Shown: in pieces, positions 1-64,000 of the stretch
How the letters are laid out: each line of letters opens with the position of its first letter
Position numbering within the stretch: position 1 is the first letter of the stretch
Origin: a virus
Lineage: Duplodnaviria > Heunggongvirae > Uroviricota > Caudoviricetes
IMG/VR virus record: IMGVR_UViG_2785510761_000002
Length of the DNA: 64,000 nucleotides
Reading direction: 5' to 3' (one strand)
The notes under the pieces: generated by a model
The model's database searches: none
What the model saw: only the letters and a program-made list of their open reading frames with translations
Told to the model about the DNA's origin: nothing
Translations under genes and position numbers: made by a program

Positions 1-273
1 AGCTCGCCTTCGACTGCGTGCGGTTGATACCCGGCGTTGCCATCTTCGCCAGCTCCTCGAACGCCTGGCTCAGTCCGCGCCCGCCGGCCAGCATGTCCTC
101 GGTCGTTTTCGCATCAGTGATCGAAGACAAGGGGACGCTTCGGTACAGCCAGAGACTGCCGTCGACACCGGGAACCCGGCCATCAACGAGCGGCTTCATG
201 CTGCGTGTCTCCCACTGTGGGCTAGTGGGGATCGGCGGCGCGGTGAACTGCTTCTTCCTCTTCTTCCCGAGCA

Positions 274-1365
274 TCACTGGTCCTTCGCGTCTTTCTCCTT
301 GGCGGGCTCTTCTTCATTTGGCTGGTCGCCGTCCTCGGTTCCCGTCTTCGAAGGTTCTTTCAGCGACACCCCGTCTAGCCCCACAGAGAACGGCGAGAGG
401 CCGGGGCCTGCGCCCACCCCACCCCATGACACAACCTTTGCGTTCGCGGAGTGCGTGTCGATCACCAGCACGTCAAAGGTGATGGGGACTGACTTGTCTC
501 CGGGCTTTGGTGCAGGCTCTCCCGCCCAATGAACGAGAAGCTCGACGCGGGCAATTAGCTGGTCAGGCTCTTTCCACGATTCCTCCTCTGCGAGGGTCTT
601 CGGGGCGAGCACCGCAGTGGTGGTGACTTCGACGGTGACATCCTGTGCACCGCTAATCGGTACATAGGATCTGCCTTCTTTGCCGTCACCTGTCATTTGC
701 TTGAGGAGCTTCGGACTGCCTGAGATGTATGCGTCGGCCCAGGCTTCAATGGCGGTGGTGACCGCATCACTGGGGGAGTTGCCGCGGTACCCGAACCATG
801 GTGTTTCGCCTGCCCAGGCACTGGTCGCCTCGACTGGCCTGGGCAGCAGGGACGGTGTGTCTACGGTCTTCACGCCGTGCTCACCGTCCACGAGAACCAG
901 GACTTGACTGTCGTACACCTGGTCGCCGGCGCGCAGTGTGAAGTAGTGCGCCTGCTCGACGTACGACGGACGTTCGTCATTCTCTTTGAGCGGCTCGGGC
1001 GCGCTGCGTTCTGTGTAACCGTCCCAGGACACCATCGCCCCACCCGGGAGCGGCGCAGGATCCGAGCTCAACCAGCTCTCCACCTGAGAGATCGCTGCAG
1101 CCTTACCTCCCGCACCGTTCACGGTGTGGCTGGAGAGGTTCGGCATCTGCTGCTTCTCGCCGGTCGCCTCGAGGAACGACACCGCCCCCATGAGGAACGT
1201 GATTGGGACGAGCGCGAACGCTATGAACTTTAAGGCGAAGTTCAGGCCTTTCCGCTTGGCTATCTGCTGTGCGACAGTCGTCGAGCTGGGGTTTTCCGCG
1301 ACACCGGGAATCTCCATCGACTCTCGGATGTGCTGCATGTTGCCCGAACTGCTCTTCTTCGCCAA
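274..1365 (-). CDS. hypothetical membrane-anchored/secreted protein (N-terminal TM segment, acidic Lys/Glu-rich C-terminus)
   Basis: 363-aa ORF with a hydrophobic N-terminal helix (FIAFALVPITFLMGAVSFL). Last gene of a co-directional minus-strand operon. Confidence 0.5.
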   Translation of the reverse strand: MAKKSSSGNMQHIRESMEIPGVAENPSSTTVAQQIAKRKGLNFALKFIAFALVPITFLMGAVSFLEATGEKQQMPNLSSHTVNGAGGKAAAISQVESWLSSDPAPLPGGAMVSWDGYTERSAPEPLKENDERPSYVEQAHYFTLRAGDQVYDSQVLVLVDGEHGVKTVDTPSLLPRPVEATSAWAGETPWFGYRGNSPSDAVTTAIEAWADAYISGSPKLLKQMTGDGKEGRSYVPISGAQDVTVEVTTTAVLAPKTLAEEESWKEPDQLIARVELLVHWAGEPAPKPGDKSVPITFDVLVIDTHSANAKVVSWGGVGAGPGLSPFSVGLDGVSLKEPSKTGTEDGDQPNEEEPAKEKDAKDQ

Positions 1366-1411
1366 CGCGCCCGCCTTTCATCGATGTCTGCCCGCGCCTC
1401 TCCACATACGG

Positions 1412-1444
1412 GTTGAAACAACAAGCCCCGCTTGAGGGCGGGGC
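1412..1444 (-). terminator. Rho-independent terminator candidate
   Basis: On the minus strand, the GC hairpin AGCCCCGCC-ctcaa-GCGGGGCT is followed by a UUGUUGUUUC run, immediately downstream of the stop of the 1450..1800 gene. Confidence 0.5.
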
Positions 1445-1449
1445 TTGTG

Positions 1450-1800
1450 TCAGTCGAATGGGATTCCTTCGTATCCCGGAGGGGCCGGCAAACTGCCAGG
1501 GTCATGAGGTTGAACACCCCATCTGTCGGCGAGCATCTGCTGGGCGGCGACAGCGATCATCGGGTATTGATCCTGCGCGAGCATCTCGACTGTCTCCCGA
1601 TCCAGGTTCTCCTCCGAGAGGAGAGCGCGGCGCACGCGATGGTCGGGACATGCGATGATGGCTTTGGTGCAGCCAGCGCAGCGCGACCTTTTCTTCACCA
1701 CCTTTTCGGTGCATGGCTCCCAGCACTCGCGGCACTCCCCGGGAAGGTGCGACGCATGCTGGGGCGTTGGCGTGTACCGCCAGCTGACACATTTCGCCAT
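1450..1800 (-). CDS. Cys-rich small protein (putative zinc-ribbon)
   Basis: 116 aa with paired Cys motifs (CRECWEPC ... CAGCTKAIIACPDH). Third-position GC is high, about 75% by hand count, and consistent with coding. Confidence 0.45.
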   Translation of the reverse strand: MAKCVSWRYTPTPQHASHLPGECRECWEPCTEKVVKKRSRCAGCTKAIIACPDHRVRRALLSEENLDRETVEMLAQDQYPMIAVAAQQMLADRWGVQPHDPGSLPAPPGYEGIPFD

Positions 1801-1807
1801 GGGGCAG

Positions 1808-2404
1808 TTAGCCTCGAATGTCCTGCGCGCGCGAGATCAGCGAACGCTGGTCGGCGCTCAGCCCGGAGATCAGCCCAGCAAGCTCAACGGCAGCATTGAT
1901 CTCGTCTCGGGGGAGCGGGGTGCTACTCCCGCTCAGCTCCGTGAGCAAGGCGTGGATGCGGTTCCGGGAGGGGCGATCCATCCCCGTGAGCTGGGCGCTC
2001 AAACGGAACGGGTTCTCGTCTGCCGCTTCAATGAGTATCGCGAGTTCGCCAAGTACGTCATCGGTCGCGGTCTGAGTAATCAGTGCGATGGTCAGATCGT
2101 CGGCGGTCTTCTCGGACTTCGCGACATGAGCCAGCAGCGATACCAGGTCAGTGTCAGCCGTCTCTAGATCGGCTCGGAGGTCAAGCACGCGCTGCACCTG
2201 CGCGCGTGTGATCGCTCCGCTGGACCGCTTGCGGATCGCGGACTTCGGCTTCTTGGGATCCGGCTCGGACTCGACAGGCTCCACGCTGGTGTCTGCTTCT
2301 TCCGGGTCGTCGTAGCCTGGCAGGTGCGAGCTTGCCTCGGTGCTACTCTCTTCGATTTCTTCGAGCTCCTCGCTGCGCGAGAATTGGTCGTTCCAGCCGG
2401 ACAT
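1808..2404 (-). CDS. hypothetical acidic protein
   Basis: 198-aa ORF in the same minus-strand operon, Glu/Asp-rich at both termini. Confidence 0.5.
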   Translation of the reverse strand: MSGWNDQFSRSEELEEIEESSTEASSHLPGYDDPEEADTSVEPVESEPDPKKPKSAIRKRSSGAITRAQVQRVLDLRADLETADTDLVSLLAHVAKSEKTADDLTIALITQTATDDVLGELAILIEAADENPFRLSAQLTGMDRPSRNRIHALLTELSGSSTPLPRDEINAAVELAGLISGLSADQRSLISRAQDIRG

Positions 2405-2454
2405 GGGGCTCCTTCATCAGTGGTACTGGGTCGTCATTGCACATAGGGGTCAGC

Positions 2455-3138
2455 TCAGATTTTGGGCTCTTCGATGCCTATGAGATTTCCGTCGTAGTCG
2501 AACTTCATGTTCCACACATTGACCGTCGACAACGTGCCTCGGTCTTGACCGCCACCGGATGAGAACTGTGCAGTGAACGACACCTCTACGGGGACGGTGT
2601 ATACGCCATCGAGACCGGTGGCGAAGCCTGCAACCGTCTTCGTGTTGAGCACCTCGGACACTGTCCGCCAAGATGGGTTACCCGATGCTTGGGGCTTGAA
2701 GAAATGGATCTTGGGCTTCTTCTTCGCCCACTTATCAGCGTTCGGGATGACCTCTGCGAGCTGTGCTTGTCGTGCTTCCCCCATCTGATCCGTGTCCACA
2801 GTGAGCCACGCACGTGCAGCGCGCTCGCCGGTGTCTACGATCTCCTGCGGCACATCAACAAAAGCATCCGCATCCGCTACGTCGTCCTCTGTGATGTCCG
2901 CGAAATTCGGCACCCCATGGCTGAGATCTGGCGCACCAGGTTCAGGAGTATCAGGGCTCACCCCGTCCTTGTCTCGCGGGACGGTCGGCGCCGCTGGCTC
3001 ACCGACCTCGAGCTCGTTGACGGCGGACTCGTCTCGGTCATTGGCGTCCTCAGACTTCATCTGCAGGAAGAGTGCGAACCCGACGCACGCTACGATCACG
3101 GCGCTGGCGGCCGCGATTACCCAATGTCTTGGTTCCAC
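2455..3138 (-). CDS. hypothetical membrane-anchored protein
   Basis: 227-aa ORF with an N-terminal TM helix (VIAAASAVIVACVGFALFL). Co-directional with its neighbours. Confidence 0.5.
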   Translation of the reverse strand: MEPRHWVIAAASAVIVACVGFALFLQMKSEDANDRDESAVNELEVGEPAAPTVPRDKDGVSPDTPEPGAPDLSHGVPNFADITEDDVADADAFVDVPQEIVDTGERAARAWLTVDTDQMGEARQAQLAEVIPNADKWAKKKPKIHFFKPQASGNPSWRTVSEVLNTKTVAGFATGLDGVYTVPVEVSFTAQFSSGGGQDRGTLSTVNVWNMKFDYDGNLIGIEEPKI

Positions 3139-3147
3139 TGTGACCTC

Positions 3148-5631
3148 CTACGGTCTGGGGATGTACTGGTACGGATCGATGTTCTGCGGGATGCTCGTCG
3201 GGCTGGTGGACAGAGCGAAGTGCGCGTGAGGGCCAGTGGTGCAGCCGCTCATACCCGCGCTGGCGATCTGCTGACCGGCTTTCACTTTCGATCCCACTGG
3301 AGCGGTTGTCCCCTTGGTGAGGTGCGAGTGAGCGGAGTAGATCACCTTGCCCTGGTACTCATGCTTGACGATCACTGCAACGTTGTTTCCGTGCCACGGG
3401 GCTGGGCAGCCGGCCCAGTATGGCGAGATTGGAGTGTCATCTCCTGAGTAGACGACGACTCCGTCATAAGGTGAGCACTTCGCGCCACCCGGCGCTGATC
3501 CCATGTCCAGAGCGTATCCGTCGTGGTAGCCCTGGTTGATGGAGAACTGGTCGGACGGCCAGAACCACCCGGTAGCGTCATTTTTCGGGTTGCAACTGCC
3601 GTCAGCAAGCCACGTGCTTGAGGCTTCCTCGTCCGCACACTTTGTGACTGACGCAGTGGCGGTCTCGCTTGAGTCGCCTTGGCCCCCGGTGCCATCTGCG
3701 AATTTCCACTTCTTGGGGTCAGCTTTTACCTTGCTGCTGTTGAACGCAGTGTCAGCTGCGCGCGCATTCTCCGCACGCTTGTCTGCCATGGCTTCATGAT
3801 CTCCAGGGCGCTCGTATCCAAGAAGGAACGCCTTTCCGGCCGCTACTGGATCGTCGGAGGAGAGCCAATCCTCCATGGAGTCAAAAGTGCCAGGGGCATT
3901 GCGCTGCACGTACGGCCATACAGCCTTGTTCTTGAACTCGAGCCCCCACATGGCGGCGATCTGGTTTTCGATCGACCATGACCCGCCAGTCATCCATGGC
4001 TCTGCCTTTGAAGCTGGCAGGAATTGGAAGAGGCCCTTGGCGCCAATCGAGTTGGTGACCTCTACGTTGAACCCAGACTCCTGCTCGATGTTTCCGAGCA
4101 CACCTGCGGCGAACGCGCCAGAGACCCCATACTCCTTGGTGAGGATGTCGAAAATCTGCTGCGCTACCGCATGTTTTTCCGTGCCCGGCTTTAGCCAATC
4201 GCCGGACGCGTTCGAGCCTGGCTGAGTTCCGTTGCTCGCAGGTTTGGCATCACTTGCGCACCCGATGGTGCCCAGCTCCCACTCAAGCGCTTGATCGAAA
4301 ATTTTCTCGGCGTTCGATCCACTCACACCTGCTTCCTTGAGGGCGTTCACGTACAACGTTTTCGTGGCCCTGTGTTTGTTGAACAGCGCTTCGCTTCCAC
4401 CGTCATCCGGGTCGTAGATCGCCCGTGCACGCCCCTCTGACTGATTCGCCGCCACCGCGCCAGCGGCGACATTGCTGTATGCGCCACTTGGATCCGCCCA
4501 GCTGAGGATCTTAGAGAAGCTGTAGAGGTCCCAACCGAACACCTGCTTGGAGTCTTTCGCTGACTGCCTGTCTCGGTCAGACTTCACGGTGTCGTAATGA
4601 TCAGCTGCTCGTGAAACAGCTTGTGACACCGCATCCACCTCATCGGACGGTGGCGTTTCAGCGGCGTTTTCCGGTGCCTCGACGGGAGCTTCATTAGAGT
4701 ACTCAACCGGGCCGCGCTCCTTGAGTCTCTCAAGTTCTTCGGCTTGCTTGTCCTCGTCGTTGCCGATTCGTTCGTTCGCAGCGAGCACGATAGTCCACGG
4801 TGCACTACTGCCGGTGAATGAGAGGGCATGCTGCACTCCACCAATCGAGTTTCCGGAAACCTCCGACGCGTTGACCGATGCAACTTTGCTGGTGTGAACC
4901 CCTTCATCTGCTCCACCGCTGCCGATGCTTGTCAGCATGAGCAGGCCGATCCCGAGCGCCATAGGCATGGCTCCAATAAGCACCGCGAGCACCATGAGTA
5001 CGGAGTTCCGGAACACCTTATTGTTGGTGAAGGTGCCGCCAAGCCCTTTGAGAGCTCCGAGCGCGGCGCCGGGAACTCCGCCTTTTGTTGCGGCGCCCTC
5101 GGCAGCACCAACGGCAGCGTCTTTCAGCGCCTGCTTTGCTGCGCCCCCTCTGGTTCCCTCATCCTCTGGCTTGGATTTCACCAGCTTGTCTGCGGCCCTG
5201 TTTGCCGCGCCGCTGATCGCAGACCTTTTCCCCGGCGCAGAACCGCCTGGCCGACCATGCGAGGCCGCGGCCTTCGGTGCGGTGGCACTGGCGGCCTTTG
5301 CTCCGGTCGCCTGGGCTCTGGCACCAGTTGGGGAGGTCTGAGCGATCGGAGCTGCGGCTGAGTTGGCATCTGCGCTTGTTGAGCTGGGCGCTGTTGGCTG
5401 GGGCGCTGTAGCGCCTCGGGCGGAGGTAGGCTGTTGGCTCTTCTCCTGCTGAGGTCGCACTGGCGCGATTGTCCTGGGCCTGTTCGGCGGGCTGACCATC
5501 GTGCTTCGTGAAGTGGCGGGCTGGTCAGAGGGCGGAGTTTGTGACCCCTCATGCTCGTCAAGCTCGACGCTACCTTCAATCTCTTCGGCTTCTACGTCGT
5601 CATCGAGCTCTTCGTGTTCACTCAAAACCAT
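3148..5631 (-). CDS. membrane-associated peptidoglycan hydrolase (lysozyme-like domain plus C-terminal M23 metallopeptidase)
   Basis: 827 aa. The C-terminus carries the M23 signature MSGCTTGPHAHFAL (G.SG.STGPHLHF). The central region has a GNIEQESGFN motif reminiscent of the phage-tail or CwlT-type lysozyme-like family. TM helices (VLMVLAVLIGAMPMALGIGLLMLTSIG) precede a long Ala/Pro/Ser-rich N-terminus. Confidence 0.75.
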   Translation of the reverse strand: MVLSEHEELDDDVEAEEIEGSVELDEHEGSQTPPSDQPATSRSTMVSPPNRPRTIAPVRPQQEKSQQPTSARGATAPQPTAPSSTSADANSAAAPIAQTSPTGARAQATGAKAASATAPKAAASHGRPGGSAPGKRSAISGAANRAADKLVKSKPEDEGTRGGAAKQALKDAAVGAAEGAATKGGVPGAALGALKGLGGTFTNNKVFRNSVLMVLAVLIGAMPMALGIGLLMLTSIGSGGADEGVHTSKVASVNASEVSGNSIGGVQHALSFTGSSAPWTIVLAANERIGNDEDKQAEELERLKERGPVEYSNEAPVEAPENAAETPPSDEVDAVSQAVSRAADHYDTVKSDRDRQSAKDSKQVFGWDLYSFSKILSWADPSGAYSNVAAGAVAANQSEGRARAIYDPDDGGSEALFNKHRATKTLYVNALKEAGVSGSNAEKIFDQALEWELGTIGCASDAKPASNGTQPGSNASGDWLKPGTEKHAVAQQIFDILTKEYGVSGAFAAGVLGNIEQESGFNVEVTNSIGAKGLFQFLPASKAEPWMTGGSWSIENQIAAMWGLEFKNKAVWPYVQRNAPGTFDSMEDWLSSDDPVAAGKAFLLGYERPGDHEAMADKRAENARAADTAFNSSKVKADPKKWKFADGTGGQGDSSETATASVTKCADEEASSTWLADGSCNPKNDATGWFWPSDQFSINQGYHDGYALDMGSAPGGAKCSPYDGVVVYSGDDTPISPYWAGCPAPWHGNNVAVIVKHEYQGKVIYSAHSHLTKGTTAPVGSKVKAGQQIASAGMSGCTTGPHAHFALSTSPTSIPQNIDPYQYIPRP

Positions 5632-6029
5632 TCACCCGCTTTCCGATCAAGAGTCTCTGGGAAGTATTTACGCCGGCGGGCTGCGATCAGGAAACCCGCG
5701 AGCGCGGACGGCTGCCTCCCGCCTTTTGACAGGTTGTGCGGTGCGCACGCGGCCACCAGGTTCTGCATGGAAGTCGCGCCGCCGCGGGTGTGTGGAAACC
5801 AGTGATCGGCATGCTGCGCAGTTCGCGTGCACCTCGTGAACCACGGGGTCGAGAACTCACACTGATGGCCAGCCCTTGTGAATCCGACATTCCTCTGGGC
5901 GGAGTCGAACGCACGCTTGGGGTCTTTCCTTGCTGTTTTCGGGAGTGCTCGTACCACCAGGATGAGCAGTGCCACAGCGATGGAAGCCAAAGCCCACGTA
6001 GGGACGGAGTGTGCGAGATCCATCAGCAT
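5622..6029 (-). CDS. HNH endonuclease-domain protein with N-terminal TM helix
   Basis: HNH motif HADHWFPHTRGGATSMQNLVAACAPHN (H-x-D-H...GG...N-L...C..H-N). Hydrophobic N-terminus. Confidence 0.6.
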   Translation of the reverse strand: MLMDLAHSVPTWALASIAVALLILVVRALPKTARKDPKRAFDSAQRNVGFTRAGHQCEFSTPWFTRCTRTAQHADHWFPHTRGGATSMQNLVAACAPHNLSKGGRQPSALAGFLIAARRRKYFPETLDRKAGEWF

Positions 6030-6973
6030 GCTGTCGCGCTCATACCGATCGAGCCCTCACCGGAGGCGGAGAAGTTCTGGGATCCGCTGACGGTAACAGT
6101 GACTGACGCGCTGCCGGCGCCTGACGATGACTGTCCTCCGCCGCTAATGGTGACCGTACCTCCGCCGCTGGCGGTAACCGTGACCGTAGTGGGGATCGGG
6201 CAACTCACCGACATTGAGGTTGACGCTGTGGCACCACCTCCGCCGCCACTTCCTGTCCCGCCGCCGCCGGAGCCGTCACCTCCGTTGCCCGGGTTGGGCG
6301 GGTAGATGGGGTCAGGGGTTTGGGGCCACTGCTGCTCCTGCTGCCGCTGGCGCTCGCGCTCGGCCTCCTCGGCAGCTTCACGTTCGGCCTTTTCGTTTTC
6401 GGCCTTCTTCTTGGCCTCTGCGTCTTTCTTCTCCTGAGCTTCTTTATCTGCCTTGGCTTGATCGTCCTGCTGCTTTTTGATCGCTCGATCGAGTGCTGAC
6501 GTTGCGGAGATCAGTGAGGTGCGAGCGCTGTTGAGGCCGGCACTTGTGGAGTTGGATGTGCTGAGCAGCGCCGAGGCATCTTGCCGAGACTCAGCAAAGG
6601 CTGTCCACGCCTGAGTCACCTCAGCGGTTGACTTCTCAGGAGCTTTTCGCTCACTGGCCTGCTCGACCGCGGTCTCAAGTTTTGAGAGAGCTACGGCTCG
6701 AGCTTCTCTCTCGGCGACAACCTCTTCCGATTGCAGCCCAGTGACATCCAGGAATCTGCCCCATATCGTCGGACCCTGCCAGACCGCCCCGCCGGCCAAC
6801 GAGAGTGTCAGCAATGTCGCCGCCGCAACCTTGAATGTTCGCCCGCCAATGGCATACCGCAGACGAGCGCCGGTGCCCGCGCGCAGGGTGATGAGGGGTT
6901 TTGGCATGCCTGGCTCCTGTGTCTTGATGTCTTCCTGGCACATACGGGTCCTGAAAACCAGAACAGCCCCCAT
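6023..6973 (-). CDS. hypothetical membrane-anchored coiled-coil protein with Gly/Ser/Thr-rich C-terminus
   Basis: 316 aa with a TM helix near the N-terminus, an EKKDAEAKKKAENEKAERE charged helix, a GGGGTGSGGGGG run and a TVTVT repeat tail. Confidence 0.5.
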   Translation of the reverse strand: MGAVLVFRTRMCQEDIKTQEPGMPKPLITLRAGTGARLRYAIGGRTFKVAAATLLTLSLAGGAVWQGPTIWGRFLDVTGLQSEEVVAEREARAVALSKLETAVEQASERKAPEKSTAEVTQAWTAFAESRQDASALLSTSNSTSAGLNSARTSLISATSALDRAIKKQQDDQAKADKEAQEKKDAEAKKKAENEKAEREAAEEAERERQRQQEQQWPQTPDPIYPPNPGNGGDGSGGGGTGSGGGGGATASTSMSVSCPIPTTVTVTASGGGTVTISGGGQSSSGAGSASVTVTVSGSQNFSASGEGSIGMSATAC

Positions 6974-7006
6974 GCCGAAGCGTGAGGGCTGTTCTGGTGA
7001 GTGCGA

Positions 7007-7627
7007 CTAGAAGTCGAGCTCACCGGGCTGCGGGGTCGGGTTCTGACCCTGCGGAACCTGCGGCTGGGCAACCTGCTGAGGTGCCTGCTGCATCTGCGGC
7101 TGCGGTGCCTGCTGCATCTGCGGCTGCGGTGCCTGCTGCATCTGCGGCTGGGCGACCTGCTGCTGAGGTGCCTGCTGCATCTGGTTCACGGGCTGAGCGG
7201 GTGCCTGAGGCTGGCTCTGCTGAGCCACCTGAGCAGCCGGGTGAGCGTTCTGCTGCGCGGGGGCGCTTTTCTGGAACGCCGCCGTGCCGAAGCGCAGCGA
7301 GATCGCGATGTCTTCTGCCGTGATCACCTGCTTTGAGCGGTTCCCGCCGGTAGCCGTGTCCACCCAGGTCTGGGTTTCGATACGGCCGGTGACCGTGACG
7401 CGCATGCCCTTCTTCAGGCTGAGGTTCGCGTGCTGTGCGAGGTCACGGAAACCCTGCACCTCGAATCGGTTCGTCACGCCGTCCACGAACTTCTGCTGCT
7501 GCTTATCGAAGTGCTGAGGCGTGCTCAGCACGACGAGATTCGAGATGGCAACACCCTGTACGGAGACGAAGGGCTTGGGATCCTCTGCGAGGTTTCCCGT
7601 GATAGTGATGTTGGTTTCGCCAGCCAT
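7007..7627 (-). CDS. ssb: single-stranded DNA-binding protein
   Basis: N-terminal OB-fold similar to SSB (ITGNLAEDPKPF...RFEVQGFRDLAQHA...GMRVTVTGRIETQTW). Q/P-rich tail of imperfect repeats ending in the acidic tip GELDF. Confidence 0.85.
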   Translation of the reverse strand: MAGETNITITGNLAEDPKPFVSVQGVAISNLVVLSTPQHFDKQQQKFVDGVTNRFEVQGFRDLAQHANLSLKKGMRVTVTGRIETQTWVDTATGGNRSKQVITAEDIAISLRFGTAAFQKSAPAQQNAHPAAQVAQQSQPQAPAQPVNQMQQAPQQQVAQPQMQQAPQPQMQQAPQPQMQQAPQQVAQPQVPQGQNPTPQPGELDF

Positions 7628-7720
7628 AGTCTTTTCCTCTACTGTTTCAAATTGCTCTCCGGCTGGGAGATGCCTCGGCGGGAGTGCTTCGACCTACTAC
7701 TAATGCGCGGCGCTCGACGA

Positions 7721-8857
7721 CTACGCAGCCACCCGGTTCCCGCCGAGGTTCAGCAGTAGCGTTTGCACCTTGGAGCGGAACGCGTTGCGGCGGGCTCGTG
7801 GAATCTTGGGTGCTGCTGGGCAAGTGTGCTGAACGCCAGACCTGGTGACCCGGCGGCACTTCTGGCAGCGATCCACCTGGACACGTTCCGCCCGGTTCTT
7901 CACCAGCTCGTTGTACGCACGGCCAGGGGACCCAGAGCGCAGAATCTCCTCGTACACCTGACGCGGCACCTCGTACGAGTAGGTCCGGCTGCCCTTCATA
8001 GTGAGTGTCATGGTGTTCGTAGCCCGCTCGAACCCGACCCCCTTGATGAATGAGGGCACGGCCGGTGCCTGCATCTGAGCCCCAGCACGGGCCACGCGAT
8101 CGATCTGCAGTTGCTGAAGGGCGCTCTTGCCCTCGACCACCGTCACAGCTTCACCGCGTGCACGTGCTTCCTGGTTTGCGCGGCGAACATTGGCGAAGTG
8201 CAACTCTGCGTCCTTGAGCGCCAGCGACGGACGTCGTGCCTCGAGTACGCAGGCAACAGACTCTGCAGCGCGGTTCTTGGACACGTGATCAGGGAATCCG
8301 AGAGCCTGCACGTCCCATGCGCCGCCGGCCCCTTCGGTCACGCGAACGTACCCGGAGATCCGGCCGCCGCCGTGCTCCATCTCGATCGGCAGGTCAAACG
8401 TCTGTCGTTTGTTCTCCTTGGAGAATCGACGAATCGCTGTGGCGCTCGGCATGCGCAGGTTTACTCCTGCACCGTGGTAGTTCATACGGTGGGTTCGACG
8501 ATGGCCACTAAGGGCGTGCCCATCAGTCATGCCTGGAGTGTAATCGTCGGGCATGATCTTGTATGCGTGGTGCCCTTCGGGCTGCTGCTCCATCCGCTCA
8601 TAGTGCTGCTGCCACCACACATCGATTCCTTCGGTGAAGCTCGGGTTCGTCGCTGACTCCACTGTCGAGGCGTGCGCGTACCCGACGCGCTCAAGCTGCG
8701 CGATGATTGCCTTGCGCTGCTCGGCTGCGTCACCCATGCCTGCGTACACAGGGGGAGGGCCACCTGCGCTGCGGTTGTGGGAGGCGTAGCTTCCTCCGGA
8801 TCCACCCCGGGCAGTCTTCCCGAGTCCAAGGTCTGCGCGTCGCGTCTGGTTTGTCAT
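7721..8857 (-). CDS. leader-family protein 1: conserved N-terminal leader (MTNQTRRADLGLGKTARGGSGGSYASHNR..PPP) plus a unique C-terminal region with a C-terminal CxxC..C..P cluster
   Basis: Shares the roughly 40-aa N-terminal motif with 10 other ORFs in the window. Upstream motif GCCGCACGTAATCGTCGAC-ATG. Confidence 0.7.
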   Translation of the reverse strand: MTNQTRRADLGLGKTARGGSGGSYASHNRSAGGPPPVYAGMGDAAEQRKAIIAQLERVGYAHASTVESATNPSFTEGIDVWWQQHYERMEQQPEGHHAYKIMPDDYTPGMTDGHALSGHRRTHRMNYHGAGVNLRMPSATAIRRFSKENKRQTFDLPIEMEHGGGRISGYVRVTEGAGGAWDVQALGFPDHVSKNRAAESVACVLEARRPSLALKDAELHFANVRRANQEARARGEAVTVVEGKSALQQLQIDRVARAGAQMQAPAVPSFIKGVGFERATNTMTLTMKGSRTYSYEVPRQVYEEILRSGSPGRAYNELVKNRAERVQVDRCQKCRRVTRSGVQHTCPAAPKIPRARRNAFRSKVQTLLLNLGGNRVAA

Positions 8858-9029
8858 GTCGACGATTACGTGCGGCTGTTGGGTCAGCGGCGGTTCGGTG
8901 AAACTGCGCTATGCAGTGCAGTGTCGCCCCACGGTTGGCTCCGCTCGATATTCGAGGGCTCAACGAGCTCCAAAACCGACGCTCATACCTAGAGGGGGTA
9001 TGCAGGGTACCCCAGTGGGGTATATGTTG

Positions 9030-9330
9030 TCAGTTTTGCCCGGGTTTGGGCGTGTTTTGCCCGGGTTGCTCGCCCGCTTGCTCGGGCTACTTCCCTTACG
9101 GGAGTAAGGCTCTCCCGGTTTGCACGGTTTTTCTGGAAATCTGCCTCCCCTATAGACAGTGAGTAACTGTTTCACCGGTTTTGAGGTTCTGCATCTATCT
9201 ATCTATTTCTCTAATAAGAGATAAATAGATATAAACCCGAGTAAACCGGGAGAGCCCTACTCTCGTAAGGGATGCAGCCCGAGCACGAACCCGGTTTTGC
9301 CCGGGCAAGGCCGAGTAAAACCGGGCAAAC
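9030..9330. repeat. iteron-like direct and inverted repeats flanking an AT-rich core (candidate origin)
   Basis: The 13-mer TTTTGCCCGGGTT occurs three times direct and once inverted. A longer inverted pair, TTACGGGAGTAAGGCTCTCCCGGTTTGC / GTAAACCGGGAGAGCCCTACTCTCGTAAGG, brackets the AT-rich palindromic core TCTATCTATCTATTTCTCTAATAAGAGATAAATAGATATAAA. The region is non-coding in all six frames in a 70% GC context. Confidence 0.4.
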
Positions 9331-9977
9331 GGCGAAACCATGCCATTTTCGAGGCTCACACCCCGGTCGCCGGCCCGAGGAGGGTACTTGCGCGCAAACG
9401 GTGCTCCCGCAGCCGATCCCAAGCGCCTGCGTAGAGGCGCCCCGAAAACGGGTGCGGGGCCGGGAAACGAGCGTCCAGGGCCGTTTCCGGCCGCGTTCAA
9501 CCTCTATCGGCGCCCCGAGGACGCGCAGTGCTCCTGAAATCGGCTGAATCGTGGTCGTTATGCACGCGCGCCTACGCGCGTACGCGGGCGCGCGCCCGAC
9601 CGGGGGAAACACTCGCGATTGGACGAAAATCTGAAATGCAGTGTGCGCTCCGTCATGCTGTGAGTTGAGACGCTAGATACCTCGAAAGAGCCGCATACCC
9701 CCACCCCTCAGCAAAAAATGGTTGCTGCGACCTGTCACAGGTTTGTCACGGTAGGCTCAGTCGAGCGTTCCCTCGCCTACCGTGCGGTTTGAGCATTCAC
9801 CTTGCAGAGGATGGGCGCCTTCAATTCGCTTCACTGGTGCTGGCGATTACGCTGCGGCAGTAACAAGCATTCTCACACTGGCGGGTCGGCTTCTCGTCAG
9901 CCGGAGGCATTGATCCGTGTGATCCCGGCTTGCATGTCGTTGAGGGTAAACGAGGCGTGCCGCGCATAAGAGTGTGC

Positions 9978-10739
9978 ATGAAGTCTGCTTCCAAGCTTGG
10001 CGTCTCAGCAATCGTGCTCATCGTGCTGGCCGGATTCCTCATGGCCACGAACATGTGGGATCCGTCTGTCGTCTCATTCACGAGGCACGTGGTGGGCGAC
10101 AAAGCCGCGAGTGCTCTCGACACCACCGCCCGCGGCAGTGTCGATGCATCCAAAAAGTGGGTCGATGAAGCCAAGGATATGACCCTGGAGGATCTGGTTC
10201 AGAAGGCCCGGGAACTTCCTGCCCCAGAGATTCGGAGGATCCCAAAGTACGACCGCGAGGCGCAGTTCGGAACCTGGGTGAACAACGACCTCGGATGCAG
10301 CACCAGACAGATGATCCTCGCGCGGGATCTGGACAATGCTCAGCTCGACGAAGACGACTGCACTGTCCTCTCAGGAACGCTGACCACTGACCCGTATAGC
10401 GGGAAACAGATCGACTTCATCAGCGACCGCGCCGGCGGTGACTCACGAGCGGTGCAGACGGAAACGATCGTTCCGCCTTCCGTCGCTTGGAGGTCCGGAG
10501 CATCTACCTGGACTCAGGAGCAGCGCGCAGCGTTCATGAACGACCCGGACAACCTCATCTCCGTAGGTGAGAAGTCAAGGGCTGACAGGAGCGACAAAGC
10601 GCCGGATCGGTGGATGCCTGCGAACAAGAGCTATGGCTGTTCCTTCGCTGAGGCGTACACAAATGTCACGGTGAAGTACGGACTCTCGCTGGACACGAAG
10701 ACCAGGAACTTCCTCGTAGAGACGTTGGCGCAGTGCTAG
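9978..10739 (+). CDS. hypothetical secreted or membrane-anchored protein
   Basis: Start taken at the internal ATG (MKSASKLGVSAIVLIVLAGFLMATNMW) giving a signal/TM helix. GCCGCGCATAAGAGTGTGC-ATG start-associated motif upstream. Confidence 0.5.
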   Translation: MKSASKLGVSAIVLIVLAGFLMATNMWDPSVVSFTRHVVGDKAASALDTTARGSVDASKKWVDEAKDMTLEDLVQKARELPAPEIRRIPKYDREAQFGTWVNNDLGCSTRQMILARDLDNAQLDEDDCTVLSGTLTTDPYSGKQIDFISDRAGGDSRAVQTETIVPPSVAWRSGASTWTQEQRAAFMNDPDNLISVGEKSRADRSDKAPDRWMPANKSYGCSFAEAYTNVTVKYGLSLDTKTRNFLVETLAQC

Positions 10740-12814
10740 GCCTAGTCACCGGGACTGTTGATGACCCCGAAATCAGGATCTCATTCCCATATGACGCAAT
10801 CCACGCTCCATCGCGTTCGCCGCTGCGCGAGTACATCAAAGCCAAGTGTGATGCCCGATGGGACAAAGCAGCTGGTCAGTGGGTGATCACCGGGACACCA
10901 CGTCATCCTGATGAGTTCTTCGCAGGCTGTGGAATCACTCTTCACATCGACAGGGAAGCGTTCCCAGGTGTCACCAGTGCTGAAGAGCTACAGCGCCCGT
11001 TTGGAGTGCTCGCGCCCAACGGGCGGCAAGTGCAGGTGCACTCCCGCATGACGTCGCGCGCCGAGCTCCTACATCTGCTCGGCTACGCTGCCCAATGGGA
11101 TCGGGAGGCAAAAGTAAACGTGATCCCTGTGACTGACGTGTATCTCAATGGTCAACTGCGGCCTCAGGTTGAGTGGAGCGAAGAAGCCCAGTGGGCGGCG
11201 TACCGGGCGCTCACCGCGAAGGTAGCCGTTTCCGGGCTCGAAGAACAAGCCGAGGCCTGCGGCAGGGTTCCGAGCGTAGACGAATCGTTCAAATCCTGGT
11301 TCGAGAGCTCAGTGGCATCGATGCCGGAGTGGTGGGACTGGGACAGTCGGGAACCATTCCCTCACCAGTTCCCCGGCGCGTACAGTGCCGTACTCGGGCA
11401 CCGTCTCATTGCTGATGCGCCAGGCGTGGGGAAGACAAACACCGCCATCATGTGTGCCGGGCTCAAGCGATCCAAACGCATCCTTGTCGTCTGCCCTCCA
11501 AAACTATCCCTGAACTGGGGGCACGAGTTTGCCCAGGCGGGGTACCCGCATCAGATCCGCGTCTTTCGCGCTGGCCCACTCAGGAAGAAGGACAAGGAGC
11601 CGTTGCCGGACGAAGGAGTGGTGGTCGTTGGCGATTCGCTGCTGGCTTCTCGTGACGCGCTCCGAGATCAGTTGATCGAGTGGTGCCCGGACTTCTTTGT
11701 GGTGGATGAGATCCACCGACTGAAATCGTTGGCCTCCAAGCGCACGCAGGCAGTGCTCGATGTCGCACATCATGTCCCAGTCTCCGGGCGCTACGGCCTC
11801 ACCGGCACCCCGATCATCAGCGGCCCTCATGAACTCGTGCCGATCCTTGAGTTCACTGGACATCTGGGGCCGGTATTCGGCGGAGCGCACGCATTCCTGC
11901 ATCGCTTCTGCACCTACTTCGAGAAGTTCAAGTCTTTCGCGCCACGCAAGCACGCGCTGCCTGAGTTGCACGCGCTGCTCACCCGCCACATCTGGGTGCG
12001 CCGGCCGAAGTTCGAGGTTCTGAAGATGCTGAGCAAGCCGATCAGCTCAGCGATCGAACTGGACGTAGACGTGAGCGCCTACAAGGAGGCTCACCGTCAG
12101 GTCATCGAGAAGCTCGAAGAGTGGGTATCTACGTTCATTGGAGAGTGGGGTATTCCGCCCGATGAGGAAGCGATCGAGAGCTACCTTGAGCTGAACGCAG
12201 TCGGACATGTGAGTCATCTTCGGCTGGCATCAGCTGTTACGAAGCTGGAAACAGCCACAGAGCTGATCGCAGAGCATGTGGCATCTGACCCCGACAACGA
12301 GTCGCCTCTCATCGTGTGGGTGCACCACAAAGAGGTGCAGCTTGCGCTGGCTGAACAGCTCGAGTCTGAAGGGGTCGCCTATCGAATGGTCGTCGGTGGG
12401 CAGAGCCAGAAACAGTCACAGGAATCCGTTGACATGTATCAGGACGGGCAGGTGCAGGTACTCATCTGCTCGATCACCGCAGCGGGTGTGGGCCTCACAT
12501 TGACTCGAGGATGTGAAGCGCTGTTTGTGGAAACGGACTGGACTCCAGCAATCGTGTCCCAGGCCGTCGACCGGCAAAACCGAATCGGCCAGACCCGGGC
12601 TGTGATCACTCGCACACTCGTGGCGCTGGGAACGCTCGATGAGCACATCCAACGCATCCAACAGAAGAAGGGCGCTATCGCCGGGGTGGTGCACGGGGAC
12701 GACCTCTCAGACGTTGCTGTGCTGCACTCGCAAGACCTTGCCACGCCGCGTGAAATCATCCGCGGGCTGCTTGAACCGATCGTAAAGAAGATGCAGCCGA
12801 AGATCGCCGCGTAA
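10733..12814 (+). CDS. SNF2-family helicase
   Basis: Motif I LIADAPGVGKT, motif II DEIHRLK, motif III LTGTPI, motif V ICSITAAGVGLTLT, motif VI QAVDRQNRIGQTR. Confidence 0.8.
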   Translation: MLGLVTGTVDDPEIRISFPYDAIHAPSRSPLREYIKAKCDARWDKAAGQWVITGTPRHPDEFFAGCGITLHIDREAFPGVTSAEELQRPFGVLAPNGRQVQVHSRMTSRAELLHLLGYAAQWDREAKVNVIPVTDVYLNGQLRPQVEWSEEAQWAAYRALTAKVAVSGLEEQAEACGRVPSVDESFKSWFESSVASMPEWWDWDSREPFPHQFPGAYSAVLGHRLIADAPGVGKTNTAIMCAGLKRSKRILVVCPPKLSLNWGHEFAQAGYPHQIRVFRAGPLRKKDKEPLPDEGVVVVGDSLLASRDALRDQLIEWCPDFFVVDEIHRLKSLASKRTQAVLDVAHHVPVSGRYGLTGTPIISGPHELVPILEFTGHLGPVFGGAHAFLHRFCTYFEKFKSFAPRKHALPELHALLTRHIWVRRPKFEVLKMLSKPISSAIELDVDVSAYKEAHRQVIEKLEEWVSTFIGEWGIPPDEEAIESYLELNAVGHVSHLRLASAVTKLETATELIAEHVASDPDNESPLIVWVHHKEVQLALAEQLESEGVAYRMVVGGQSQKQSQESVDMYQDGQVQVLICSITAAGVGLTLTRGCEALFVETDWTPAIVSQAVDRQNRIGQTRAVITRTLVALGTLDEHIQRIQQKKGAIAGVVHGDDLSDVAVLHSQDLATPREIIRGLLEPIVKKMQPKIAA

Positions 12815-12845
12815 ATCCTGCCCGGACCCGTATGTGGCCGGGCAG

Positions 12846-12998
12846 GAGGCAATCATGAGTTGGCTGAAAGAAGCGTTCACCCCAGACCCTGATGAAGTTG
12901 ATCAAGTCACAGGCCTGTTCACGAGCAAGCGCGGGCTGATCGCGATCGGTGTGCTGCTCGTCGCGATTGTTGTCGGCAGCGTTCTGGCGTTCATCTGA
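12846..12998 (+). CDS. small membrane protein (50 aa)
   Basis: RBS GGAGG 7 nt upstream. Single TM helix (LIAIGVLLVAIVVGSVLAFI). Stop overlaps the start of the next gene (TGATG). Confidence 0.4.
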   Translation, partial: EAIMSWLKEAFTPDPDEVDQVTGLFTSKRGLIAIGVLLVAIVVGSVLAFI

Positions 12999-13621
12999 TG
13001 CGCGGGCAGGTGATCGGCACCGCTGGAGGCGGCCTAACCGGAGATGACTCGTGGGCAAACGCATCGCGCGGAGCTCAGGAGGCGGGCCGTGTAGCAGAGG
13101 TTCAGGTGGGCAACACCCTCTCACGGGTAGCCGAGCGTGGCCCTGCGGTGCTGCATGACCTTCGCATCCCCATTCCCGGTTTCACCGCGAACGTCGACCA
13201 CGTCATCGTGCATGGAAGCCGGGTCATCGTGATCGACTCGAAAGCGTGGGCCGCTGGTCGATATTGGACATTCAGGGGACGAACCCGCATCGGTTTTCGT
13301 CTGCTGGCGCCGAAGCGAGATTCAAAAGACGCGGTACGCACGCTTATTGGACAGCATGCACCTCACTGTGACAAGAAGACGATCCCCACCGCGGTATCCG
13401 CGATGAAACGGTACCTCGAGCAGCAGGGAATCGACGCACAGTTCGACCGCCCCATGCTGGCGATCTGGCAGGACCGGCAGACAAGTTTTGCGGGGTACAG
13501 GCCACAGGGTGACCCGGCTGTTGTCGTCGGGAAAAACCTGGGCAGGTGGATGCGGCGAAAAGTAAAGCCGCATCCCGCCGACCCGGCCATCATCCACGCA
13601 CTCGCACAGCTAGTGAACTAG
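12998..13621 (+). CDS. NERD-domain (nuclease-related) protein
   Basis: NERD-like core VLHDLRIPIPGF...NVDHVIVHGSRVIVIDSKAWAAGRYW. Confidence 0.6.
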   Translation: MRGQVIGTAGGGLTGDDSWANASRGAQEAGRVAEVQVGNTLSRVAERGPAVLHDLRIPIPGFTANVDHVIVHGSRVIVIDSKAWAAGRYWTFRGRTRIGFRLLAPKRDSKDAVRTLIGQHAPHCDKKTIPTAVSAMKRYLEQQGIDAQFDRPMLAIWQDRQTSFAGYRPQGDPAVVVGKNLGRWMRRKVKPHPADPAIIHALAQLVN

Positions 13622-13631
13622 GAGCAGCACC

Positions 13632-16600
13632 TTGGCAACGTCGAAGCAGATCGAGCAGCCGCCTCCCTACACCGTAATCACCTTGGTTGTGACCGTGGCG
13701 CTATGTGCTGTCGCCCTGTTCCTGCAGTGGCCGGCGGCCGTGATCGCGCTCGTGGGAATTCTGGTGGCAGCTTCTCTGAGTCGCAGCCCTCAGCTCACGG
13801 GGCCAAAAGACCCGCAGACCCAGTACCCGACAGTGGGGAATCCGGGGGAGCAGCAAGCACTGAACCGTCACCGATTCTGGCGCACAGTTCCTGGGAAGCT
13901 CCTATCCTGCGGTCCCTTCTGGCCGCTGACCACAAACATGCTGGCAGCAATTGGCGTTGGGTGCATCGCGTTCACTCTTCCGTACGAGGGCGCCGGAAAA
14001 CTCCTGCAGCTCATTGATGGTGTCGGAGCTCTGCCGTTTCTCCCATGGATCAACGGCGTCTTCTCCACTCTGCTCGTAGCTGGCTTCGGGGCAGCTCTGC
14101 GATCGAAGGATCCGGAGAACGGCCCAATGCCGCCCACTGACCTCGCAACGCTCTTAACGCAGTCAACATCGCGTGACCCAAAAACGTTTGCCCTGCTTGT
14201 GCTCGCCGTGAGCGGTGCACTGCTCACCGGGCTGGGGACCTCATGGTGGATCGCGGCGGCGGACTGGTACCTCATTTTCCCGGGAGGAGTCGCAGGTGCC
14301 GGGGCCGCCCTCATCGTGTTCGCACTTGTCACGCATGCGGCTACCGTCACGGAAACCCGGCGCCCATGGCTAGAAGCCTGCGAAGCTCGGGCCACATGGG
14401 CCGCACGATGGCCCTCGATGCCTAAGCTCAAGGAGTTCCCGCAGCTCACCAGTCACCGGAGGCTTGGAGCCAGCGATGAGGTGTGGATTGACGAGTTCCA
14501 GGCCCCAGCGATGCAGGGTGCGAAGTTCTGGATCGACAAGCCAGTTCCTGAGGGTATTGAACCGCTCATGCCTGCCAACACAATGGTGGCCTTCCTGTCC
14601 GTTCCTGACGTAGCCGGTGACGGCAACCCCATCACCTTGAGCAGAAGCGCAACGAAGTTCCGTGTCATCACCTGGAATGGCGATCATCCGCTCGACGTCA
14701 CCGACCCGAAGGTAGACCGTGAGCTCCTCAGCGTCTGGTTCGACCTGAAGGTGAGCGCAAGCTGTGCCGCGGCATGGGGGTCAATGTTCTCGCTCATTCC
14801 ACTGCACGCGCCAGAAGCACTGCACGTCGAGAAGGATGAGTGGATTGGCACCGAGACCGGTGCCTGGAAGATCGAGTACGGGGTGACCCAGGGAGTGAAC
14901 CTCCCCAGCTCAATGGCTGAGTGCGTGTCCAGCGCACAGCTTGCTTTGGGGCAGGAGATCGAAGTGCTGCCCATCGGCACATCCATGTTCATCGGCGCTA
15001 TCACCGCGGAAACCACCCAGCTCGAAGACGATTCGATTCTCGAGCAGCTTGCCTCAGAGCAGGAGATGCAGGCGTGGGAGAAGCGCTGGAAAGACATCAC
15101 CGGGCCAGGAATGCAGGCGCCGGCATACTTCCCCGAGCACGACGGTCAAGAGGAACTCGATTCGCGTACCGTGATATTCAGCCGTCTGTTCGGTGCTCCC
15201 GCAGGACTGTCAGCGAAGGACTACTTTGCGAAAGCCACCCCGGATCGCATCCAGAGCGGGCTGAAAGGCGCGTCCTGGTCCACAGCTTCGTTCTACGTGG
15301 ACCCGCACTCGAAGAAGCGTTACCCGCACCTCATGCAGATCATGTGGTCTGAGCAGCAGATCCCACTGAACCCTGCACGAATCGCACCGACAGATAGCGC
15401 TCGGGCTGCGACCTGGGCGATCACCGGAGCGATCAACGCTGCGTTCCTTGGAGCGAAAATGCAGCGCCCTGAGGTGATGAGCGTGAAGCCGCTCACCAGC
15501 CGGCAATCGCGTGGCCACATCTGGGAGGTAACACTTGCGCTCCTTGATGGAATGACGATGGCTGACGTTCGCAAGAACCAGCAGAAGCTCATGGCTGCCC
15601 TTGAAGGCTGCGAATGGTTGCGCGTCGGCGCCAGCACCCGTGGATGCCGGATCCTGTTCGGTGCGATGCCCTCATCTCGCCGCACTTGGGCGAACAAGGA
15701 CGCGGAAACCTCTGCGCGCAAGCTCGACTGGGAGCAGCATTTCATCGACTCGAAGATCAAGAACGCCCGCGAGGAGACGCCAGAGCTGCTAGACGTTGCT
15801 CCGCTTCCAAAGAACGACCTCGTGCGTGAGTACCGATTCAAGATGCCCGCCGGCCTGGCGATCGGCGACGTGAAGAAAGAGTCCGGGAAGCTCCAGAGCA
15901 CGACCGGGAACGGATTCCTCGATATCCGTCAGGGAGCAACGCCCGCGGAGATGATCATTCAGGCGGCAGAGGAAAGCCCCATGCCGAACCTTGCATTCTT
16001 CAACTGGGACGAAGTGGACGAAAGCAAAGCCGTGCCATTCGCCACCAACATTCAAGGTGAGCCGATGGCATGGGACCCGCTCACGGATCCGCACGTAGTC
16101 CTTCTGGGCGCCACCGGCTCGGGCAAGTCGGCCGCGATTCAGTCATTCCTTACCCCGGCTGCAATTCAAGGGTATGAACTGCACATTTTCGATAAGCCCA
16201 AGGGGGCTGCCGACTTCCAGTACCTGGTGCCGTTCTCCAAGCAGGTTGCGACCGAATACGTGACCATCGCCGCAGCGCTCGAGAACGTCTACAAGGAGGT
16301 TGAGCGCCGCAAGGAGTTGAACCAGCAGTATGGAGCTTCTCGCGTGCGAAACCTCCCCGACGAGGTGCGTCCTCCTCACATGATCGTGGTGATCGATGAG
16401 TTCACTTCCACCATCAAGCCAGAGCTGCTCGACAAAATCACGGGAGACGAGACCGAGGATCAGCTGCGAGAGCGCGAATTCAATGTGCGCACGAACCAGT
16501 ACAAGGGGCGGATCGGTGCGGCTGTTGGAAAGATCATGCGAGAGGCGCGCTCCGCGGGCGTTTCGATGCTCGTGGCCGGCCAGACACTCTCAGCCGACGA

Positions 16601-17372
16601 GATGAAGGCAAGCCCCGCTCTCGGCAACATCAAAAACCAGGCGGCGATGATCCTTCTGGGCAAGGCCTCGTTTGGCCAGCGTGCGTCAGCGTTCAAAAAT
16701 GTGGAGCTTGCTCCTGAACTGGGCGAGAACGTGCCAAAGGGCCGCGGCATCTTTGAAAGCTCAGAAGGCGCTCCGACAATGTTCCAGGCCTGGTACGGGG
16801 CCGACTTCGCAGAGTTCGAGACAGGACCGGAAGCAGAAGCTGCGCACCTCCGGAACATGGTCGACCACATCAGCGCAGCCCGCGACCCAGAGGCGGATCA
16901 ACTGTTCGATGATGACCTCCGCCCAGATGAGTCGGAGATCCGTGCGTTCGGGGAGATCATCCAGCCAGACGCGGCAGAGGATTTCGAGGACGAGGTGATT
17001 GACATGGGGGAGATCGACCTGGAAATCAGCTTCGATGAATTTGACCTCGGCGACGCTGCACAGGATACGACTTCCACTGTGGGGGATGCCCAACTTGAAA
17101 CAGCAGTGACCGCGCTCGAAACGGCCGTGGATCACAATCTCGAGCCTGAGCCTGAGCCGGAGCCTCAGTGGGAGTCCGATATGGTCGTGGAGCCCATCAC
17201 GGAGCCTTCCTCACCCGAGGTGAGTATTGAACAAGCGAACCAGCCTCAGACCATGGATCCAGCAACCGAAGGGGCTCGAGAGCCAGGCGAGCCCGGAGGT
17301 GAAGGTGCCGACGGTATGTTCACCAGAAAGCAATTCTCCAGACCCTCAATGGCCGATGATCTGTTCAAGTAA
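13632..17372 (+). CDS. FtsK/SpoIIIE-family membrane ATPase (DNA-translocase-like; TraB/TraSA- or EccC-like)
   Basis: 1246 aa (TTG start). Four or more N-terminal TM helices. Walker A VLLGATGSGKS, Walker B MIVVIDEF, LVAGQTL. Long acidic low-complexity C-terminus. Confidence 0.75.
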   Translation: MATSKQIEQPPPYTVITLVVTVALCAVALFLQWPAAVIALVGILVAASLSRSPQLTGPKDPQTQYPTVGNPGEQQALNRHRFWRTVPGKLLSCGPFWPLTTNMLAAIGVGCIAFTLPYEGAGKLLQLIDGVGALPFLPWINGVFSTLLVAGFGAALRSKDPENGPMPPTDLATLLTQSTSRDPKTFALLVLAVSGALLTGLGTSWWIAAADWYLIFPGGVAGAGAALIVFALVTHAATVTETRRPWLEACEARATWAARWPSMPKLKEFPQLTSHRRLGASDEVWIDEFQAPAMQGAKFWIDKPVPEGIEPLMPANTMVAFLSVPDVAGDGNPITLSRSATKFRVITWNGDHPLDVTDPKVDRELLSVWFDLKVSASCAAAWGSMFSLIPLHAPEALHVEKDEWIGTETGAWKIEYGVTQGVNLPSSMAECVSSAQLALGQEIEVLPIGTSMFIGAITAETTQLEDDSILEQLASEQEMQAWEKRWKDITGPGMQAPAYFPEHDGQEELDSRTVIFSRLFGAPAGLSAKDYFAKATPDRIQSGLKGASWSTASFYVDPHSKKRYPHLMQIMWSEQQIPLNPARIAPTDSARAATWAITGAINAAFLGAKMQRPEVMSVKPLTSRQSRGHIWEVTLALLDGMTMADVRKNQQKLMAALEGCEWLRVGASTRGCRILFGAMPSSRRTWANKDAETSARKLDWEQHFIDSKIKNAREETPELLDVAPLPKNDLVREYRFKMPAGLAIGDVKKESGKLQSTTGNGFLDIRQGATPAEMIIQAAEESPMPNLAFFNWDEVDESKAVPFATNIQGEPMAWDPLTDPHVVLLGATGSGKSAAIQSFLTPAAIQGYELHIFDKPKGAADFQYLVPFSKQVATEYVTIAAALENVYKEVERRKELNQQYGASRVRNLPDEVRPPHMIVVIDEFTSTIKPELLDKITGDETEDQLREREFNVRTNQYKGRIGAAVGKIMREARSAGVSMLVAGQTLSADEMKASPALGNIKNQAAMILLGKASFGQRASAFKNVELAPELGENVPKGRGIFESSEGAPTMFQAWYGADFAEFETGPEAEAAHLRNMVDHISAARDPEADQLFDDDLRPDESEIRAFGEIIQPDAAEDFEDEVIDMGEIDLEISFDEFDLGDAAQDTTSTVGDAQLETAVTALETAVDHNLEPEPEPEPQWESDMVVEPITEPSSPEVSIEQANQPQTMDPATEGAREPGEPGGEGADGMFTRKQFSRPSMADDLFK

Positions 17373-17375
17373 TGG

Positions 17376-17385
17376 CCGCGCATTC
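17376..17385 (+). promoter_or_regulatory. CCGCGCATTC motif instance upstream of the 17409 gene
   Basis: One of more than 20 intergenic copies of the motif, oriented toward the downstream gene. Confidence 0.4.
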
Positions 17386-17408
17386 CCGTGATGAGAAGAG
17401 GAGGGTGA

Positions 17409-17828
17409 GTGCGCGACATCAGGCAGGCCGCGCCGATAGGTATGAGTTACACCGCAGGAAGACTGCAATCGCTCGGTGAGCAGATGCAATGGACAGTGTT
17501 TGATGCGCAACCTCTGCTCGGCGGGTTCTGCGTGCTCCCCAGCGGCCAGCGAGCGTCGTTTGTCGGAAGCAGTCGCGTCATCACCGACCACGAAGAGCAG
17601 TCACTTGACCCATCGAGCCAGAGAGTCCGCAGTCAGTACTCCGCAAGGCATCTCGGGCCGATTACACGTGAGCTGGTGCGAGATGAATCCCTCGGGCGGG
17701 TGGTCATCTCGTACGAGTTTCAAACCCCGTATGAGCAGGTCACGGCCACTTTCGAGACGCTTGGCGGCTATGATCTGCGTCTGCTGAACGCGTCTGAGCA
17801 CTTGATGGATGATCTGATCTACAGATAA
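17409..17828 (+). CDS. hypothetical protein
   Basis: 139-aa ORF (GTG start) with RBS GAGGAGG upstream. Confidence 0.4.
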   Translation: MRDIRQAAPIGMSYTAGRLQSLGEQMQWTVFDAQPLLGGFCVLPSGQRASFVGSSRVITDHEEQSLDPSSQRVRSQYSARHLGPITRELVRDESLGRVVISYEFQTPYEQVTATFETLGGYDLRLLNASEHLMDDLIYR

Positions 17829-17863
17829 CCGGCCCGTATGTGAGAGTTCGGGAAGGAATCTCG

Positions 17864-18124
17864 ATGTCACACGGAACACACTGGGCTGCTGAGCCGACAT
17901 ATATGCCAGGGGAGTATGTGGTTGTGCCCGACGGCGACCTCAGGTGGGCCGAATGGAGCCCGAAGTTCGGCCGGGCTGATGCGCAGTTGACCGCGAGACG
18001 GTTGAACGAGCGCGGAGCGTCACCTGAAAAGTACCTCTCCGCCCTCTCAACCCTGGAGAAGTTCACACCCACCACAACGATCCAAGTGATCGAGCAGATC
18101 CACGAGGAGGAACCACGCTCATGA
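17864..18124 (+). CDS. hypothetical protein
   Basis: Start moved to the internal ATG (MSHGTHWAAEP) preceded by GGGAAGGAA. Stop overlaps the next start (ATGA). Confidence 0.4.
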   Translation: MSHGTHWAAEPTYMPGEYVVVPDGDLRWAEWSPKFGRADAQLTARRLNERGASPEKYLSALSTLEKFTPTTTIQVIEQIHEEEPRS

Positions 18125-18888
18125 TGGGTGTGAACCACGCAATCTCAGGGGCGGCCGCATGGACAGCCCTCGCCGTCACGGCGCCGGGTTTCCCAGCACT
18201 GGGATACACGCCCATGGAGCCTTGGCAGGTGATCACTGGGGCAGTGATCTGCGCTGGCGCTGCGCTGCTTCCTGACGCTGACCATCACAGTGCGACGATC
18301 GCATACGCCGTCCCTGGAGGGGGAGTCGTCACTGGTGTGGCTGGCGCACTTACCGGCGGTCACCGTCACGGGATGCACTCAATCCTCGCCGTTGTCGGCA
18401 TCTGGTTCGCCACTGGGTGGCTCGCCGGCCTGAGTTGGCAACCTGCATGGTGGGGGTCTGCCATCCCGATTGGCGCAGCGCTCGCCATCATGTTCCTTGT
18501 GACCATCTCACTGAAGGTGTTGAAGTTAGCTAAGAGCTGGCCGCGAGCATGGATGTTCGGCATTCTCGGAGGGGCGGTGCTCGGCCTGGCCATGCCGGAC
18601 GCGCTGGGCTGGTTCCAGCTCGCCGTTACAGTGGGGTACGCAGTGCACCTGCTCGGCGACTACCTGACTGTTCAGGGCATCAACTGGTTTTGGCCGTTGA
18701 AAATTCGTGCTCCAAAATTCATCTCGAACATCCCGATCCTCAAAGACATGTGGGGTGAGAACGGGTACTTTTCCCTGCCGCTGCTGGGCACCGCGGGATC
18801 TTGGCGCGAAGCGATTGTTGGGTGGGTGATGTCGCTCTACGTGCTCGCTGGCTTTGGGGCTTCGCTGCTCAGTCCGCTGCTTCCGTGA
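18121..18888 (+). CDS. multi-pass membrane protein, YdjM/DUF457-like putative metal-dependent hydrolase
   Basis: Several TM helices. LLPDADHHS and GGHRHGMHS His-rich motifs typical of the membrane-bound hydrolase family. Confidence 0.5.
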   Translation: MMGVNHAISGAAAWTALAVTAPGFPALGYTPMEPWQVITGAVICAGAALLPDADHHSATIAYAVPGGGVVTGVAGALTGGHRHGMHSILAVVGIWFATGWLAGLSWQPAWWGSAIPIGAALAIMFLVTISLKVLKLAKSWPRAWMFGILGGAVLGLAMPDALGWFQLAVTVGYAVHLLGDYLTVQGINWFWPLKIRAPKFISNIPILKDMWGENGYFSLPLLGTAGSWREAIVGWVMSLYVLAGFGASLLSPLLP

Positions 18889-19312
18889 TCATTCGCACCT
18901 GCGGCCAATACCTGCGACAAAGCTGAGCCACCACAATTAGCGCCATGCAGCTGTAAGTGCCGAACATCATTTGCTGAGCTGAGGTCATCTGCAGCCCGAT
19001 CAATGCACCGGGAACGAACCAGAGACCGTACGCTCCGGCCAGCATGACCATGACGGAATGGCCCAGCGGTGCTGGGCGCTTGAACATCGACCGCGCTGCC
19101 CAGCGGGCGACGGCGAGCAGAGCCCAGAGTGCGCCGAACGTCGCAACTGACCGCAGCACGTACGTGATGATGAGCGCGCTGAGCGTTACCCAGTTCAGCT
19201 GAGAGTCGGTGAGCCATGACGTCAGCGGCCGAGAGGCGCTGAGGAACGCCATCGGCAGCAGGATACTCGCCACGGTCATGATGATGGTGAACAGAGAGAA
19301 CCCGTCAGACAT
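18869..19312 (-). CDS. hypothetical multi-pass membrane protein
   Basis: Start moved to the internal M (MSDGFSLFTIIMTVASILL). Four predicted TM helices. Confidence 0.35.
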   Translation of the reverse strand: MSDGFSLFTIIMTVASILLPMAFLSASRPLTSWLTDSQLNWVTLSALIITYVLRSVATFGALWALLAVARWAARSMFKRPAPLGHSVMVMLAGAYGLWFVPGALIGLQMTSAQQMMFGTYSCMALIVVAQLCRRYWPQVRMITEAAD

Positions 19313-19481
19313 GACCGGCCCTCGTATCGAGGATTCGGACACGCGGGCGCGGCTTCGTCTCAACCGCATTCAGTCACCTCATGGCGTGTGCGCCAGTTCT
19401 TCAAATCTTCTTCTGTGTACTGGTTCGGGTCCCCTAGGAGCCCCCGGCTGCAGTACACGCACTTGATCAGCATTCGGTTCG

Positions 19482-27163: not shown

Positions 27164-28083
27164 AGTACGCCCTCCGTCCTTCTAAGATTCTCTCTGAGTT
27201 GATTCTTGATGTTGCAAACTTCCTGTTCACCGTACAACGAGTTGTCGTAGGTTTCGACGAGAATGCGCAGCGCTTTCTCGTCCGCTTCAAGCAATGGCTT
27301 GCGGTGCCCATATTGCTCTCGAGCGAACACAGCAAATGATCGGGCTTGAGCCTCAAGCGCATCCTCTCCGAGGAGCTCCTGCTCCTCCTGGGGAGGGAAA
27401 GCCATCCCGAAATCGAACGGCGGCATGGCCCGGTATGACCCGTCTGCCTGCTCGATCACCCCGATGTTGCTGAGGTTGTTGATGCGGTCGGTGTTCCCGA
27501 TGATCAGGTCGAAGGCTGACATTCGGAGGACATCCTCGCTCAGGCTTGCGCCCGTGGAGGAGTTCATTGTCTCGATCTGGCCCTTGAGCCGCTTCCAGTC
27601 GTCGTTCTCAATGAAGAACTCCTCGTCAGAGTCCCAGTCTTCGTCCTCTTCAACGAATTCGTCCGATCGAAAATACGAGAGCTGCCGTTCGCGCTCTCCG
27701 ACGCTCTTGAAGTTGTGGGATTCGACACCGATCAGCAGGTTGCCGTCTGCGTCTCGGAAATGCTTAGCGTCATACTGCACGGCGTTTTCGAGGCCCATGG
27801 CGAGTGCTGCTCGCCCGGGGAACTCCTCGCGAATGGCCTCGTCGTGCATGGCATCGAGCTTGATGTACGTGTCGCGGTACGGGTCGTAGAACTTCTGCGT
27901 TGATCCACCCATGACACGTGATGTCGAGTCTTCAGCTACGAGCGCGCTGAGCTCACGCACCTCCCTGACTCCGGCATTCACCGGTGGAGCAGCGATATCT
28001 CGTTCGTGTGCAGCGAAGCTTCCGCCGCTGCCGCCTGCTGCGGTTCTCCCGAGTCCGATGTCTTTCCTGCGCGATGTGCTCAC
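27124..28083 (-). CDS. leader-family protein 2 (GTG start: VSTSRRKDIGLGRTAAGGSGGSFAAHERD..PP)
   Basis: Start set at the GTG preceded by GCCGCGCGTAATCATTCAG. The conserved leader is followed by a unique 280-aa region. Confidence 0.65.
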   Translation of the reverse strand: MSTSRRKDIGLGRTAAGGSGGSFAAHERDIAAPPVNAGVREVRELSALVAEDSTSRVMGGSTQKFYDPYRDTYIKLDAMHDEAIREEFPGRAALAMGLENAVQYDAKHFRDADGNLLIGVESHNFKSVGERERQLSYFRSDEFVEEDEDWDSDEEFFIENDDWKRLKGQIETMNSSTGASLSEDVLRMSAFDLIIGNTDRINNLSNIGVIEQADGSYRAMPPFDFGMAFPPQEEQELLGEDALEAQARSFAVFAREQYGHRKPLLEADEKALRILVETYDNSLYGEQEVCNIKNQLRENLRRTEGVLWRRKSPSVTGAL

Positions 28084-28199
28084 CTGAATGATTACGCGCG
28101 GCATCGGGTGGAGATGTTGGACCCCCGCCGTGGACGGCTGCTGCAGGCTGCCGTAGGACGTTGTACACACGTCACTTAGGGATTCGAACCCCAGTCCAG

Positions 28200-28271
28200 T
28201 GCGCCTCCCTGGAATCGAGCCAGGGGCCTCCGTCTTATCAGGACGGCGCTCTACCGCTGAGCTAGAGGCGC
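28200..28271 (-). tRNA. tRNA-Ile(GAT)
   Basis: Acceptor GCGCCTC/GAGGCGC, anticodon loop CTGATAA. An orphan T-arm plus acceptor fragment (GGGGTTCGAATCCCTAAGTGAC) lies immediately 3', a tRNA remnant. Confidence 0.8.
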
Positions 28272-28345
28272 ATGCCACTGATTCGTTGACACTGGTTCAG
28301 TGACCAAAACCTTGAGAGGCCGACTTCCGGTAGGTAGTCGGCTCG

Positions 28346-28429
28346 TGGCCCTCCCGGGGCTCGAACCCGGACGCTCTTTCGAGCACCGGCTTTTGAGGCC
28401 GGAATGTCTACCATTTCCAACAGAGAGCC
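28346..28429 (-). tRNA. tRNA-Leu(CAA)
   Basis: Type II. Anticodon arm CCGGC-CTCAAAA-GCCGG. Variable-arm hairpin GCTC-GAAA-GAGC. Confidence 0.8.
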
Positions 28430-28601
28430 AGGTGGCTGCTGCCGAGGACTTGAACCCCACCTCCCGGTATTCGCTCGGGCGCGCTTATCGCGGATCGCCA
28501 ACCCGTCATGACCTGGGAGTGCGATGTGCTCACAGTTGCCACGCTCGCCCCCGAAAGTGCACGCAGGGGAGTCACGTTCTTCCGATTGCGCCAAACAGCA
28601 G

Positions 28602-28674
28602 TGCGCCCGCCAGGGTTCGAACCTGGGGCCTACGGATTAAGAGTCCGCAGCTCTACCAACTGAGCTACAGGCGC
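28602..28674 (-). tRNA. tRNA-Lys(CTT)
   Basis: Acceptor GCGCCTG/CGGGCGC, anticodon loop CTCTTAA. Confidence 0.85.
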
Positions 28675-28839
28675 CGAGGGAGCTTGCATCCCATCCGCCG
28701 GCCTCACACCGACTTTTCCGAGTTTCACGGTCCTGTCCAGGCACTGCCTATGCAGCTCCGGAGCACCATCGTCAAGTGTTAGCCTGCCAACCTCGACGCT
28801 CCGCCACGGGCTCTCACCGTGGGTGATGCTCGATCCTCG

Positions 28840-28913
28840 TGGCCATCCTGGGACTCGAACCCAGAACCTTCTGATCCTAAATCAGACGCCTCTGCCAATT
28901 GGGCTAGACGGCC
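28840..28913 (-). tRNA. tRNA with anticodon TAG (Leu-decoding anticodon on a type-I, short-variable-arm scaffold)
   Basis: Acceptor GGCCGTC/GATGGCC, perfect anticodon stem TCTGA/TCAGA, loop TTTAGGA, T-arm CTGGG-TTCGAGT-CCCAG, 5-nt variable loop. Confidence 0.5.
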
Positions 28914-29266
28914 GGGTCCCGCACAATTTTGCAGCCGTGACAGCACCTATCCGCGGTGTGCCGTCCGTGCCTCATCTCCCACACCAGACTGCCTGGACTC
29001 ATGAACCCTGGCGCTATAGCTAACCAGGGTGGCGCGGTACGGGGGCGCGCGTAGGGAAGGGTGGTCCGGCTGCCTCCAGTATGAGACGCAACGCAACGTT
29101 TCGCATCACCGAACGCGGTATTGCACGCCTCAAAGGACGGGAGCCGGAAAAGTGTGTGTCTGCCGCGAGGGAATCTCCGCAGACCCTCGGCCTGCACGGT
29201 GGCGGGTTCCGAGGCTAGCCGCGCATGACGCGGCCGATACAACCCGAGCCGCTGGCTCGGATGTGG

Positions 29267-29341
29267 TCGGGACGACAGGATTTGAACCTGCGACTTCACG
29301 CTCCCAAAGCGCGCGCTCTAGCCAAGCTGAGCTACGTCCCG
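29267..29341 (-). tRNA. tRNA-Pro(TGG)
   Basis: C1:G72 acceptor CGGGACG/CGTCCCG as in bacterial tRNA-Pro. Anticodon loop TTTGGGA. Confidence 0.8.
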
Positions 29342-29669
29342 GTATTGCTGATTTCGGCCTATCCTAGACAGCGACCTTTGAGGTCACTTCACATGCACGG
29401 CTTAGCGAGGCTCAGCAGGGCCTGCCGCGTTTGTTCGGACAGTGTTGCGGCTGAGAGAAGAGGTTGACGAAAGGAATGATCGCGCTCTGCCGTTGAGCTA
29501 CGGAGCCTTACGGCACCGGCGGGATTTGAACCCGCATCTCGTCTTTGCAAATAGAAGTAACTCTCGTCTTCGCACCTCAGCCACGTAAGGGAGAACACCC
29601 GCCACCCGCGGAGCCGCACGCTCGAGTCGTACGGCAGCAATACCGGAGTTGAGCCGGCGCAGTTCTCTG

Positions 29670-29755
29670 TGGGCCTGGCAGGAGTCGAACCTGCGATGTG
29701 TCTAAACTGTGGCCGATTTACAGTCGGCTGCCTTCGCCACTCGGCGCACAGGCCC
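29670..29755 (-). tRNA. tRNA-Tyr(GTA)
   Basis: Acceptor GGGCCTG/CAGGCCC, anticodon arm GCCGA-CTGTAAA-TCGGC, long variable arm. Confidence 0.75.
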
Positions 29756-29834
29756 AAAGCCCGCGAATGCGGGCCCTGCCCACGTCGAAACGTGGACTAA
29801 TTCACAATCTCTATGGAGTTTTCAAGGTGCTTTG

Positions 29835-29907
29835 CGGGGCTGGCAGGGCTCGAACCTGCGACCACCGGTTTTGGAGACCGGTGCTCTACCAACTGAGCTA
29901 CATCCCC
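29835..29907 (-). tRNA. tRNA-Trp(CCA)
   Basis: Anticodon loop CTCCAAA, T-loop TTCGAGC. Confidence 0.8.
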
Positions 29908-30193
29908 AGATGCTCTTTCGAGCCGTTCGCATACTGAATGCGCGGTGTTTGGCGGGAAGGTTATCCGCCGAAAAGAGAATAAGCCCGGGACCGAATTTCG
30001 GTGCGCGGGCTTCGAGAGAAGATTGGGCCTAGATCGAGGCCGGTTTACCCGCAGGTGGAGGCGAATACAGATTATGGGTATGCGAGAGCCACTGCTGTGT
30101 GCTCAAACTGCGTCCCATGATTGTCTCCTGCTATTCGGATGTACCAACACTACACTTCACATCGAAAATAATTCAAGTTTTCATGTTGTTTCG

Positions 30194-30264
30194 CTGCCCC
30201 GTCAGGATTCGAACCTGAGCTTTCAGCTCCAAAGGCTGTCGTGCTGCCGTTACACTACGGGGCA
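30194..30264 (-). tRNA. tRNA-Gln(TTG)
   Basis: U1:A72 acceptor TGCCCCG/CGGGGCA, Gln-type D-arm, anticodon loop CTTTGGA. Confidence 0.75.
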
Positions 30265-30374
30265 ATACCTGGCCGCGCAGGCGCTTCTCAGGCAGCAAGA
30301 GAATCCTCCTCCACGCCTTACCTCGGCTCCCGCCTGTTCTGAGGCGGGGCCGTGAGCTTCACGCGGCCAGCTGA

Positions 30375-30995
30375 CTAGTAATGCGCGGCATCGCCGTATC
30401 TGGTCTGATCCACGAGCTTTTGCACCTTGAACACATGCGGCACATCGTGGAATCGCACCCCGGCGGTTTGCTCGCCAATGTTCCCTTTGTTCCAAGCGCC
30501 ATGGGTTTGGGGCTGCATGCCGGCGGCTGCATCGTGGAAAACCAGCGTTCCGCATCCAAAGAGTCGATCAATGATTCCCCGCTCGACGGCGACGCTCACA
30601 ATCCGGTCGACGGGGATCTCCCTGCTGTGCTTGTACAGTACGCCCCAGCGACGGGTGACGCGTCTGCTGGTGACCGTGAACGTTGAGTGAGTCCAACGCA
30701 TCACAGGCACGACGACGTACCAGATTTCCAGCATCAGCACGATGCTGTGCACGGCCAACTGCCCCCAGGCGTCGACCCAGGTGACTCCTGTGCTCGAAGG
30801 CCAGAACATAGCCAGCGCTACGTGCACGGCGATCAGCACGAGCTGTACGAGCGCTGGCCCAGCTAGGATCTTCCAGTGCGTCCGGCCTGACCACAGCACA
30901 GTTTCAGCACCTGGCGGTACAACACGTGACGATATCGACTGGCTTGGTGATGGCTGCTGCGGTGTCTGCCCTGTAGGCATGGCGGCGAACGACAT
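30375..30995 (-). CDS. membrane protein with bacterial PH (bPH_2/YdbS-like) domain
   Basis: Two TM helices followed by ...IPVDRIVSVAVERGIIDRLFGCGTLVFHD, a bPH_2 signature. Confidence 0.55.
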   Translation of the reverse strand: MSFAAMPTGQTPQQPSPSQSISSRVVPPGAETVLWSGRTHWKILAGPALVQLVLIAVHVALAMFWPSSTGVTWVDAWGQLAVHSIVLMLEIWYVVVPVMRWTHSTFTVTSRRVTRRWGVLYKHSREIPVDRIVSVAVERGIIDRLFGCGTLVFHDAAAGMQPQTHGAWNKGNIGEQTAGVRFHDVPHVFKVQKLVDQTRYGDAAHY

Positions 30996-31037
30996 TCAGG
31001 CTCCTATCTTTCTGGCTCAGCACATACGGGTTCGTGA

Positions 31038-32144
31038 CTACCGCCCTTGACGGTCGAGGGCCTCGATCTGCATGTCTTCCCACTCCCGTTGACCCTCAGG
31101 TGAGAGCAGCGAGAAGGTGATTGGACGTTCGATCCCGGCGTTTGCGATTCGCTCTCTGCGGAACCAGTCATCAAGCTCAGCTTTACTTGGCTCGGTACCG
31201 ACACCGAGTGACACACGCTTCACCTGAGCTTCAAGTGCAGGATCCTGCTCACACGCACCGCGGCCGACGATGTGAGAGTTCGTGTTCATCATGATGTGCG
31301 CCCGCTTCACGGAAGTGGAGATGGTGTCCATCGCATCTGGGTCACCCCACGGAAGATCATCTTCCGAGCCGAAATCGGCCCCGTCCTCGTAGTCGGTGTA
31401 AATGAAGTCCCGAGTTTCACCGTCTTCATCACGGAAGCTCCAGGTGGTGAAGAATCTGTCGGAATCATCCGTACCAAAGTTCGCCGACTCCATGCTCCAG
31501 CCTTCAGGCCATGCGGGAGCAGCCCCAACCTCCAGGTCAACCTGACGTGCAGGGATAGCGAGAGACTGGGATTTCGCTCCAGACACGGGATGCTGCGTGA
31601 TCGGACCTGTGCCGTACCGCTGCTGATCTGCCGAGGCGGGCAGAGAGCTGTCGACCAGCTGCAGGACTGGTGAGTACCTCTCGTTGTCTGCGAATAGTGG
31701 TGAGGTGTCGTATAAGCCGAGCTCGTCGACGAAGCCCGCCAGCTCGTCAGAAGCGTCAATGTCGAGTGCGTAGTATCCGCCGCTGTTCGGATCTCGCAGC
31801 CCCGCGAATCGATACTGCCCGGGGTTGTCATCTGACGGGTTGAGCTGAATCTGGGTGTAGCCAGGCGGGATGCCATATCGCTCAGCCAACTGCTCCGCCT
31901 TGGCGCTCAGCAGTTCCAGCTGCTCATCCGCCTCTTCGCGCTCAAGCGCAGCGCGCCTGTCGGCGATGGCTTCGAGGCGGCTGGCGCGCTGTCGGAGGAT
32001 CTCGTCAAGCTCTTCCGTATCGTTGATGCTGCTCGCTGGCGGGGGATCGGCGGTGGTTCTCTCGTGACTGGCGAATGACCCGCCGCTGCCGCCCGAAGCG
32101 GTCTTGCCAAGCCCATGGTCCTGTCTGCGCGTGATGTTGCTCAT
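31038..32144 (-). CDS. leader-family protein 3 (MSNITRRQDHGLGKTASGGSGGSFASHERTTADPPP plus a unique acidic C-terminal region)
   Basis: Conserved leader. Upstream motif GCCGCTCGTAATCTGCGT-ATG. Confidence 0.7.
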   Translation of the reverse strand: MSNITRRQDHGLGKTASGGSGGSFASHERTTADPPPASSINDTEELDEILRQRASRLEAIADRRAALEREEADEQLELLSAKAEQLAERYGIPPGYTQIQLNPSDDNPGQYRFAGLRDPNSGGYYALDIDASDELAGFVDELGLYDTSPLFADNERYSPVLQLVDSSLPASADQQRYGTGPITQHPVSGAKSQSLAIPARQVDLEVGAAPAWPEGWSMESANFGTDDSDRFFTTWSFRDEDGETRDFIYTDYEDGADFGSEDDLPWGDPDAMDTISTSVKRAHIMMNTNSHIVGRGACEQDPALEAQVKRVSLGVGTEPSKAELDDWFRRERIANAGIERPITFSLLSPEGQREWEDMQIEALDRQGR

Positions 32145-32173
32145 ACGCAGATTACGAGCGGCAAGTTCCTGAT

Positions 32174-33217
32174 CTACTGGCCGTGGATTTTCCCATCGTC
32201 TCCGATGTACAGGTCAACTGAGCCGTGTGTTTTTGCTGCTGAGGTCATGCGGTCTCCGAGTTCACCCAGTCCACGGTCCCAGAAGCCCGATCCATGCCGG
32301 TTGCGAGTGAGCCAGAAATCGTGGCCGAGCTGTGCCATGCGCTCATTTCGATCCTGCCCAATTGCGTCACTCACCATGTACTCGTTCACGAGCTGCCGGT
32401 TCGAGATCATGAAATTGGCGAGGTCATCCTTCATTTCGTTCTTGAGAACGTCAGAAAGGTCCTCCTCGTCGTACTCGTCTTGGAACTTGCCGAGGTCGTT
32501 GCCTCCTTCATCAGTGCGTGGCGTGCTCCACATGGCGGCGCCATAGTAACTGTCGTACAGGTGCTCACGCTCGGTTTCATCACGCACCGCCCAAGCGAGC
32601 TTGTCTTGGCCGGTGTCCATGCCGTCGAACCCGCCGTCAAAATCTTCAGCGAAGCCCCAGTGAAGCGCTCCGCCTCCTTGGCAGCTGTCGTACTCTCGAA
32701 GCGCCGCAACGCTGACGCGCGCTTCGTCGAGCTGGTCAACAGGGATTTCGTACTGGGAAGCGATGTGCTCCGGCATACCTTCTTCGCTCAGCAGCGAAGC
32801 GACTTCGCTTGCATAGTGCTCACGTCGATGCTCTTCAAACTCGCCAAGCGCCATCGCGTCAAAGCCGGTATTGGTATCTGCAGCAGTATGCAAGACAGGC
32901 TGCTCTGCGTTGCCTTGGTCCGCGAATTTCTGCACCAGATCTTTGCGCTCCACTGGCGTTGCTTCCGCGACTCTCAGGACGAGATCGTTCAGCGCATCGT
33001 AGTCTTCGTCGGTCTTGGCGTTCCAGCCCATGTGGCTGAGTTGCTGGGTGAGCTCATCGTTCAACGAATAGAGCTCCTCCATGGTGAGGCTAGATGGGTC
33101 AACGTGAGCAACCGGCGGAGACGCAGCGGACCTCTCGTGTGATGCGAATGACCCGCCGCTGCCGCCCGAAGCGGTCTTGCCAAGCCCATGGTCCTGTCTG
33201 CGCGTGATGTTGCTCAT
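32174..33217 (-). CDS. leader-family protein 4
   Basis: Start moved to the internal ATG (MSNITRRQDHGLGKTASGGSGGSFASHERSAASPP). The first 100 nt or so of the CDS plus the 5' UTR are nearly identical at DNA level to the 31038..32144 paralog. Confidence 0.7.
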   Translation of the reverse strand: MSNITRRQDHGLGKTASGGSGGSFASHERSAASPPVAHVDPSSLTMEELYSLNDELTQQLSHMGWNAKTDEDYDALNDLVLRVAEATPVERKDLVQKFADQGNAEQPVLHTAADTNTGFDAMALGEFEEHRREHYASEVASLLSEEGMPEHIASQYEIPVDQLDEARVSVAALREYDSCQGGGALHWGFAEDFDGGFDGMDTGQDKLAWAVRDETEREHLYDSYYGAAMWSTPRTDEGGNDLGKFQDEYDEEDLSDVLKNEMKDDLANFMISNRQLVNEYMVSDAIGQDRNERMAQLGHDFWLTRNRHGSGFWDRGLGELGDRMTSAAKTHGSVDLYIGDDGKIHGQ

Positions 33218-33473
33218 ACGCAGATTACGAGCGGCTTCCAAGAGGCCACTCATGCCCAAGTGACACGCCCGGGATGCCGCTGGGAAGGAGGTTCTGCGGA
33301 AGCAATTCACTCGAAAAGAGCATAAGGTGCCATGGCTCCACCTGAGATGAACTCCCAGTTCAGCTGAGAAAAGGTGTGACGCCATCAAGAATTGAGGAGC
33401 CAGCAAGTGCCCCAAAAACCTGCCATGGTGGTGTTCACCGCGGGGCTGGCTTGCGGCGATAAGGAGGAGATCA

Positions 33474-33860
33474 ATGCTCACAATGTCGATACTTCTAGCG
33501 CTGGCCACTGTCGCCGCTTGCGCCGTAGGGTTGCTGCTCACTGCGGCTGCATGGGCACTGCCGCCCCAGATCCTCCCGCTCCTCGCCACAGCTGAGGGGC
33601 GCCGCCACGCCCGTCTAGCTCGGGGCATCGTCCTGCACGCACGCAGGACAGGCTCGCCCTACGGCCTCCGTCTGAACAGCTTCGTCGTGGACGGAGCGGG
33701 TGACCTCGCGGCACTATTCCAAATGCGAGACCCACGGCAGCAGGGGCTCCCAGAAGCAGCTCGCTTTGAAGCTCTGCGCCTGACTGGCAGGCCGGCGATC
33801 TGGGACGAGCGGTTGCTCCAAGTGAGACGCAAGACGATATTGGCCTACAGCGTTAAGTAG
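33474..33860 (+). CDS. hypothetical small membrane/secreted protein
   Basis: Strong RBS AAGGAGGAG 6 nt upstream. Hydrophobic N-terminus. Confidence 0.45.
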   Translation: MLTMSILLALATVAACAVGLLLTAAAWALPPQILPLLATAEGRRHARLARGIVLHARRTGSPYGLRLNSFVVDGAGDLAALFQMRDPRQQGLPEAARFEALRLTGRPAIWDERLLQVRRKTILAYSVK

Positions 33861-33887
33861 CCCCATCTGCTCAGCTCGCTGAGCTGC

Positions 33888-34889
33888 CTAGAACTCACCC
33901 GAGGCGTGGCCGCGGCGAAGGGCGTCCGCCATGCGGCGATCCTCATCCTCGTCCCGCTTGAGAGCGGCAGCGACAAGAGTTCTGTCACCGCCCGGGCCGG
34001 CATCCGGTGCCTGCTCTCGCACATTTGCGCTCAGATGATAGTCCGATGTCGAATAGCCGCGCATCGAGTCTGACTCATGGTCATTCCACTGATCCCCGAT
34101 GGCGCTGAGGGTCTGAGTGATGTTGCTCGCAGTGATTGATGGACGGCCCCGGTCTGTCCGCTGCCAGTAGACGAGATCCTCTTCTGACATCCCTTTTGGT
34201 GCACGTCTGTAAGCGGTGCCCTCGGGCACTTCCGCTGTCACCTGGATGCTCTGGCTTCCACGGCTCTTCGCGGTCGTCACGAAGACCTTGCCTGGTGGGA
34301 GCGCACCCCACTCCTGGGCGCGTTTCACGTCAGCTCGAATCAGTTTCGCCACCTGTGCGGCATCGACGTGCCCTCCGTCAAGCTCTCCGCGACGAGCGCC
34401 GGTGAACCTGTTGCCGTAGCTGCCGCCGTCGTTTTCTGCTCCCTCAGCAGCAACACCCATATCCCGGAGTCTGCTCCGACGAACTGAAGCCTGCAGCTCC
34501 TCCCCATAATCTTCAGCTTCACGCCATATCCCGGAGACCCCTGCTTTCGGGAAATGCTCAAGCACTTGACGCACGTCTCCCTGGCTGTCGAACGTTACTT
34601 GCAGCCTTCGCTCGTCCGGGGTGCCGTCGTACATATAGCGCTGGATCTCGAATCCGTGCAGGCCACCGCCGTTCCGGCCAAGATCGGTGATGTCGTCGCC
34701 CCATCGATCAGCAATCATCTGGCGGCTGTACTCAGGTGTCTGGACAGAGGCTGAAGTGTGCTCTGGGACGCGATGAGGGGCAGCGGGTGGGGCCGCGCTG
34801 TCTCGTTCGTGGGACGCAAAACTCCCGCCGCTGCCGCCCGCTGCGGTCCTGCCGAGGCCGAGGTTCTGTCTGCGTGTCTGATTGTTCAT
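33888..34889 (-). CDS. leader-family protein 5 (MNNQTRRQNLGLGRTAAGGSGGSFASHERDSAAPP...)
   Basis: Start moved to the internal ATG preceded by GCCGCAAGTAATCTCCATC. Confidence 0.7.
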   Translation of the reverse strand: MNNQTRRQNLGLGRTAAGGSGGSFASHERDSAAPPAAPHRVPEHTSASVQTPEYSRQMIADRWGDDITDLGRNGGGLHGFEIQRYMYDGTPDERRLQVTFDSQGDVRQVLEHFPKAGVSGIWREAEDYGEELQASVRRSRLRDMGVAAEGAENDGGSYGNRFTGARRGELDGGHVDAAQVAKLIRADVKRAQEWGALPPGKVFVTTAKSRGSQSIQVTAEVPEGTAYRRAPKGMSEEDLVYWQRTDRGRPSITASNITQTLSAIGDQWNDHESDSMRGYSTSDYHLSANVREQAPDAGPGGDRTLVAAALKRDEDEDRRMADALRRGHASGEF

Positions 34890-34951
34890 GATGGAGATTA
34901 CTTGCGGCGCAAAGGCTCGCATGGTCTGAAGCGCGAGCGCGGTTCAGCACG

Positions 34952-35155
34952 CTATGGAGTGAGCAGCACTGCTGGGATGCCCTCGTCACCCGAAGGCATG
35001 TACTTTCCATCCACCCGCATCCACCGGCCAGGGGTCGCGTCGCTGCACCCCAGCATGTCGGCGTACTGCTGAGCGATCAGTGGATTGGTCGTTCCCAGCA
35101 CAAGCTTTTGTTGCTTGCTGCCGGCCAGTTTCCTGACTTCGATCTTCTGGCTCAT
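34952..35155 (-). CDS. hypothetical small protein
   Basis: 67-aa ORF. CCGCGCATAC motif about 40 nt upstream and RBS GGGGG. Confidence 0.35.
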   Translation of the reverse strand: MSQKIEVRKLAGSKQQKLVLGTTNPLIAQQYADMLGCSDATPGRWMRVDGKYMPSGDEGIPAVLLTP

Positions 35156-35428
35156 GTCTGTAGCCCCCTTCGGACTGGTCAGCTGTTTCTGCCTGTATGC
35201 GCGGCTACTGAGTCATCCTTGACAGCAGACGTTCACCGGGTACCGCGCATCCCGCGATCTTGCGGCCACTGGTGCTCCAATCACCGCCAAGCTGATCAAG
35301 ACCGCGGCGCCAATCTCGTCCAATCGGTTCCGCGTCACCGAGATGTTCGCAGTGCTCGTCGTGCACGACCACCAACCCGGTTTCCGCCGGAGATCTTTCG
35401 AGATCGACAGCGAAGGTGAGCATGACCG

Positions 35429-36454
35429 CTACTCGCCGCTCATCAGGACAAGATCGACCACCTCTGGCGCGACGCCCTGCTTGAAGGCAGTTTTTTGAGC
35501 TTCGCAGACGCGCTGCTCCGCGGCCGCCGCGACCATGCGTAGGTACATCACTCGCACAACTGCGGGGTCTGCCCCTACGTCGAAGCTGCCAGCTGCGACT
35601 GCCTGCTCAAACGGACTTTGAACCTCGTCAACCAGGCTTTCAACCCAGCTCGCCATCTCAGAAATTGTTGCGCGGTCTGCCAAGAATCGCTTCACCTCAG
35701 CGATGCCGGGGATCGGAGATGCTGGGCCGGCGACCATGGCAGGCTCCGGGGTGTCGTTCTCAATGTCGGCAGGCGCCATATCCGGCTCGGCATCATCGAC
35801 TGGTTTCGCGCTTCCGGCATCACCTGAGGCTTCCATCTGCGGAGTCTCGGCGACTTCTGCAATGCCCGGGTCGTTGTGGAATTCGGGATTCGGTCGCTCT
35901 TCAGCTTCAATCTCAGGCTCATCGGGAGTAGTTGCCTTTGAATCGGGAGATGGCGTTGAGCCTGCGAGCGCGACGGGCGCAGGAATCTGAGGTTGAGCAA
36001 ACCCGCCAAGGTCTCTTGGGGCAAGAATGGTCGATGCATTCGGGCCGTCCGGAACATCCTCCGCCCATGCGGGAAGTTCTGTAGTCATGGGTTTAGGGCG
36101 CTCTAGATCGGCTGCTGAAGCCATCAGGAGCTGATCGAAGCTTGATTTCGGCTTCCCCTCGGTGACGGCGCTTGCAGTTGTCCGTCTGGCGGCGGTTTCA
36201 GGCTGCTGCCTGTCATTGGAGCGCTTATGCAGCAGCGTGACGATGAGCCATGTGACACCGATCATTGCGCATATCACCGGGATCGCAAGTGGCCACGGCC
36301 AGGCGAATGCCCATCCTCGGTCGAGGGTCCGCTGAGGGCTCGACAGGTCGCGCCCAATAAGGTCGCCGAGCGCGGGTAGCCAGTAGATCGCGCTGTACGC
36401 CAAACCAAGCAGCACGCTGAGCCCTGCGGATATCCAGAAGCTAATTTTCAGCAT
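35429..36454 (-). CDS. hypothetical membrane protein with Pro/Ala/Glu-rich extracellular region
   Basis: Start taken at MLKISFWISAGLSVLLGLAY. Inverted-repeat motif CCCGCGCA-N20-TGCGCGGG about 45 nt upstream. Confidence 0.5.
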   Translation of the reverse strand: MLKISFWISAGLSVLLGLAYSAIYWLPALGDLIGRDLSSPQRTLDRGWAFAWPWPLAIPVICAMIGVTWLIVTLLHKRSNDRQQPETAARRTTASAVTEGKPKSSFDQLLMASAADLERPKPMTTELPAWAEDVPDGPNASTILAPRDLGGFAQPQIPAPVALAGSTPSPDSKATTPDEPEIEAEERPNPEFHNDPGIAEVAETPQMEASGDAGSAKPVDDAEPDMAPADIENDTPEPAMVAGPASPIPGIAEVKRFLADRATISEMASWVESLVDEVQSPFEQAVAAGSFDVGADPAVVRVMYLRMVAAAAEQRVCEAQKTAFKQGVAPEVVDLVLMSGE

Positions 36455-36651
36455 CGAACTCTCTTTCTGTGTATGTCCCGCGCACGGGGAACGTGCCATG
36501 GGAATGCGCGGGGGTGCCGGGCGACGGCCACCCCACTCATTACGAGCGGGGGTTGAGACGTGAGTTCAACCAGGTCAATACAGCCCACGAGCGCACCGGC
36601 TCAGGGAGGTGCAAAACCCAAAAACTAGCCCCACCGCGCATTCAGGGGCTA

Positions 36652-37854
36652 ATGAATACGAGCACCATTCTCCGCGGAGACGCGTTGGAGTACCTCCGGG
36701 ATCTTCCCGATAACTCCGTCGACTCCATTTGCACTGATCCGCCATACGGCCTGTCTAGTACTAGCTCTCAGCAGGTGACCGAGACGCTCAGCCGTTGGCT
36801 TGACGGAGAGCGTGATTTTGTGCCGCAGGCTCGGGGCTTCATGGGCCGCAGTTGGGATGCCTTCGTTCCTCCTCCAGCCGTATGGGACGAGTGTTTGCGC
36901 GTGCTAAAGCCGGGTGGCCATATTGCAGTGTTCGCCGGCGCACGCACCCAAGACCTCATGGGCATGTCAGTGAGGCTGGCCGGGTTTGAGATGCGCGACG
37001 GCCTCGGCTGGGCAAGATCAGGCGGCATGCCGAAGACCCAGGATCTTGGGAAGCAGATGGCGAAAGCCGGGATCGAGGGATCGGAGAAGTTCGCCGGATG
37101 GAGCGCCGGGCTCAAGCCTGCCATCGAACCGATCCTGTTGGGGCGTAAGCCGTTCAAGGGGTCATTGACCCTTAACGCCGCGGACCACGGTACGGGCGCA
37201 CTGAACATCGATGCAACCCGAATCGTTCACCGCTCAGAGGCTGATCGGGCGGAGTCTGAAGGCAAGAACCGTCACGCGCAGTACGGCACCGCTCCAGGGC
37301 GCAATGACGTGTTCGGTGACTACTCCATGATCAAGTCGAAAGACTACGACGGCGCTCAGGGTCGTTGGCCCTCAAACCTGATCATCGACGACATTCAAGC
37401 TGAGCTGCTTGACCGCCAGTCTGGCACTTCAAGGAGCCGGAAGGGGGAGCCTCGGCGGTCGGCCGAACCTGGAAACGGGTGGGGGGCCACCAAGACCGGT
37501 GCGGAGTACGACGACGAGGGTGGAGCGTCCAGATTCTTCCTGGTCACCGACCGGCTGGACAACCTCGAGACCAGGCTGATTTTCGCCCCTCGGGCCAATG
37601 CCGCTGAGCGTCCGGTGGTCAATGGTGTCCAGCACAGCACGGTGAAGCCTCTGAGCCTCATGAGGTATCTCGCGAAGCTCATCACTCCGAATGGCGGCGT
37701 GATTCTTGAGCCGTTCGCAGGGTCAGGAACCACCGTCGAAGCCGCGCTGCTCGAGGGTTTCAGAGTTGTCGCGATCGAGCGTGAGCCGGACTACTGGCCG
37801 CTCATCGAGCAGCGCGTGCAGCGAGCGGCCGCAGGCATAGAGGTGGCCGCGTGA
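36652..37854 (+). CDS. DNA methyltransferase, beta-class amino-MTase (N4-cytosine or N6-adenine)
   Basis: Motif IV DPPYG near the N-terminus and motif I EPFAGSGTT near the C-terminus (circularly permuted beta class). Start at internal ATG MNTSTILRGD. No adjacent restriction endonuclease seen. Confidence 0.8.
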   Translation: MNTSTILRGDALEYLRDLPDNSVDSICTDPPYGLSSTSSQQVTETLSRWLDGERDFVPQARGFMGRSWDAFVPPPAVWDECLRVLKPGGHIAVFAGARTQDLMGMSVRLAGFEMRDGLGWARSGGMPKTQDLGKQMAKAGIEGSEKFAGWSAGLKPAIEPILLGRKPFKGSLTLNAADHGTGALNIDATRIVHRSEADRAESEGKNRHAQYGTAPGRNDVFGDYSMIKSKDYDGAQGRWPSNLIIDDIQAELLDRQSGTSRSRKGEPRRSAEPGNGWGATKTGAEYDDEGGASRFFLVTDRLDNLETRLIFAPRANAAERPVVNGVQHSTVKPLSLMRYLAKLITPNGGVILEPFAGSGTTVEAALLEGFRVVAIEREPDYWPLIEQRVQRAAAGIEVAA

Positions 37855-38369
37855 AAGGCATGGCTGGTCATCAAAGTGCCCAAGCAGACACCACGACTTG
37901 GCTTACCCCTCCCGACATCATCGCCGACCTTGGGCCGTTCGGGCTCGATCCGTGCGCGGCGCCGGAGCCGAGACCATGGCCGACAGCCGACCGGCACATT
38001 GTGCTTCCTGAGGATGGACTTGAAGCTCACTGGGGAAGCGAGATGGTGTGGTGTAACCCACCATACGGTCGTGAGACCTGGGCATGGCTGGAGAAGCTCG
38101 CAGCACACCCCGCGGGTGGGATCGCTCTGATCTTTGCCCGCACGGAGACGGCCGGGTTTGTTGATCAGGTCTGGCAGCGCGCTGATGCGTTGTTTTTCAT
38201 CCACGGGCGCCTGCATTTTTATCGGGCTAACGGTGAGCGCGCTTCTGCTAACTCCGGAGCACCGTCTGTGCTCGTGGCATATGGTGCCGCGGCTGCTGCG
38301 CGGCTGCGCCGGACGCAGTTACCCGGCAGTTTCGTGCACTTGAAGCGGCGCGGGTCAGCGGCGGCATGA
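37851..38369 (+). CDS. phage-type DNA N6-adenine methyltransferase (Dam_phage-like)
   Basis: WCNPPYG motif. Small 172-aa size typical of phage Dam. Confidence 0.7.
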   Translation: MKGMAGHQSAQADTTTWLTPPDIIADLGPFGLDPCAAPEPRPWPTADRHIVLPEDGLEAHWGSEMVWCNPPYGRETWAWLEKLAAHPAGGIALIFARTETAGFVDQVWQRADALFFIHGRLHFYRANGERASANSGAPSVLVAYGAAAAARLRRTQLPGSFVHLKRRGSAAA

Positions 38370-40243
38370 GCGTCTTTCCCACGGCTCATGAGTTCCGTCG
38401 CCTGTCGCCGAAAGAGCGAACGGTCGCAGCTCTCTCGCTCATCCCCGAGGGCGGTAACTGGCGCGACCTACCGCGTGAGATCGGTGAGATCTGCATGGGA
38501 GGCGCCTTCCATTCAAGCGGCGGGAGGACGAGCTTCTTTCGCCGCCTGCACCGTGCATTCCCGGCGCCGACCATCGTCGGTTCCCCTGATCAAAAATCCA
38601 CATATCTCGGTCACCCCACCGAGAACCGCCCGATCGATGAAGACGAGGCGGCTCTGCTGCAGACATTCGTTGGTCATCCAACATTGCGGGAGAGCCAGTT
38701 GACCGGAGAGGTAGTAGCGCTGGACCTGTTCGCTGGAGCAGGTGGTTGGAGCACGGCATGCGCACGTATGGGCGTGGTCGAGCACGGAGTTGAGATCATG
38801 CCGGAGGCAAGAGCTACGCGCGAGGCGGCCGGCTTCTCCACAGTCTTCGAGGACGTCTGGGACGGTCTGGCGAACGATCAGCTGCTCAAACCTTGGGGCA
38901 ACCGGCAGCGCCTGCTGATCGCCAGCCCTCCCTGCCAGTCATTCAGCATGGCCGGCAAAGGTGCGGGACGAAAAGCGCTCGATGACGTACTTGCACTGAT
39001 TAGTGAACGAGCGTACGAGCTCCCCGGCGACGGCTTGCGAGAGCGCGCCTCAGAACTTGGGCTGGACGACCGCACCGCACTCGTGCTGTCACCGCTGGCC
39101 TACATTTTCAGGCACCGCCCTGACTACGTGGCACTCGAGCAGGTGCCGACCGTTCTTCCTGTCTGGCGAGCGTATGTCGATGTGCTCAAAACGATGGGGT
39201 ATAGCGCAGCAGCGGAAACGCTGACGGCTGAAATGTTTGGTGTTCCTCAGACACGGAAGCGAGCGATTCTGGTTGCCTCGCTGCACCATGCAGCGAAGCT
39301 ACCGCAACCCACGCATTCGCGGTACTACCCACGAGACCCTCAGCGACTCGACGAGGGCGTGCTGCCCTGGGTGTCGATGGCTGAAGCGCTCGGGTGGGGC
39401 ATGACAGAGCGCCCCTACATGACCGTCGCGACCGGCACAGAAACTGGAGGCACCGACCCGGCTGCGCTCGGAGGATCCGGGGCACGCAGGACGGTATACG
39501 CCGAGCGCGGGCGCGGCGCCTGGAAGCTGCACGGGGATGCGGACAACAATTGCGGGATACTACGACTGAGCGAGGGAGAGGCTTTCGCCATCCAAACTTT
39601 CCCGCGCGTGCTGCGGCCGGAGGTGGAGGCGTTCTCCGATAAGGGTACTCCTGCCACGACCATCGCCGGGGATCCGCGCTGCTGGCCCAGAGGGCATCGA
39701 GTCAACTCGGACGATATTCGCCGTCTGGGTGAGGAGGAAGCCCGCCAGCGATACGGCGACCGTGCCGGCACCGGTTCGGTGAAACTGACCGAAGAAGAAG
39801 CCGCTGCGTTGCAGACTTTCCCGCGGGTAGAAGAAGGGCCGAGTCGAGTGGCGTGGCCCTTCGAGCGCCCTGCACAAACGGTGGTGGGCACCCGCCGGTC
39901 CGAGCAGGGGATCCTAGTTGGCCGGCAGCTGATGGATGAATCGCGTCGAGACCGTGGCGGGAAGCAGGGCGGTGTTGGGTTGAAGCCCGGACAGCTGCCC
40001 GGCGTGAGAGTTGAGCAGGAGGGGGCTCAGGCGTTGCAGACTTTCAGTCGCGCATTCCCTTTTCAGGGATCACGCTCGAAGCGCTTCCTGCAGATCGGCA
40101 ACGCAGTTCCGCCGCTACTGGCTGAGGCCGTGCTGTGTGCTCTGCTGCATGACCCTGAGCTGGTGAGGTCATCGAAGAATGTGCTGGCGCGTGATGTGGA
40201 AAAGGCGATCGCTGAGATCGAACGAGAGGAAGTGGCAGTCTGA
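38366..40243 (+). CDS. DNA cytosine-5 methyltransferase
   Basis: Motif I DLFAGAGGWS, motif IV PPCQSFSMAGKG, motif VI-like ALEQVP, motif X QIGNAVPP. Confidence 0.85.
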   Translation: MSVFPTAHEFRRLSPKERTVAALSLIPEGGNWRDLPREIGEICMGGAFHSSGGRTSFFRRLHRAFPAPTIVGSPDQKSTYLGHPTENRPIDEDEAALLQTFVGHPTLRESQLTGEVVALDLFAGAGGWSTACARMGVVEHGVEIMPEARATREAAGFSTVFEDVWDGLANDQLLKPWGNRQRLLIASPPCQSFSMAGKGAGRKALDDVLALISERAYELPGDGLRERASELGLDDRTALVLSPLAYIFRHRPDYVALEQVPTVLPVWRAYVDVLKTMGYSAAAETLTAEMFGVPQTRKRAILVASLHHAAKLPQPTHSRYYPRDPQRLDEGVLPWVSMAEALGWGMTERPYMTVATGTETGGTDPAALGGSGARRTVYAERGRGAWKLHGDADNNCGILRLSEGEAFAIQTFPRVLRPEVEAFSDKGTPATTIAGDPRCWPRGHRVNSDDIRRLGEEEARQRYGDRAGTGSVKLTEEEAAALQTFPRVEEGPSRVAWPFERPAQTVVGTRRSEQGILVGRQLMDESRRDRGGKQGGVGLKPGQLPGVRVEQEGAQALQTFSRAFPFQGSRSKRFLQIGNAVPPLLAEAVLCALLHDPELVRSSKNVLARDVEKAIAEIEREEVAV

Positions 40244-40569
40244 TGGGTGATGCGAGATCGACTATCGAGAGATACAAGCGCAGCAATGATGAGCTACGCG
40301 AAAGTAACGAGAAACTGACGCGTAAGATCGCCGGTCTCTCGGAGGAGATCGTGGGGCTTCAGCGATCCAGAGATCGATGGAGACAACGCGCTGAGACCGC
40401 TGAATCCAACATGAAAATTACCGCACAAGACGGGCAGCTGGAAGAGGTGCGCAGACTGGTCAGAGAGGCCCACATCGAAGCCCAGGCTCTCGGCGGGCCG
40501 GAAACCGTCGCGACCATCCCGGTGTCAGCCCTTGCCGAGCTCCTGCTTCCCAGAACCGTTCGCCGGTAA
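40243..40569 (+). CDS. hypothetical coiled-coil protein
   Basis: 108-aa ORF starting at the ATG overlapping the MTase stop. Helical heptad-like sequence. Confidence 0.45.
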   Translation: MGDARSTIERYKRSNDELRESNEKLTRKIAGLSEEIVGLQRSRDRWRQRAETAESNMKITAQDGQLEEVRRLVREAHIEAQALGGPETVATIPVSALAELLLPRTVRR

Positions 40570-40630
40570 CCACTCGCTTCCATTCGCGCCACGCGCGAAA
40601 TCTACGTGAAGTGACCGGGAGTGGAAGCGA

Positions 40631-40870
40631 GTGCTAGAAATCTACGCGGGGGGAATCATGAAAGAGGAGGACATGACCGAGCCAAAACCCGGCCCAAAAG
40701 TCTTTGAGGTGCATCGCCGCACGAAGGACGATGAACTGTTTGACGTGCTCACGGAGATTCCAGAGCCGTCTGACCGGTTCATGAGCGTGGCGATCCGTAG
40801 CCAGCGGACAGGTCGGACACATTGGGTGACCACCGGAGGCCTGATGAGGAAATACGATCGCATCAGCTAG
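40631..40870 (+). CDS. hypothetical protein
   Basis: 79-aa ORF. Confidence 0.35.
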   Translation: MLEIYAGGIMKEEDMTEPKPGPKVFEVHRRTKDDELFDVLTEIPEPSDRFMSVAIRSQRTGRTHWVTTGGLMRKYDRIS

Positions 40871-40898
40871 CAGGTAGCTTCCGGGATACGATTGGGCC

Positions 40899-41180
40899 GT
40901 GCAGAGAGCCAGGATTCGATTTGTTGAGCGTATCTCCAAGGAGATGAGCGGTGCGGGCATTCCAGAGCTGAGAGAGCAGATTGAGGCGCAATGCCCTCCA
41001 GGATTTATGGCCGTATCTGCCCCGTACCGAAAATCTCCCGGGGAGAACGAGGATGCGATGCAGGTGACCGCAACGTACGAACGGCGTGACAGCATGCGAG
41101 AGATCGAGGGGGAGACCCGCGAAGAACTCGATGCCCAAGTCCCGGAGGGCTGGCAAGTACTCGGCATCTGGAGAGACTGA
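40899..41180 (+). CDS. hypothetical protein
   Basis: 93-aa ORF. Confidence 0.4.
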   Translation: MQRARIRFVERISKEMSGAGIPELREQIEAQCPPGFMAVSAPYRKSPGENEDAMQVTATYERRDSMREIEGETREELDAQVPEGWQVLGIWRD

Positions 41181-41181
41181 G

Positions 41182-41191
41182 CCGCGCATTC
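41182..41191 (+). promoter_or_regulatory. CCGCGCATTC motif instance upstream of the 41238 gene
   Basis: Intergenic, about 50 nt upstream of the ATG. A second copy, GCCGCGCATAC, sits upstream of the 41575 gene. Confidence 0.4.
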
Positions 41192-41237
41192 AACGATCAA
41201 GTCGGGAAACGCCTGGCTGAGATAGCGGAGTCATCCA

Positions 41238-41519
41238 ATGGCAACATTTGCAGAGCTCGGCGAGAACGCAAAGATTCTTCGGACATTCAACCCCGAACAC
41301 GATCCGTTCGCTAGCGATGGTGAGTTCACCGTGGCGGCCACGGTTCTCGGGATCACCTATATCTACGTTCTCCAAGGGAAATTCGAGGATCCGGACGCTG
41401 TGATCGTGCGCCGGTACTGGCACCAGCCGGGAAAGCAGACCATTGTGTATGAAGGAGATGGCATTCTCGGAGGCGGATTTCGACTGACGCGCGAGGTGCG
41501 GCCAGGCGTGTGGCGCTGA
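41238..41519 (+). CDS. hypothetical protein
   Basis: 93-aa ORF. Confidence 0.4.
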   Translation: MATFAELGENAKILRTFNPEHDPFASDGEFTVAATVLGITYIYVLQGKFEDPDAVIVRRYWHQPGKQTIVYEGDGILGGGFRLTREVRPGVWR

Positions 41520-41574
41520 GCCGCGCATACGTACACCTGACCCCGGAACGGCCGGGATAGCAGGAGGGTAGAAA

Positions 41575-41781
41575 TTGTCTCAAATCACACTTCACGCACA
41601 GTATGACGATGGTCTATGGACAGTGGTCGATACCGGCTCACGCAGATGGTGGACATCAACTGGATCGAACGATCAGGCACACATTGTCAACGAGAAGCTT
41701 GCGCCTGTGCAGGCGAGCTCGGCACTTGGCCGTAAGATCCGCGCTGCGGTGGCCGCTGAGGAGCGGAAGGAGTCCCCATGA
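41575..41781 (+). CDS. hypothetical protein
   Basis: 68-aa ORF. Confidence 0.35.
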   Translation: MSQITLHAQYDDGLWTVVDTGSRRWWTSTGSNDQAHIVNEKLAPVQASSALGRKIRAAVAAEERKESP

Positions 41782-42365
41782 CTCGGAGAATTCACCGCAG
41801 CGCTCAGGAGCTCCACGACGCCTTCGACCTATTCACCGGCGAACTGATTGGGGCTGGCGCGAGCTTCGTCCAGGTGGGCGCAGTTGCTCATGGCTTAGCT
41901 GATCACAGCCACTGTTCCCGCGTCGTGGAGCTGCTCCGTGAAAGCAATGTCCCCGCACAGACGCTCCGCAGTTACTTCGCGGACATCGCCCATGTACTGC
42001 GCGGCCGCGATGTTGACGGCGGAGCATCCTGGGGTGCAGAACGCATCATGGCATCCCAGAGCGTATCGATGGGGACGGTCGCCCAGAGTGCTCTGCTTGG
42101 GCTTGGTTCGCACCCCACCTCCGCATCTGTCGTGGCCGGCATCTTCGACTCTTTCACCGTCGAGCACTGCGCGTTCATCTGCGAGAAGGTCATTAGGGAT
42201 CACCTGCTGCTTGAAGGCGGGGGAAGTGGAGAGAAATACTGGCCTGAGGTTACGAGCTTAGGCCGCTACTTCCACGCGCTCGGTGATGACGCTGACGGCG
42301 CGGCGCATGAAGAAGCCCGAGAGGAAGAACAACTCCCGGGCCGGCCCAAGCAGTCAGACAGCTGA
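41778..42365 (+). CDS. hypothetical protein (paralog of the 42354..42863 product)
   Basis: Shares GAVAHGLADHS and SMGTVAQSALLGLGSH blocks with the convergent neighbour. Confidence 0.45.
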   Translation: MTRRIHRSAQELHDAFDLFTGELIGAGASFVQVGAVAHGLADHSHCSRVVELLRESNVPAQTLRSYFADIAHVLRGRDVDGGASWGAERIMASQSVSMGTVAQSALLGLGSHPTSASVVAGIFDSFTVEHCAFICEKVIRDHLLLEGGGSGEKYWPEVTSLGRYFHALGDDADGAAHEEAREEEQLPGRPKQSDS

Positions 42366-42863
42366 TCTGCGACGCTTATGGTCAGCGACCATGCGCTCAA
42401 ACATCTGCCTCAACGCGTTGGTCTCCACCGCATCAGCGAGCGCATCGAGATGCTGTCGAATAGCCGCATGGTTTTTCAACTGCACCAGATGCAGCGCATG
42501 CCAGTGCGCTCCGAGAGCTCTCAGCACGCGTGACACCTGGTGGGATGCGGTCTGGTGGGAGACCCCCAGGATCGTCTCCTGCGCAACGGTTCCAAGGGCC
42601 ACCGCAGGAGCGGACATGATTCGATTGACCATTGATCTTTCGCTGGCGCTGAGATGTTCTGAAAGCACCACGTTCACCCCGAGCGACACCAGGTAGCTGG
42701 ACAGTGCGTCGGCGCTGCCATTCGAGGAATCCACCATCTCGAATACCTGGGTATCGTCAGCGAGTCCGTGTAGCACGGCGCCGAACTCAGACCAGCCTGC
42801 GCCGGACTCGGACATGAGACGTGCTGCGCACTCCTCTGTGGTTATGGAGACGGATTCGGTCAT
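42354..42863 (-). CDS. hypothetical protein (paralog of the 41778..42365 product)
   Basis: Start at the internal M (MTESVSITTEEC). GAVLHGLADDT and ALGTVAQETILGVSH blocks. Confidence 0.45.
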   Translation of the reverse strand: MTESVSITTEECAARLMSESGAGWSEFGAVLHGLADDTQVFEMVDSSNGSADALSSYLVSLGVNVVLSEHLSASERSMVNRIMSAPAVALGTVAQETILGVSHQTASHQVSRVLRALGAHWHALHLVQLKNHAAIRQHLDALADAVETNALRQMFERMVADHKRRRSAV

Positions 42864-43261
42864 ACTGGCTCGCCTTTCATTCGTCGTCGATCTTGCATGG
42901 TGTTGCGCAGCCGCCAAAGCGGCCAGAAGAGCGTTTTGAACCACCACCAGTCAGGATCAAATGCCCTGAACCCAAGCGGCCACGTTCTGGTGCCACATGA
43001 GGTGCAGGTGTGGATCTGCCAGTGCACTCGGTTCGTCGCCCGTCGATAGGTTCGCTTTTCAGCTGCGGTCGCTGGTTCATCGTCGTAGAAGCCCGGAAAC
43101 TGATCGTCAATCGCTCTGAGCGCCGCGTAGTAGCCCGAGCTTCCGCCAGGACACTCAGGCAGGTGTTTCTCCCACGGGTACGACAGGTCCATCCCCGCAC
43201 CGCTCCAGGCAGGGCAGCGGTTGCGCTTGTTGTAGTCCTTGCGGACTGTGCGTCCGGTCAC
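42860..43261 (-). CDS. hypothetical Trp-rich protein
   Basis: 133-aa ORF with a 4-nt overlap with its neighbours. Confidence 0.4.
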   Translation of the reverse strand: MTGRTVRKDYNKRNRCPAWSGAGMDLSYPWEKHLPECPGGSSGYYAALRAIDDQFPGFYDDEPATAAEKRTYRRATNRVHWQIHTCTSCGTRTWPLGFRAFDPDWWWFKTLFWPLWRLRNTMQDRRRMKGEPV

Positions 43262-43962
43262 GGCGCTACCACCCGATCTTCAAGCGGCCAGCCTGGGTTG
43301 ATGTACGCATCAGCATTTCCCTTCATGCGGAGGTACCCCTGGAAGTTGATGGCCTGCTCCCGCTTCCAGGAGGTCTGTGCGCGCATGAGATTGTCAGTGA
43401 CTGAGAGCCCGAGACGACGAACCATGGCTTGCAGGAGCCGTCCTGCGGCCACAGCGTCAGCTTCTGCGTCGTGGGCGTTCTCAAACGGAACCCCATACGC
43501 CTCAGTGGTGGCCGTGAGAGTGCGTTTACCCTTCCGATACTTGTCGAAGTGCTTGTCAATGACGTGCGGATCGACAATCAGCGATGGCAGCTTGAAGTCG
43601 ATGCCGTAACGTTCACATTCCGCCCGCAGGATGGAAAAGTCGAACACCGCGTTGAACGCGACAACCGGTAGCCCAGACGCGAGGACGCTCTCGAGGATTT
43701 CCCGAACTCCGGTCGCCGCGTCCGACCCTTCTGACTTGGCGCGCGCGTCCGAGACGCCGTGCACTTCGGTGGCTTTTGGATCAATTGGGAAATCTGGGTT
43801 GAGTAGCCAGGAGGCCCGCTCCTCAACAGCCCCGTGCTCGTTGAGTATCGCGACGGTCGCGGTGACGATGCGATCCGTTCCCGCCGTAACGCCTGTGGTT
43901 TCCGTGTCGAACACCGCAATGTTGCGTGCCCACTCCGGCAGGTCTGTCGTGGTCATTTTCAC
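43258..43962 (-). CDS. DEDDh 3'-5' exonuclease (DnaQ/epsilon-like)
   Basis: Exo I AVFDTETTG, Exo II VAFNAVFDFSIL, Exo III H..AEADAVAAGRLL. Confidence 0.8.
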   Translation of the reverse strand: MKMTTTDLPEWARNIAVFDTETTGVTAGTDRIVTATVAILNEHGAVEERASWLLNPDFPIDPKATEVHGVSDARAKSEGSDAATGVREILESVLASGLPVVAFNAVFDFSILRAECERYGIDFKLPSLIVDPHVIDKHFDKYRKGKRTLTATTEAYGVPFENAHDAEADAVAAGRLLQAMVRRLGLSVTDNLMRAQTSWKREQAINFQGYLRMKGNADAYINPGWPLEDRVVAP

Positions 43963-43998
43963 CTTCCCGTGGCCTACATGTCAGAGCCATCGTCAGGT

Positions 43999-44008
43999 GA
44001 ATGCGCGG
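43999..44008 (-). promoter_or_regulatory. CCGCGCATTC motif instance upstream of the exonuclease gene
   Basis: About 36 nt upstream of the ATG at 43962. Confidence 0.4.
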
Positions 44009-44261
44009 CAACAACATTCCCGGTACTGAGAGGTGGGCTTCCGTCCATGGAGGCCACCTAAGGGAAGTGGATGGTTTCACTTAGTCCGATGCGATCTGGT
44101 TGAAGGACAAGCCGCCCCGCGCGTCCCGAGAAACGTCCCAGATGGCGATGTTGTAGCCAGCGTGAGTCAACCAGACCGCGACGGAGTGAAGTGAAGTCGA
44201 GCCACAGGGATCCGAGGCTCAATCCCGGATGTACATGCCATCGATCCCTGGTGACGCTCGG

Positions 44262-44495
44262 TCAGGCAGGCCCATCTGTGAGCAGGTGTCGATCGTCTAC
44301 CCACCTGGATGACTGCGGCAGCAGGTTAGCCTCAACGCGGTTCGCGTGGTGACCACAGAACATGAGGTCGAGCCCCGTAGAGGACAGCGTGGCATGCACA
44401 TAGGCTGCGGCACCGCAAGCGTCGCATCGGTCGCTCAGTGTCAGCTGACGTTCGGTGCTCTGAACCTCGCTGGTCTTTGAGTCGGTGGTAGGCAT
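44262..44495 (-). CDS. hypothetical small Cys/His-containing protein
   Basis: 77-aa ORF. Preceded by a 13-bp perfect palindrome GTTCCGGGCAGCA..TGCTGCCCGGAAC and the CCGCGCATTT motif. Confidence 0.4.
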   Translation of the reverse strand: MPTTDSKTSEVQSTERQLTLSDRCDACGAAAYVHATLSSTGLDLMFCGHHANRVEANLLPQSSRWVDDRHLLTDGPA

Positions 44496-44551
44496 GATGC
44501 TCCTGTTCCGGGCAGCACCATGCTGCCCGGAACAAAATGCGCGGCATAGAT

Positions 44552-46039
44552 TCAGTTGCCGGATCGCTCCGCGAGCTCGTCGACAATCTGATGCGCCAGG
44601 GCTCGCAGTTCTGCGTCTGTCATGGGGCCGAGATCAGTGTCAGCGGTCGCAACCTCTCGCTCAACTTCACCGTCAGAAGAGACCGACACTGTCCCGCCGA
44701 CCTGGTTGCCGTTCGCGTCACGAAGCGTGATCGTGCCGTCCACTGCGATAGATGCTCTGTAGAGAATCGACTGCCTCTTACCGATGGTGGCGCTCCAAGA
44801 CCCGTCAGATGCAGGCACGACCTCAAACACGGTCAGGCCTGACGCTTGGTAGCCCTGCAGAACTCCACCAGTGATCGAGTCAGCTACCGCCGAGTTCGCT
44901 TGGCGGGCCTCGCCCTTGGGGTACAGGTGCACGGCGTAGTCGTTCAGTTCGCCTGCGCGGTGATGAGTTGCGTCTACAACACCAAGACCAACGATTGAGG
45001 AGCTCGAACCTCGGGGGTTCAGCGGGGTCACATACAGCTGCTTGTCGCCATCGGCCGAAGCCAAGCCAAACTCCGCCCGGTTCACACCGTTTGGGTCGCT
45101 GCCGTCCTTGCCGGTATCCTCCCAACCGACACGCTTGAACCAGTAGTCTGCGAGCGACCCGCTGGCCACAGTGGATTCGCGCTGTGCGGTGGCCACAGAC
45201 TGCGGGTACGCGGGCAGTTCGCCGTCATAGTCTCGTTCAATAGAGAGTTCACCTGACTTGCCGTTGTAGATCGCAACGCCGGCGGGCACACGTGTGGTCA
45301 CCGCGAACCCCTGTTGGCGGGTGAGTGGAGCGTAGATGTACGGCACATCGTCAACGCACACGGCAAACGCGTCGTCTTGGTTCGCGTGGGTTCCAAGCGG
45401 GGTGCGATGGTAGATCGCAGTTTGCAGGTTGTGCACCGGCCACACCCCACCGAACCGGAGCTTTGCGCGTGGATCAAAGTCGCAGAACGTGACATCCTTT
45501 GCGCCGGCCGTTCCATACAAAGGGGGAGTGAGAGTCTGAGTGGATTCGTATCCCTGGAACAGTCCACGTCGGATGACGGAGGTCGTGTACTCGCCGTTCT
45601 CCCCGGCTGCGGTGATCGAGCGTACCTTGCCGCTCACATCTCCAGTGGTCTCGCCGAGAGTGCGCTTGCTGGTGGCAGCAGCGACATCGAAAGGCGCACG
45701 CTCGCGAAAGCTCAGTTCCCCCGGAGGAGTCTCGCTCTGAAACACACTGGCCTCCTGGAGTGCGTTGAGCTGCCAGTACGGAAGGCTGACTCCTGCGAAT
45801 ATCGTCCATCCGGCTGCCAGCACCCCGATGAGAAAAGCAATGCCACCATTGTCTGATGCGGTGCATGTGATCACGATTATTGCAAGGATGATGAGCGGGA
45901 TGAACACCAGCCAAGAAGCGCGGAACCCGGACCAGAGGCCAACCAAAAATGCCGGGAAGAGCCACCAGATCAGGCCTCCCACCACCACGCAGACAGCCAG
46001 GCTGATGACCGCGCCAGCCAGAGAGTTGCTTTCACGCAA
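44552..46039 (-). CDS. hypothetical membrane-anchored protein (N-terminal TM helices, large extracytoplasmic domain)
   Basis: 495 aa, two or three N-terminal TM helices. RBS AAAGGAGC. CCGCGCATTC about 28 nt upstream. Confidence 0.55.
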   Translation of the reverse strand: MRESNSLAGAVISLAVCVVVGGLIWWLFPAFLVGLWSGFRASWLVFIPLIILAIIVITCTASDNGGIAFLIGVLAAGWTIFAGVSLPYWQLNALQEASVFQSETPPGELSFRERAPFDVAAATSKRTLGETTGDVSGKVRSITAAGENGEYTTSVIRRGLFQGYESTQTLTPPLYGTAGAKDVTFCDFDPRAKLRFGGVWPVHNLQTAIYHRTPLGTHANQDDAFAVCVDDVPYIYAPLTRQQGFAVTTRVPAGVAIYNGKSGELSIERDYDGELPAYPQSVATAQRESTVASGSLADYWFKRVGWEDTGKDGSDPNGVNRAEFGLASADGDKQLYVTPLNPRGSSSSIVGLGVVDATHHRAGELNDYAVHLYPKGEARQANSAVADSITGGVLQGYQASGLTVFEVVPASDGSWSATIGKRQSILYRASIAVDGTITLRDANGNQVGGTVSVSSDGEVEREVATADTDLGPMTDAELRALAHQIVDELAERSGN

Positions 46040-46069
46040 AATGAGCTCCTTTGAGTCGATGTGTCTTTG

Positions 46070-46079
46070 GAATGCGCGG
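46070..46079 (-). promoter_or_regulatory. CCGCGCATTC motif instance
   Basis: About 28 nt upstream of the 46039 start. Confidence 0.4.
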
Positions 46080-46139
46080 CTCAGCGCAAAAACAACGGCC
46101 GCTCAACCCGTGAAGTTGAGCGGCCGTTGTTTTTGAGGA

Positions 46140-47660
46140 TTACGCCTCTGAGCCAGACGCCTCTTCAGGCAGCCAGGATGATGCGCTGAGGTCAATTGAC
46201 TGTTCGGACACCACGACGTCTGCCACTTCGTCGGTATGCCCATGCGCGCCAGCGCTGTGTGCTTGGGCGCGGCCGGCAGCCGCTCCTGCTGCACCGCCGG
46301 TAACCGCGCCGTTCAGCATGGACACAAGGTCGATCCCCACGGTGTCCTTTGCCATTTCCAGCAGGCCCTTAATGTTGCCCATCGCGTCACCCGCAACCTT
46401 GGCGGTGCCATCGGCGGACACAACAGTCATCTGATCGATGTTGCCGATGGCCTGGGCGTACTCGCCAGCGATCGTCGGAAGGAGCGCAATGAGATCCTGA
46501 GCGAGTACGGCATGTGCCTGCTGCTCGAGCGCCTTCGAGCGGGCACCGATCGCTGAAGCCTCAGCCGCACCCTTGGCCTCGATGGCTGCCGCTTCCGCGC
46601 GTCCCTCGGCCGCGACTGCCTCTGAGGCCGCGATACGGGCCGCGCGGGCCGCGAGGCCCTCACGCTCGACCGCCTGCGCGCGGCCGTCCGCCGCCGAAAC
46701 GGCAGCCGCGGCCTCGGCCTTCGCGAGCGCCTCGACCTTGTAGGCCTCGGCTTCGGCGACGGCGCGAACGTCGGCGTTGAGCTTCTCGGTGCGCAGCGCG
46801 ACTTCCTTCTGCGCGGTGATCTGCTGCTGCTCGACGATCGCTTGCTGCTGGATCGCCTGTTCGAGCGGGTCGGCCGCCTGCGCCTGCGCGTTCGCTTTGT
46901 CGGTCTCAGCCTGGATCTCGGCCTGGCGGAGCTTCAGCTCACGGTTGCGGTCAAGCAGCACCTTCTCAGCGCCGATCTTCGCCTCTTCAGACGCCTGGTA
47001 CGCGTTCGTCTCGGCGATGTCAGCAGCCTGGCGCACCTTCGCCGCCTCCGGGCGACCGATGTTCGCGATATAGTCGGCGCCGTCGCGGATCTCCTGGATC
47101 TGCAGCGTATCGACGACGAGGCCCTGTTTCGTCAGCGCTTCCTCGGCGGCTTCGAGCACGCTCTGGGCGACGACCGCGCGGTCGCGGATGATCTGCAACA
47201 CCGTGAGACCACCGATGATCGAACGCAGCGACCCCGAGAGGACCTCCTCAGTTGATACGTCAATCTCATCCGGGTTCGAGAGGAATCGCTGGGCTGCGCT
47301 GCGGATCATCTCCTTCGTGCCGCCCACCTTCACGACGGCGACCGCGCGGGCCTGCATCGTGATGCCGTCGGTGGTCTGCGCTTCCGTGGCGATCGTCAGC
47401 CGGCGCGACTGCAGACTGATGGAATACGACTTCTGTACGAACGGGACAACGAAGATACCGCCGCCAGTCACGACCTTCTGGCCGGAGAGGTCGCGGACAC
47501 GTCTCCCGTCGCTGTCGACGACTTCTTTGCCGTTGCCTCCGGTAACGATGATCGCTTCGTCAGGTTTGGCGATCCGGTAGCGCTTGATGATCATCAGTGC
47601 GATGAGCACAAGCACGAAGATGGCGGCAAAGATGCCGGCGATGGATGGTGCGAACAGCAC
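46140..47660 (-). CDS. SPFH/Band-7 family protein (flotillin-like)
   Basis: GTG start with RBS AGGAG. TM helix IAGIFAAIFVLVLIALMII. SPFH core followed by a long Ala/Glu/Gln-rich coiled-coil (AQAQAA...EAEAYKVEALAKAEAAAAV). Confidence 0.75.
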   Translation of the reverse strand: MLFAPSIAGIFAAIFVLVLIALMIIKRYRIAKPDEAIIVTGGNGKEVVDSDGRRVRDLSGQKVVTGGGIFVVPFVQKSYSISLQSRRLTIATEAQTTDGITMQARAVAVVKVGGTKEMIRSAAQRFLSNPDEIDVSTEEVLSGSLRSIIGGLTVLQIIRDRAVVAQSVLEAAEEALTKQGLVVDTLQIQEIRDGADYIANIGRPEAAKVRQAADIAETNAYQASEEAKIGAEKVLLDRNRELKLRQAEIQAETDKANAQAQAADPLEQAIQQQAIVEQQQITAQKEVALRTEKLNADVRAVAEAEAYKVEALAKAEAAAAVSAADGRAQAVEREGLAARAARIAASEAVAAEGRAEAAAIEAKGAAEASAIGARSKALEQQAHAVLAQDLIALLPTIAGEYAQAIGNIDQMTVVSADGTAKVAGDAMGNIKGLLEMAKDTVGIDLVSMLNGAVTGGAAGAAAGRAQAHSAGAHGHTDEVADVVVSEQSIDLSASSWLPEEASGSEA

Positions 47661-47688
47661 GGTACTCCTGTCTGGCCAGGTGGCCGGG

Positions 47689-48093
47689 TTATGCGGTGCC
47701 CGTCGAGCCGAAGCCTGCGGTGCCGCGTTCGGTGTCGTCGAGGCTGTCCGCCTCCACGATGGTTGGTGAGATGAACGGGGTGATGACCAGCTGCGCGATG
47801 CGCATTCCCGGCTCCACGGTGAAGGGCTGGTCACCGTGGTTGATGAGGTTCACCCCTACATCGCCGCGGTACCCGGAATCGACAACGCCAGGCCCGTTGA
47901 CGACTCCGATCCCATGTTTTGCTGCGAGGCCAGAACGTGGGCAGACCAGACCGACAGTCCCGGCCGGCAGTGCGATCCTGGTGCCAGTGGGGAGTAACTG
48001 GTGCTCGCCCGGTGCGAGCGTGACGGCCTCCGCGTCTGGGTCGTATCGGAGGTCCAGCCCAGCATCTCCGGGGTTTGCTGCGGCTGGAACCAC
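47689..48093 (-). CDS. dut: dUTP diphosphatase
   Basis: Motifs AGLDLRY, RSGLAAKHGIGVVNGPGVVDSGYRGDVGVNLINHG, RIAQLV. The true start is uncertain: the ORF extends to 48258 through an AT-rich stretch, and a GTG at 48093 gives a canonical-length protein. Confidence 0.75.
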   Translation of the reverse strand: MVPAAANPGDAGLDLRYDPDAEAVTLAPGEHQLLPTGTRIALPAGTVGLVCPRSGLAAKHGIGVVNGPGVVDSGYRGDVGVNLINHGDQPFTVEPGMRIAQLVITPFISPTIVEADSLDDTERGTAGFGSTGTA

Positions 48094-48281
48094 ACCGACA
48101 ACGTGAAGCTCATCGTCCTTCGAGGCGCAGGTTGGGGTGGACTTGGGTCCTCGAATGGCGGAGTATCTCAAGAAAATCTCGAAAAACATGTACGAGCCGA
48201 TGAGTACGCAAATGAGCGAAATGTACACGAAAATGAGAAGGTGAAAAGCATCAGTCATGCCTTTGTGAATGCGCGGCGCCG

Positions 48282-49571
48282 CTAAAATCCGCCGATCCGA
48301 GCTCGGCGCTCACGGTCAGCCTGCTTCTCCCGCTGCGCTTTGAGTCGGTCCTCGTGGGAGCCTTCGCGCACCTTCCTTTTTTCCTCTTCCTCCTTGCGGA
48401 GAGCCAGGTACTTCTCCTGAGATTCGAGCAGCGCCTTGCGCGCTGGTGCGACCGCACGGTGCGCTTCGACGAAGTTTCTCCCGTGGAGGCCGCCGTGCTC
48501 CGCTTCAAGCTTGCGCACCTTCGCCTCCTTGCGGAGCGAATCCTCCCTCTGCAGGTCGGCGGGGGTGCGCTCGTCGGGGATCGAGTCGAGGTAGTCGAAC
48601 GTGGCTTTGGAGACGCGATACGAGGAATGATCATCCTGAACGATGGCGTAACGGAATTTGATGTTCGCCCCTTCGCCCTCGGCGTAAACCGAGCGGTGAG
48701 AGGCCCCGTCACGCTCGAGGATTTGGTGCAGCGAGCGCACGTTACCCTCGCGGTCGCGCCATAGCTGATCAAGGTCCTTGTTGATGCGCTGGCGCGCAGC
48801 CCCGGTTACGGAATCGGGGATGCGGTCGGGGATCGCAACCGGTTTGTTTTTTGGCTTCTCCTCCACCTCTTTGAGCGGAAGCTGGGGGTGGCGATCTTGG
48901 TCAGCGACGAAATGACCCTGGCTCTTGTCGTGCGCCCGGTACTCGTCGCGATCGACCAGAAATTCGGCCTCGTCTCCGTCCGACTTCCGGTGACCTGAGA
49001 TCACCACCTTGTCGGGGAACGCCTCACTTCCGCGCGCGGAGACCACTGCGAATTCGTTGAATGCTTGCTGATCAGCGAGCCGCTCACGGAGCACACCTGA
49101 CTGCTCCGGTGACACTTTCTGGCCGGTGGCTTTCTCGAATTCATCCGGGTACCACTCGCGCAGTCCACGCTCCGCGACCTCTCGCATGTATTCCGGGTCG
49201 TTGTGAGAGAACTCGTGAGCCATCTCGTCAGCGAAGTAGTAGAACGGGGCGTGAGATTCGCAGTCCTCCTCGTACCAGCCGTTCTTCTGTCGAAGCGCCG
49301 GAGGGATTTTGGCGTTCCGTTCACGGCTGAGCTTCACGCCGCCGTGCCCTGCAGTGGAAACGATGGAAATGCCCGGCGCGGGCTGTGTCACATGATCTGC
49401 GTTGCCCCACGGGGTGCGGGAGTCCACATGGATGCCAGTGTCGCCCCAGTTCTGATGTTCAACAGCCGGAGGTGGCGTGGCAGTGCTGCGTTCATGTGAC
49501 GCGAAACTTCCGCCGCTGCCACCGTTCGCTGTCGCCCCGAGTCCCTGGTCTTTGCGCCGTGAAGTGCTCAT
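48282..49571 (-). CDS. leader-family protein 6 (MSTSRRKDQGLGATANGGSGGSFASHERSTATPPP...)
   Basis: Conserved leader. Upstream GCCGTCAGTAATCAACGC-ATG. Confidence 0.7.
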   Translation of the reverse strand: MSTSRRKDQGLGATANGGSGGSFASHERSTATPPPAVEHQNWGDTGIHVDSRTPWGNADHVTQPAPGISIVSTAGHGGVKLSRERNAKIPPALRQKNGWYEEDCESHAPFYYFADEMAHEFSHNDPEYMREVAERGLREWYPDEFEKATGQKVSPEQSGVLRERLADQQAFNEFAVVSARGSEAFPDKVVISGHRKSDGDEAEFLVDRDEYRAHDKSQGHFVADQDRHPQLPLKEVEEKPKNKPVAIPDRIPDSVTGAARQRINKDLDQLWRDREGNVRSLHQILERDGASHRSVYAEGEGANIKFRYAIVQDDHSSYRVSKATFDYLDSIPDERTPADLQREDSLRKEAKVRKLEAEHGGLHGRNFVEAHRAVAPARKALLESQEKYLALRKEEEEKRKVREGSHEDRLKAQREKQADRERRARIGGF

Positions 49572-49631
49572 GCGTTGATTACTGACGGCAGCGCGCGCTC
49601 GGTCGCACTTGGTGCCCTTAAGCGGCAGAGC

Positions 49632-50549
49632 TTAGAGGAACGGAGCGCGGGCGTGCTGGCGGTAGGTGCTTGCGCTCCTTGCGGAGCTGGGATCATCCCG
49701 GCGAGCACGTTCGCGGATGTCGTCCGGCACGTCGATCTGCGCGCTGAGAATCACCCAGGCCGCGGTGCCGGTGATTTTCTGATCCGGGTTTCGGCGAGCA
49801 TCATGCACGCGTGCGATGGCCTCGTACGTGATGCTTTCGGCGTGGAAGTTTTGATCCTCAAGCGTGTCGGCCAGGGTGAGCAGGTTGTCGTGCTCGTTGT
49901 CGCTCAGCTCACCGCGAGTGGCGGGGCCGAGAGTGTCGTCTGCGAGCTGTTTTCCGCGAAGCATCTGCGCGTCGGTGAGCCCGTCGCCGGCCGCGGCCTC
50001 AGTGTTCAAACGGTCGGCTCGATACGCTGCGGGCTGGTCGCTCTCGTGCTCAGTGCCACCGTGCTTTGCGTATCGCTCACAAAGCGCCGACAGCTCACCC
50101 TGCTTCTTCTGAGTCTTCGAGTCTGCTGCGTACTGCCTGCACTCTGCCGCCAGGTCGTGGCTCACGTGCCCGTCGTCGAGAAATCTGCGGAGAGCGGGGT
50201 ACTTCTTCAGTGCGCTGATCTGCATCCGATGATCCGGCCCACGCCAGGCGTGGGCCATAGCAAGCCGCCAGTCAGCCTGACGAACAGTGCCTTCTTCGCT
50301 CAGTGAATCGTCGATCCAGTTGATGTCCGACTTGATCCGCCCGTTTTTGTAGGCCAGCAGTCGCTCCTCAGCCGCATTCCAGATGCGGGCGTGCGCGCTT
50401 TGCTCGGCCGCCAGGGCGCTGATGTGCTCGCTCAACGAAATAGGAGGCGGCGTAGCCCCTTCACGTTCATGGGCGGCGAAGCTGCCGCCGCTGCCGCCAG
50501 CTGCGGTCTTCCCGAGGCCATGATCCTGTCTACGCGAGATGTTGCTCAT
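49632..50549 (-). CDS. leader-family protein 7 (MSNISRRQDHGLGKTAAGGSGGSFAAHEREGATPPP...)
   Basis: Conserved leader. Upstream GCCGCTCGTAATACCGCC-ATG. Confidence 0.7.
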   Translation of the reverse strand: MSNISRRQDHGLGKTAAGGSGGSFAAHEREGATPPPISLSEHISALAAEQSAHARIWNAAEERLLAYKNGRIKSDINWIDDSLSEEGTVRQADWRLAMAHAWRGPDHRMQISALKKYPALRRFLDDGHVSHDLAAECRQYAADSKTQKKQGELSALCERYAKHGGTEHESDQPAAYRADRLNTEAAAGDGLTDAQMLRGKQLADDTLGPATRGELSDNEHDNLLTLADTLEDQNFHAESITYEAIARVHDARRNPDQKITGTAAWVILSAQIDVPDDIRERARRDDPSSARSASTYRQHARAPFL

Positions 50550-50556
50550 GGCGGTA

Positions 50557-51033
50557 TTACGAGCGGCTGAGCGGGACTACGAAGATCATTTCGCCGTCAG
50601 GATCCTCTGTCTCTACGGACGCTGAGGTCTCAGTGAAGTTCATGTGGTTGACGAGCGCTCTCATCTCCTGCTCGTCATTGTTGGTGATCTGCATCTCATT
50701 CCCGAACTCATCGCGAACCGAGTAGAAGACAAGCTGCGAGCTGTCTTCTGGGGCGTAGTCCAGTGTCACCGCAGACACCTCCTCATCCGGGAAGAGTCCA
50801 CCAGTTCCGGCAATCAGGGTGTCGTTGATCGCCTGAAGGTGCTGCGCTGAATCCACACCATCTCGTGAAGCTGTCTCATGCAGCTGAACAAGGTGACCGT
50901 CCACCGTAAGGATGCCGGTAGCCCGGGGCGGAACATCAGCTGTATCACGTTCATGCGCAGCAAAACTGCCGCCGCTGCCGCCTGCAGCTGTCCTCCCGAG
51001 ACCTTGATCTTGCCTGCGCACATTGTTGCTCAT
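50557..51033 (-). CDS. leader-family protein 8 (MSNNVRRQDQGLGRTAAGGSGGSFAAHERDTADVPP...)
   Basis: Start moved to the internal ATG preceded by GCCGCCCGTAATACTGTGC. Confidence 0.7.
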   Translation of the reverse strand: MSNNVRRQDQGLGRTAAGGSGGSFAAHERDTADVPPRATGILTVDGHLVQLHETASRDGVDSAQHLQAINDTLIAGTGGLFPDEEVSAVTLDYAPEDSSQLVFYSVRDEFGNEMQITNNDEQEMRALVNHMNFTETSASVETEDPDGEMIFVVPLSRS

Positions 51034-51090
51034 GCACAGTATTACGGGCGGCACCGCCATGTAGCTGCCGCCCGTCACTGCGCCAATGGC

Positions 51091-51903
51091 CTAATGATCA
51101 GCGGGGCGTGCCGCGTGGATTGCGTCGAAGAAGGCGTGCGAATCTTCGTCGTCATTCGGGCGCCCGCTCTCGTACCTCTCCATCGCTTCGTCGACCCAGG
51201 CGTCGATGTCCCCGTCTTCGAAGAAGGTGACGCGCTCTCCGTCGTTCATCTCGTTGGCTGACTCGCCAAGATGCGTGCGTAGTTCCTGTTCAAAGTCGCC
51301 GCGAGAGCGCACGTTGCCGATCACATCTCCGCTGCTGCGCATGTTTGACCAGAGCCGGGAGAATGAGTTGTCGTCAAACTCACCGTCGGTGTCGATGTAC
51401 CGACGGTGCAGACCTGTCAGGTCTGCGGCAAGTGCCTCGTCGAGGTCGACGGAGTGGGTGGCGTATTCACGCTTCGAGTACGGCACTGGTCGCGGTGAGT
51501 CGAGCGCCAGTTCCGTGAAAAAATCGTCGTCATCGTCGGAGATGTCGATGCTACTGCCGTCAGAACGAGTGATCTCGCTGAAGCTCCAACAGTTCTCCCC
51601 GTCGCCGTTCTCCAGCATCTCAAAAGTGTGGGCGTCCGGGTATTGCTGCTTTACGTGGGCGGCGACCTGCATGTCATACAGCTGTTCAGACTGCTGTTGC
51701 AGTTTCTTCTGCATGTCAAGGAAATGCTGCTGCGTTTTCTCGGCTTGGCGCACGAGGCTGGCGTACTGCTCAGGCGTGCGCTGCACGGACTGCGCCGGGG
51801 GAGCCGCTGCTGATGCACGGTCGTGTGAGGCGAAACTGCCGCCGCTTCCGCCGGCCGCGGTCTTCCCGAGGCCCTGATCCTGTCTGCGAGTGATGTTGCT
51901 CAT
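51091..51903 (-). CDS. leader-family protein 9 (MSNITRRQDQGLGKTAAGGSGGSFASHDRASAAAPP...)
   Basis: Start moved to the internal ATG preceded by GCCGCCCGTAATAACTGC. Confidence 0.7.
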   Translation of the reverse strand: MSNITRRQDQGLGKTAAGGSGGSFASHDRASAAAPPAQSVQRTPEQYASLVRQAEKTQQHFLDMQKKLQQQSEQLYDMQVAAHVKQQYPDAHTFEMLENGDGENCWSFSEITRSDGSSIDISDDDDDFFTELALDSPRPVPYSKREYATHSVDLDEALAADLTGLHRRYIDTDGEFDDNSFSRLWSNMRSSGDVIGNVRSRGDFEQELRTHLGESANEMNDGERVTFFEDGDIDAWVDEAMERYESGRPNDDEDSHAFFDAIHAARPADH

Positions 51904-51958
51904 GCAGTTATTACGGGCGGCACAGCGCCCCGCCATGCCGCGCGTGTTCACCAACGCA

Positions 51959-53368
51959 TCAGTCGATGTTGTTCGCGACGAGCCACTCGGGACTGTACTC
52001 ACGCACGAATCCTGCATTGATGTGCACCTGACGGCGCTCGTGCTGCAGGGCAGAGATGTCGTCATGCAACTGGTTGTAGTGAGCGTCGAGCTTGTCGAGC
52101 TCTGCTTCGCTCACCGAATCCCGGTCGAATCGTGCATGCCTGTCGCCGTACGCGCGGAGTTCCCGCTGTTTCGCTGAGAGCTGCGCTCCCAGGTCGCTGA
52201 GTGCCTGCTGCTGAGCCTGCGGCGACAGCCTGCCGTCACTATTGCGCTCGTACTTCTGCTCGTCGTACTGTGCGTCGGTCATGTCGTTCACGTCTACGTC
52301 GTAGTAGGGCTTGTGCACGCCGGCGGTGTCATCCCAGCCGTACCTGCCAGCTGAGCCACCGGAGTCCAGGTGCGCTGGTCGATCGCTGTCCAGTGTCACG
52401 GTGAGCGGGACGCTGAGCTGGGCGTCGTAGCCGGAACCGTTCACGGTGTCGAGCAAGACAATCGATGATTTCCCTGTTTGGTTCTCTCGGCTTCCGAGTG
52501 GTGCGCCGCCGATGCGGATGGTTCGCCCCTGCTCGGGGTCGCTGGAGGCGCGAGCGTCGCGGATGTCGCCGTACCAGATCGCATCCAGCCGGACCCCTTC
52601 ATGCCAGTAGTGCGGCCCTTCCGTGGCGAGCGAGCGCACCTGGGCGCGATCCTCGGCAGTGAACTGTGATGTGTCCACGCCGATCTCGCCGAGGTGCCGC
52701 AACAGGTAGTCCTCACGAGCTTCGATGGCCTTGTCGGCGTTGCCGTCGTATAGCTGCGCGCTCGTGTATCCGCGCTCGTTCTCTCGCTCCCATTCGGTAG
52801 CGTGGTCGAGCAGCGCCCCTTGGCTCAGCGGCGCTCGCATCAGCTGGGAGTGGGTGTTCTTAGCGAGGCCTTCCTGAGGGTCGCTGGTGTCGTGCTCTTC
52901 GACGATCTCCCGGAGACGATCCTTCACTGTATCGTCAACGTCGATAGGGTCAGCGCCCCACTCTTCGAGCATCTCATTGACCTGCTCTTCCGCAGCGGTC
53001 CTGCGGTGCTCGAAGAACAGCTCCTGTAGTTCGTCGTCGAGCTCGCCGTCCACGTCGCCGGCAAGGTACGTGTCGATCTGCTCGTCGAAAAGCTGGTCGT
53101 CGTAGTCGATGAAGATGAGGTCTGATGATGTGTTGGATTGTGCCCAGTTCGAGGCGACATCCCAAAGCTCCTCGTCGCTGAACTCGTTATCATCGCAGCC
53201 GTCTCCGAGGAAGTTGATCACCTCTTGGTTCGGGATAGTGCTCTTCTCCGGCTCTGACAGGGCAGGCCCATCTGTCGGTGCGCGGTCATGGCTCGCGAAG
53301 CTCCCGCCGCTGCCACCCGCCGCGGTCTTCCCGAGACCCTGATCCTGCCTGCGCGTAATGTTGCTCAT
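51959..53368 (-). CDS. leader-family protein 10 (MSNITRRQDQGLGKTAAGGSGGSFASHDRAPTDGP...)
   Basis: Conserved leader. Upstream GCCGCTCGTAATCAGCTGT-ATG, only about 20 nt after the stop of the upstream gene. Confidence 0.7.
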   Translation of the reverse strand: MSNITRRQDQGLGKTAAGGSGGSFASHDRAPTDGPALSEPEKSTIPNQEVINFLGDGCDDNEFSDEELWDVASNWAQSNTSSDLIFIDYDDQLFDEQIDTYLAGDVDGELDDELQELFFEHRRTAAEEQVNEMLEEWGADPIDVDDTVKDRLREIVEEHDTSDPQEGLAKNTHSQLMRAPLSQGALLDHATEWERENERGYTSAQLYDGNADKAIEAREDYLLRHLGEIGVDTSQFTAEDRAQVRSLATEGPHYWHEGVRLDAIWYGDIRDARASSDPEQGRTIRIGGAPLGSRENQTGKSSIVLLDTVNGSGYDAQLSVPLTVTLDSDRPAHLDSGGSAGRYGWDDTAGVHKPYYDVDVNDMTDAQYDEQKYERNSDGRLSPQAQQQALSDLGAQLSAKQRELRAYGDRHARFDRDSVSEAELDKLDAHYNQLHDDISALQHERRQVHINAGFVREYSPEWLVANNID

Positions 53369-53387
53369 ACAGCTGATTACGAGCGGC

Positions 53388-53738
53388 CTATTTGCCCTCA
53401 GTGTCTGAGAGCACCTCGGTGCCGTGGATTGTCAGGCTCGAGCGGTACGCCAGCGCATAGCGGGCTACGTCATCTTCGCCGGTTACTCGGGTCTTGGTGT
53501 CGTTCGGGATGTCTAGCCTGAACAGCTCCACCTCCTCGCCGGTGAATACCGCAGCAGAAATGTCGGCCTGTGCGCGTTCGAGCACGGTCTTTTCATACGT
53601 ACGGAAGAGTGATTCGGTTCCGCCGAACGTCCGGGCCAGTTCCTCGCCTGCCATGGAAAAAGCGGTACACGCCGACAGCGTGACGCCGAGTATCGTCGCG
53701 CTGAGGACGGCCGCCTCCCAGAATTGTGTTCGGTTCAT
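53388..53738 (-). CDS. hypothetical lipoprotein/secreted protein
   Basis: Signal peptide with lipobox-like LSAC. Confidence 0.45.
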   Translation of the reverse strand: MNRTQFWEAAVLSATILGVTLSACTAFSMAGEELARTFGGTESLFRTYEKTVLERAQADISAAVFTGEEVELFRLDIPNDTKTRVTGEDDVARYALAYRSSLTIHGTEVLSDTEGK

Positions 53739-53770
53739 CGTTCCTTCTTCTGAGCCAGGTGGCCAGACGG

Positions 53771-53986
53771 CTACTGGTTCGAGAGCGCGTACAGACGTTT
53801 GGACATCACGATCATCTCCCGCGCCTCTTTGCCACGCCCGCGCGAATCCAGCAGCTTCACTCCGTCCGCATTCAGCCTCTCAGCTTCGGACTTCATCGCT
53901 TCCTTTTGGAGATCGGTCAGCTCGCTCGGGTCGATCTTGGTGAGCGACTCGATATACCTCGACGTGATTGTGACCCGACGTGTCAT
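53771..53986 (-). CDS. hypothetical small protein
   Basis: 71 aa. CCGCGCATTCATAGGGC-ATG start-proximal motif. Confidence 0.4.
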   Translation of the reverse strand: MTRRVTITSRYIESLTKIDPSELTDLQKEAMKSEAERLNADGVKLLDSRGRGKEAREMIVMSKRLYALSNQ

Positions 53987-54102
53987 GCCCTATGAATGCG
54001 CGGTCATGTTGAAAATCGGGCAAAAATGAGCTCCGAAGTCGTGAAGTGATGTGCCTCTGAGTGAGCCTGTGTATTGAATGTCATTGGTCTTGCCTAAAGT
54101 GA

Positions 54103-54633
54103 GTGCTGGGACGTTACCTGAGGAAAGGGAAGAATGAGATGGACGGCAATAGTGCTGCGGATTTAGTCGCGGCTGAAACCCCGGAGGGTCTTGGTGAGCG
54201 CGGTGAGCGGATTGATGCAGCTCGCGAGCTTGACCTCGTTGTCTCTGCGTTCGGAGACAAACGCCCGTGGACATTAGACGGCTTCGTGGAGGGCATCCCA
54301 TGGCCTGCAGAGCATGCCTCCCTGTTTGAAGCGGCTTCGTTACTTCGCGATGACGATGAGATCGGTTTTGACACCCCGATGATCAACCTGGAGCATGCAG
54401 GACATCTCGGAGATGCCACCGACCGGCTCGACTCCATTCGCGGAGCGTGGGAGGCCGAGGGGCGCACCGTGTTCCAGATGAAGGAGTCGCCAGACGGCGG
54501 GCAGGTTGCGTACATTTGGTCATATGGCCATGGACTGAAGACAGAAGTCTCTGCGCATGCCTCAGACGATGAGACGCTCTTCAGAGTGGAGATCACCGTG
54601 ACGGCCCCGCCTCCGGGGGTAGGCCGCATGTAA
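54103..54633 (+). CDS. hypothetical protein
   Basis: 176-aa ORF; alternative start MDGNSAADL. Confidence 0.45.
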   Translation: MLGRYLRKGKNEMDGNSAADLVAAETPEGLGERGERIDAARELDLVVSAFGDKRPWTLDGFVEGIPWPAEHASLFEAASLLRDDDEIGFDTPMINLEHAGHLGDATDRLDSIRGAWEAEGRTVFQMKESPDGGQVAYIWSYGHGLKTEVSAHASDDETLFRVEITVTAPPPGVGRM

Positions 54634-54640
54634 TGCAGGC

Positions 54641-54859
54641 ATGAAGACCAGCACGCGACGGGGCGATCTCGGCCTCGGCAAGACCGCACGCGGTGGAAAC
54701 AACGGAAGCTATGTAGTCCACGAAAGGCAGGACGGCGCGCCTCCGCCCCTATCGCAAAGATCGCTTGATCGCGGGTTTGACACGCTCGACGAGAAACTTG
54801 CTGCAATGACGCAGGAAGTCTCAGAGGCGGTAGAGCGGCTGCAGGGCGACGACGAGTGA
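54641..54859 (+). CDS. leader-only minigene of the leader family (MKTSTRRGDLGLGKTARGGNNGSYVVHERQDGAPPP plus a 35-aa tail)
   Basis: Only plus-strand family member. Preceded by GCCGCATGTAATGCAGGC-ATG. Immediately upstream of the ArdC-like gene. Confidence 0.55.
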   Translation: MKTSTRRGDLGLGKTARGGNNGSYVVHERQDGAPPPLSQRSLDRGFDTLDEKLAAMTQEVSEAVERLQGDDE

Positions 54860-54877
54860 CATAGGTACCTGGACGCA

Positions 54878-55720
54878 ATGTCGCGGCTTCACTCGTACTC
54901 CCTTGGTAACCAGCTTCTGATCGCGCTCCAAAAACCAGAAGCCACCCATGTCGGCGGGCAAGGCATGTGGAAGAGCATCGGCAGGCAGCTCCTCCCTGCC
55001 GAAGAACGTGGCAGCGGGATCAGCATCTTCCGCCCTATTTCCGGGTTCAGGGACCGGGCAGACGTTAACGGCTTCCCGGTGCTTCGGGACGACGGAAAGC
55101 CACTCCGGGATCGTGTGGTCATCATGTACTCAGCGGCCACGGTCTACGATGTCCCACAAACCTCTGGCACTCCTCTGCCAGAAGACATGATTGCTCAGAA
55201 CCTGTCCGGCGATGTGCCACGGGGGTTCGAAGAGGACACCGACTTGAGCATCGGACGGATCGGCTATGCGCTGAGCGAAGAGGAGCTGACCGGGGGCCGG
55301 AAGGGGTCCACCACCACGAACGGCAGCAAGCGAATCGTCATCAAAGCAGGACTGCCTCCATCGGAGCGTGTCCGAGCAAAGATGCACGAGGTCGGTCATG
55401 TCGCCGCGGGACATGTGAACGAGCAACACTACCTCGAATGCCACACGGGCGCCGGCGGCATGAGCAGCTCGATGGAGGTGGAGGCTGATTCAATTGGCCA
55501 CGTTATGCTGCGCATGAACAGCATGAATCCGAACTCCGGCATCTCACAGTATGCCGCCGGGTGGGCGAGCGTGCAGAGCGACGATCCTGACGTGGTGAAG
55601 AACACAGCCGCAGGGGTGCTGAGGGCAGTGAAAACGCTGATCAGCGAACATGACTGGAGGAATGCAATCACCCTTGAGAGGCCGCCAGCTGAGCCGCGCA
55701 ACAGCTCGGCATGCAGATAG
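54878..55720 (+). CDS. ArdC-like anti-restriction protein (N-terminal ssDNA-binding domain plus HExxH metalloprotease domain)
   Basis: N-terminus YSLGNQLLIALQ...GGQGMWKSIGRQL resembles ArdC-N. C-terminal HEVGHVAAGH zincin motif. Confidence 0.7.
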   Translation: MSRLHSYSLGNQLLIALQKPEATHVGGQGMWKSIGRQLLPAEERGSGISIFRPISGFRDRADVNGFPVLRDDGKPLRDRVVIMYSAATVYDVPQTSGTPLPEDMIAQNLSGDVPRGFEEDTDLSIGRIGYALSEEELTGGRKGSTTTNGSKRIVIKAGLPPSERVRAKMHEVGHVAAGHVNEQHYLECHTGAGGMSSSMEVEADSIGHVMLRMNSMNPNSGISQYAAGWASVQSDDPDVVKNTAAGVLRAVKTLISEHDWRNAITLERPPAEPRNSSACR

Positions 55721-55983
55721 TGTCGACCAGGGAGGTTGTTTTGAGCGCACAGATCCTCCAGGTCGAGTTTGGCGGCACCCCCTTCGAGGTCGAGGTCATC
55801 GACGAGGGCGAAGGGGAGGTGCTGACGTTCGATGACCCCGCTATCTTCGCCGAATTCGAGGAGGCCGAAGCCACGGTACAGAGCTTCGATCACCCATCAA
55901 TCCGGCGCCGCGTCCTGGAACTCCGCGACCAACTCCTGACGATCACCGGGGAGCTCGACCTGTTACTTGCAGATGCTGCCTAG
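55711..55983 (+). CDS. hypothetical acidic protein
   Basis: 90-aa ORF; a TTG start after RBS GGGAGG is likely. Confidence 0.35.
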   Translation: MQIVSTREVVLSAQILQVEFGGTPFEVEVIDEGEGEVLTFDDPAIFAEFEEAEATVQSFDHPSIRRRVLELRDQLLTITGELDLLLADAA

Positions 55984-57401
55984 TCTTCGACCGCCGGAAG
56001 CCACCGCTCCGGCGCTGGCACCCGGCGAAGCTCCGGTGGCACGGTCTCGTAGTACGCGCTGCTGTGCGCCGGAGCCATGTCGATCGCCCACAGATCCTCA
56101 CCGCTCACCATGATGTCGAGCGACCACTGACCGGTGAGATTCAGGCGGGGTAGCATCTCCTGAACCGCGGCCGCGACCGGCTCAACCATCTGTTCATACT
56201 CCTGCTGCAGCGACGGCTCCGCCACCATGTAGGTCACATAATCATGCCGGTTGTTCAGGTTGTCGGCATCAGACATTCGAGCGAAGCGGTGCTTCATTGT
56301 GTTCGACTCCCAGTACGGTGCCACCGACAGCACCTTGCGCTGATCGCAGTCGATGAACACACGGAACTCAGTGCGCAAAGGCAGGCCGTGATAGATCGTT
56401 GGGGTGCCGGCCGTAGCTCCAATGAACTCGCGCACCACCCATTCCACTGTTGTGCCGGCACCGTACATGATGGTGGGGTTCAGCGGAGAGGCCATGGATA
56501 GAGCCTGCTGATGCACGAAAAGCAGGTAGTCGCCGAGCTCGGCGACCTCCTGAGCTTCGCGTACTCGAGCGTTCCGGAAGTCGAACTTCGACGAGAAGAT
56601 GCCAGTCTTGATGAAGTAGTCACCGTCTGGCTGCAGGTTAAAGGCCCGTGTTGCCCACTCGTTAAGAATCTGGTGCGTCGTCCCGTTGATCGATTCGTAG
56701 TCGATACGGGTGAGCTGCAAGAGTGGAAGGGGCACTTGCGCAACAGTGGTGCGTGGGATTCGTAGCTCCGTTCCGTCGCAGGCTTCGGCGAGCTGCGGAA
56801 GCCAGCGCCCCATGGAGGCCTCGTTGAGGGCGATCATGTCGTACATGAGCGAGTCGAGGTCGAGGATGTCAAGCCCTTGCCGGAACCGGTCGTAGAACTG
56901 CTTTCGCTTGCTCGGGCTAGAGCTGCTGGACATCGCTTGCGCGTACATCATGAGCAGCATCGGCGACCCGCCCTCGGGGAGGTGCATGACCGCCGAATCG
57001 CCAGTTACCTGAGGGCGGATCGACTCTGGAAGTGACTTCGCGAGCTCAGTGTGCTTTGCCGTGCTTGCTCCGACGCCCAGGGGCCTCACCGTGCAAAAGT
57101 CATCCGATGTGCTCCACGCTTGGGTACGGGCGAGCAGGTCATCGACGATCCCGGAAATGAGGGTGTCAAGCGCCGGCGCCGACCCACCATCATGCTGAGA
57201 TCGTGACTCGCTCTGTACTTCAGCGAAGGAGGGGCCCAGCACGCCAAGACCGTCCGACATGACGGTGTATGCGCGCTCGAACTCTTCCAGCAGGTCCGGC
57301 TGGTCTCTGAGCATCTTAGCGATGGCTTCCGGGCTGAACGTGTTGCTGTTAGCCCCGTTCAGAAACAGGTCAAGTGGATTGGACAAGGGTTCCTCCTCCA
57401 T
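55980..57401 (-). CDS. hypothetical protein (possible ATP-grasp-like fold, unconfirmed)
   Basis: 473-aa ORF, co-directional with neighbours. No confident motif. Confidence 0.45.
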   Translation of the reverse strand: MEEEPLSNPLDLFLNGANSNTFSPEAIAKMLRDQPDLLEEFERAYTVMSDGLGVLGPSFAEVQSESRSQHDGGSAPALDTLISGIVDDLLARTQAWSTSDDFCTVRPLGVGASTAKHTELAKSLPESIRPQVTGDSAVMHLPEGGSPMLLMMYAQAMSSSSSPSKRKQFYDRFRQGLDILDLDSLMYDMIALNEASMGRWLPQLAEACDGTELRIPRTTVAQVPLPLLQLTRIDYESINGTTHQILNEWATRAFNLQPDGDYFIKTGIFSSKFDFRNARVREAQEVAELGDYLLFVHQQALSMASPLNPTIMYGAGTTVEWVVREFIGATAGTPTIYHGLPLRTEFRVFIDCDQRKVLSVAPYWESNTMKHRFARMSDADNLNNRHDYVTYMVAEPSLQQEYEQMVEPVAAAVQEMLPRLNLTGQWSLDIMVSGEDLWAIDMAPAHSSAYYETVPPELRRVPAPERWLPAVED

Positions 57402-57430
57402 GGCTCGGTTAGCCTGTCAGTCCTGGTGCT

Positions 57431-58168
57431 TCATGAAGCCGCCGTAACGTCAATTCCGGTGCGTCGCTTGGCCTCCTGGATCACGTTCAGCACACCCCGC
57501 CCGTCGATGGGGGTGTTTGGGAGCGTGATTTGCTCACTGGGGTGCGCCGGATGCACCGCGCGCAGGTGGTCGTTGCCTTGAAAAGAGATGCAGAATCCAG
57601 CACGCTCGAACGCGCGGCGAAGCTCCTTGCCCGTACCGGGCATCTTCCGGCCGCTGCCGCCGCTTGGCGAGCGTACGTTTGAAGGGTCATGAGACGGGTA
57701 CCTGGCGACTCCGACGACGCGCCATGACTCTTTTGCAACGAGAACCGACAGCTCATCTCCGCGGTAGTTCTCCACGTCACCGAACCTCGCAGGTGTGATG
57801 CGCACCGGCGAGTGAACGACTTCGAGCACCGATTCTCGATTAATTCCCTCATCGCTCATCTGTTGCAGAGCCTTGGCAGTGAACCCGGGCTCCATCTCGT
57901 CGCAGCCCACCGCATCCGCGCTCCAGAGAGCTGAGGTAGCTGGGGTGGGTGCTGGACGGGGGACAGGGATTGGTTTTGGCGCTGTCGGGACGGCGACCAG
58001 CTGAGGCTTGTCTTGTGCGTGCGAATGGTCGACGGTAGCTCCGTGAGCTGCGGCGAGCAGAAATCCTGCGACCTGCCCTGCGGCTTCGCGTGAAAGTACG
58101 ACCCGGTGTCCGTCGATCGCAATTGTGACTGGGCCGGTTCCTGCGGAGGCCACATGGAGTTCAGGCAT
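57431..58168 (-). CDS. protein with C-terminal HicA-like (YcfA) domain
   Basis: C-terminus LRRAFERAGFCISFQGNDHLRAVHP...ITLPNTPIDGRGVLNVIQEA fits the HicA pattern GF...GSH...P.H.l..g.l..i. Confidence 0.4.
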   Translation of the reverse strand: MPELHVASAGTGPVTIAIDGHRVVLSREAAGQVAGFLLAAAHGATVDHSHAQDKPQLVAVPTAPKPIPVPRPAPTPATSALWSADAVGCDEMEPGFTAKALQQMSDEGINRESVLEVVHSPVRITPARFGDVENYRGDELSVLVAKESWRVVGVARYPSHDPSNVRSPSGGSGRKMPGTGKELRRAFERAGFCISFQGNDHLRAVHPAHPSEQITLPNTPIDGRGVLNVIQEAKRRTGIDVTAAS

Positions 58169-58328
58169 TCGTTTTCACCCTTCAGTGAGATTACCGTCTG
58201 AATGCGCGGTCGGCCGACTTGCCGGGGCTCGCGCGCCTGCCCCGGTAAGTCGGCCCGATCACTGTCATTCCGGGCGAAAGGTGGCGCCCGGCAGTGTGTC
58301 GTGCATCGTGTAGGTGTGACGGGGCAGG

Positions 58329-58865
58329 TCAGGAGGGCTGGTGATCCACCGTGGCGATCTCGGAGAGGTCGCCGGACAGGTGAATGCTTGCGCCGTTTCG
58401 TTCGACTCGCATCTTCCCTCGCGCTTCGACATCGCGCGTGAGTTCGTTGCCCCACACTTCGCCAAGTTCGCGCCCGGCAGCGCCCCGAAGATCAGTGAGG
58501 TTGCCGTACTCGCCGCGGGAACGCACCATTGGGGTGTCACCATCAAGCTCGATGCGGATCCACCACTTCGAAGGGGGAGTGATGCCGCTGCCGTCGAACG
58601 AGGAGCGCGCCTGTTCAGCAAGCTGGCGAAGCGCAAGCGTCACGTCCCGCAGTTCGATCGTCCCAACTGTCTGCGCAGCGGAAAGGAGCACGCCGTCGCA
58701 TACGGGTGCTGCGATCATCATGATCGAGCCTTCGACTCCGTAGCCGATGATGGCCTGGAACTCGGTGATCTGCGTGCCGGTGAGCGTCCGCTGCACAGTG
58801 GCTGCCGCTTCCTGCTCGACGGTGGTTACGATCATGTCGCGGATCAGGTTCTGGTCTGGCTGCAT
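58329..58865 (-). CDS. hypothetical protein
   Basis: Start at the internal ATG overlapping the dprA stop (TAATG). Confidence 0.45.
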   Translation of the reverse strand: MQPDQNLIRDMIVTTVEQEAAATVQRTLTGTQITEFQAIIGYGVEGSIMMIAAPVCDGVLLSAAQTVGTIELRDVTLALRQLAEQARSSFDGSGITPPSKWWIRIELDGDTPMVRSRGEYGNLTDLRGAAGRELGEVWGNELTRDVEARGKMRVERNGASIHLSGDLSEIATVDHQPS

Positions 58866-59818
58866 TACTGCTCCTTGGTTTCGGAGGGGAGAAGCGCGAT
58901 GCGCTTGAGGTCTTCGGGGTCGGTGACGAGCTCTGCCACGTGCTCCCTGATCAGCGCGTGACATCCGGTGGATGCGGAGCTGGTGATCGGGCCGGGAACA
59001 GCGAACACTGCCCGGTCAAGATCCCTAGCTGTATGGGCGACGCGTATCGCGCTTGAGCGCGCGCCCGCCTCGGGGATGATCAGCGCTCGGCTGAGAGCCG
59101 CAATCAGGCGGCCGCGTTGCTGAAATCGCCACCGTGTCGGTGCAGATCCAGGGGCAAGCTCAGAGAGAACCAATCCGCCCCTGTCTGGGATCGTTCGAAG
59201 CAGTTCGCTATGCCCCTGGGGGTACGGCCGGTCGAGCGCTGAAGCTTGAACCGCGATCGTCGGCAGGCCCACGGCGATAGCTGCACGGTGGGCGGCTCCG
59301 TCGATGCCATACGCTCCGCCTGCGATGACAGTGACGCGGTGCTGTGCGAACGCACTGACAAACTCAGCCGTAACATGCGCACCGTATGCAGTGCTGGCTC
59401 GCGACCCCGCCACTGCGAGCTTCGTTCTCCGAAGCACGTCGAGATCTCCGCGTACCCAGAGGCCGTGCGGCATGGTGTCCCGGAGATCGTGCAACCCATG
59501 AGGCCAGGAGTGGTGCTCCGGGATGAGGAGCCGCTGACCGTCCTTCGCGGCAACTAGGAGCATCTCGCTGATACGCTGCTCGCCGGGGTTGCGATCCTGC
59601 CAGCGGCGGAAGTTGCTGTTGAATCTGCTCTCCGGGTTGAGGGCGATTTGCAGAGCCACAATTGGGCCGTGCTCCCTGATGATTGCACCGGCAGCCTGGT
59701 CACCAGGCTCGGTGATCATCAGCCAGGTGGCGCGCGCGCGTAGCAGTTCTGCTTGAGCGTCACTCATGTCGTCGCGTCGCTCACCGTCGATGGATATGAG
59801 CAGATTCTTGTTCTCCAT
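58865..59818 (-). CDS. dprA: DNA-processing protein A (DprA/Smf)
   Basis: Rossmann-fold DprA core GGAYGIDGAAHRAAI...VFAVPGPITS. Confidence 0.8.
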   Translation of the reverse strand: MENKNLLISIDGERRDDMSDAQAELLRARATWLMITEPGDQAAGAIIREHGPIVALQIALNPESRFNSNFRRWQDRNPGEQRISEMLLVAAKDGQRLLIPEHHSWPHGLHDLRDTMPHGLWVRGDLDVLRRTKLAVAGSRASTAYGAHVTAEFVSAFAQHRVTVIAGGAYGIDGAAHRAAIAVGLPTIAVQASALDRPYPQGHSELLRTIPDRGGLVLSELAPGSAPTRWRFQQRGRLIAALSRALIIPEAGARSSAIRVAHTARDLDRAVFAVPGPITSSASTGCHALIREHVAELVTDPEDLKRIALLPSETKEQ

Positions 59819-59860
59819 GATGAGGCTCCTTCTGGCACCGGTACTTCCGGTTCAATCCGA

Positions 59861-59870
59861 GAATGCGCGG
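59861..59870 (-). promoter_or_regulatory. CCGCGCATTC motif instance upstream of dprA
   Basis: About 45 nt upstream of the ATG, with RBS AAGGAGCC. Confidence 0.4.
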
Positions 59871-60038
59871 CGCTAAGAGTCGGTGCAGCTGCGACTTCTG
59901 TCGTGAAGCTGGCGGACGAACTCTCGCCGCCCCCGTCGGCGTAACCTGCGACTCTTCCGTCTCGAACCCCTTGAGGCCTATTGCTCGGCACGCTTCCCAG
60001 ATGCTGTCTGAGCAGTGCACACCCTCGTGGGCAGCGGT

Positions 60039-60614
60039 TTACTCCGAGATCAGTTTTGCGTTCGCCAGGTCTGCCTCGGTCTGCTGCGTGCCTGCGGCAT
60101 TGACCAGCAGGTACAGGTCGGCCTCCTCGGCGATGGTGCCGACCGCTGTCTCAATCACCGGCAGCAGGGCGCGGTTCGTGAACAGGCGCTGACCGGTGGG
60201 TGTGAGCTGCTGGTAGGTCACGTACAGTCCGTCGTCAGTCACGGTTGTGTCAGCCACCTGCTCTGCGGGGAACCAGCTCGCCGGCACGGGAAGCAATCCA
60301 TCGAACCAGGCGATTGCCGTCTCGATCCGCTGTTTCCCGTCGATGACTCCGTAGAGGTGATTACCGAGAGGAAACCCGTCAACTGCTTTCGGCCATGGCG
60401 GCGCCAGACGGTCATTGATGATCACAGCCGGGATTGGCATTCCGATCAGCCATGAGCGGATCAGCCCGATGCGCTGATCGTCAGTCCACACGGATCCCCG
60501 CTGGTATGCAGGCGAGAGGTCTCCTGCCGCCAAGAGGCGTGCCACCTCGCGCGCTGACCGGTTTGAAGCGGTAAGTGTTTGGTGGGTGATGGGGTGCGCG
60601 GTCTGTCGAGTCAT
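60039..60614 (-). CDS. DUF262 (ParB/GmrSD-N-like) domain protein
   Basis: DGKQRIETAIAWF matches the DGQQR motif of DUF262. Confidence 0.6.
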   Translation of the reverse strand: MTRQTAHPITHQTLTASNRSAREVARLLAAGDLSPAYQRGSVWTDDQRIGLIRSWLIGMPIPAVIINDRLAPPWPKAVDGFPLGNHLYGVIDGKQRIETAIAWFDGLLPVPASWFPAEQVADTTVTDDGLYVTYQQLTPTGQRLFTNRALLPVIETAVGTIAEEADLYLLVNAAGTQQTEADLANAKLISE

Positions 60615-60679
60615 GATGTCCTCTCTGGCGCGGGTGCCGCGCTCCCCGTTTCAATGCGCGGGATGCCGGAGACAGAGAA

Positions 60680-60712
60680 GAGCACCCCGACTCTCAGCCG
60701 GGGTGCTCTTCG
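60680..60712 (-). terminator. Rho-independent terminator candidate
   Basis: Hairpin GAGCACCCCGG-ctgagagt-CGGGGTGCTC just downstream of the LRR gene stop. Confidence 0.45.
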
Positions 60713-60725
60713 ACCTCTCCGCCCG

Positions 60726-62459
60726 TTAGGCGGTGGCTCGGACGCGCTTGCGCATGAGCAGCAAGCCGCCAGCAGCTATGACCAGAGCGCCGAGCGCGAT
60801 GCCGCCGGCCGGGATGTCGGAGCCGGTGTTTGCGAGGGATGCCCCCTCAGCTTTTTTGTCCCCGTCTGGCTGAGCTCCGGTATCGTCCGGAGCCTCAGCT
60901 GGCGTTTCCGGCGTGCTGTTGTCGCCGCCCTCCTCGCCACCGGTGCCTGGGTTTTCCGGGTCGGTGCCCAGGTCGTCCGCGGCGACCACGATGTGGCGGG
61001 GGCCGTTCCATGAGTACGCCTGCGGCAGTGCGCCAACACCGATGAACGGTGCCCCGAATTTGGTTCCGGGCTCCATGCCGGTGGTGTCCACCGTTCCGGT
61101 GGCCGGGTCGTAGCTCTCCATGTTCAGCGCCGGCTGGCGTGAATCGATGGCGGCGAACTGTCCGTCATAGTCGATGGGGGCGATGCGGACGCGCTCGCCG
61201 GCCTTCACCTTGATGTCGGCCGCCTGGCTGTCTCCCTGGGCGGAGAGACTTACGACGTCGTGCATGTCACCGACTGGTGATGCGTCGAAGATCAGGTTCT
61301 GAGTGAGATCGACGCTTTTCGCGGCACTGTACTTGCTGATGTCACCCACGTCGGAGATGTTGTTGTTCCTGAGGTAAATGTTGCCTTGCATCTCACCGAA
61401 TGTCGGCAGGGTGTTGATATCGAACCCGCTGATGGAGACGGTGCTGCCGAACTTGATGTCTGCGAGAGCTTCGATGCCCTTCGCTGCGGTGCGCGCGCGA
61501 GGTGAGCCCCATTCACCGTCACGGTATTTGCTGTCCGTGTACTGCACCGTCAGGGTGTTCATCTCGCTGGTCTTGAGGTAGCCGAAATCGAAGTTCGGGA
61601 TCACTCCCCACAGGCTGAGATCGGACAGGCCCCTCAGACTCTTCAGCGCAGTGAAGTCTTCAATGTTGTTGAAATCTGCATAGAACTGGAACAGGTGGGG
61701 CATGTTCTTCAACACGCTGATGTCGGTGACGTCACCTTTGGCGTTATTGCTGAGACTCTTGCTCTGCACCTGAGGGATGCGGAGCGTCTCCAGCTCGGTG
61801 AGCTTGGTGAGCGGGCTGATATCGGAGATGTTGTTGTAGGACAGCTCGAGGTTCACCATGTTCGTCATGTTGGCGAGCGGGGTGAGGTCTGAGATGTTCT
61901 GCCAGTTGACGTTCAGCCAGTACAGATTCATCGTTTCGAGGCCTCGCAGGCTGGTGAGGCGCTCCTCGGCGGGGAGCTTGAACCCTGCCGAACCTCCCCA
62001 AAGCTCGACCATCTCCATGCCGGTGTTACCGGAGAGCGGTCGGAGGTCGAGATTCGAAACCGGCTCCATCGAGAACACGGTGAGCGTCGCGGATCCTTGC
62101 AGCGGGCTGAGATCGGTGATCAGGTTGGGGGAGTCCTGGTTCGATGTGTTGTTGAGCAGATTGAGGCGCTCGAGGTTTGTGAACTTCTGCAGCCCCTCAA
62201 TGCTCGTCACCCCCTTGGATCGGCAGTCGATAGTGCGCACCGTGGACGCTTGAGCCTCCGTGATCATGTCTCCCGGTGCCTGGTTCAGGCTTTCGTTCAC
62301 GCAGCCCTTCAGCTGTGAGCTGCCGAATGTGACCGCATCGCCGGGAGCAGCGTTCGCCGCGGTTGGGATCGCAAAGGCACTTACTCCCACTAGGGCTGAT
62401 GCCGCAAACGTCAGGGCCGCGCGGCCCATGCTTCCGTTTCGCTTCTTGTTCAAGATCAT
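60726..62459 (-). CDS. leucine-rich-repeat surface protein with sortase (LAxTG) cell-wall anchor
   Basis: Signal peptide. More than 10 LRR units (LxxLxLxxN). C-terminal LANTG followed by a hydrophobic helix and RKRVR. Confidence 0.7.
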   Translation of the reverse strand: MILNKKRNGSMGRAALTFAASALVGVSAFAIPTAANAAPGDAVTFGSSQLKGCVNESLNQAPGDMITEAQASTVRTIDCRSKGVTSIEGLQKFTNLERLNLLNNTSNQDSPNLITDLSPLQGSATLTVFSMEPVSNLDLRPLSGNTGMEMVELWGGSAGFKLPAEERLTSLRGLETMNLYWLNVNWQNISDLTPLANMTNMVNLELSYNNISDISPLTKLTELETLRIPQVQSKSLSNNAKGDVTDISVLKNMPHLFQFYADFNNIEDFTALKSLRGLSDLSLWGVIPNFDFGYLKTSEMNTLTVQYTDSKYRDGEWGSPRARTAAKGIEALADIKFGSTVSISGFDINTLPTFGEMQGNIYLRNNNISDVGDISKYSAAKSVDLTQNLIFDASPVGDMHDVVSLSAQGDSQAADIKVKAGERVRIAPIDYDGQFAAIDSRQPALNMESYDPATGTVDTTGMEPGTKFGAPFIGVGALPQAYSWNGPRHIVVAADDLGTDPENPGTGGEEGGDNSTPETPAEAPDDTGAQPDGDKKAEGASLANTGSDIPAGGIALGALVIAAGGLLLMRKRVRATA

Positions 62460-62534
62460 CCTTCAATCCGAGCTAACTGACACGCGCACACTGCGCTCAC
62501 CTTCTCCGCACATACGGGTCTGCGCCCCGAGCAC

Positions 62535-62568
62535 GAAAAAAGGTGGACGGCAGCCATCGCTGCCGTCC
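62535..62568 (-). terminator. Rho-independent terminator
   Basis: Perfect hairpin GGTGGACGGCAGC-gatg-GCTGCCGTCCACC followed by UUUUUUCG on the minus strand, directly after the stop of the 62595..62924 gene. Confidence 0.65.
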
Positions 62569-62594
62569 ACCTGAATGCGCGGTGACCGCGAAAA

Positions 62595-62924
62595 TCAGCT
62601 CTTCTGGTTGCGCCAGTTGAGTTCGCGCACGAGCGCTTCTGCGCCAGCTTTCAGGGAGGTGCACTCCAAGTTCCTGCCGTGCTTGCTGGAGCGGTACTGC
62701 CACCCAGGCGACTGCCACCTGGCAAGCACATACCGAAGGCCCTGAGCGCGCCGCTCACGGGTGAGCATCGACCGTTCGACATAGCCAATTGCCTCGCCGT
62801 CCAAGGTCACCTCGTACACGCGACCGATCCTGGTTTTTGAGACCTCGCCGTACTTGTTCTTGATCTCACGCACATCACCCTCGCGGATGAGTGTGACTAC
62901 AGGTTCGCTGCTCTGGGCGGTCAT
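62595..62924 (-). CDS. hypothetical protein
   Basis: 109-aa ORF. CCGCGCATTC about 45 nt upstream. Confidence 0.45.
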   Translation of the reverse strand: MTAQSSEPVVTLIREGDVREIKNKYGEVSKTRIGRVYEVTLDGEAIGYVERSMLTRERRAQGLRYVLARWQSPGWQYRSSKHGRNLECTSLKAGAEALVRELNWRNQKS

Positions 62925-62980
62925 GGTTTCCTTTCCGGCCGGCGCATCTCGCGGGCTCAGATCCGGAATGCGCGGTCGCG

Positions 62981-64000
62981 CTACGCCCGCACTTTCACTA
63001 GCTCGTCCATGTGCGTGGTGGCGCGTGGGCTGAGCATGGCTCGTTTCATTTCCCAGTCAACTGGTGTTTTGAGTCCTCCGAGCCCGACTCCAACGGCCTG
63101 CTTGCCTAGTTTTCGGGTGATTCGGTCGAGGGTTTGCCCTACTCCGCGTCCTTCGAACTCGGGCTGGAAGATGTCGAGCGGCTGCTGCCCTCCGGTGGCC
63201 GCTCGCAAGTCGGTCAGCACGATCCCGGCGCGGGCGTAGCGGATGCCTGCCGCAGGGAAGAGCTCGCGCCGGATGGCCATGGCTGCCCGGGTGAGCGTGA
63301 TGGGGTCGTTGGTGGGCGTCGGGAGCGTCGCCGAGATGTGAGCGGTGTGTGCGACGGTGCGTTCATCAGCCCAGCCCGTCGCGACCCATACGCTGATCTG
63401 CCCGGCGGTAGATCCTTGCGCACGCAGACGTGCTGAGACTCGCTGGGCGTAGATGGAGATGACCTGCTCCATGTCGCGCAGCTCGACGATCTTCTTGGAG
63501 AAACTCCGGCTGTAGATGAGCTGGTCCTTCGCCGGCGGCGGTATCTGCTCCAGCGGGATGCAGGGAACGCCCCGCAGCTCCATGACTGTGCGTTCGAGCA
63601 CCACTGAGAACCGTTTGCGGATGAGTTTCGCGTCAGCGTCTCGCAGGTCTTTTGCCGTGAACACCCCGAGCGCCGCGAGCTTCTTGCCGGTTCGCCCGGC
63701 GACGCCCCAGAGATCAGTGACAGGGATTGACCCCAGGATCACGTCCTGCTGCGCTGGTGAGTAGCCATCGAAGTGCCCCACACCCTGCATCTCCGGTGTG
63801 CGCTTCACCCCGATGGCCATGGTTTTTGCGAGCGTCTTTGTTTGACCGAACGCGACCCGAACTGGGATCCCGACGAGTTGCTGTACGTCCTGTCGGATCG
63901 CGCGCCCCGCCTCAGTGAGCTCGGAGACGCTGCCGCGCAGCTCGACAAAGCTCTCGTCGATGGAGTACACCTGCTGGGCGTGTGCGTGACGCCCGATCAC
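62981..64000 (-). CDS. Y-family DNA polymerase (DinB/UmuC-like), N-terminus beyond window
   Basis: SIDESFVEL palm motif. Little-finger region. ORF runs to the window edge. Confidence 0.8.
   Translation of the reverse strand: MIGRHAHAQQVYSIDESFVELRGSVSELTEAGRAIRQDVQQLVGIPVRVAFGQTKTLAKTMAIGVKRTPEMQGVGHFDGYSPAQQDVILGSIPVTDLWGVAGRTGKKLAALGVFTAKDLRDADAKLIRKRFSVVLERTVMELRGVPCIPLEQIPPPAKDQLIYSRSFSKKIVELRDMEQVISIYAQRVSARLRAQGSTAGQISVWVATGWADERTVAHTAHISATLPTPTNDPITLTRAAMAIRRELFPAAGIRYARAGIVLTDLRAATGGQQPLDIFQPEFEGRGVGQTLDRITRKLGKQAVGVGLGGLKTPVDWEMKRAMLSPRATTHMDELVKVRA

Follow-up and report, generated by a model that had tools for sequence, protein, structure and literature searches.

The window, a 64,000-nucleotide stretch of DNA, is part of an actinobacterial conjugative megaplasmid-like element, and it raises the question of what role is played by a short motif that recurs ahead of its genes and tRNA blocks. 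The initial annotation had regarded this 10-bp sequence as too frequent for chance and had suggested either a regulator or sigma-factor regulon or promoters formed by single-strand hairpins. The evidence below argues that CCGCGCAT(T/A) is probably the core promoter element of the element, a family-specific promoter without a -35 that heads most of its transcription units.

When the shuffle check was run, the suspected excess was borne out: the exact 10-mer CCGCGCATTC occurs 14 times, whereas dinucleotide shuffles predict 0.33 (the largest shuffle yielding 2), and with up to one mismatch it occurs 29 times against 9.9. The 8-mer core CCGCGCAT occurs 28 times versus 4.6 expected under a third-order Markov model. 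Twenty-four of these copies are non-coding, one of them overlapping the last codons of a gene (binomial p = 4.5e-13), and each of the 24 points in the direction of the gene or tRNA that follows it (binomial p = 6e-8), 5 on the plus strand and 19 on the minus strand. The remaining four (12998-, 29219+, 34057+ and 35243+) are about as many as chance predicts, and therefore the entire motif excess is intergenic. The positional bias and the orientation toward the downstream gene or tRNA, both claimed earlier, are upheld by these counts. The 24 good copies comprise the 22 already recognized, each carrying CCGCGCAT[T/A]N no more than 10 nt from where it had been placed, and two overlooked ones at 9960(+) and 23749(-). 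Among the former, 14 are the exact 10-mer and eight deviate at position 9 or 10 (..TTA in two, ..TTG in three, ..TAC in two and ..TTT in one). They are listed here with their contexts; orthologous copies are those in two related loci, L003 (FtsK 76% identical) and L004 (45%).

7701-7710, minus strand: CCGCGCATTA, 73 nt before ssb (7007-7627); head of the ssb/lysozyme-M23/T4SS operon.
9960-9969, plus strand: CCGCGCATAA, with the ATG at 9978 following after 8 nt (leaderless-type); head of the GmrSD_C-SNF2-NERD-FtsK operon; conserved in L003.
17376-17385, plus strand: exact copy, 3 nt past the FtsK stop and 23 nt before gene 17409-17828; orthologous copies in L003 and L004.
20685-20694, minus strand: exact copy, 43 nt upstream of orn (RNase_T, 20084-20641), serving as left arm of an 11-bp inverted repeat (20668-20698); orthologous copy in L003.
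22885-22894, minus strand: CCGCGCATTG, 34 nt before tRNA-Asp (Asp-Lys-Gly block, then a TROVE gene).
23749-23758, minus strand: CCGCGCATAG, 44 nt upstream of a 79-aa gene (23465-23704) with its ATG at 23704; conserved in L003.
24084-24093, minus strand: CCGCGCATTG, 32 nt before tRNA-Met.
29936-29945, minus strand: exact copy, 28 nt before tRNA-Trp, the head of a long tRNA block.
30379-30388, minus strand: CCGCGCATTA, 114 nt before tRNA-Gln; overlaps the last codons of gene 30375-30995.
35195-35204, minus strand: CCGCGCATAC, 39 nt before gene 34952-35155; head of a five-gene minus-strand block.
36502-36511, minus strand: exact copy, 47 nt before gene 35429-36454; half of a divergent pair, within an CCCGCGCA-N20-TGCGCGGG repeat.
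36634-36643, plus strand: exact copy; the ATG of an N6/N4 methyltransferase follows after 8 nt, at 36652 (leaderless-type); partner of 36502-36511 in the divergent pair.
41182-41191, plus strand: exact copy, right behind a TGA stop and 46 nt before gene 41238-41519.
41521-41530, plus strand: CCGCGCATAC, right behind a stop and 44 nt before the TTG at 41575.
43999-44008, minus strand: exact copy, 42 nt before a DnaQ-type exonuclease (43258-43956).
44535-44544, minus strand: CCGCGCATTT, 39 nt upstream of a 77-aa ORF with its ATG at 44495.
46070-46079, minus strand: exact copy, 30 nt before gene 44552-46039; preceded by a terminator-like hairpin and T-run.
48267-48276, minus strand: exact copy; the ATG of a dUTPase-containing ORF follows after 8 nt, at 48258 (leaderless-type).
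53994-54003, minus strand: exact copy; the ATG of a 71-aa gene follows after 7 nt, at 53986; the copy heads a block of about eight genes.
58200-58209, minus strand: exact copy, 31 nt before gene 57431-58168; preceded by a strong hairpin.
59861-59870, minus strand: exact copy, 42 nt before dprA (58865-59818).
60652-60661, minus strand: CCGCGCATTG, 37 nt before a GmrSD_N/DUF262 gene (60039-60614); preceded by a hairpin with a 16-bp stem.
62573-62582, minus strand: exact copy, 113 nt before an LRR/LANTG surface protein; a terminator-like hairpin follows directly (62572-62541).
62966-62975, minus strand: exact copy, 41 nt before gene 62595-62924.

The downstream genes previously named (ssb, orn, dprA, the DnaQ-type exonuclease, dut and the LRR protein), as well as the tRNA blocks, are confirmed. 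A distance of 25-50 nt to the start, as had been proposed, applies to most sites, with 14 of 20 coding-sequence sites at 23-47 nt and three of four tRNA sites at 28-34 nt, but not to four sites at 7-8 nt and three at 73, 113 and 114 nt. The two members of the divergent pair, 36502(-) and 36634(+), are directed outward. No copy heads the units 7721-8857 and 24097-24992 or the ArdC operon (54139-55983), so other promoters must exist in addition.

In its gene content (ssb, ArdC-like, orphan methyltransferases, dprA, umuC-like) the window resembles a plasmid leading or establishment region, and three sites are arms of perfect inverted repeats, two features that might suggest Frpo-type hairpin promoters active on single-stranded DNA upon entry into the recipient. 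The three inverted repeats quoted in the initial annotation are indeed present as written. However, the motif is not often half of such a repeat: a GCGCGG partner lies within 50 nt downstream at only 3 of the 24 sites (p = 0.08; background 4% per site), and the palindrome near 29219 does not share the orientation of its neighbours. When 110-nt stretches around 20 sites were folded as single-stranded DNA, 16 gave ordinary z-scores between -2 and +1.2, and the strong folding in the three or four exceptions (z < -2.5 at 46070, 58200 and 60652) comes from hairpins that lie upstream of the motif, exclude it, and look like terminators of the preceding genes. Moreover, a single-strand promoter acts only on the transferred strand, whereas these sites follow gene direction on both strands; at 10 bp the motif is also far from the long imperfect hairpins that rebuild a -35 and a -10, and it precedes tRNA blocks and the T4SS and FtsK operons and is backbone-wide in a complete relative. 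Hence the hairpin proposal is not supported, the strand distribution by itself going most of the way to refuting it, and we consider it highly improbable.

Examination of the aligned sites showed that the motif is asymmetric, 10-12 bp in size and GC-rich, with the logo R-CCGCGCATT-C-A and an enrichment of purines 18-19 nt from its start. Upstream of it, where a -35-like element would be sought, the logo has no information content and no k-mer is enriched after correction. At four genes (9978, 36652, 48258 and 53986) an ATG follows 7-8 nt after the 10-mer, which is too close to accommodate a Shine-Dalgarno leader; the starts at 9978 and 53986 are identical in independent database gene calls. 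In the window alone, an ATG or GTG occurs at a fixed offset of 7-10 nt at 4-5 sites (p = 0.03). From these spacing statistics we infer that the fixed-spacing ATGs represent leaderless starts. A role as a translation signal is excluded by the copies ahead of tRNAs.

Variant forms of the motif, arranged in the same way, recur in distantly related megaplasmids. The Glaciihabitans plasmid displays a CCGCGCATG-N8-ATG architecture, with an ATG or GTG at +9 in 12 of 21 CCGCGCAT copies (p = 8e-14), while the Arthrobacter and Pseudarthrobacter megaplasmids share the variant CCGCACACA-N7/8-ATG: in the plasmid of Arthrobacter sp. zg-Y1110 a start lies at +7/8 in 29 of 41 CGCACACA copies (p = 1e-24), and in pACHL01 of Pseudarthrobacter chlorophenolicus A6 at +8 in 12 of 17 copies (p = 2e-14). 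Further variants are C[CG]GCATA in Curtobacterium pS16 and CCGCGCATATCTACAGGTGA in an uncultured relative. In the orthologous intergenic regions of L003 and L004 only CCGCGCAT is invariant, the flanks having diverged. In the complete Glaciihabitans plasmid the motif is restricted to backbone regions and distributed across the whole backbone; the 31-104 kb segment carrying metabolic, IS, rep and par genes has a single copy (81,020).

These observations also bear on the idea that the motif marks the DNA itself, as a methyltransferase target, a site for primase or replication, or a sequence for uptake or transfer, instead of signaling transcription. The element encodes C5 and N6/N4 methyltransferases (two genes at 36652-40243), the motif contains GCGC and CGCG, and an AEP-primase-like plus wHTH protein is conserved among the relatives. 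Yet none of these roles would explain why the copies on either strand always point toward the downstream gene, why they are limited to 5' intergenic positions, or why their distance to start codons is fixed in four plasmid lineages, and we find such a role scarcely credible. Modulation of the promoters by methylation could still occur.

The leaderless geometry would place the transcription start about 8-9 nt downstream of the motif, and the motif itself at about -17 to -8. Under the preferred reading as a core promoter, the motif would be a single asymmetric -10-region element, with the conserved CA at about -12/-11, directing RNA polymerase to start about 8-9 nt beyond the 10-mer. It would head most of the backbone units, namely the ssb/T4SS, FtsK and methyltransferase operons, together with orn, the exonuclease, dut, dprA, the LRR protein and the tRNA blocks, such promoters frequently following at once on the stop codon or terminator of the gene before. 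The terminator-like hairpins upstream of the copies at 46070, 58200 and 60652 fit this layout, in which one unit ends and the next begins.

Promoters of the actinobacterial housekeeping sigma-A have a TANNNT -10, with an optional TTGACA-like -35 at a spacing of 16-18 nt. The motif does not look like a usual bacterial promoter of this kind: the hexamer aligned to the -10 is CATTCA, position -7 is A or C in 18 of 22 sites and T in two, and TANNNT, with its A at -11 and T at -7, is not matched. The corresponding hexamers in the relatives are CACATA and CATAGN, with a weak T at -7 in Glaciihabitans only. The absence of T at -7 and -12 makes recognition by the housekeeping holoenzyme alone doubtful. 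In the 44-64 kb region no sigma-70-consensus promoter was found versus 3.3 expected. Recognition would require a specificity factor other than ordinary sigma-A, the candidates being a host alternative sigma, sigma-A with an accessory protein, or an unrecognised element-encoded factor.

The copies may form a sigma-factor regulon, as originally suggested; the part of that suggestion concerning a promoter-type gene-expression signal is supported, but a cognate sigma or HTH gene was not found in the window. Pfam searches detected no sigma, HTH regulator or other DNA-binding domain in the window, and no sigma-70-family gene there or in the 8 kb further left (including the listed Pfam hits). Likewise, the complete Glaciihabitans plasmid, which has the same core, has no annotated sigma factor, and phmmer searches with RpoD and RpoE gave a best E-value of 0.3. 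No sign of an element-encoded RNA polymerase, whether single-subunit T7-like or of the two-barrel DxDGD type, was found: there is no Pfam RNA_pol match in the window, none is annotated in the complete Glaciihabitans plasmid, and the long ORFs of the window, that plasmid and other loci contain no convincing DxDGD motif.

The same anatomy would be expected if a DNA-binding regulator had its operator across a weak -10. The motif might be primarily an operator, an asymmetric site overlapping the -10 at which an element- or host-encoded binder represses or activates many promoters together, comparable to RK2 KorA operators, the asymmetric stoperators of mycobacteriophage L5 and the interpretation given to the 34-bp motif of pMP7017. 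That analogue overlaps the -10 and was interpreted as a transcription-factor site (PMC10832533). The asymmetric, intergenic, transcription-oriented placement, as with stoperators, agrees with such a role, as do the GC-rich half CCGCGC, which is unlike any melting-region element, and the palindromic pairing of the orn motif with a downstream TGCGCGG retained in L003. Against it, only 7-9 nt separate the motif from the fixed-distance ATG and nothing else is conserved, so that any -10 element must lie inside the motif itself; the window lacks a detectable DNA-binding domain, and palindromic partners are confined to the three sites noted above. An operator is, moreover, compatible with a promoter and not exclusive of it, and as the primary role we regard it as unlikely.

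Several known systems resemble the proposed core promoter in part. Phage T4 late promoters (TATAAATA) lack a -35 and are read by gp55, a phage-encoded minimal sigma, and other -35-less promoters are likewise read by minimal sigma factors that a phage or plasmid encodes; they share with the motif a single extended -10-region element repeated across a mobile element as private transcription, but are AT-rich, and no gp55-like or sigma-70-family gene was found in the window or in one complete relative. The comparison is an analogy only. The upstream conserved sequence promoters of the linear yeast killer plasmids (pGKL) are likewise short plasmid-specific motifs before nearly every gene with very short leaders, but are read by a plasmid-encoded RNA polymerase, of which no signature was found here. 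Cluster A mycobacteriophage stoperators (bound by L5 gp71) and the start-associated sequences of cluster K phages are asymmetric 13-bp class motifs that recur about 20-30 times, oriented with transcription, in the short intergenic stretches of actinobacterial mobile elements, and are similar in this respect. Stoperators act, however, by blocking elongation, at no fixed distance to start codons, and start-associated sequences contain a ribosome-binding site; the present motif differs from both in its fixed spacing to putative leaderless ATGs and its occurrence before tRNAs. The Frpo/ssi single-strand promoters in the leading regions of enterobacterial plasmids form long hairpins and occur on one strand only. 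Like the motif, they accompany ssb and anti-restriction genes on conjugative elements, but neither the one-strand placement nor a long stable hairpin including the promoter hexamers is seen here.

Among published systems, the 34-bp promoter-overlapping motif of the conjugative megaplasmid pMP7017 of Bifidobacterium breve comes nearest. This motif overlaps the -10 of 19 promoters, which drive about one quarter of the plasmid's coding capacity, defence and replication/repair genes among it, and is absent from host chromosomes but found in related plasmids (PMC10832533). In both cases a conjugative megaplasmid of actinobacteria has a motif of its own that overlaps the -10 region of many promoters, and pMP7017 also carries tRNAs and a tmRNA. 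The pMP7017 motif is nevertheless unrelated in sequence (AWAYATGYTATACTGAATATGTCCACATAAAAWA), is 34 bp long, precedes leadered genes and contains a canonical extended -10 (TGnTATACT), its copies reading ..TGtTATACTgaatgtGTCCACATAAAA.., whereas the window motif is 10-12 bp, GC-rich, devoid of TANNNT and leaderless in spacing; the 34-bp consensus with its embedded TATACT does not occur in the window. There is a loose resemblance only between its CCACATA part and the Arthrobacter-type CGCACACATA, and an FtsK/TcpA-type protein is common to the two elements, albeit distant (26% identity).

Taken across lineages, it is tentatively conceivable that this element and the Glaciihabitans, Curtobacterium, Arthrobacter and Pseudarthrobacter plasmids form a Micrococcales conjugative megaplasmid family with a private, phage-like transcription, in which -35-less, non-TANNNT CCGC[G/A]CA.. 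promoters yield mostly leaderless mRNAs and an unrecognised plasmid-encoded specificity factor co-evolves with the motif variant of each lineage. That factor would be a minimal sigma-like or polymerase-appropriating protein without detectable sigma-70 similarity. More speculatively, it could be one of the many proteins that bear the conserved N-terminal tag, co-transferred with the DNA such that the promoters fire on entry.

The exact 10-mer CCGCGCATTC (the motif stretch is also written CCGCGCATTCA) occurs 14 times in the window against an expectation of 0.33, and its 8-mer core CCGCGCAT is found 28 times against 4.6 expected. All 22 positions listed in the initial annotation are real, and two further good copies lie at 9960(+) and 23749(-). 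When placement was tested against a self-trained gene map and tRNA calls, 24 of the 28 core copies (5 on the plus and 19 on the minus strand) proved to lie outside coding sequence and to point in the direction of the next gene or tRNA (p = 4.5e-13 for non-coding placement; p = 6e-8 for orientation). The four remaining core copies are about as many as chance would supply; hence, the excess lies wholly in 5' intergenic DNA. The motif is thus real and non-random, and its proposed enrichment at gene starts is confirmed. The aligned sites read R-CCGCGCATT-C-A; their upstream side carries no information, with neither a position logo nor k-mer enrichment revealing a -35-like element upstream of the sites, and there is an enrichment of purines 18-19 nt from the motif start. 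Possible degenerate copies precede further tRNAs (CCGTGCAT at 29391, CCGCGGAT at 28947 and CCGCGCAA at 26567). A palindrome between tRNA genes (GCCGCGCATGACGCGGC, 29213-29229), with the motif core on the plus strand and antisense to its neighbors, is probably a small hairpin and not a promoter copy.

The window corresponds to roughly the last 64 kb of the 163 kb contig SNYA01000009.1 (NCBI assembly GCA_004362775.1). It contains 21-22 tRNA genes and one tmRNA, and an Rfam search of it recovered only tRNAs and the tmRNA. We dropped its identification as a tRNA-rich phage on finding T4SS, FtsK/TcpA, ssb and ArdC-like genes along with plasmid relatives. Pfam searches and annotation show the hallmarks of Gram-positive conjugative elements in the window, and the products of the element include:

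FtsK/SpoIIIE (TcpA-like) protein of 1246 aa, in the window
lysozyme and M23 peptidase protein, in the window
VirB4-like ATPase, just left of the window
SSB, in the window
two RNase_T-type exonucleases, in the window
DprA, in the window
dUTPase, in the window
36652-40243, plus strand, N6/N4 DNA methyltransferase and C5 DNA methyltransferase (Pfam)
54878-55720, plus strand, protein resembling the annotated ArdC-family protein of the Curtobacterium plasmid pS16 (38% identity)
UmuC-like polymerase, in the window
LRR surface protein with a LANTG sorting signal, in the window

Full-length relatives of the FtsK-like protein (~30% identity) are encoded on 150-600 kb plasmids of Pseudarthrobacter, Arthrobacter, Paenarthrobacter, Curtobacterium and Glaciihabitans, and more distant ones on Bifidobacterium megaplasmids, e.g. 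pMP7017; nearer relatives come only from unassembled or uncultured data (loci L003 and L004, 76 and 45% identical, respectively). Megablast searches with 20-24 kb queries recovered no close relatives among deposited phages and, among plasmids, tRNA matches only with no near relative; distant blastn against phages yielded methyltransferase matches only, and a profile search of genome contigs built on the FtsK alignment brought up no relative.

Many motif copies are placed directly 3' of the stop codon of the preceding gene (..TGAG-CCGCGCAT, e.g. at 41182, 41521 and 46070), a terminator-like hairpin precedes the motif at 46070, 58200 and 60652, and a divergent intergenic region displays two outward-pointing copies, 36502(-) and 36634(+). 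Where genes are tightly packed, the run has a single copy at its head and none internally, as in the following examples:

ssb into the T4SS genes
GmrSD_C gene through FtsK
53986 down to 48282
35155 down to 30375

The motif also lies 28-114 nt upstream of four tRNA blocks, which rules out a translation signal. At four genes (9978, 36652, 48258 and 53986) the ATG is just 7-8 nt past the 10-mer, leaving no space for a Shine-Dalgarno leader; the starts at 9978 and 53986 match independent protein-database gene calls, and gene calling gives the L003 ortholog of the 9978 gene this same start. Leaderless mRNAs are common in actinobacteria. Were the mRNAs of these four genes leaderless, the A of the ATG would be the start site and the motif would span approximately -17 to -8, with its C-A at -12/-11. 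Taken together, the best account of the motif is that it serves as the promoter core of the element itself; T4 late promoters, L5 stoperators, the KorA operators of RK2 and the UCS promoters of killer plasmids are functional analogies.

Two other kinds of promoter were weighed against this reading. A housekeeping promoter should present TANNNT at -12 to -7, and we rejected it as the hexamer aligned to this position is CATTCA, with a T neither at -12 nor at -7; the corresponding hexamers in the relatives are CACATA and CATAGN, and a consensus scan of 44-64 kb recovered no sigma-70-type promoters. The single-strand hairpin promoter offered in the initial annotation drew on inverted repeats, and the three that were quoted are indeed real, but they are exceptional: a GCGCGG complement occurs within 50 nt of only 3 of 24 sites (p = 0.08). 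The copies track gene direction on both strands, ssDNA folding of 20 sites gave ordinary z-scores, and the strong hairpins in these folds sit upstream of the motif and exclude it, leading us to reject this proposal as well. L003 preserves the inverted repeat at orn, which may therefore contribute local regulation.

Comparison with the relatives reveals the same design in lineage-specific sequence, with the variants CCGCGCATT / CCGCGCATG / CCGCATAG / CCGCACACAT. L003 retains CCGCGCATTC/ATAA/ATAG after the FtsK stop and before orn, the GmrSD_C gene and a 79-aa gene, while L004 has six intergenic copies of the 20-mer CCGCGCATATCTACAGGTGA; when the orthologous intergenic regions of the window, L003 and L004 are aligned, only CCGCGCAT is invariant. 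The complete Glaciihabitans plasmid contains 21 CCGCGCAT copies, almost all tG-CCGCGCATG, with an ATG or GTG exactly 9 nt on at 12 of them (p = 8e-14); its 31-104 kb region, coding for metabolic, IS, rep and par genes, has a single copy (81,020). In the 84 kb sampled of the Arthrobacter sp. zg-Y1110 plasmid, 41 CGCACACA copies occur in the context (G/T)C-CGCACACA, 29 of which have an ATG 7-8 nt on (p = 1e-24). Likewise, a fixed-spacing ATG follows 12 of 17 copies on pACHL01 of Pseudarthrobacter chlorophenolicus, and Curtobacterium pS16 displays C[CG]GCATA with an ATG 8-10 nt on. The core common to all is CCGC(G/A)CA, behind which comes a short AT-containing stretch. Between the motif and the ATG the bases also have a lineage consensus (TAGGGG in Arthrobacter, nnnTTCCn in Glaciihabitans); selection therefore acts at the DNA level on everything from -17 to -1. 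When genome contigs were scanned with the Glaciihabitans-type leaderless pattern TGCCGCGCATGNNNTTCCNATG, scattered matches at about chance level came up, none of them in Micrococcales; the scan thus says little about use of the pattern on host chromosomes. It also matched a highly repeated ..attttggattgtggatTGCCGCGCATGGCGTTCCAATGcgctctgacgg.. in Chloroploca, Viridilinea and other Chloroflexota genomes (L019, L022, L026-L029, L031, L037, L038, L040, L041, L043, L044, L047, L048, L050, L051 and L053-L055), which is a dispersed repeat family unconnected with this element.

Among published cases, pMP7017 of Bifidobacterium breve comes closest; its motif is predicted to drive ~24% of the coding capacity, is not found on bifidobacterial chromosomes but occurs in related plasmids, and was read by its authors as a transcription-factor site (PMC10832533). 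Thus, this kind of arrangement is already known; the present motif differs from that of pMP7017 in sequence and length, in having no canonical -10 and in its leaderless spacing. Literature searches with the motif strings returned unrelated primer matches only; together with searches on Micrococcales plasmid promoters they gave no description of the present motif, and no Arthrobacter transcription start site data were found in the literature.

The cognate HTH regulator or sigma factor envisaged on the element in the initial annotation did not emerge: Pfam searches detected no sigma factor, HTH regulator or WhiB among the proteins of the window and 8 kb further left. On the complete Glaciihabitans plasmid, which shares the core, neither a sigma factor nor an RNA polymerase is annotated; phmmer searches of the six-frame ORFs from all loci analysed, with RpoD and RpoE as queries, gave a best E-value of 0.3, and a regular expression for the DxDGD signature of two-barrel RNA polymerases found nothing convincing. 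On these results a canonical element-encoded sigma factor is unlikely. The candidates left are a host alternative sigma factor, sigma-A with a helper protein, or an unrecognised element-encoded factor; a private transcription system across the family, with an unrecognised plasmid-encoded specificity factor, is an idea we hold tentatively and consider rather doubtful. A protein of 600-650 aa, whose annotation names it an HTH or MarR regulator, is kept in three related plasmids:

L010 (related-plasmid locus), 4554-6494, minus strand
L004, 6313-8253, minus strand
L011 (related-plasmid locus), 15529-17352, minus strand

It shows a weak N-terminal match to archaeo-eukaryotic primases and a winged-helix domain near residue 490, and is probably a replication protein; given this primase-like and wHTH architecture and the lack of a homologue in the window, we rejected it as the reader of the motif.

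If the motif is such a promoter core, these 150-550 kb megaplasmids with tRNA arrays, tmRNA, T4SS and Tad-like pili, which are little-studied, would rely for backbone expression on a single promoter type outside the known actinobacterial sigma-A rules, and their transcription units and leaderless genes would become predictable. It would further provide an entry point to the factor by which a GC-rich element lacking a -35 is recognised, with the lineage variants as a natural co-variation series for its identification, and supply compact, orthogonal promoter parts for Micrococcales.

Several further features of the window were observed. At 62541-62582 (-) the motif copy 62573 is followed at once by a terminator-like hairpin with a 14-bp stem and a T-run; transcription beginning 8-9 nt past this motif would start within the left arm, such that its own transcripts would escape the terminator, which would halt upstream read-through. 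The operon at 54139-55983 (+), which includes the ArdC-like gene and diverges from the motif-bearing gene at 53986, is motif-less and must use another kind of promoter. The methyltransferases at 36652-40243 share one motif-driven operon, and Pfam detected no restriction partner for them; methylation of the promoters is conceivable, as the motif contains GCGC and CGCG. The tRNA array with the tmRNA (tag ASYKQRDLTLAA) occupies 22410-30264 (-) of this conjugative element with small ORFs interspersed, and a TROVE/Ro60-like gene (20713-22284) adjoins it. Divergent T4SS-side and FtsK-side genes are separated by 1.1 kb of non-coding DNA (8858-9977), a candidate oriT or origin, which contains an inverted repeat with 53-nt arms (9079-9131 and 9233-9285; 87% complementary) around an AT-rich center (9190-9235), and three GTTTTGCCCGGG(TT) repeats; the adjoining gene at 7721-8857 is among the few transcription-unit heads without the motif. 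Finally, ten otherwise dissimilar window proteins share, almost unchanged, the N-terminal sequence M(S)N(I)TRRQD(H/Q)GLGKTA(A/S)GGSGGSFA(S/A)HER:

N-termini near 8857, 28104, 32144, 33217, 34922, 49571, 50549, ~51030, 51903 and 53368, all minus strand

Among these, DUF7007 occurs in one protein and a KTSC domain in one. In the Arthrobacter and Pseudarthrobacter relatives many motif-driven leaderless genes have a comparable N-terminal NRQP(E/Q)G(I)P(A)GGQFA, and the shared peptide looks like a common tag, possibly a secretion or translocation signal.

What the first reader, a model, noticed from the sequence alone, without database searches (positions are those of the whole stretch)
7721..54660. 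Conserved start-associated DNA motif GCCGCnCGTAAT-N6-8-ATG upstream of every leader-family gene
All 11 family genes are preceded by the same short element, GCCGC-(n)-C/A-G/A-GTAAT-C/A, 6-8 nt before the start codon (ATG, or GTG at 28083). They typically sit within about 20 nt of the upstream stop and have no Shine-Dalgarno. A related variant, GCCGCGCATA(A/G)AG-ATG, precedes the genes at 9978, 23746 and 53986.

The TAATCT-like hexamer 4-7 nt from the ATG suggests leaderless transcription from a -10 element. Alternatively it is a dedicated translation-initiation or regulatory RNA signal specific to this element. Mycobacteriophage start-associated sequences are a comparable phenomenon.
Basis: seen in the sequence. 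Interest (0 to 1): 0.7.

Follow-up and report, generated by a model that had tools for sequence, protein, structure and literature searches.

The report
Plasmid-wide promoter motif giving leaderless genes
The short DNA word in front of the 11 "leader-family" genes is real. It is one variant of a promoter-like element used all over this conjugative megaplasmid-like element and its relatives, and it most likely makes transcripts start at the start codon, so these genes need no ribosome-binding site.

Summary
GCCG[C/T]-N-[C/A/T]-GTAAT occurs 11 times in the window against 0.12 expected. Each copy ends 6-7 nt before the ATG/GTG of a leader-family gene, and none of those genes has a Shine-Dalgarno sequence.

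The motif is not specific to that family. It is a sub-class of a window-wide block, (G/A)CCGCGCAT(T/A)NN, with 24 copies against 1.6 expected. The combined set is 38 sites. 35 of them lie in the 13.5% of the window without annotated genes. The sites scored against gene calls all point at a downstream gene.

The block sits in one of two positions:
- 6-7 nt before the start of genes without a Shine-Dalgarno sequence (15 genes, 4 of them non-family);
- 22-113 nt upstream of genes that have one, and of four tRNA genes.

A motif in front of tRNA genes cannot be a translation signal. At the distant sites, the position where the start codon would fall shows a pyrimidine-purine signature typical of transcription start sites.

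Related Micrococcales megaplasmids (Glaciihabitans, Arthrobacter, Pseudarthrobacter) carry the same CCGC-anchored block at the same distance from ATG.

Best reading: a non-canonical promoter element in the -10 / extended -10 position that places the transcription start on the start codon, giving leaderless mRNA. The factor that recognises it is unknown, and no transcription start has been mapped.

The parts
8865..8876 (-). Class-2 (family-type) block GCCGCACGTAAT, 7 nt before the ATG at 8857 (leader-family gene with a KTSC domain)
28091..28102 (-). Class-2 block GCCGCGCGTAAT, 7 nt before the GTG at 28083 (leader-family gene)
32151..32162 (-). Class-2 block GCCGCTCGTAAT, 6 nt before the ATG at 32144 (leader-family gene)
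33224..33235 (-). Class-2 block GCCGCTCGTAAT, 6 nt before the ATG at 33217 (leader-family gene; a recent duplicate of the 5' end of the 32144 gene)
34897..34908 (-). Class-2 block GCCGCAAGTAAT, 7 nt before the ATG at 34889 (leader-family gene)
49578..49589 (-). Class-2 block GCCGTCAGTAAT, 6 nt before the ATG at 49571 (leader-family gene with DUF7007)
50556..50567 (-). Class-2 block GCCGCTCGTAAT, 6 nt before the ATG at 50549 (leader-family gene). Its TAA is also the stop codon of the upstream family gene.
51041..51052 (-). Class-2 block GCCGCCCGTAAT, 7 nt before the ATG at 51033 (leader-family gene)
51910..51921 (-). Class-2 block GCCGCCCGTAAT, 6 nt before the ATG at 51903 (leader-family gene)
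53376..53387 (-). Class-2 block GCCGCTCGTAAT, 7 nt before the ATG at 53368 (leader-family gene)
54623..54634 (+). Class-2 block GCCGCATGTAAT, 6 nt before the ATG at 54641 (leader-family gene, truncated copy)
36539..36550 (-). Class-2-like block CCCGCTCGTAAT in a divergent intergenic region, not next to a family gene. It aligns with a class-1 block (ACCGCGCATTAC) at the matching position of relative L002.
9959..9970 (+). Class-1 block GCCGCGCATAAG, 7 nt before the ATG at 9978 (non-family gene, no Shine-Dalgarno sequence)
36633..36644 (+). Class-1 block ACCGCGCATTCA, 7 nt before the ATG at 36652 (N6/N4 DNA methyltransferase, no Shine-Dalgarno sequence). It is a fully conserved island in the alignment with L002.
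48266..48277 (-). Class-1 block GCCGCGCATTCA, 7 nt before the ATG at 48258 (dCTP deaminase/dUTPase-like gene, no Shine-Dalgarno sequence)
53993..54004 (-). Class-1 block ACCGCGCATTCA, 6 nt before the ATG at 53986 (71-aa gene, no Shine-Dalgarno sequence)
22884..22895 (-). Class-1 block ACCGCGCATTGA, 33 nt upstream of tRNA-Asp (22850)
24083..24094 (-). Class-1 block CCCGCGCATTGA, 31 nt upstream of tRNA-Met (24051)
29935..29946 (-). Class-1 block ACCGCGCATTCA, 27 nt upstream of tRNA-Trp (29907)
30378..30389 (-). Class-1 block GCCGCGCATTAC, 113 nt upstream of tRNA-Gln (30264), the first tRNA of the array
7700..7711 (-). Class-1 block GCCGCGCATTAG, 72 nt upstream of the SSB gene (start 7627, which has a Shine-Dalgarno sequence)
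17375..17386 (+). Class-1 block GCCGCGCATTCC, 22 nt upstream of the gene starting at 17409, which has a Shine-Dalgarno sequence
20684..20695 (-). Class-1 block GCCGCGCATTCA, 42 nt upstream of the gene starting at 20641, which has a Shine-Dalgarno sequence
23748..23759 (-). Class-1 block GCCGCGCATAGA, 43 nt upstream of the gene starting at 23704, which has a Shine-Dalgarno sequence.
35194..35205 (-). Class-1 block GCCGCGCATACA, 38 nt upstream of the gene starting at 35155, which has a Shine-Dalgarno sequence
36501..36512 (-). Class-1 block CCCGCGCATTCC, 46 nt upstream of the gene starting at 36454; sits in the divergent intergenic region
41181..41192 (+). Class-1 block GCCGCGCATTCA, 45 nt upstream of the gene starting at 41238, which has a Shine-Dalgarno sequence
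41520..41531 (+). Class-1 block GCCGCGCATACG, upstream of an unannotated small TTG-start gene that has an AGGAGG Shine-Dalgarno sequence (homologue called in L003)
43998..44009 (-). Class-1 block GCCGCGCATTCA, 41 nt upstream of the RNase T-like gene (start 43956, which has a Shine-Dalgarno sequence)
44534..44545 (-). Class-1 block GCCGCGCATTTT, 38 nt upstream of the gene starting at 44495, which has a Shine-Dalgarno sequence
46069..46080 (-). Class-1 block GCCGCGCATTCC, 29 nt upstream of the gene starting at 46039 (TTG), which has a Shine-Dalgarno sequence
58199..58210 (-). Class-1 block ACCGCGCATTCA, 30 nt upstream of the gene starting at 58168, which has a Shine-Dalgarno sequence
59860..59871 (-). 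Class-1 block GCCGCGCATTCT, 41 nt upstream of the DprA-like gene (start 59818, which has a Shine-Dalgarno sequence)
60651..60662 (-). Class-1 block CCCGCGCATTGA, 36 nt upstream of the GmrSD_N gene (start 60614, which has a Shine-Dalgarno sequence)
62572..62583 (-). Class-1 block ACCGCGCATTCA, directly abutting a strong terminator-like hairpin (62572-62541) and 112 nt upstream of the LRR gene (start 62459)
62965..62976 (-). Class-1 block ACCGCGCATTCC, 40 nt upstream of the gene starting at 62924, which has a Shine-Dalgarno sequence

Best explanation
The 12-nt block is a core promoter element of the backbone of a conjugative megaplasmid-like element in Leucobacter luti. It occupies the -10 / extended -10 position: the CCGC anchor at about -17..-14 and C-R-T-W-N-N at -12..-7. 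It fixes the transcription start about 7 nt downstream of the block.

Where a gene's ATG/GTG sits exactly at that point, the mRNA is leaderless. It is then translated without a Shine-Dalgarno sequence, which is a normal route in Actinobacteria. This applies to all 11 leader-family genes and at least 4 unrelated genes. Where the block lies further upstream, the transcript has an ordinary 5' UTR with a Shine-Dalgarno sequence, or is a tRNA precursor.

The family version (GCCGC-N-CGTAAT) and the general version (GCCGCGCATTCA) are two sequence classes of one element. The separate class probably gives the leader-family genes a common expression level or timing.

Shown here: the existence, boundaries, distribution, orientation and spacing of the motif; the anticorrelation with Shine-Dalgarno sequences; and conservation in relatives. 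Inferred: that it is a promoter, that transcripts start on the A/G of the start codon, and that the two classes are regulated differently. Unknown: which sigma factor or other protein reads it.
For: 1. Enrichment. The family class has 11 copies against 0.12 expected. The general class CCGCGCATW has 24 against 1.64. A position weight matrix (PWM) scan gives 36 sites at 12 bits or more against 3.2 expected.

2. Location. 35 of 38 sites lie in the 13.5% of the window that is unannotated, and the scored sites point at a downstream gene. 24 of 39 CDS with an upstream gap of 40 nt or more have a site within 130 nt, against 2 of 18 with a gap under 15 nt.

3. Spacing falls into two groups. In one, the block ends 6-7 nt before the start: 15 CDS, none with a Shine-Dalgarno sequence, 14 ATG and 1 GTG. 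In the other, it ends 22-113 nt upstream, before genes that have a Shine-Dalgarno sequence. 38 of the 52 remaining CDS have one.

4. Four sites precede tRNA genes, by 27-113 nt. This rules out a translation role as the general function.

5. At the 21 sites not adjacent to a start, position +6 after the hexamer is a pyrimidine in 15 of 21 and position +7 is a purine in 18 of 21. This is the pyrimidine(-1)/purine(+1) start-site signature, and it falls at the offset where the A of ATG sits in the start-adjacent sites.

6. Divergent intergenic regions carry one block per direction: 36454/36652, and 8857/9978.

7. No canonical sigma-70-type promoter was found in 44-64 kb, against 3.3 expected. Something else must drive these genes.

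8. Selection acts on the block itself. Pairwise identity is 0.87 in the motif, 0.43 at four-fold sites of the leader and 0.28 upstream. The block is a conserved island in an otherwise diverged intergenic alignment with L002.

9. Relatives.
- Family genes on Logan contigs L002-L007 and the Leucobacter MAG (metagenome-assembled genome) contig L001 keep GCCG[CT]N[CAT][GA]TA.. 6-7 nt before ATG. The one exception is a GTG that overlaps the upstream stop codon, so that gene is translationally coupled.
- The Glaciihabitans plasmid has GCCGCGCATG-N8-ATG and GCCGCACACGTAG-N6-ATG.
- The Arthrobacter plasmid and pACHL01 have CCGCACACAT-N7-ATG, and also variable-distance copies before genes with a Shine-Dalgarno sequence.
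- CCGC sits at about -17..-14 in all of them.

10. In the complete Glaciihabitans plasmid, all 13 GCCGCGCATG copies lie in the backbone (0-30 and 93-149 kb). None lie in the 32-92 kb accessory, IS and metabolic segment.

11. Background from the literature. In mycobacteria the -10 box alone dominates promoter recognition, no -35 consensus is found, purines start 85% of transcripts, and leaderless mRNAs are abundant (PMC3898074).
Against: - No transcription start site, RNA-seq or reporter data exist for this element. The promoter function and the exact +1 are inferences.
- The block is not a canonical actinobacterial sigma-A box (TANNNT). The family class has G at the position that would be -11, and the general class CATTCA lacks T at -12 and -7. 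A recogniser has to be postulated.
- phmmer with RpoD region 2, RpoD region 4 and RpoE found no sigma-70-like ORF in the window, the complete Glaciihabitans plasmid or the other loci.
- Tandem family genes each carry a block with no terminator between them. An RNA-processing site would also fit that arrangement.
- The host chromosome could not be scanned. 'Plasmid-specific' rests on the single backbone-versus-accessory contrast in one relative.
Confidence: 0.66

Rival explanations
1. The block is mainly the operator of a plasmid-encoded global regulator, either a repressor or an activator. It overlaps weak host-type promoters, as proposed for the 34-bp motif of the Bifidobacterium megaplasmid pMP7017 and as known for KorA operators of IncP plasmids. 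The core promoter itself would be degenerate and read by host sigma-A. The leaderless geometry would still hold, but the conserved bases would serve regulator binding.
For: - The block lacks a canonical -10 box, yet is more conserved than any ordinary promoter.
- It is confined to the plasmid backbone in the Glaciihabitans relative.
- No sigma-like ORF was found on the plasmids.
- An actinobacterial megaplasmid precedent exists: a plasmid-family-specific motif overlapping the -10 box of 19 promoters (PMC10832533).
- The consensus varies between lineages while the position stays fixed. This is what co-evolution with a plasmid-encoded DNA-binding protein would produce.
Against: - The block is asymmetric and single-copy per site, with no dyad or direct repeat. 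That is unusual for operators.
- No residual TANNNT or -35 signal is seen beside it.
- The fixed 6-7 nt distance to the start codon and the pyrimidine/purine signal at +6/+7 tie the block itself to start-site placement.
- The two readings are not mutually exclusive.
Confidence: 0.2
2. The block acts at the RNA level. One version is a site for an endoribonuclease that cuts polycistronic transcripts a few nucleotides upstream of the start codon, creating leaderless or short-leader mRNAs and pre-tRNA ends. The other version is a translation-initiation signal independent of Shine-Dalgarno pairing, like the start-associated sequences of cluster K mycobacteriophages.
For: - Five family genes lie in tandem with blocks between them and no predicted terminators.
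- The motif is strand-specific and lies just upstream of start codons that lack a Shine-Dalgarno sequence.
- RNAalifold can pair CCGC.CGU with the GCGGCGG that encodes the Gly-Gly-Ser stretch of the leader.
Against: - 21 of 38 copies are 22 nt or more from any start codon, and four precede tRNA genes. A translation signal cannot be the general role.
- The block contains no Shine-Dalgarno core, unlike the start-associated sequence GGGATAGGAGCCC.
- The predicted pairing has no covariation (1 of 13 pairs), and its partner is absent at non-family sites.
- Blocks in divergent intergenic regions would need further, unseen promoters upstream.
- The block has no hairpin and is not A/U-rich, unlike typical RNase III and RNase E sites.
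Confidence: 0.1
3. The motif has no function of its own. It is a remnant of the duplicated 5' end of the family genes and is carried along with the leader-coding sequence.
For: Two of the eleven copies (32144 and 33217) are recent duplicates, identical from -13 to about +90.
Against: - Sequence identity collapses immediately upstream of the block and in the spacer.
- Synonymous sites of the leader are close to saturated (0.43) while the block stays at 0.87.
- The same block precedes unrelated genes and tRNA genes.
- It is conserved in distant plasmids.
Confidence: 0.01

Closest known systems
Leaderless-mRNA promoters of Actinobacteria (sigma-A TANNNT -10 box 7-12 bp upstream of a transcription start that coincides with the start codon; Cortes et al. 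2013, PMC3898074)
   Same: There is no Shine-Dalgarno sequence. A conserved block ends 6-7 nt before an ATG/GTG. There is no -35 consensus. The inferred +1 is a purine and -1 is a pyrimidine. The host phylum translates leaderless mRNAs efficiently.
   Different: The conserved bases are not TANNNT. The strongest conservation is CCGC at about -17..-14 plus C-R-T at -12..-10. The family class has G at the position of the key -11 A. The motif seems confined to a plasmid backbone rather than used genome-wide.
The 34-bp plasmid-specific motif overlapping the -10 box of 19 promoters of Bifidobacterium breve megaplasmid pMP7017 (PMC10832533)
   Same: The host element is an actinobacterial conjugative megaplasmid that carries tRNA genes and a tmRNA. 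A conserved motif specific to the plasmid family sits on the -10 region of many promoters and controls a large share of the plasmid genes. The pMP7017 FtsK/SpoIIIE protein is a distant relative of the one in this window.
   Different: The pMP7017 motif is 34 bp, A+T-rich, contains a canonical TATACT box and is followed by 5' UTRs with ribosome-binding sites. The motif here is 12 nt, has a G+C-rich 5' half, has no canonical box, and in 15 cases sits directly on a start codon.
Start-associated sequences (SAS) of cluster K mycobacteriophages (Pope et al. 2011, PMC3203893)
   Same: It is a short, asymmetric repeat in a single orientation. It lies a few nucleotides upstream of many start codons of a mobile element, those starts are mostly ATG, and it is absent from the host genome.
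   Different: SAS (GGGATAGGAGCCC) contains the AGGAG Shine-Dalgarno core and occupies the ribosome-binding-site position, 3-7 bp from the start. It is found essentially only next to start codons. The block here has no Shine-Dalgarno core, replaces rather than contains the ribosome-binding site, and also occurs far upstream of genes that have a Shine-Dalgarno sequence and of tRNA genes.
Promoters that use only a -10-region element and are read by dedicated factors, for example T4 late promoters TATAAATA read by gp55 (from my own knowledge)
   Same: One short contiguous element at the -10 region, with no -35 box, defines a whole regulon of a mobile element.
   Different: The sequence is different. 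No gp55-like or sigma-like gene was identified here. T4 late transcripts are not leaderless.
Stoperators of cluster A mycobacteriophages (13-bp asymmetric repressor sites; mentioned in PMC3203893, otherwise from my own knowledge)
   Same: There are many copies of an asymmetric site of about 13 bp, in short intergenic regions, all oriented with transcription.
   Different: Stoperators have no fixed spacing to start codons and act by blocking elongation when a repressor is bound. Here the spacing to the start codon, or to a pyrimidine/purine dinucleotide, is fixed.

Membership tests
Actinobacterial sigma-A leaderless promoter | No Shine-Dalgarno sequence between the promoter and the start codon | tested here: met
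   None of the 15 genes with a start-adjacent block has a GGAG/GAGG/AGGA/AAGG tetramer at -17..-4, against 38 of 52 other CDS.
Actinobacterial sigma-A leaderless promoter | A -10 hexamer of the form TANNNT, centred 7-12 bp upstream of the transcription start (PMC3898074) | tested here: not met
   In the register that ends 6-7 nt before the ATG, the hexamer is CGTAAT or CATTCA. In the alternative register, TAATNN, only 3 of 11 copies end in T, and the hexamer would end just 4-5 nt before the ATG.
Actinobacterial sigma-A leaderless promoter | The primary transcript 5' end coincides with the A/G of the start codon | not testable with these tools
   This needs dRNA-seq or 5' RACE. The only indirect support is the pyrimidine/purine signal at +6/+7 of the 21 distant sites.
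Cluster K mycobacteriophage start-associated sequence (SAS) | The repeat contains the AGGAG Shine-Dalgarno core and occupies the ribosome-binding-site position | tested here: not met
   No Shine-Dalgarno core occurs in GCCGCNCGTAAT or GCCGCGCATTCA.
Cluster K mycobacteriophage start-associated sequence (SAS) | Virtually all copies lie within a few bp of a start codon | tested here: not met
   Under the regex, 17 of 38 copies have ATG/GTG at 6-7 nt; 15 of those match annotated CDS starts. The other 21 copies lie 22 nt or more away, including four before tRNA genes.
Plasmid-specific motif overlapping the -10 box (pMP7017 type) | Present at many promoters of the plasmid family and absent from host-type DNA | tested here: inconclusive
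   Many copies occur in four plasmid lineages. All 13 Glaciihabitans copies are in the backbone and none in the 60-kb accessory segment. No host chromosome could be scanned.
Plasmid-specific motif overlapping the -10 box (pMP7017 type) | The motif embeds a canonical -10 hexamer (TATACT) | tested here: not met
   The block contains no TATAAT-like or TANNNT hexamer.
Sigma-28 / FliA / WhiG-type promoter (-35 TAAA, -10 GCCGATAA; recalled from my own knowledge) | A contiguous GCCGATAA -10 element with a TAAA -35 element about 15 nt upstream | tested here: not met
   GCCG and (G/A)TAA are both present but are separated by 3 extra nt. No upstream TAAA or any other conserved -35 column was found.
ECF sigma promoter (-35 GGAAC-like, -10 CGT; recalled from my own knowledge) | A conserved -35 element 16-18 nt upstream of a CGT-containing -10 element | tested here: not met
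   CGT is present only in the family class. No conserved column occurs upstream of the block. phmmer with RpoE found no ECF-like ORF on the plasmids.

The most novel reading that the evidence does not exclude
A widespread family of conjugative megaplasmids of Micrococcales (Leucobacter, Glaciihabitans, Arthrobacter, Pseudarthrobacter) may run its backbone genes from its own non-canonical promoter grammar. That grammar is a CCGC anchor at -17..-14 plus C-R-T, with no -35 box. It would be read by a plasmid-encoded factor that has no detectable similarity to sigma-70 proteins, making plasmid transcription largely autonomous of the host.

Within that grammar, a distinct sub-class would drive, as leaderless mRNAs, a polymorphic set of proteins that share a short N-terminal leader. 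Those proteins would be candidates for transfer into the recipient cell, or for secretion, during conjugation.
Probability: 0.2. Interest if true: 0.8.

Novelty: new variant of a known kind. Interest (0 to 1): 0.55.

Why it matters
If the reading is right, the transcription units of a large and almost uncharacterised family of actinobacterial megaplasmids can be read directly from sequence, through a 12-nt word. These plasmids carry tRNA arrays, a tmRNA, RNA-repair genes, methyltransferases and T4SS/T7SS-like genes.

The motif corrects gene starts. At least two NCBI starts in this window are probably wrong. It also defines which genes are leaderless.

It singles out a co-regulated set of 'leader + variable cargo' proteins, which are good candidates for effectors delivered during conjugation.

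It poses a concrete and testable question: which protein reads a promoter whose key bases lie at the extended -10 position and which lacks the canonical -11 A and -7 T? Pseudarthrobacter chlorophenolicus A6, with plasmid pACHL01, is a cultured strain in which this could be tested.

Tried and rejected
1. Phage origin. tRNA hits to large actinophages and a 'phage tail lysozyme' domain suggested a jumbo phage. I rejected this. No relative of the family was found in 2.9 million viral contigs. The neighbours are SSB, a VirB4-like ATPase, an FtsK/SpoIIIE protein and a cell-wall hydrolase. The closest FtsK relatives are all on Micrococcales megaplasmids, and phages gave only weak Bacillus hits.

2. 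The TAA inside GTAAT as the stop codon of the upstream gene (termination-reinitiation). This is true for only 1 of 11 copies, and relatives carry CATATT and CATACC, which have no TAA.

3. An RNA hairpin between the motif and the Gly-Gly-Ser codons. RNAalifold proposes it, but without covariation, and the partner sequence is absent at non-family sites.

4. An Rfam match. Only tRNAs and the tmRNA were found.

5. A -35 element or other upstream signal. None was found among 11 or 38 aligned sites.

6. A sigma factor on the element. phmmer with RpoD region 2, RpoD region 4 and RpoE against all ORFs of 70 aa or more found nothing at E <= 10. The search covered the window, the complete Glaciihabitans plasmid and six other loci. 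This is a low-sensitivity test, and the other 99 kb of the L. luti contig could not be read.

7. tblastn of the 37-aa leader against plasmids gave no match, probably because of low-complexity masking.

8. Literature searches on Leucobacter plasmids and on leaderless promoters of conjugative plasmids gave nothing relevant. The paper on polyvalent proteins does not mention these leaders.

9. My first pattern had one base too many and found nothing. It was corrected.

Full report

My first pattern had one base too many and found nothing. The corrected pattern gives 11 exact matches against 0.12 expected, and none of 100 shuffles reached 11.

All 11 matches lie directly upstream of the 11 genes that share the N-terminal leader MSNITRRQDxGLGKTAAGGSGGSFASHER..PP. 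The gene starts are 8857-, 28083- (GTG), 32144-, 33217-, 34889-, 49571-, 50549-, 51033-, 51903-, 53368- and 54641+. The last T of TAAT is 6 or 7 nt from the start codon in every case.

Anchored on the motif, information content is high over exactly 12 columns and at background level upstream and in the spacer.

After removing the one recent duplicate pair, pairwise identities are as follows:

| Region | Pairwise identity |
|---|---|
| 12 motif columns | 0.87 |
| 20 nt upstream of the motif | 0.28 |
| Four-fold degenerate sites of invariant leader residues | 0.43 |

The block is therefore conserved for its own sake, not as a passenger of gene duplication.

**2. What the element is**

The window is positions 99,153-163,152 of a 163,250-bp contig of Leucobacter luti (SNYA01000009.1). 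It carries:
- 22 tRNA genes and a tmRNA;
- a 1246-aa FtsK/SpoIIIE protein, an SNF2 helicase and several DNA methyltransferases;
- a Ro/TROVE protein, SSB and DprA;
- an 827-aa lysozyme + M23 cell-wall hydrolase;
- a VirB4-like AAA_10 ATPase at the left edge of the window, cut by its start.

The FtsK protein's best relatives are all on megaplasmids of Micrococcales: Pseudarthrobacter pACHL01, Arthrobacter, Paenarthrobacter, Glaciihabitans and Curtobacterium. Phages give only weak Bacillus hits. The leader family has no relative in 2.9 million viral contigs.

I conclude that this is a conjugative megaplasmid-like element, not a phage.

**3. The motif is not private to the family**

Listing everything that shares the CCGC..C-R-T core revealed a second, more abundant class, (G/A/C)CCGCGCAT(T/A)NN. 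It has 24 copies against 1.64 expected.

A weight matrix built from both classes finds 36 sites at 12 bits or more, against 3.2 expected. Of the 38 strict sites, 35 lie in the 13.5% of the window that has no annotated feature. In the weight-matrix scan against the gene calls, the sites have a co-oriented gene downstream.

The distance from the end of the block to the downstream feature falls into two groups:

| Group | Distance | Downstream features |
|---|---|---|
| Start-adjacent | 6-7 nt | 15 CDS: the 11 family genes plus 9978, 36652, 48258 and 53986. None has a Shine-Dalgarno tetramer. |
| Distant | 22-113 nt | CDS with clear Shine-Dalgarno sequences, and the tRNA-Asp, tRNA-Met, tRNA-Trp and tRNA-Gln genes. 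|

Among the 52 remaining CDS, 38 have a Shine-Dalgarno tetramer.

Of CDS with an upstream gap of 40 nt or more, 24 of 39 have a block within 130 nt. Of CDS with a gap under 15 nt, only 2 of 18 do.

A motif found in front of tRNA genes, and tens of nucleotides upstream of ordinary ribosome-binding sites, cannot be a translation-initiation signal. Its distribution is that of a promoter.

**4. Evidence that the start site lies about 7 nt downstream**

In the 21 sites not adjacent to a start codon, position +6 after the block is a pyrimidine in 15 of 21 and position +7 is a purine in 18 of 21. This is the usual -1/+1 signature of bacterial transcription starts; 85% of starts are purines in M. tuberculosis (PMC3898074). 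It falls at exactly the offset where the A (or G) of the start codon sits in the start-adjacent sites.

Divergent intergenic regions have one block per direction. In the alignment of the 36454/36652 region with the diverged relative L002, the block ACCGCGCATTCA is an 11-column island of identity.

The simple sigma-70 scan finds no canonical promoter in 44-64 kb, against 3.3 expected.

Together these points support a -10-region promoter element whose spacing puts +1 on the start codon. For 15 genes that gives leaderless mRNAs. I could not test the start site directly.

**5. The two classes are one kind of element**

They share GCCGC-N-C-R-T. Relatives show intermediates:
- Family genes carry CATAAT (L002, L004, L007), CATATT and CATATA (L006), and CATACC (L001).
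- The window's only class-2 block not next to a family gene (CCCGCTCGTAAT, 36539-36550) aligns with a class-1 block (ACCGCGCATTAC) at the matching position of L002.
- The single family gene without a block (L002 10001) starts with a GTG that overlaps the upstream stop codon, so it is translationally coupled.

**6. Conservation beyond Leucobacter**

- *Glaciihabitans plasmid NZ_CP043654, complete.* It has GCCGCGCATG followed by 8 nt and ATG in front of many genes without a Shine-Dalgarno sequence, and at variable distance from others. It also has a second class, GCCGCACACGTAG followed by about 6 nt and ATG. That class precedes seven genes that share a different N-terminal leader, MTTFxxLxHPRxxGxFxDKxQSAPE.
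- *Backbone versus accessory DNA.* All 13 GCCGCGCATG copies of that plasmid lie in the backbone (0-30 and 93-149 kb). None lie in the 60-kb accessory, IS and metabolic segment. This argues against a general host promoter.
- *Arthrobacter plasmid NZ_CP104273 and pACHL01.* Both have (G/T)CCGCACACAT followed by 7 nt and ATG on many genes, and the same word further upstream of genes that have a Shine-Dalgarno sequence. They carry yet other leader families, RQPxGxPxGGQFA and HPRGAAGRF.

In all four lineages CCGC sits at about -17..-14 relative to the ATG. The grammar is therefore old and shared, while the 3' half drifts between lineages.

**7. What reads it?**

This is unknown. The block is not TANNNT in any register. 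It has no -35 partner. It resembles the sigma-28 -10 element (GCCGATAA) and ECF -10 elements (CGT) only loosely.

phmmer with RpoD and RpoE segments found no sigma-like ORF in the window, the complete Glaciihabitans plasmid or the other loci. That test has low sensitivity.

The candidates are a host alternative sigma factor, a divergent plasmid factor, or a plasmid regulator acting on weak host promoters. The last option is the main rival. It has a precedent in the 34-bp motif overlapping the -10 box of the Bifidobacterium megaplasmid pMP7017 (PMC10832533).

**8. Rivals**

- *RNA processing site.* It cannot be excluded from sequence alone. It is less parsimonious because it requires further unseen promoters, including in divergent regions, and the block is neither a hairpin nor A/U-rich.
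- *Translation signal of the start-associated-sequence type.* Rejected: the block has no Shine-Dalgarno core, and most copies are not at start codons.
- *mRNA hairpin with the Gly-Gly-Ser codons.* There is no covariation.
- *Duplication remnant.* Rejected.
- *The TAA as an upstream stop codon.* True for 1 of 11 copies.

**9. Verdict**

Its register and its 'family-specific' scope were wrong, and the comparison with start-associated sequences does not hold.

It is a new variant of a known kind: a non-canonical, apparently plasmid-backbone-specific promoter word. It is of moderate interest in itself. Interest would be higher if a dedicated recognition factor, and an effector regulon tied to the leader families, are confirmed.

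Noticed in passing
window 22410-30264 (- strand); 20713-22284: An array of 22 tRNA genes and a tmRNA (tag ASYKQRDLTLAA) lies next to a Ro/TROVE gene. Related contigs add a T4-type RNA ligase and a PNKP-like HAD phosphatase, so the element carries an RNA-repair and translation-support module. Only about four of the tRNAs have a promoter block upstream, which suggests a few multi-tRNA transcription units.
   Followed up: partly
window family genes; L012 (Glaciihabitans) 5590-20000; L015 27015-32018; L016 26512-39889: Each related megaplasmid has its own family of proteins with a short, conserved N-terminal leader and unrelated C-terminal parts. The leaders are MSNITRRQDxGLGKTAAGGSGGSFASHER (window), MTTFxxLxHPRxxGxFxDKxQSAPE (Glaciihabitans), and RQPxGxPxGGQFAxxxHSE plus HPRGAAGRF (Arthrobacter, pACHL01). 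They share a G-x-F-A/x...E core. The cargo domains are mostly unknown (KTSC, DUF7007, DUF2958). They could carry a signal for transfer or secretion.
   Followed up: partly
window 54641-54859 and 54965-55720 (+): The family gene at 54641 is only 72 aa here. Its homologues are 359 aa in L003 and L005. The L. luti copy appears disrupted and is annotated as two CDS.
   Followed up: no
window 33253, 34922, 22841-22951 (- strand): The public annotation starts two family genes 36 and 33 nt too far upstream (33253 and 34922). The motif and the leader alignment indicate 33217 and 34889. The annotation also calls a 36-aa CDS that overlaps tRNA-Asp.
   Followed up: partly
window 62541-62583 (- strand): The strongest terminator-like hairpin in 44-64 kb (14 pairs followed by TTTTTT) starts at the last base of a promoter block. 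Transcripts arriving from upstream would terminate there. Transcripts starting about 7 nt after the block would begin inside the 5' arm of the hairpin and could read through into the LRR gene. Alternatively, it marks a very short RNA.
   Followed up: no
L004 1289-8332: A related contig carries an EssC-like FtsK/SpoIIIE ATPase with FHA domains (1521 aa), a WXG100 protein and DUF6317 next to two leader-family genes. This is a T7SS-like module on the same kind of element.
   Followed up: no
L015 14700-14743 and 18810-18856; L016 14400-14451 and 18860-18911: A third motif variant, CTACGCATGT(C/T)C followed by 6 nt and ATG, precedes the T4SS coupling-protein gene and a small neighbouring gene. It occurs in both the Arthrobacter plasmid and pACHL01.
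   Followed up: no
window 50557-50567 (- strand): The stop codon TAA of the family gene 51033-50557 is the TAA inside the GTAAT of the next gene's motif. The two genes are packed with no spare intergenic base.
   Followed up: yes
window 36469-40243 (+): Three DNA methyltransferase genes lie in a row: an N6/N4 type, a Dam-like type and a 625-aa C5 type. The first is a leaderless-type gene directly behind a class-1 block. The general block contains GCGC/CCGCGC, so methylation of the promoter word itself is conceivable.
   Followed up: no

Follow-up and report, generated by a model that had tools for sequence, protein, structure and literature searches.

A conserved non-coding module at the junction of two divergent conjugation operons in a Leucobacter luti plasmid-like element, and its possible role as a transfer origin

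Origins of transfer commonly lie at the head of, or between, transfer operons, and the proteins of known relaxosomes autoregulate. Several described systems invite comparison with the locus treated here. The Enterococcus faecalis pheromone plasmids pAD1 and pAM373, which have the MOBC relaxase TraX, reportedly carry an oriT2 made of a conserved inverted repeat of ~140 bp and plasmid-specific short repeats. The clt loci of Streptomyces plasmids are said to be recognized by the FtsK-like protein TraB. In the leading regions of F-like plasmids, Frpo lies upstream of an ssb-containing operon. Transfer origins in general have been described as inverted repeats combined with an AT-rich tract (PMC5587640), and MOBC relaxases as PD-(D/E)XK-like (PMC5714925). 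In the bifidobacterial conjugative megaplasmid pMP7017, RepB is the proven initiator, and the iteron-type origin comprises RepB, 20-mer iterons, and an AT-rich region; a second locus, that of the non-essential RepA, has eight repeats and is divergent from the FtsK gene (PMC8313286).

The region described here lies on a 163-kb contig of Leucobacter luti (SNYA01000009.1), of which the stretch analyzed, called the window in what follows, covers 64 kb. It represents a plasmid-like element that encodes a type IV secretion system (T4SS); the element is probably ~160–220 kb long, and its type IV secretion operon is probably conjugative. As the initial annotation had recognized, the region is placed between a minus-strand operon on the left and a plus-strand operon on the right. 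The left operon encodes the KTSC protein, SSB, an HNH protein, a lysozyme/M23 cell-wall hydrolase, and a VirB4-like AAA_10 ATPase; the right one encodes a GmrSD_C protein, SNF2, NERD, and a FtsK/SpoIIIE ATPase that is related to those of Arthrobacter, Curtobacterium, and Clostridium perfringens (pCW3-type) plasmids. The NERD and FtsK/SpoIIIE pair (12998–17372) is conserved in Micrococcales megaplasmids. NCBI places the start of the KTSC gene at 8749. At the DNA level, the region has no match among plasmids or phages; the flank from 1 to 20 kb has none among phages, and tRNA genes are the sole matches of the flank from 1 to 25 kb to plasmids.

The interval had been described as non-coding, with only short ORFs in a context of about 70% GC. 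The source records call no gene between 8858 and 9977, and none of the ORFs inside it has a homologue in any related locus. However, the ORFs are not all short, since the longest reach up to 133 aa (9211–9612, minus strand; uncalled by the gene callers of the source records), and the GC content around the region is 0.58–0.63 (local value ~0.60). No Rfam family matches 8700–10100 at E≤1, and an Rfam gathering scan of the window returned only tRNAs and tmRNA. The features of the interval and its neighbors are collected in Table 1.

Table 1. Coordinates of the features in and around the non-coding interval (positions in the 64-kb window)
Feature	Position	Strand	Description
SSB gene	7007–7627	-	second in its operon
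KTSC protein gene	7721–8857	-	378 aa; orphan N-terminal fold, KTSC domain, zinc ribbon; adjoins the module in 6/6 elements
Non-coding interval	8858–9977	none	between the KTSC-SSB-T4SS operon (left, minus) and the GmrSD_C-SNF2-NERD-FtsK operon (right, plus), divergent
Overlapping GGGGTA/TACCCC dyads	8994–9023	none	GGGGGTA-TGCAG-GGTACCCC-AG-TGGGGTAT; between the big palindrome and the KTSC gene
Iteron-like 14-mer, two exact copies	9033–9046, 9054–9067	+	GTTTTGCCCGGGTT; spacing 21 bp
Quasi-palindrome	9043–9339	none	~295-nt imperfect hairpin as ssDNA; potential cruciform in duplex
Inverted repeat, left arm	9079–9131		53 nt; 87% complementary to 9233–9285
Conserved site, copy 1	9093–9109	-	CCCTTAC-GGGA-GTAAGG; minus strand reads GCCTTACTCCCGTAAGGGAA
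C-run and TATAGA box	9144–9156	+	CCTCCCCTATAGA; read in the sequence
AT-rich core	9179–9238	none	(TATC)n microsatellite and palindrome with 15-nt arms, 9196–9231
Inverted repeat, right arm	9233–9285		53 nt; 87% complementary to 9079–9131
Conserved site, copy 2, inverted	9255–9271	+	CCCTACTCTCGTAAGGG; 161 bp from copy 1
14-mer, degenerate direct copy	9294–9307		12/14 match; outer right arm
14-mer, inverted copy	9317–9331		outer right arm
GC-only palindrome	9562–9598	none	perfect core CGGGCGCGCGCCCG at 9585–9598
TGTCAC hexamers, two	9733–9738, 9744–9749	+	11 bp apart
GmrSD_C-type nuclease gene	9978–10739	+	N-terminal membrane anchor; opens the right-hand operon
NERD nuclease gene	12998–13621	+	3 kb from the module; directly upstream of the FtsK-type ATPase gene
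FtsK/SpoIIIE-family ATPase gene	13632–17372	+	1246 aa; presumed coupling protein

Most of the anatomy first read from this DNA stands, with some corrections. The long inverted pair is real and larger than had been claimed: its 53-nt arms are the longest in the window (within 800 bp; the runner-up has 26 nt), and with gaps allowed the arms extend over 98 columns at 74.5% identity, 9033–9131 versus 9233–9340. When 9020–9345 is folded as single-stranded DNA, the free energy is -85 kcal/mol, versus -43 ± 3.7 for shuffled sequences, which corresponds to z = -11.4 for the plus strand and -9.7 for the minus strand. The AT-rich palindromic core (arms 9196–9210 and 9217–9231) lies in the 60-mer with the lowest GC content of the 64 kb, 0.28; its center, at 9213.5, is off that of the large repeat, at 9182. 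The near-palindromic module is present in a single copy within the 64 kb. The short repeat had been reported as a 13-mer in three direct copies and one inverted copy; two direct copies are exact and the inverted one is present, but the third direct copy is imperfect. With up to three mismatches allowed, the 14-mer has 10 matches in the whole window, 6 of them within 9033–9331, while shuffles gave 4.0 ± 2.1 and none reached 10. Both the overlapping dyads and the GC-only near-palindrome were located. The dyads are a candidate operator or promoter element. Two TGTCAC repeats exist, but they lie ~230 bp upstream of the gene at 9978 and not just upstream of it, as had been stated.

The same layout is found in five other elements (L003, L004, L006, L007, and L112), with KTSC protein identities of 42–55%. 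In these relatives, a long non-coding gap lies directly upstream of the KTSC gene, with SSB next in the operon, and the shared arrangement consists of element-specific short repeats mirrored around a C-run followed by an AT-rich microsatellite core, together with a conserved site, CCYTAC-N4-GTAAGGG. The cores are built of (TATC)n, (TTA)n, (TAC)n, or (AT)n. The counterparts of the C-run/TATAGA box are CCCCATATAGAG in L007, CCCCCACTGTATAGAG in L006, CCCCC...TCTATAGAG in L112, and CCCCCTTAT in L003 and L004, and in all five relatives the box lies on the other side of the AT core from its place in the window. The fold z-scores are -14.7 for L112, whose arms have 50 nt at 96%, -7.6 for L007, and -5.2 for L006. 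The distal part of L112 contains CGGGCGCGCGCGCCCGACC twice, as a counterpart of the GC palindrome. On its far side, the module is bordered by a different gene in different elements (GmrSD_C, DnaE, an HA-domain protein, or a methylase), and the T4SS operon side is constant. Four of the six elements have the FtsK gene more than 8 kb from the module or out of range. An extra 401-aa gene of L006 has left no remnant in the window.

The short repeats are common to the window and to L034 (76% identity), in which the 14-mer family reads CCGGGCAAAAAC / CCGTGCAAAACC with a spacing of 22 bp, and they are different in the relatives at or below 55% identity. Such element specificity is as expected for the specificity sites of an element-encoded protein. 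A counterpart of the dyads, TATACCCCCCAGGGGGTA, occurs at the same place in L034, and the contig L035 begins with GGGGTATAGGG.

A second class of sequence behaves in the opposite way. The 21-mer GCCTTACTCCCGTAAGGGAA is identical at 21 of 21 positions between Leucobacter luti and a Lysinibacter element, amid DNA that is otherwise unalignable. The conserved site, GCCYTACTCCCGTAAGGGA, was found in four of the six elements, always with the same polarity relative to the core, from which it points away in every case. Its center (TCCC) is non-palindromic, and both center and polarity are kept. The window and L007 have two copies each, and the spacing is 161 bp in both. Exact matches to the pattern of the conserved 17-mer were also seen in metagenome contigs (66) and viral contigs (7); none lies beside a KTSC homologue, and so we regard them as chance matches. 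A scan of viral contigs with the KTSC alignment gave one distant locus, without the module, and a scan of genome contigs with a single KTSC protein as query gave no match. The gap upstream of the Glaciihabitans NERD-FtsK operon holds no comparable module.

Taken together, these observations support the view of a non-coding module of the cis type that is conserved among the elements and lies where two divergent conjugation operons meet. What would its function be? Both where it lies and how it is built would fit an origin or a bidirectional control region. We tentatively propose, with a probability of roughly 0.4, that ~9033–9340 is a cis-acting oriT that overlaps the divergent control region of the two conjugation operons. 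This proposal is based on the position between the two operons, the unique inverted repeat with its AT core, and the hairpin z-score; it is based also on a layout that is conserved without sequence conservation, on the ultra-conserved site, on the element-specific repeats, and on the constancy of the T4SS side. The generic anatomy of an oriT, inverted repeats with an AT-rich tract at the head of or inside a transfer cluster, is present, and the position is kept in the five relatives.

Several observations count against the oriT. The two inverted copies of the conserved site would give two possible nick sites on opposite strands. In L003 and L004 the global hairpin potential is not significant (z = -1.6). 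At 25 more distant KTSC loci no such module occurs within ±6 kb, and a mere ~37 bp separate the two genes of the same divergent GmrSD_C/KTSC pair in Pseudoclavibacter. Nine of nine megaplasmids in PLSDB with KTSC and FtsK homologues are typed as non-mobilizable. Searches of the window and of the 9.7 kb left of it (L102) with Pfam, NCBIfam, and PHROGs found no relaxase of any known family, and no nick-site consensus was found in the module. The possibility of a Rep or relaxase gene elsewhere on the element had been raised; none was found in the 74 kb read, nor was a Par gene. Since neither a relaxase, nor a Rep protein, nor a nick site was found, a vegetative origin and a purely regulatory region remain live rivals. 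Thus, the original suggestion of a replication or transfer origin is upheld in part, namely as regards a conserved non-coding cis-type module with fitting position and anatomy.

Among the known systems, pAD1/pAM373 oriT2, as it is reported, would offer an analogous architecture: a large inverted repeat shared among relatives is combined with element-specific short repeats, inside the transfer gene cluster and beside the coupling-protein operon. By analogy, a non-HUH relaxase may be a further common trait, for which the candidate here would be the NERD nuclease, of the PD-(D/E)XK superfamily. However, there is no sequence similarity to oriT2, the short repeats of the module are mirrored on both arms and do not form one direct array, an AT-rich microsatellite core occupies the center, and no TraX homologue was identified here. 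Like pMP7017, the L. luti element is an actinobacterial megaplasmid with a tRNA array, a tmRNA, and an FtsK-family ATPase, and its repeat-rich non-coding region, with repeats and an AT-rich tract, is divergent from the FtsK block. It differs in that the KTSC protein is unrelated to RepA and RepB, in that the arrays are mirrored whereas the pMP7017 iterons are mostly direct 20-mers, and in that no PF04796 Rep protein was found on Leucobacter contigs. As in clt loci, repeats of 8–10 bp that are element-specific are contained within a few hundred bp of non-coding DNA, and an FtsK-family translocase is encoded; the window repeat has ACCCGG, as does the pSVH1 TraB recognition sequence GACCCGGA. In contrast to the clt systems, VirB4 and the rest of a complete T4SS-type operon are present on the element, and the module is linked to the KTSC/T4SS operon and not to the FtsK gene.

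Two short likenesses to classical nic regions were found after comparison with the oriT sequences of pSK41 and R388, which were checked against the plasmid records. The 11-mer CCCTTACGGGA, inside the conserved site, is shared with pSK41 (pSK41/pGO1 oriT; MOBQ, Nes); the nic core AAGTGCGCCCT, which follows a hairpin in the MOBQ oriTs (pSK41/RSF1010), is absent, and there is no MOBQ relaxase. The 9-mer TGTCTATAG of the nic core of IncW R388 (MOBF, TrwC) occurs on the minus strand at 9149–9157, beside a small hairpin; in R388, the IR2 hairpin is followed after 8 nt by GTCT/ATAG. However, the relatives carry CTCTATAG, CTCTATAT, or CTCTATAC in place of this 9-mer, which is not conserved; the distance from hairpin to nic differs, and there is neither a TrwC domain nor a MOBF relaxase. 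Both matches are short and were found post hoc, and we consider them coincidental.

If the module is an oriT, its working could be pictured as follows. Element-encoded DNA-binding proteins would occupy the element-specific repeats on both arms, which in the window are GTTTTGCCCGGGTT, with a spacing of about two turns of the helix; the obvious candidate for binding these short repeats is the KTSC/zinc-ribbon protein encoded next to them, and a more conserved protein would recognize the site GCCYTACTCCCGTAAGGGA. The AT-rich microsatellite core beside the C-run would then melt, or the near-palindrome would be extruded under negative supercoiling, and the opened core or extruded palindrome would expose single-stranded DNA for strand-specific nicking. 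The strand would be exported by the FtsK-family ATPase and the VirB4 system, and the SSB whose gene lies two genes away would cover the DNA strand that is transferred or displaced. It is tempting to propose that the same bound proteins autoregulate both divergent operons.

A vegetative origin is a doubtful alternative. In such an oriV, an element-encoded initiator would bind the mirrored iteron-like repeats and the AT core would melt, with bidirectional replication supported by the element's own SSB (and DnaE in relatives). The AT-rich unwinding element of an iteron-type origin is present in the form of the most AT-rich 60-mer of the window, and the flanking repeats are phased by 21–22 bp. A GC cluster lies beside an AT-rich low-complexity tract in six of six elements; SSB is a neighbor in every case, DnaE is directly divergent in L007 and not far away in L006, L008, and L009, and the window and L006 have an adjacent SNF2 helicase. 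The repeats of L004 resemble the actinobacterial DnaA box, with 7.1 hits/kb versus 1.8/kb locus-wide, and the function tolerates a flipped orientation. Searches for RepA (PF04796) found no member on Leucobacter or Lysinibacter contigs, but they were word-seeded and could miss a divergent Rep. Against an oriV, the adjacent genes include neither Rep nor Par, RepA and RepB of pMP7017 are not similar to the KTSC protein, and KTSC homologues in 25 other elements have no non-coding or AT-rich region beside them. Related megaplasmids use a RepA and iteron module elsewhere: the Glaciihabitans plasmid, a distant relative, has a canonical RepA and iteron origin 17 kb from its KTSC gene. DnaA-box-like motifs are enriched only in L004 and L003, and not in the window, L006, or L007; the DnaA box TTGTCCACA, with up to 2 mismatches, has one hit in the region, which is below background. 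Lastly, GC skew had been suggested as a check for a replication origin, and the cumulative minimum of the window is at ~36 kb and not at ~9.2 kb; the skew follows the direction of transcription. This check is weak because the window is 64 kb of a 163-kb contig. Iteron-type theta origins have a direct array of three or more similar repeats of 17–22 bp, phased at ~22 bp; on this point the repeats here, two exact 14-mers at 21 bp and two degenerate ones arranged as a mirror and not as a direct array, weigh neither for nor against an oriV.

Pure transcriptional control is likewise unlikely as a full account. The module would consist of divergent promoters repressed via the palindromes and repeats, possibly with looping over the 161 bp, and the AT core would serve as a bend or as a nucleation site for an AT-binding silencer. 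Both operons must start here, and in L007 the 362-bp DnaE-KTSC gap is the entire module. CCTTAC-N4-GTAAGG is a 16-bp palindrome of the type bound by dimeric regulators, the identical spacing of its two copies in two elements suggests a geometric constraint, and the GGGGTA dyads are kept near the KTSC start in the closest relatives. In pMP7017, the promoter of the RepA gene, which is analogous in position and divergent from the FtsK gene, contains eight repeats to which RepA itself binds (PMC8313286). However, no sigma-70-type promoter match was found in 8700–10100, and inspection by eye revealed no TANNNT hexamer in the AT core. The flipped C-run/TATAGA box indicates that the module can be inverted with respect to the KTSC gene and still function; a directional promoter would not allow this, which argues against a simple one-way promoter. 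The arms (50 nt at 96% in L112, 53 nt at 87% in the window) far exceed the needs of operator symmetry, and the non-palindromic center of the conserved site is kept, with its polarity. Control of transcription is, in addition, compatible with an oriT and not exclusive of it.

Could the hairpin act only in transferred or displaced single-stranded DNA, as a promoter or priming site (Frpo/ssi/sso-like)? It would then drive early expression of KTSC and SSB, or complementary-strand synthesis. Strong hairpin potential, with z-scores between -5 and -15 in four of the six elements, and a location directly upstream of an ssb-containing operon, like that of Frpo, are in keeping with this idea, which we nevertheless think very unlikely. 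The stem contains no -35/-10 pair and no promoter-like hexamers, no significant global hairpin is present in L003 and L004, no Rfam or known sso motif was found, and the operon to be driven is a T4SS operon and not a typical leading region. The G·T wobbles of the hairpin, two per strand, favor neither strand, which also argues against such an element.

An invertible switch is highly improbable. Here the 101-bp core between the inverted repeats would flip, redirecting a promoter or nick site between the operons; between the window and the five relatives the C-run/TATAGA box changes sides with respect to the AT core and the arms stay as they are, and three independent metagenome contigs end at the module edge. 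However, no recombinase gene is adjacent, and contig breaks are also expected at any inverted repeat longer than the assembler k-mer. The core aligns about equally well in both orientations; it is itself palindromic, hence the similar scores, and the flip rests on a motif of ~10 nt. Finally, a non-functional or selfish MITE-like insertion or a hairpin-telomere resolution site, to which the inverted termini, the length of ~300 bp, and the absence from the otherwise identical GmrSD_C/KTSC junction of Pseudoclavibacter might point, is extremely unlikely, given the single copy in 64 kb, arms that vary between elements around a conserved center (the reverse of a MITE), a location unchanged across six diverged elements, an imperfect palindrome with an off-center AT palindrome (telomere resolution sites have a perfect central one and an adjacent protelomerase), and a KTSC protein without a tyrosine-recombinase fold.

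Returning to the oriT, a bolder proposal, which we consider rather improbable, is that the module is the transfer or combined transfer/replication origin of a family of conjugative Micrococcales megaplasmids without a recognizable relaxase, and that the KTSC protein, possibly with NERD, is a new DNA-processing enzyme that recognizes GCCYTACTCCCGTAAGGGA. The orphan N-terminal fold of the KTSC protein has invariant Arg, His, Tyr, and acidic residues. Comparison of the protein with Pfam, PDB, and BFVD found nothing outside its KTSC domain; 40 family members compared with Pfam, and a sequence search of the PDB with the protein, likewise gave KTSC only. Nothing relevant was found in the literature on Leucobacter megaplasmids, NERD relaxases, or KTSC domains.

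Large actinobacterial plasmid-like elements with tRNA arrays, a tmRNA, and a T4SS are common in the Micrococcales. The nine megaplasmids that share this backbone are typed as non-mobilizable for want of a known relaxase or oriT. The module supplies a concrete fragment of ~300 bp and a 19-nt conserved site at the head of a transfer operon, and the adjacent orphan-fold protein is the first candidate for its partner. If the module is only regulatory, it is an ordinary one; if its role as an oriT is confirmed, these elements would become typable, and the fragment would be of use as a vector part in Leucobacter and related bacteria.

All the sequence features that the initial annotation listed for the 8860-9975 interval are present, small corrections aside, and its view of the interval as non-coding holds: the source record calls no gene there, the ORFs (at most 133 aa) are without counterpart in related loci, and Rfam returns nothing. 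The GC context is lower than the 70% or so it gave, at 0.58-0.65 across the window. No inverted repeat in the window is longer than the 53-nt one (87%), and a gapped alignment of its arms spans 98 columns with 74.5% identity. As single-stranded DNA, the module segment folds at -85 kcal/mol, compared with -43 +/- 3.7 in shuffles. The repeat, the fold, the 14-mer family, and the AT core all exceed chance expectation.

For six close members of a collected set of KTSC homologues, the surrounding DNA was retrieved. The module is present at five of these loci, with KTSC proteins of 42-55% identity: Leucobacter sp. cx-169 (L003), Leucobacter sp. HY1910 (L006), Lysinibacter cavernae (L007), and the loci L004 and L112. 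The sixth contig (L111) begins 10 bp before the KTSC gene and is uninformative on this point. In each of the five, a non-coding stretch of 360-1350 bp lies directly upstream of the KTSC gene, which is followed by genes for SSB, HNH, a cell-wall hydrolase, and VirB4; the 223-aa ORF called across the stretch in L112 is probably spurious. Each stretch includes an AT-rich core built from short units in tandem, (TATC)n, (TTA)n, (TAC)n or (AT)n, with four to six C in a row ahead of it. A short repeat that differs from element to element flanks the core, its orientation on one side opposite to that on the other. L004, L006, L007, and L112 have long-range inverted repeats nested in one another, the outer arms of L112 being 50 nt long, 96% identical, and 386 nt apart. 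Fold z-scores are -14.7 for L112, -12.8 for the window, -7.6 for L007, -5.2 for L006, and -1.6 for both L003 and L004. The modules can hardly be aligned save at one site, GCCYTACTCCCGTAAGGGA, which is identical at 21/21 positions between the window and L007; both have two inverted copies at a spacing of 161 bp, L003 and L112 have one each, and the polarity is always away from the AT core. The finding is genuine: a conserved DNA module of cis type.

Relative to the AT core, the C-run/TATAGA box of the window lies toward the KTSC gene, whose sense strand has it as a G-run, whereas in 5/5 relatives it is on the far side. This suggests an inversion of the core; alignment scores for core orientation do not confirm the inversion, because the core is palindromic.

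Features of the window and of related loci (L numbers denote fetched loci)
Feature	Locus	Coordinates	Strand	Remark
KTSC protein gene	window	7721-8857	-	
14-mer family	window	9033-9331		restricted to this interval
Lowest-GC 60-mer	window	9179-9238		lowest in 64 kb
RNase T-like exonuclease	window	20084-20641	-	directly downstream of tRNA array, beside TROVE/Ro60 gene
TROVE/Ro60 homologue	window	20713-22284	-	directly downstream of tRNA array
21 tRNA genes + tmRNA	window	22410-30264	-	one array; plasmid-like element
tmRNA	window	25178-25560	-	inside tRNA array; tag peptide ASYKQRDLTLAA
N6/N4 methylase and C5 cytosine methylase	window	36469-40243	+	adjacent
Lone GmrSD_N-domain gene	window	60039-60614		
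Hairpin, 26-nt arms, 3-nt loop	window	60667-60721		between two minus-strand genes; second-longest inverted repeat of window; probably a terminator
NERD-FtsK pair	window	12998-17372		kept across distant megaplasmids
NERD-FtsK pair	L002	13070-18086		
NERD-FtsK pair	L114	7419-12623		
NERD-FtsK pair	L016, L020			
Unannotated 1.6-kb gap	L002	6874-8452		pACHL01
ParA, small protein, RepA (PF04796), ~13 direct and inverted CGTCACCnnATGTACGA copies	L113	36334-40120		Glaciihabitans sp. INWT7 plasmid
DNA polymerase III alpha subunit	L006	1-3017		own copy
DNA polymerase III alpha subunit	L007	3997-7638		
DNA polymerase III alpha subunit	L008, L009			
Short repeat	window			TTTGCCCGG
Short repeat	L003			TGGCCA
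Short repeat	L004			GTGGACA
Short repeat	L006			GTGTCGG / GGTCAGG
Short repeat	L007			TGAGTCA / TGAGCC
Short repeat	L112			GTGGCC

The closest relatives are the contigs L034 and L035, with 76% and 69% protein identity; upstream of the KTSC gene, the former extends for 177 bp and the latter for 116 bp. Both the GGGGTA dyad and the window's repeat family, spaced at 22 bp, are present in the L034 segment; therefore, near relatives share the short repeats, whereas far ones have others in their place. Three independent metagenome contigs with close KTSC homologues (L034, L035, L111) break at the module's edge, as would be expected if a long inverted repeat, or two orientations of one, lay there. 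Among 25 more distant KTSC loci from Actinomycetota (+/-6 kb), there is no long upstream gap and no AT-rich segment, and two Pseudoclavibacter genomes have the same divergent GmrSD_C/KTSC pair only ~37 bp apart. So the module is a trait of one clade, bound to the start of the T4SS operon, and the KTSC gene does not depend on having it alongside. In pACHL01 of Pseudarthrobacter chlorophenolicus, the gap upstream of a VirD4-type coupling-protein gene is full of repeats such as GCCTGCGGCGGGCC, whose orientation in the left part of the gap is opposite to that in the right part; the arms measure 27-30 nt and are 350-950 nt apart. It shares mirror symmetry with the window module but has neither an AT core nor sequence similarity to it.

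The KTSC protein model is confident (pLDDT 88). Residues E90, D105, R120, R121, T122, R124, and Y127 are invariant in the N-terminal ~260 residues, and H123 nearly so; nothing in Pfam, NCBIfam, PHROGs, or the PDB resembles this confidently modelled domain, by profile or by structure. The alignment, as read here, places a CxxC...HxC zinc ribbon after the KTSC domain. The protein is therefore a plausible binder of nucleic acid; it does not belong to the known Reps or relaxases. The family is kept in Micrococcales megaplasmids and some chromosomal elements (L003-L032; PLSDB entries H25-H33).

The KTSC gene was found on NCBI contig SNYA01000009.1 (163,250 bp; assembly GCA_004362775.1, Leucobacter luti), whose final 64 kb are the window. 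On the left, conjugation genes encode a lysozyme + M23 hydrolase and, just past the window's edge, a VirB4-like AAA_10 ATPase; on the right, they encode a NERD nuclease and an FtsK/SpoIIIE ATPase of 1246 aa. The latter has ~30% identity to FtsK proteins of 150-600-kb Arthrobacter, Curtobacterium, and Glaciihabitans megaplasmids; those of pMP7017 and of Clostridium perfringens plasmids are more distant relatives. The NERD gene (PD-(D/E)XK superfamily) is always directly upstream of the long ATPase gene, and its product might be a DNA-processing partner of the coupling ATPase. The window also encodes a TROVE/Ro60 homologue, two DNA methylases, DprA, UmuC, and a flotillin. A Y RNA is the usual companion of bacterial Ro proteins; Rfam reports none in the window at its gathering threshold, and a Y-like RNA that Rfam misses may lie close to the TROVE/Ro60 gene. 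The usual GmrSD fusion appears to be split across the element, the GmrSD_C gene adjoining the module being separate from the GmrSD_N gene. At the DNA level, tRNA genes are the sole matches of the window to phage and plasmid records; a tRNA array with a tmRNA also occurs in the bifidobacterial megaplasmid pMP7017 (PMC10832533). L006, L007, L008, and L009 encode a DNA polymerase III alpha subunit of their own, often beside the KTSC gene. That of L006 has a faint Pfam match to an intein domain, and L004 also encodes ribonucleotide reductase, dUTPase, Hjc resolvase, and a sigma factor. Together with the polymerase, this is phage-like content for a conjugative element.

What, then, is the module's role? 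We rank first a transfer origin overlapping a divergent control region, tentatively and with a probability of about 0.4. Arguments for this reading are the place of the module among the conjugation genes, the pairing of a conserved site with repeats specific to each element, and the tolerated inversion. Against it, no relaxase is recognisable in 74 kb of the 163-kb contig, and 9/9 PLSDB megaplasmids with this backbone of KTSC and FtsK homologues are typed non-mobilizable. Two nic-like matches, CCCTTACGGGA to the pSK41 oriT and TGTCTATAG to the R388 oriT, were checked against the reference records; neither fits the definition of its family, and the relatives do not share the second.

A vegetative replication origin, ranked second, is unlikely. 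In its favour, the extreme AT core adjoins a GC cluster, the repeats are phased at 21-22 bp, SSB, DnaE, and helicase genes are neighbours, and L004 alone has DnaA-box-like repeats; moreover, two word-seeded RepA searches found no member on Leucobacter or Lysinibacter contigs (74 kb of the 163-kb Leucobacter luti contig were read), which keeps the idea alive. However, no Rep or Par gene is adjacent, and GC skew tracks gene orientation, with its cumulative minimum in the window at ~36 kb. Related megaplasmids, too, have a canonical RepA-iteron origin at another place: that of pMP7017 was located elsewhere by experiment (PMC8313286), and the Glaciihabitans ParA-RepA-iteron cluster, 17 kb from the KTSC gene, is by its sequence a textbook iteron origin, absent from the record's annotation. 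A purely regulatory region, third in rank, is doubtful as well, and a single-strand promoter, an invertible switch, or a selfish element are minor alternatives. Whichever role the module has, its main value is as a delimited fragment which, with a candidate protein partner, is open to testing in a poorly studied family.

Follow-up and report, generated by a model that had tools for sequence, protein, structure and literature searches.

The window analysed here, a stretch of 64,000 nucleotides filed as a virus in IMG/VR, carries a SNF2 helicase, a NERD nuclease and a 1246-aa FtsK/SpoIIIE-like membrane ATPase (hereafter the giant) in one block, raising the question of whether these genes form one system and what the giant could be for. 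A sequence-only reading had recognised all three genes, and they were confirmed by their coordinates (Table 1), Pfam domains, a third-position GC bias typical of real genes and the conservation of all the block's genes in relatives; the same genes are called in the NCBI annotation of the source contig (Leucobacter luti GCA_004362775.1, SNYA01000009.1). The SNF2 helicase, the nuclease and the giant do not belong together as a single system. A tail-anchored peptide of about 50 aa, the NERD nuclease and the giant make up the conserved unit, and the SNF2 helicase lies outside it.

Table 1. Features of the locus, with positions in the window
Feature	Position	Strand	Basis or remark
TM-anchored lysozyme + M23 cell-wall hydrolase, 827 aa	3148..5631	-	Pfam Phage_lysozyme2 2e-19, Peptidase_M23 1e-9
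HNH, T4SS-like operon	5622-6029		
SSB, T4SS-like operon	7007-7627		
KTSC, T4SS-like operon	7721-8857		
Repeat-rich, cruciform-capable element	9025..9340	.	1.1-kb gap between two divergent operons
TM-anchored GmrSD_C/DUF1524 (HNH-type) nuclease	9978..10739	+	Pfam GmrSD_C 7.4e-6; NCBI gene call
SNF2-family helicase, 693 aa	10733..12814	+	Pfam SNF2-rel_dom 1e-16, Helicase_C 1e-8
Small tail-anchored membrane peptide	12834..12998	+	longest ORF 54 aa; first gene of core module
NERD-family PD-(D/E)xK endonuclease, 207 aa	12998..13621	+	Pfam NERD 2.7e-10
Giant FtsK/TcpA-type single-motor translocase, 1246 aa	13632..17372	+	Pfam FtsK_SpoIIIE 6e-11, residues 793-986
Giant, membrane domain, residues 1-233	13632..14330	+	hydropathy; invariant columns in alignments A1, A4
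Giant, middle region, residues 240-790	14349..16001	+	string of small alpha/beta modules
Giant, Walker A + Walker B of single RecA-type motor	16107..16400	+	regex; invariant columns in A4
Giant, acidic C-terminal tail, residues 1061-1246	16812..17369	+	52 D/E vs 9 K/R
Two genes of unknown function between giant and YdjM	17409-17828, 17867-18124		
YdjM-family membrane-bound metal-dependent hydrolase	18121..18888	+	Pfam YdjM 2.4e-21

The NERD nuclease and the giant form a conserved pair

In each of the 22 related loci with upstream sequence, the gene directly before the giant is NERD, in the same orientation. This NERD subfamily was found on only 10 of 72,556 PLSDB plasmids, and the giant adjoins it on nine of these ten. 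NERD and the giant are a strictly conserved pair on the L. luti megaplasmid-like contig. The nuclease has intact and conserved catalytic-type residues, a nuclease fold in its structural model and an 18-aa insert of its own at about residues 101-118. The small peptide upstream is called by NCBI as 47 aa from position 12855, while the longest ORF starts at 12834; its stop codon and the start codon of NERD overlap, and gene spacing throughout the core module is tight or overlapping. At least 13 related loci have an equivalent ORF of 43-64 aa immediately before NERD, polar at its N-terminus and with a TM helix at the C-terminal end. The YdjM gene is a frequent companion of the module and lies downstream of the giant in nine loci. 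The peptide ORF had been overlooked in the earlier reading.

The SNF2 helicase is a backbone gene of the megaplasmid family. Full-length orthologues (33-36% identity, coverage at least 93%) are present on the same Micrococcales megaplasmids, about 100 kb from the giant on relatives. On pACHL01 the gene lies some 10 kb downstream of the VirB4-like gene, on Curtobacterium plasmid D40 it comes after ssb-HNH-hydrolase, and only one close relative (L004) shares the adjacency of SNF2 and NERD. The suggestion that the two resemble a defence-type helicase-nuclease pair could not be upheld, since NERD is tied to the giant and the SNF2 orthologues are so far away; neither protein meets any PADLOC or NCBIfam defence-family threshold. 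SNF2 and the secreted or TM HNH-type nuclease upstream would belong to the plasmid backbone and may adjoin the module here only through local rearrangement. The gene for this GmrSD_C/DUF1524 nuclease, which had also been overlooked, overlaps the SNF2 start with its end and is lineage-specific, occurring among relatives only in L004.

Architecture and relatives of the giant

Hydropathy places six hydrophobic segments within residues 13-233 of the giant, in line with the "four or more" N-terminal TM helices proposed before, and a conserved loop (LTGPKDP...GNPGE...RFW) connects segments 2 and 3. The middle region has no second ATPase domain and terminates in a canonical FtsK/TcpA alpha subdomain. 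The RecA-type motor at about residues 790-1060 includes the FtsK-type segment REARSAGV...AGQT, and its active-site motifs are intact and invariant in alignment A4. A regular-expression search of the giant returned exactly one Walker A (GATGSGKS, residues 826-833, nt 16107-16130) and exactly one Walker B (IVVIDE, residues 918-923, nt 16383-16400), bearing out the single clear P-loop of the sequence-only reading, and counting ATPase domains by HMM gave one FtsK_SpoIIIE domain (Pfam). The long acidic tail was likewise found as described. Its 186 residues are presumably disordered and end in ...ADDLFK, with a Phe near the end. Among 150 family representatives, 106 (71%) have an acidic tail whose tip carries an aromatic residue 0-2 residues from the C-terminus. 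At random tail positions the figure is 6.8%, so that this acidic-aromatic tip is enriched some ten-fold at the C-terminal end of the family's proteins. The family comprises 306 clusters at E<=1e-30; among the 150 clusters listed, 148 are 945-2167 aa long and the other two about 800 aa.

The best PDB sequence match of the giant is TcpA (6o1x, 1e-8), followed by FtsK (3e-3) and EssC/YukB (0.68). Sequence comparison thus supports a place for the giant among the conjugative FtsK-type translocases, with TcpA of plasmid pCW3 as its best solved relative. EccC, Streptomyces TraB, chromosomal FtsK and terminase were each tried as the identity of the giant and each failed its defining tests. The earlier reading had set the protein apart from phage terminases by its size, and the giant is indeed not a terminase. 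Nor is it a chromosomal FtsK without partners, which would have spoken against a translocation apparatus: a T4SS-like operon adjoins the module.

A divergent T4SS-like operon adjoins the module

The T4SS-like operon is transcribed divergently from the core-module operon, with the giant outside it and a small FtsK inside. Its order is KTSC, SSB, a 306-aa protein, HNH and the hydrolase, then proteins of 227, 198, 116 and 363 aa. Ten kb leftwards, just past the edge of the window, it goes on with a VirB4-like ATPase of 836 aa and a small, soluble FtsK paralogue of 575 aa. The VirB4 assignment of the 836-aa protein is weak: its AAA_10 score of 26.9 bits falls short of the gathering score (27.5), the NCBIfam model VirB4_plasma matches at 2.7e-4, and a PDB profile search matches at P-loop level only. 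Pfam confirmed the lysozyme-plus-M23 hydrolase that had been described earlier; no homologue was found on related megaplasmids, where NlpC/P60 or other hydrolases occupy its place. The ssb-HNH-hydrolase order is kept on plasmid D40, and six related loci (L005, L006, L009, L018, L019 and L024) have homologues of the VirB4-like and small FtsK genes at a distance of 5-8 kb from their giant. The VirB4-like gene is present on the same Micrococcales megaplasmids, and in 9-10 loci PGAP annotates a [quoted passage not shown] two or three genes upstream of NERD. Two FtsK/HerA/VirB4-class ATPases were counted on this element and three or four on some relatives. A partner relaxase, whether of the TraA type that had been suggested for checking or any other canonical kind, was not found in the approximately 74 kb examined, and no oriT or clt was identified. 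MOB-suite types all these plasmids as non-mobilizable.

A putative conjugative translocation module

We infer, with moderate confidence, that these genes constitute a conjugative DNA-translocation module of actinobacterial megaplasmids with a nuclease partner, in which the NERD-giant pair probably helps to move plasmid DNA between cells. Within the conjugative transfer apparatus, the giant would pump DNA as a membrane-anchored ATPase, acting as a coupling or translocase protein like TcpA; it would consist of a six-helix membrane anchor, the alpha/beta module string, one hexameric FtsK/TcpA-type motor and the acidic tail, and it would cooperate with the divergent operon, that is with its hydrolase, VirB4-like ATPase, small FtsK, TM proteins and surface protein. 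The NERD nuclease may produce the nick or end from which DNA enters the pump, and the acidic aromatic-tipped tail could bring in a partner that is bound to DNA, much as TraM is recruited by the tail of F-plasmid TraD. The sequence-only reading had imagined a DNA or protein translocation apparatus; its DNA half agrees with a conjugative-type translocase near a T4SS-like operon with a hydrolase, and its protein exporter does not.

Among the closest known systems is that of pCW3 from Clostridium perfringens (TcpA structures 6o1w-6o1z). TcpA and the giant each combine one FtsK-type motor with a membrane anchor, and both are encoded on a conjugative-type plasmid with a second FtsK-like paralogue (TcpB on pCW3), a VirB4-class ATPase and a peptidoglycan hydrolase. 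TcpA is shorter, at about 530 aa, and has two hydrophobic segments rather than six; the giant has some 450 extra residues of alpha/beta modules, the acidic tail, an obligate NERD partner and a position outside the T4SS-like operon, and the identity of the two proteins (about 20-25%) is confined to the motor. Streptomyces TraB is, like the giant, an actinobacterial plasmid-borne FtsK-family protein with a single motor; it is a dsDNA translocase that moves DNA without a relaxase, and is the best, albeit weak, NCBIfam match of the giant (2.3e-6; the score is 26 bits, the equivalog cut-off 800). In contrast to TraB, the giant lacks a C-terminal wHTH, and clt-type 8-bp repeats were not identified, whereas TraB systems have neither a VirB4-class ATPase nor a nuclease partner. 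The tail of F-plasmid TraD is flexible and highly acidic, with conserved aromatic residue(s), and docks the DNA-bound TraM (PMC3159463). TraD is of the VirD4/TrwB ATPase fold family and thus differs from the giant, no TraM-like partner was identified here, and the two tails resemble each other in composition and position, not by homology.

A nuclease partner has a precedent in Thermus thermophilus ICETh1, where the membrane FtsK-family translocase TdtA is co-transcribed with two nucleases, one NurA-like and the other a restriction enzyme, each of which the donor needs to export DNA (PMC7767461). We propose that the same logic, with a nuclease making ends and a pump pushing the DNA, could apply to NERD and the giant. 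The two systems use different nuclease families (NERD here, NurA/REase there), no sequence relationship was seen, and TdtA works with the competence machinery of the recipient and without a T4SS-like operon. Transfer by conjugation has been demonstrated for the Bifidobacterium breve megaplasmid pMP7017 (PMC10832533), which carries a VirB4-like gene (27% identity, 95% coverage), a lysozyme, a 617-aa small FtsK (E 1e-46) and a 1140-aa giant-type FtsK. The latter is a distant orthologue of our giant (26% identity over residues 616-1055, E 2e-36), with no detectable similarity in its N-terminal two-thirds, and the FtsK genes of pMP7017 are adjacent to each other, not in divergent operons as here. 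The 40 kb examined around them on pMP7017 held no NERD gene, nor was any pMP7017-family plasmid among the NERD hits, indicating that NERD is not universally required by the apparatus. This finding, the presence of more than one ATPase that could be the coupling protein, the weak VirB4 assignment, the missing relaxase, oriT and clt, the MOB-suite typing and the lack of hydrolase homologues on related megaplasmids all count against a conjugative role.

Alternative explanations

A common defence layout also pairs a nuclease with an FtsK/HerA-type ATPase, and this too counts against the conjugative reading. In a defence or entry-exclusion system, which we regard as unlikely, the motor at the membrane would seize foreign DNA on its way in, from a phage or a rival plasmid, and NERD would degrade it. 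A restriction-fold nuclease with an FtsK/HerA-class ATPase is typical of defence, as in the DndH/SspH architecture (PMC10853773); the motor of the giant weakly matches PADLOC SspH (1.7e-6) and mad8 (2e-8), the module sits on mobile elements amid methyltransferases and other nucleases, and conjugation of pMP7017 probably proceeds without need for NERD. Yet NERD itself has no PADLOC match whatever and the giant matches only through the generic motor domain, the motor's nearest relative is a conjugation protein, and an acidic aromatic-tipped tail is a docking feature of coupling-protein or SSB type. Moreover, the module is part of the syntenic backbone of a single plasmid family, keeps its neighbours (YdjM, a VirD4-like fam9 gene and T4SS-like genes) and is unlike a shuffling defence-island gene. 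The co-location with T4SS-like genes also speaks against plasmid maintenance, which we consider improbable. FtsK-family motors clear and segregate chromosomes at the closing septum, and a SpoIIIE/SftA/FtsK-like pump could do so for a large replicon, with NERD resolving or trimming trapped DNA; the family does occur on replicons of 130-600 kb, where septal trapping is a real problem, and the layout of anchor, long linker region and motor is FtsK-like. But the giant has neither a gamma (KOPS-reading wHTH) domain nor an FtsK_4TM hit, no Xer/dif partner was found nearby, its motor is nearer to TcpA than to FtsK, and a dedicated endonuclease would not be expected in segregation.

The notion that the giant is an EccC/EssC-like ATPase of type VII-like secretion, exporting the leader-bearing proteins of the element, is close to refuted. 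Its size, membrane anchor and FtsK-family motor recall EccC, and NCBIfam models for EccCa, EccCb and EssC do match weakly (E 7e-5 to 2e-3); these matches score some 16-22 bits against cut-offs of 346-778, however, and the giant carries a single ATPase domain rather than three, a DNA nuclease as obligate partner and the poor PDB match to EssC/YukB given above. The EccB/D-like partners suggested for such an exporter were likewise missing: neither Pfam nor NCBIfam detected a T7SS component (EccB/D/E, mycosin or FHA domain) in any ORF scanned. We give hardly any credence to a phage DNA-packaging or phage-borne FtsK-like protein in a jumbo phage or phage-plasmid, although the window has 21 tRNAs, a tmRNA and a Ro/TROVE gene, the giant matches phrog_1358 ("FtsK/SpoIIIE-like protein", 5.6e-22), two IMG/VR contigs carry NERD and a giant at 25% identity and there are weak tblastn matches to SPO1-like Bacillus phages. 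No large ORF matched a capsid, portal, tail or terminase protein, the terminase PHROG match covers the P-loop only (1e-5), no DNA match was found to 50,697 phage records, and the close relatives are all plasmids with RepA/ParA or chromosomal islands.

An intergenic repeat element and further plasmid genes

Between the two divergent operons lies an element in which a 53-nt inverted repeat (9079-9131 and 9233-9285) flanks an AT-rich palindrome (9196-9231) and the motif GTTTTGCCCGGGTT occurs in three copies, unique to this spot within the window. Its DNA fold has a predicted energy of -85 kcal/mol (z -11.2), and four related loci showed no counterpart. The element may serve as an origin (oriT or oriV) or as a control region. 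Further genes of the plasmid, namely SSB, DprA, ImpB/UmuC and two orphan methyltransferases, are consistent with a DNA-transfer lifestyle.

Results

The window was found to be the final 64 kb of a Leucobacter luti (Micrococcales) contig that measures 163,250 bp (GCA_004362775.1 / SNYA01000009.1). Eight genes run in one direction here with close spacing or overlaps (see table); NCBI gene calls agree with this block, and the NCBI entry 'nuclease-like protein [Leucobacter luti]' is 100% identical to its NERD nuclease. No DNA-level relatives of the block were detected by megablast against phages and plasmids. A phage identity of the window was rejected, as it holds no structural genes and its PHROG matches are to families of unknown function only. 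The sequence-only reading had grouped SNF2, NERD and a giant FtsK/SpoIIIE-like protein in one block, and its coordinates, domains, TM segments, single P-loop and acidic tail were all borne out. The "four or more" TM helices of the giant correspond to six hydrophobic segments within the first 233 residues, and HMM search counted one Pfam FtsK_SpoIIIE domain, with one Walker A (GATGSGKS, residues 826-833) and one Walker B motif (IVVIDE, residues 918-923). Behind the motor comes an unconserved tail of 186 residues, 52 of them acidic and 9 basic.

Genes and elements discussed in the text. Positions are those of the window, except for L033, the stretch of contig SNYA01000009.1 to its left.
Feature	Position	Strand	Remarks
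Four small or TM proteins			follow in the SSB/HNH/hydrolase operon
836-aa ATPase and 575-aa soluble FtsK paralogue	L033:11092-15380		next in the same operon, left of the window
180-aa protein, TM proteins, Gly-rich 483-aa protein			next in the same operon
983-aa signal-peptide surface protein			next in the same operon
Inverted-repeat element	9025-9340		53-nt inverted repeat round an AT-rich palindrome
Co-directional run	9978-18888		8 genes
TM-anchored GmrSD_C/DUF1524 nuclease	from 9978		starts the run
SNF2 helicase	10733-12814
Tail-anchored peptide	to 12998		47-54 aa
NERD nuclease	12998-13621
Insert in NERD	13298-13351		18 aa, residues ~101-118
FtsK/SpoIIIE giant	13632-17372		1246 aa
Two small unknown genes			between giant and YdjM
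YdjM membrane hydrolase	to 18888		last gene of the run
RNase_T exonuclease, DnaQ-like	20084-20641	-
Ro60/TROVE-domain protein	20713-22284	-	adjoins the tRNA/tmRNA array
tRNA array	22410-30264	-	21 tRNA genes (ARAGORN)
tmRNA	25176-25560		full-length, within the array
Marginal additional tRNA	25963-26043		Rfam
N6/N4 DNA methyltransferase	36469-37854	+	apparently orphan
C5 DNA methyltransferase	38366-40243	+	apparently orphan
RNase_T exonuclease, DnaQ-like	43258-43962	-
SPFH/flotillin protein	46140-47834	-
DUF7007 protein	48282-49571	-
DprA	58865-59818	-
GmrSD_N-domain protein	60039-60614	-
Leucine-rich-repeat protein	60726-62459	-
ImpB/UmuC-type Y-family polymerase	62981-64000	-

With 42.6 bits for PF01580, where the gathering score is 24, the giant belongs to the FtsK/SpoIIIE superfamily; the ARxAG...Q segment typical of FtsK reads REARSAGV...AGQT in it and is invariant in the alignment of its family. 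By sequence its motor is closer to TcpA of the Clostridium perfringens conjugative plasmid pCW3 (residues 747-1062, E 1e-8) than to other solved ATPases, FtsK following at E 3e-3 and EssC/YukB at E 0.68 (PDB). The giant nevertheless departs from the TcpA class, whose members have ~450-550 aa and two N-terminal TM helices and are encoded within the transfer operon, both in its size and membrane segments and in that its operon is divergent from the T4SS-like one.

A word-indexed protein search with the giant gave five close relatives, and the alignment of these added none. An exhaustive profile search recovered 306 clusters, formed at 50% identity, at E<=1e-30. The best 150 clusters all have E<1e-134, and 148 of them measure 945-2167 aa, the other two (one being the representative P0005) ~800 aa. 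About a quarter of the family members reach 1650-2170 aa. The long members carry LAGLIDADG/Hom_end homing-endonuclease domains (for example L009:9887-16036 and L011:9467-15808 in related loci), which are presumably inteins; in the representative P0070 the insertion sits directly after the P-loop. Many long members also end in HAD_SAK_2, a 'Swiss Army Knife RNA repair' HAD domain, and the Leucobacter copy has neither addition. The acidic tail is general in the family, and a [D/E]x0-2[F/W] motif (DDLF, DDPFA or DEW, for example) lies within 2 residues of the C-terminus in 106 of the 150 representatives, against 6.8% for positions picked at random within these tails. The protein is currently annotated as just 'FtsK/SpoIIIE domain-containing protein', and no Pfam or NCBIfam family covers it. 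Judged by sequence these giants are a large, unnamed family of predicted FtsK/TcpA-type translocases.

Relatives of the block were drawn from PLSDB plasmids, from one genome per species (20 loci) and from a protein collection; all ORFs of 25 loci were clustered and the window proteins were then compared with all loci by tblastn (n=32). NERD lies directly upstream of the giant on the same strand in 22 of 22 loci with upstream sequence; four giant-bearing loci without NERD are cut at the 5' end and one further locus (L025) holds the small paralogue only. At least 13 loci have, ahead of NERD, a 43-64-aa ORF whose N-terminus is polar and whose C-terminus forms a TM helix, and YdjM is found downstream in nine. 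No fusion of NERD with the giant was seen among 153 representatives. Within PLSDB this NERD subfamily occurs on 10 of 72,556 plasmids, nine being Micrococcales megaplasmids with a full-length giant, to which NERD is adjacent each time; the remaining plasmid is from Euzebya and has a VirB4-like gene as well.

The SNF2 helicase behaves differently from this unit. It is a genuine family member (N-lobe 61.3 bits and Helicase_C 35.6 bits, both above Pfam gathering scores), and among the relatives only L004, the closest at 76% identity, has it and the GmrSD_C gene beside NERD. Full-length orthologues (33-36% identity) are found on the same megaplasmids at other positions, as on pACHL01 of Pseudarthrobacter chlorophenolicus A6 where the giant is at 230.6 kb and SNF2 at 352.8 kb. 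Their setting is that of a backbone, with ssb, hydrolase and VirB4-like genes adjoining: on pACHL01 SNF2 follows a VirB4-like gene ~10 kb downstream, and on the Curtobacterium plasmid D40 an ssb-HNH-hydrolase cluster precedes SNF2, the same cluster lying inverted to the left of SNF2 in the window. Its relatives in phages are labelled replication-module 'DNA helicase'. Since its orthologues sit on the same megaplasmids away from the giant and NERD, SNF2 is a backbone gene of this megaplasmid family.

Two independent orthologue sets of the NERD nuclease (PF08378, above the gathering score) share an E...HD...D-H...D-x-K pattern, whose positions are either invariant or conserved to at least 90%. 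Its AF2 model (pLDDT 88.6) matches restriction-endonuclease-fold nucleases only, nickases and McrC included, in agreement with PD-(D/E)xK membership. NERD is thus most likely an active DNA endonuclease, as predicted from catalytic residues and modelled fold. We note that the Leucobacter protein carries an insert (RLLAPKRDSKDAVRTLIG) that is missing from all 19 other aligned orthologues, even from a 67%-identical one, and is the one part of the model predicted with low confidence. Our literature search found no described NERD-FtsK association or NERD-giant module.

The operon of SSB, HNH and lysozyme+M23 hydrolase genes, which diverges from that of the giant, runs on into the 10 kb examined to the left of the window. 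It is probably a mating-pore operon interrupted by the window edge. Its small FtsK has FtsK as top PDB match (1e-4). The 836-aa ATPase matches AAA_10 at 3e-6, with 26.9 bits where the gathering score is 27.5, and, as sole NCBIfam model, VirB4_plasma (2.7e-4, 18.8 bits against 590), and a profile search of the PDB gave P-loop-level matches only, among them TrwK (0.21). Its size, its position by the hydrolase and its presence on the conjugative Bifidobacterium breve megaplasmid pMP7017 would fit a VirB4. In six other loci, homologues of the small FtsK or the VirB4-like ATPase are found at 5-8 kb from the giant. A gene named by PGAP 'type IV secretory system conjugative DNA transfer family protein' (fam9, VirD4-like) lies just upstream of NERD in 9-10 Micrococcales loci, accompanied by a 465-aa unknown (fam7); neither has a homologue in the window. 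The lysozyme+M23 hydrolase was rejected as a conserved partner of the giant, as other hydrolases take its place on relatives; its own plasmid matches are only Lactobacillus 'phage tail tip lysozyme' genes.

Between the two divergent operons, a gap of 1.1 kb holds an inverted-repeat element with three copies of GTTTTGCCCGGGTT, a sequence occurring nowhere else in the window. The element, a candidate for an origin (oriT/oriV) or a control region, has a DNA fold of -85 kcal/mol (z -11) and no counterpart in four related loci.

The VirB4-like ATPase was detected on 16 PLSDB plasmids: eight of the nine giant-bearing Micrococcales megaplasmids, Euzebya, the Bifidobacterium pMP7017 family and, as a weak partial match of 24% coverage, a Paenibacillus polymyxa plasmid. 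pMP7017 has been described as the first conjugative plasmid of Bifidobacterium (PMC10832533). It encodes a giant-type FtsK of 1140 aa (B7017_RS00605, 26% identity over residues 616-1055, E 2e-36) directly followed by a small-FtsK orthologue (E 1e-46), and also a lysozyme; no NERD was present in the 40 kb examined. All PLSDB plasmids with the VirB4-like gene, the giant or the NERD subfamily are typed 'non-mobilizable' by MOB-suite. pMP7017 conjugates and yet is among them, and therefore current typing schemes miss this transfer system.

Discussion

The best-supported reading, argued largely by analogy, takes the giant for a membrane-anchored DNA pump of the FtsK/TcpA type, part of a conjugative apparatus common to actinobacterial megaplasmids. 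With two to four ATPases per element, it is one candidate for the coupling protein. In the Micrococcales-centred branch a cut by NERD may supply the substrate, and the acidic, aromatic-tipped tail could dock a DNA-bound partner. Each step has experimental precedent elsewhere, including 2023 work as cited in PMC13492992. The acidic tail of F TraD binds TraM (PMC3159463), and in Thermus DNA donation depends on a NurA-like nuclease and a restriction enzyme that are co-transcribed with TdtA, a membrane translocase of the FtsK family (PMC7767461). These likenesses to the module are analogies. As a putative FtsK-type conjugative translocase, the protein is set apart by its giant build, by a nuclease and a peptide as obligate partners and by its tail tip.

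The block invites two misreadings, one as a T7SS exporter and one as a defence pair of SNF2 and NERD, and both can be corrected. The EccC-like exporter that the sequence-only reading had proposed from the size of the giant is essentially excluded: EccC/EssC proteins require three tandem ATPase domains and the giant has one Pfam domain with one Walker A and one Walker B, its middle region showing neither similarity to the motor nor a RecA-like fold. EccC/EssC NCBIfam models reach 15.8-21.8 bits against cut-offs of 346-778. As to partner genes, EccB, EccD and WXG100 Pfam families were absent among the scanned ORFs, which covered small ORFs of WXG100 size unsystematically, and no canonical relaxase was found in the ~74 kb examined; a T4SS-like operon was located. 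A packaging terminase is likewise essentially excluded, the sole PHROG terminase match of the giant being at P-loop level (1.1e-5) with no structural genes present. Nor does the giant fall among chromosomal FtsK proteins, as it lacks the gamma domain (the KOPS-reading wHTH, PF09397) and the FtsK_4TM N-terminus (Pfam) and matches no FtsK model in NCBIfam. Streptomyces TraB gives 26.4 bits against an equivalog cut-off of 800 (NCBIfam plasmid_TraB), and its C-terminal wHTH is replaced by the acidic tail; VirD4/TraG-type coupling proteins fail for want of T4SS-DNA_transf, TraG-D_C and TrwB-type matches (Pfam, NCBIfam). Each of these classes fails on a defining feature. A segregation role for the giant seems improbable, less likely than a defence or exclusion pair.

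A defence or exclusion pair of NERD and the giant is a possible but unlikely explanation. The sequence-only reading had likened SNF2 plus NERD, neighbours in the window, to defence-type helicase-nuclease pairs; this is contradicted by the positions of SNF2 on relatives, and no defence-family threshold was reached. Against DISARM DrmD, Zorya ZorD and Dpd DpdE the SNF2 helicase scores 24-35 bits, cut-offs being 500-1500 (NCBIfam), and its PADLOC matches span the helicase core only, the partner genes of these systems not being found.

Beyond a conjugative pump, it is conceivable, if unlikely, that tail-anchored peptide, NERD and giant are a DNA-donation machine complete in itself and independent of a relaxase, carried by megaplasmids and islands of high-GC Gram-positive bacteria. 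NERD would create ends by cutting either the replicon or DNA of any kind, a six-TM hexameric motor would drive dsDNA out via its own membrane domain, and the acidic Phe-tipped tail would dock the nuclease or SSB/DprA-type partners, a logic that matches the 'transjugation' of Thermus TdtA/NurA. If true, the spread of 130-600-kb plasmids typed 'non-mobilizable' would be explained.

Neither the large Micrococcales plasmids (of Arthrobacter, Curtobacterium, Leucobacter and others) nor the Bifidobacterium megaplasmids have a recognised relaxase or known mating-pair system. The giant family, with at least 300 clusters at 50% identity, an obligate nuclease and a small membrane partner, and tied to T4SS-like genes, offers knock-out targets for how these replicons move, and as a marker set could improve mobility typing of actinobacterial plasmids.

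Other features of the replicon and its relatives

The tRNA genes cover 18 amino acids, and the tmRNA (Rfam, 119.8 bits) carries the tag ASYKQRDLTLAA. The tRNA/tmRNA array is carried by an apparent plasmid, an unusual place for a tmRNA. The Ro60/TROVE protein and the RNase_T exonucleases, together with RNA ligase, HAD/PNKP and NT5C genes of related plasmids, suggest an RNA-repair or RNA quality-control set of the plasmid family. DprA, the GmrSD_N protein, the ImpB/UmuC-type polymerase and the methyltransferases recall leading-region or establishment genes of conjugative plasmids.

Homologues of the DUF7007 protein lie near the giant on pACHL01 and in the related locus L008. A Glaciihabitans plasmid encodes Tad/type-IV-pilus genes, RepA and ParA, and a BspA-type LRR surface protein beside its small FtsK; its Tad-pilus genes, RepA and LRR protein have no homologues in the window. 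Two IMG/VR records classed as viral (L026, UViG_3300045988_183229; L027, _181781) carry NERD followed by a giant-family gene at 25% identity.
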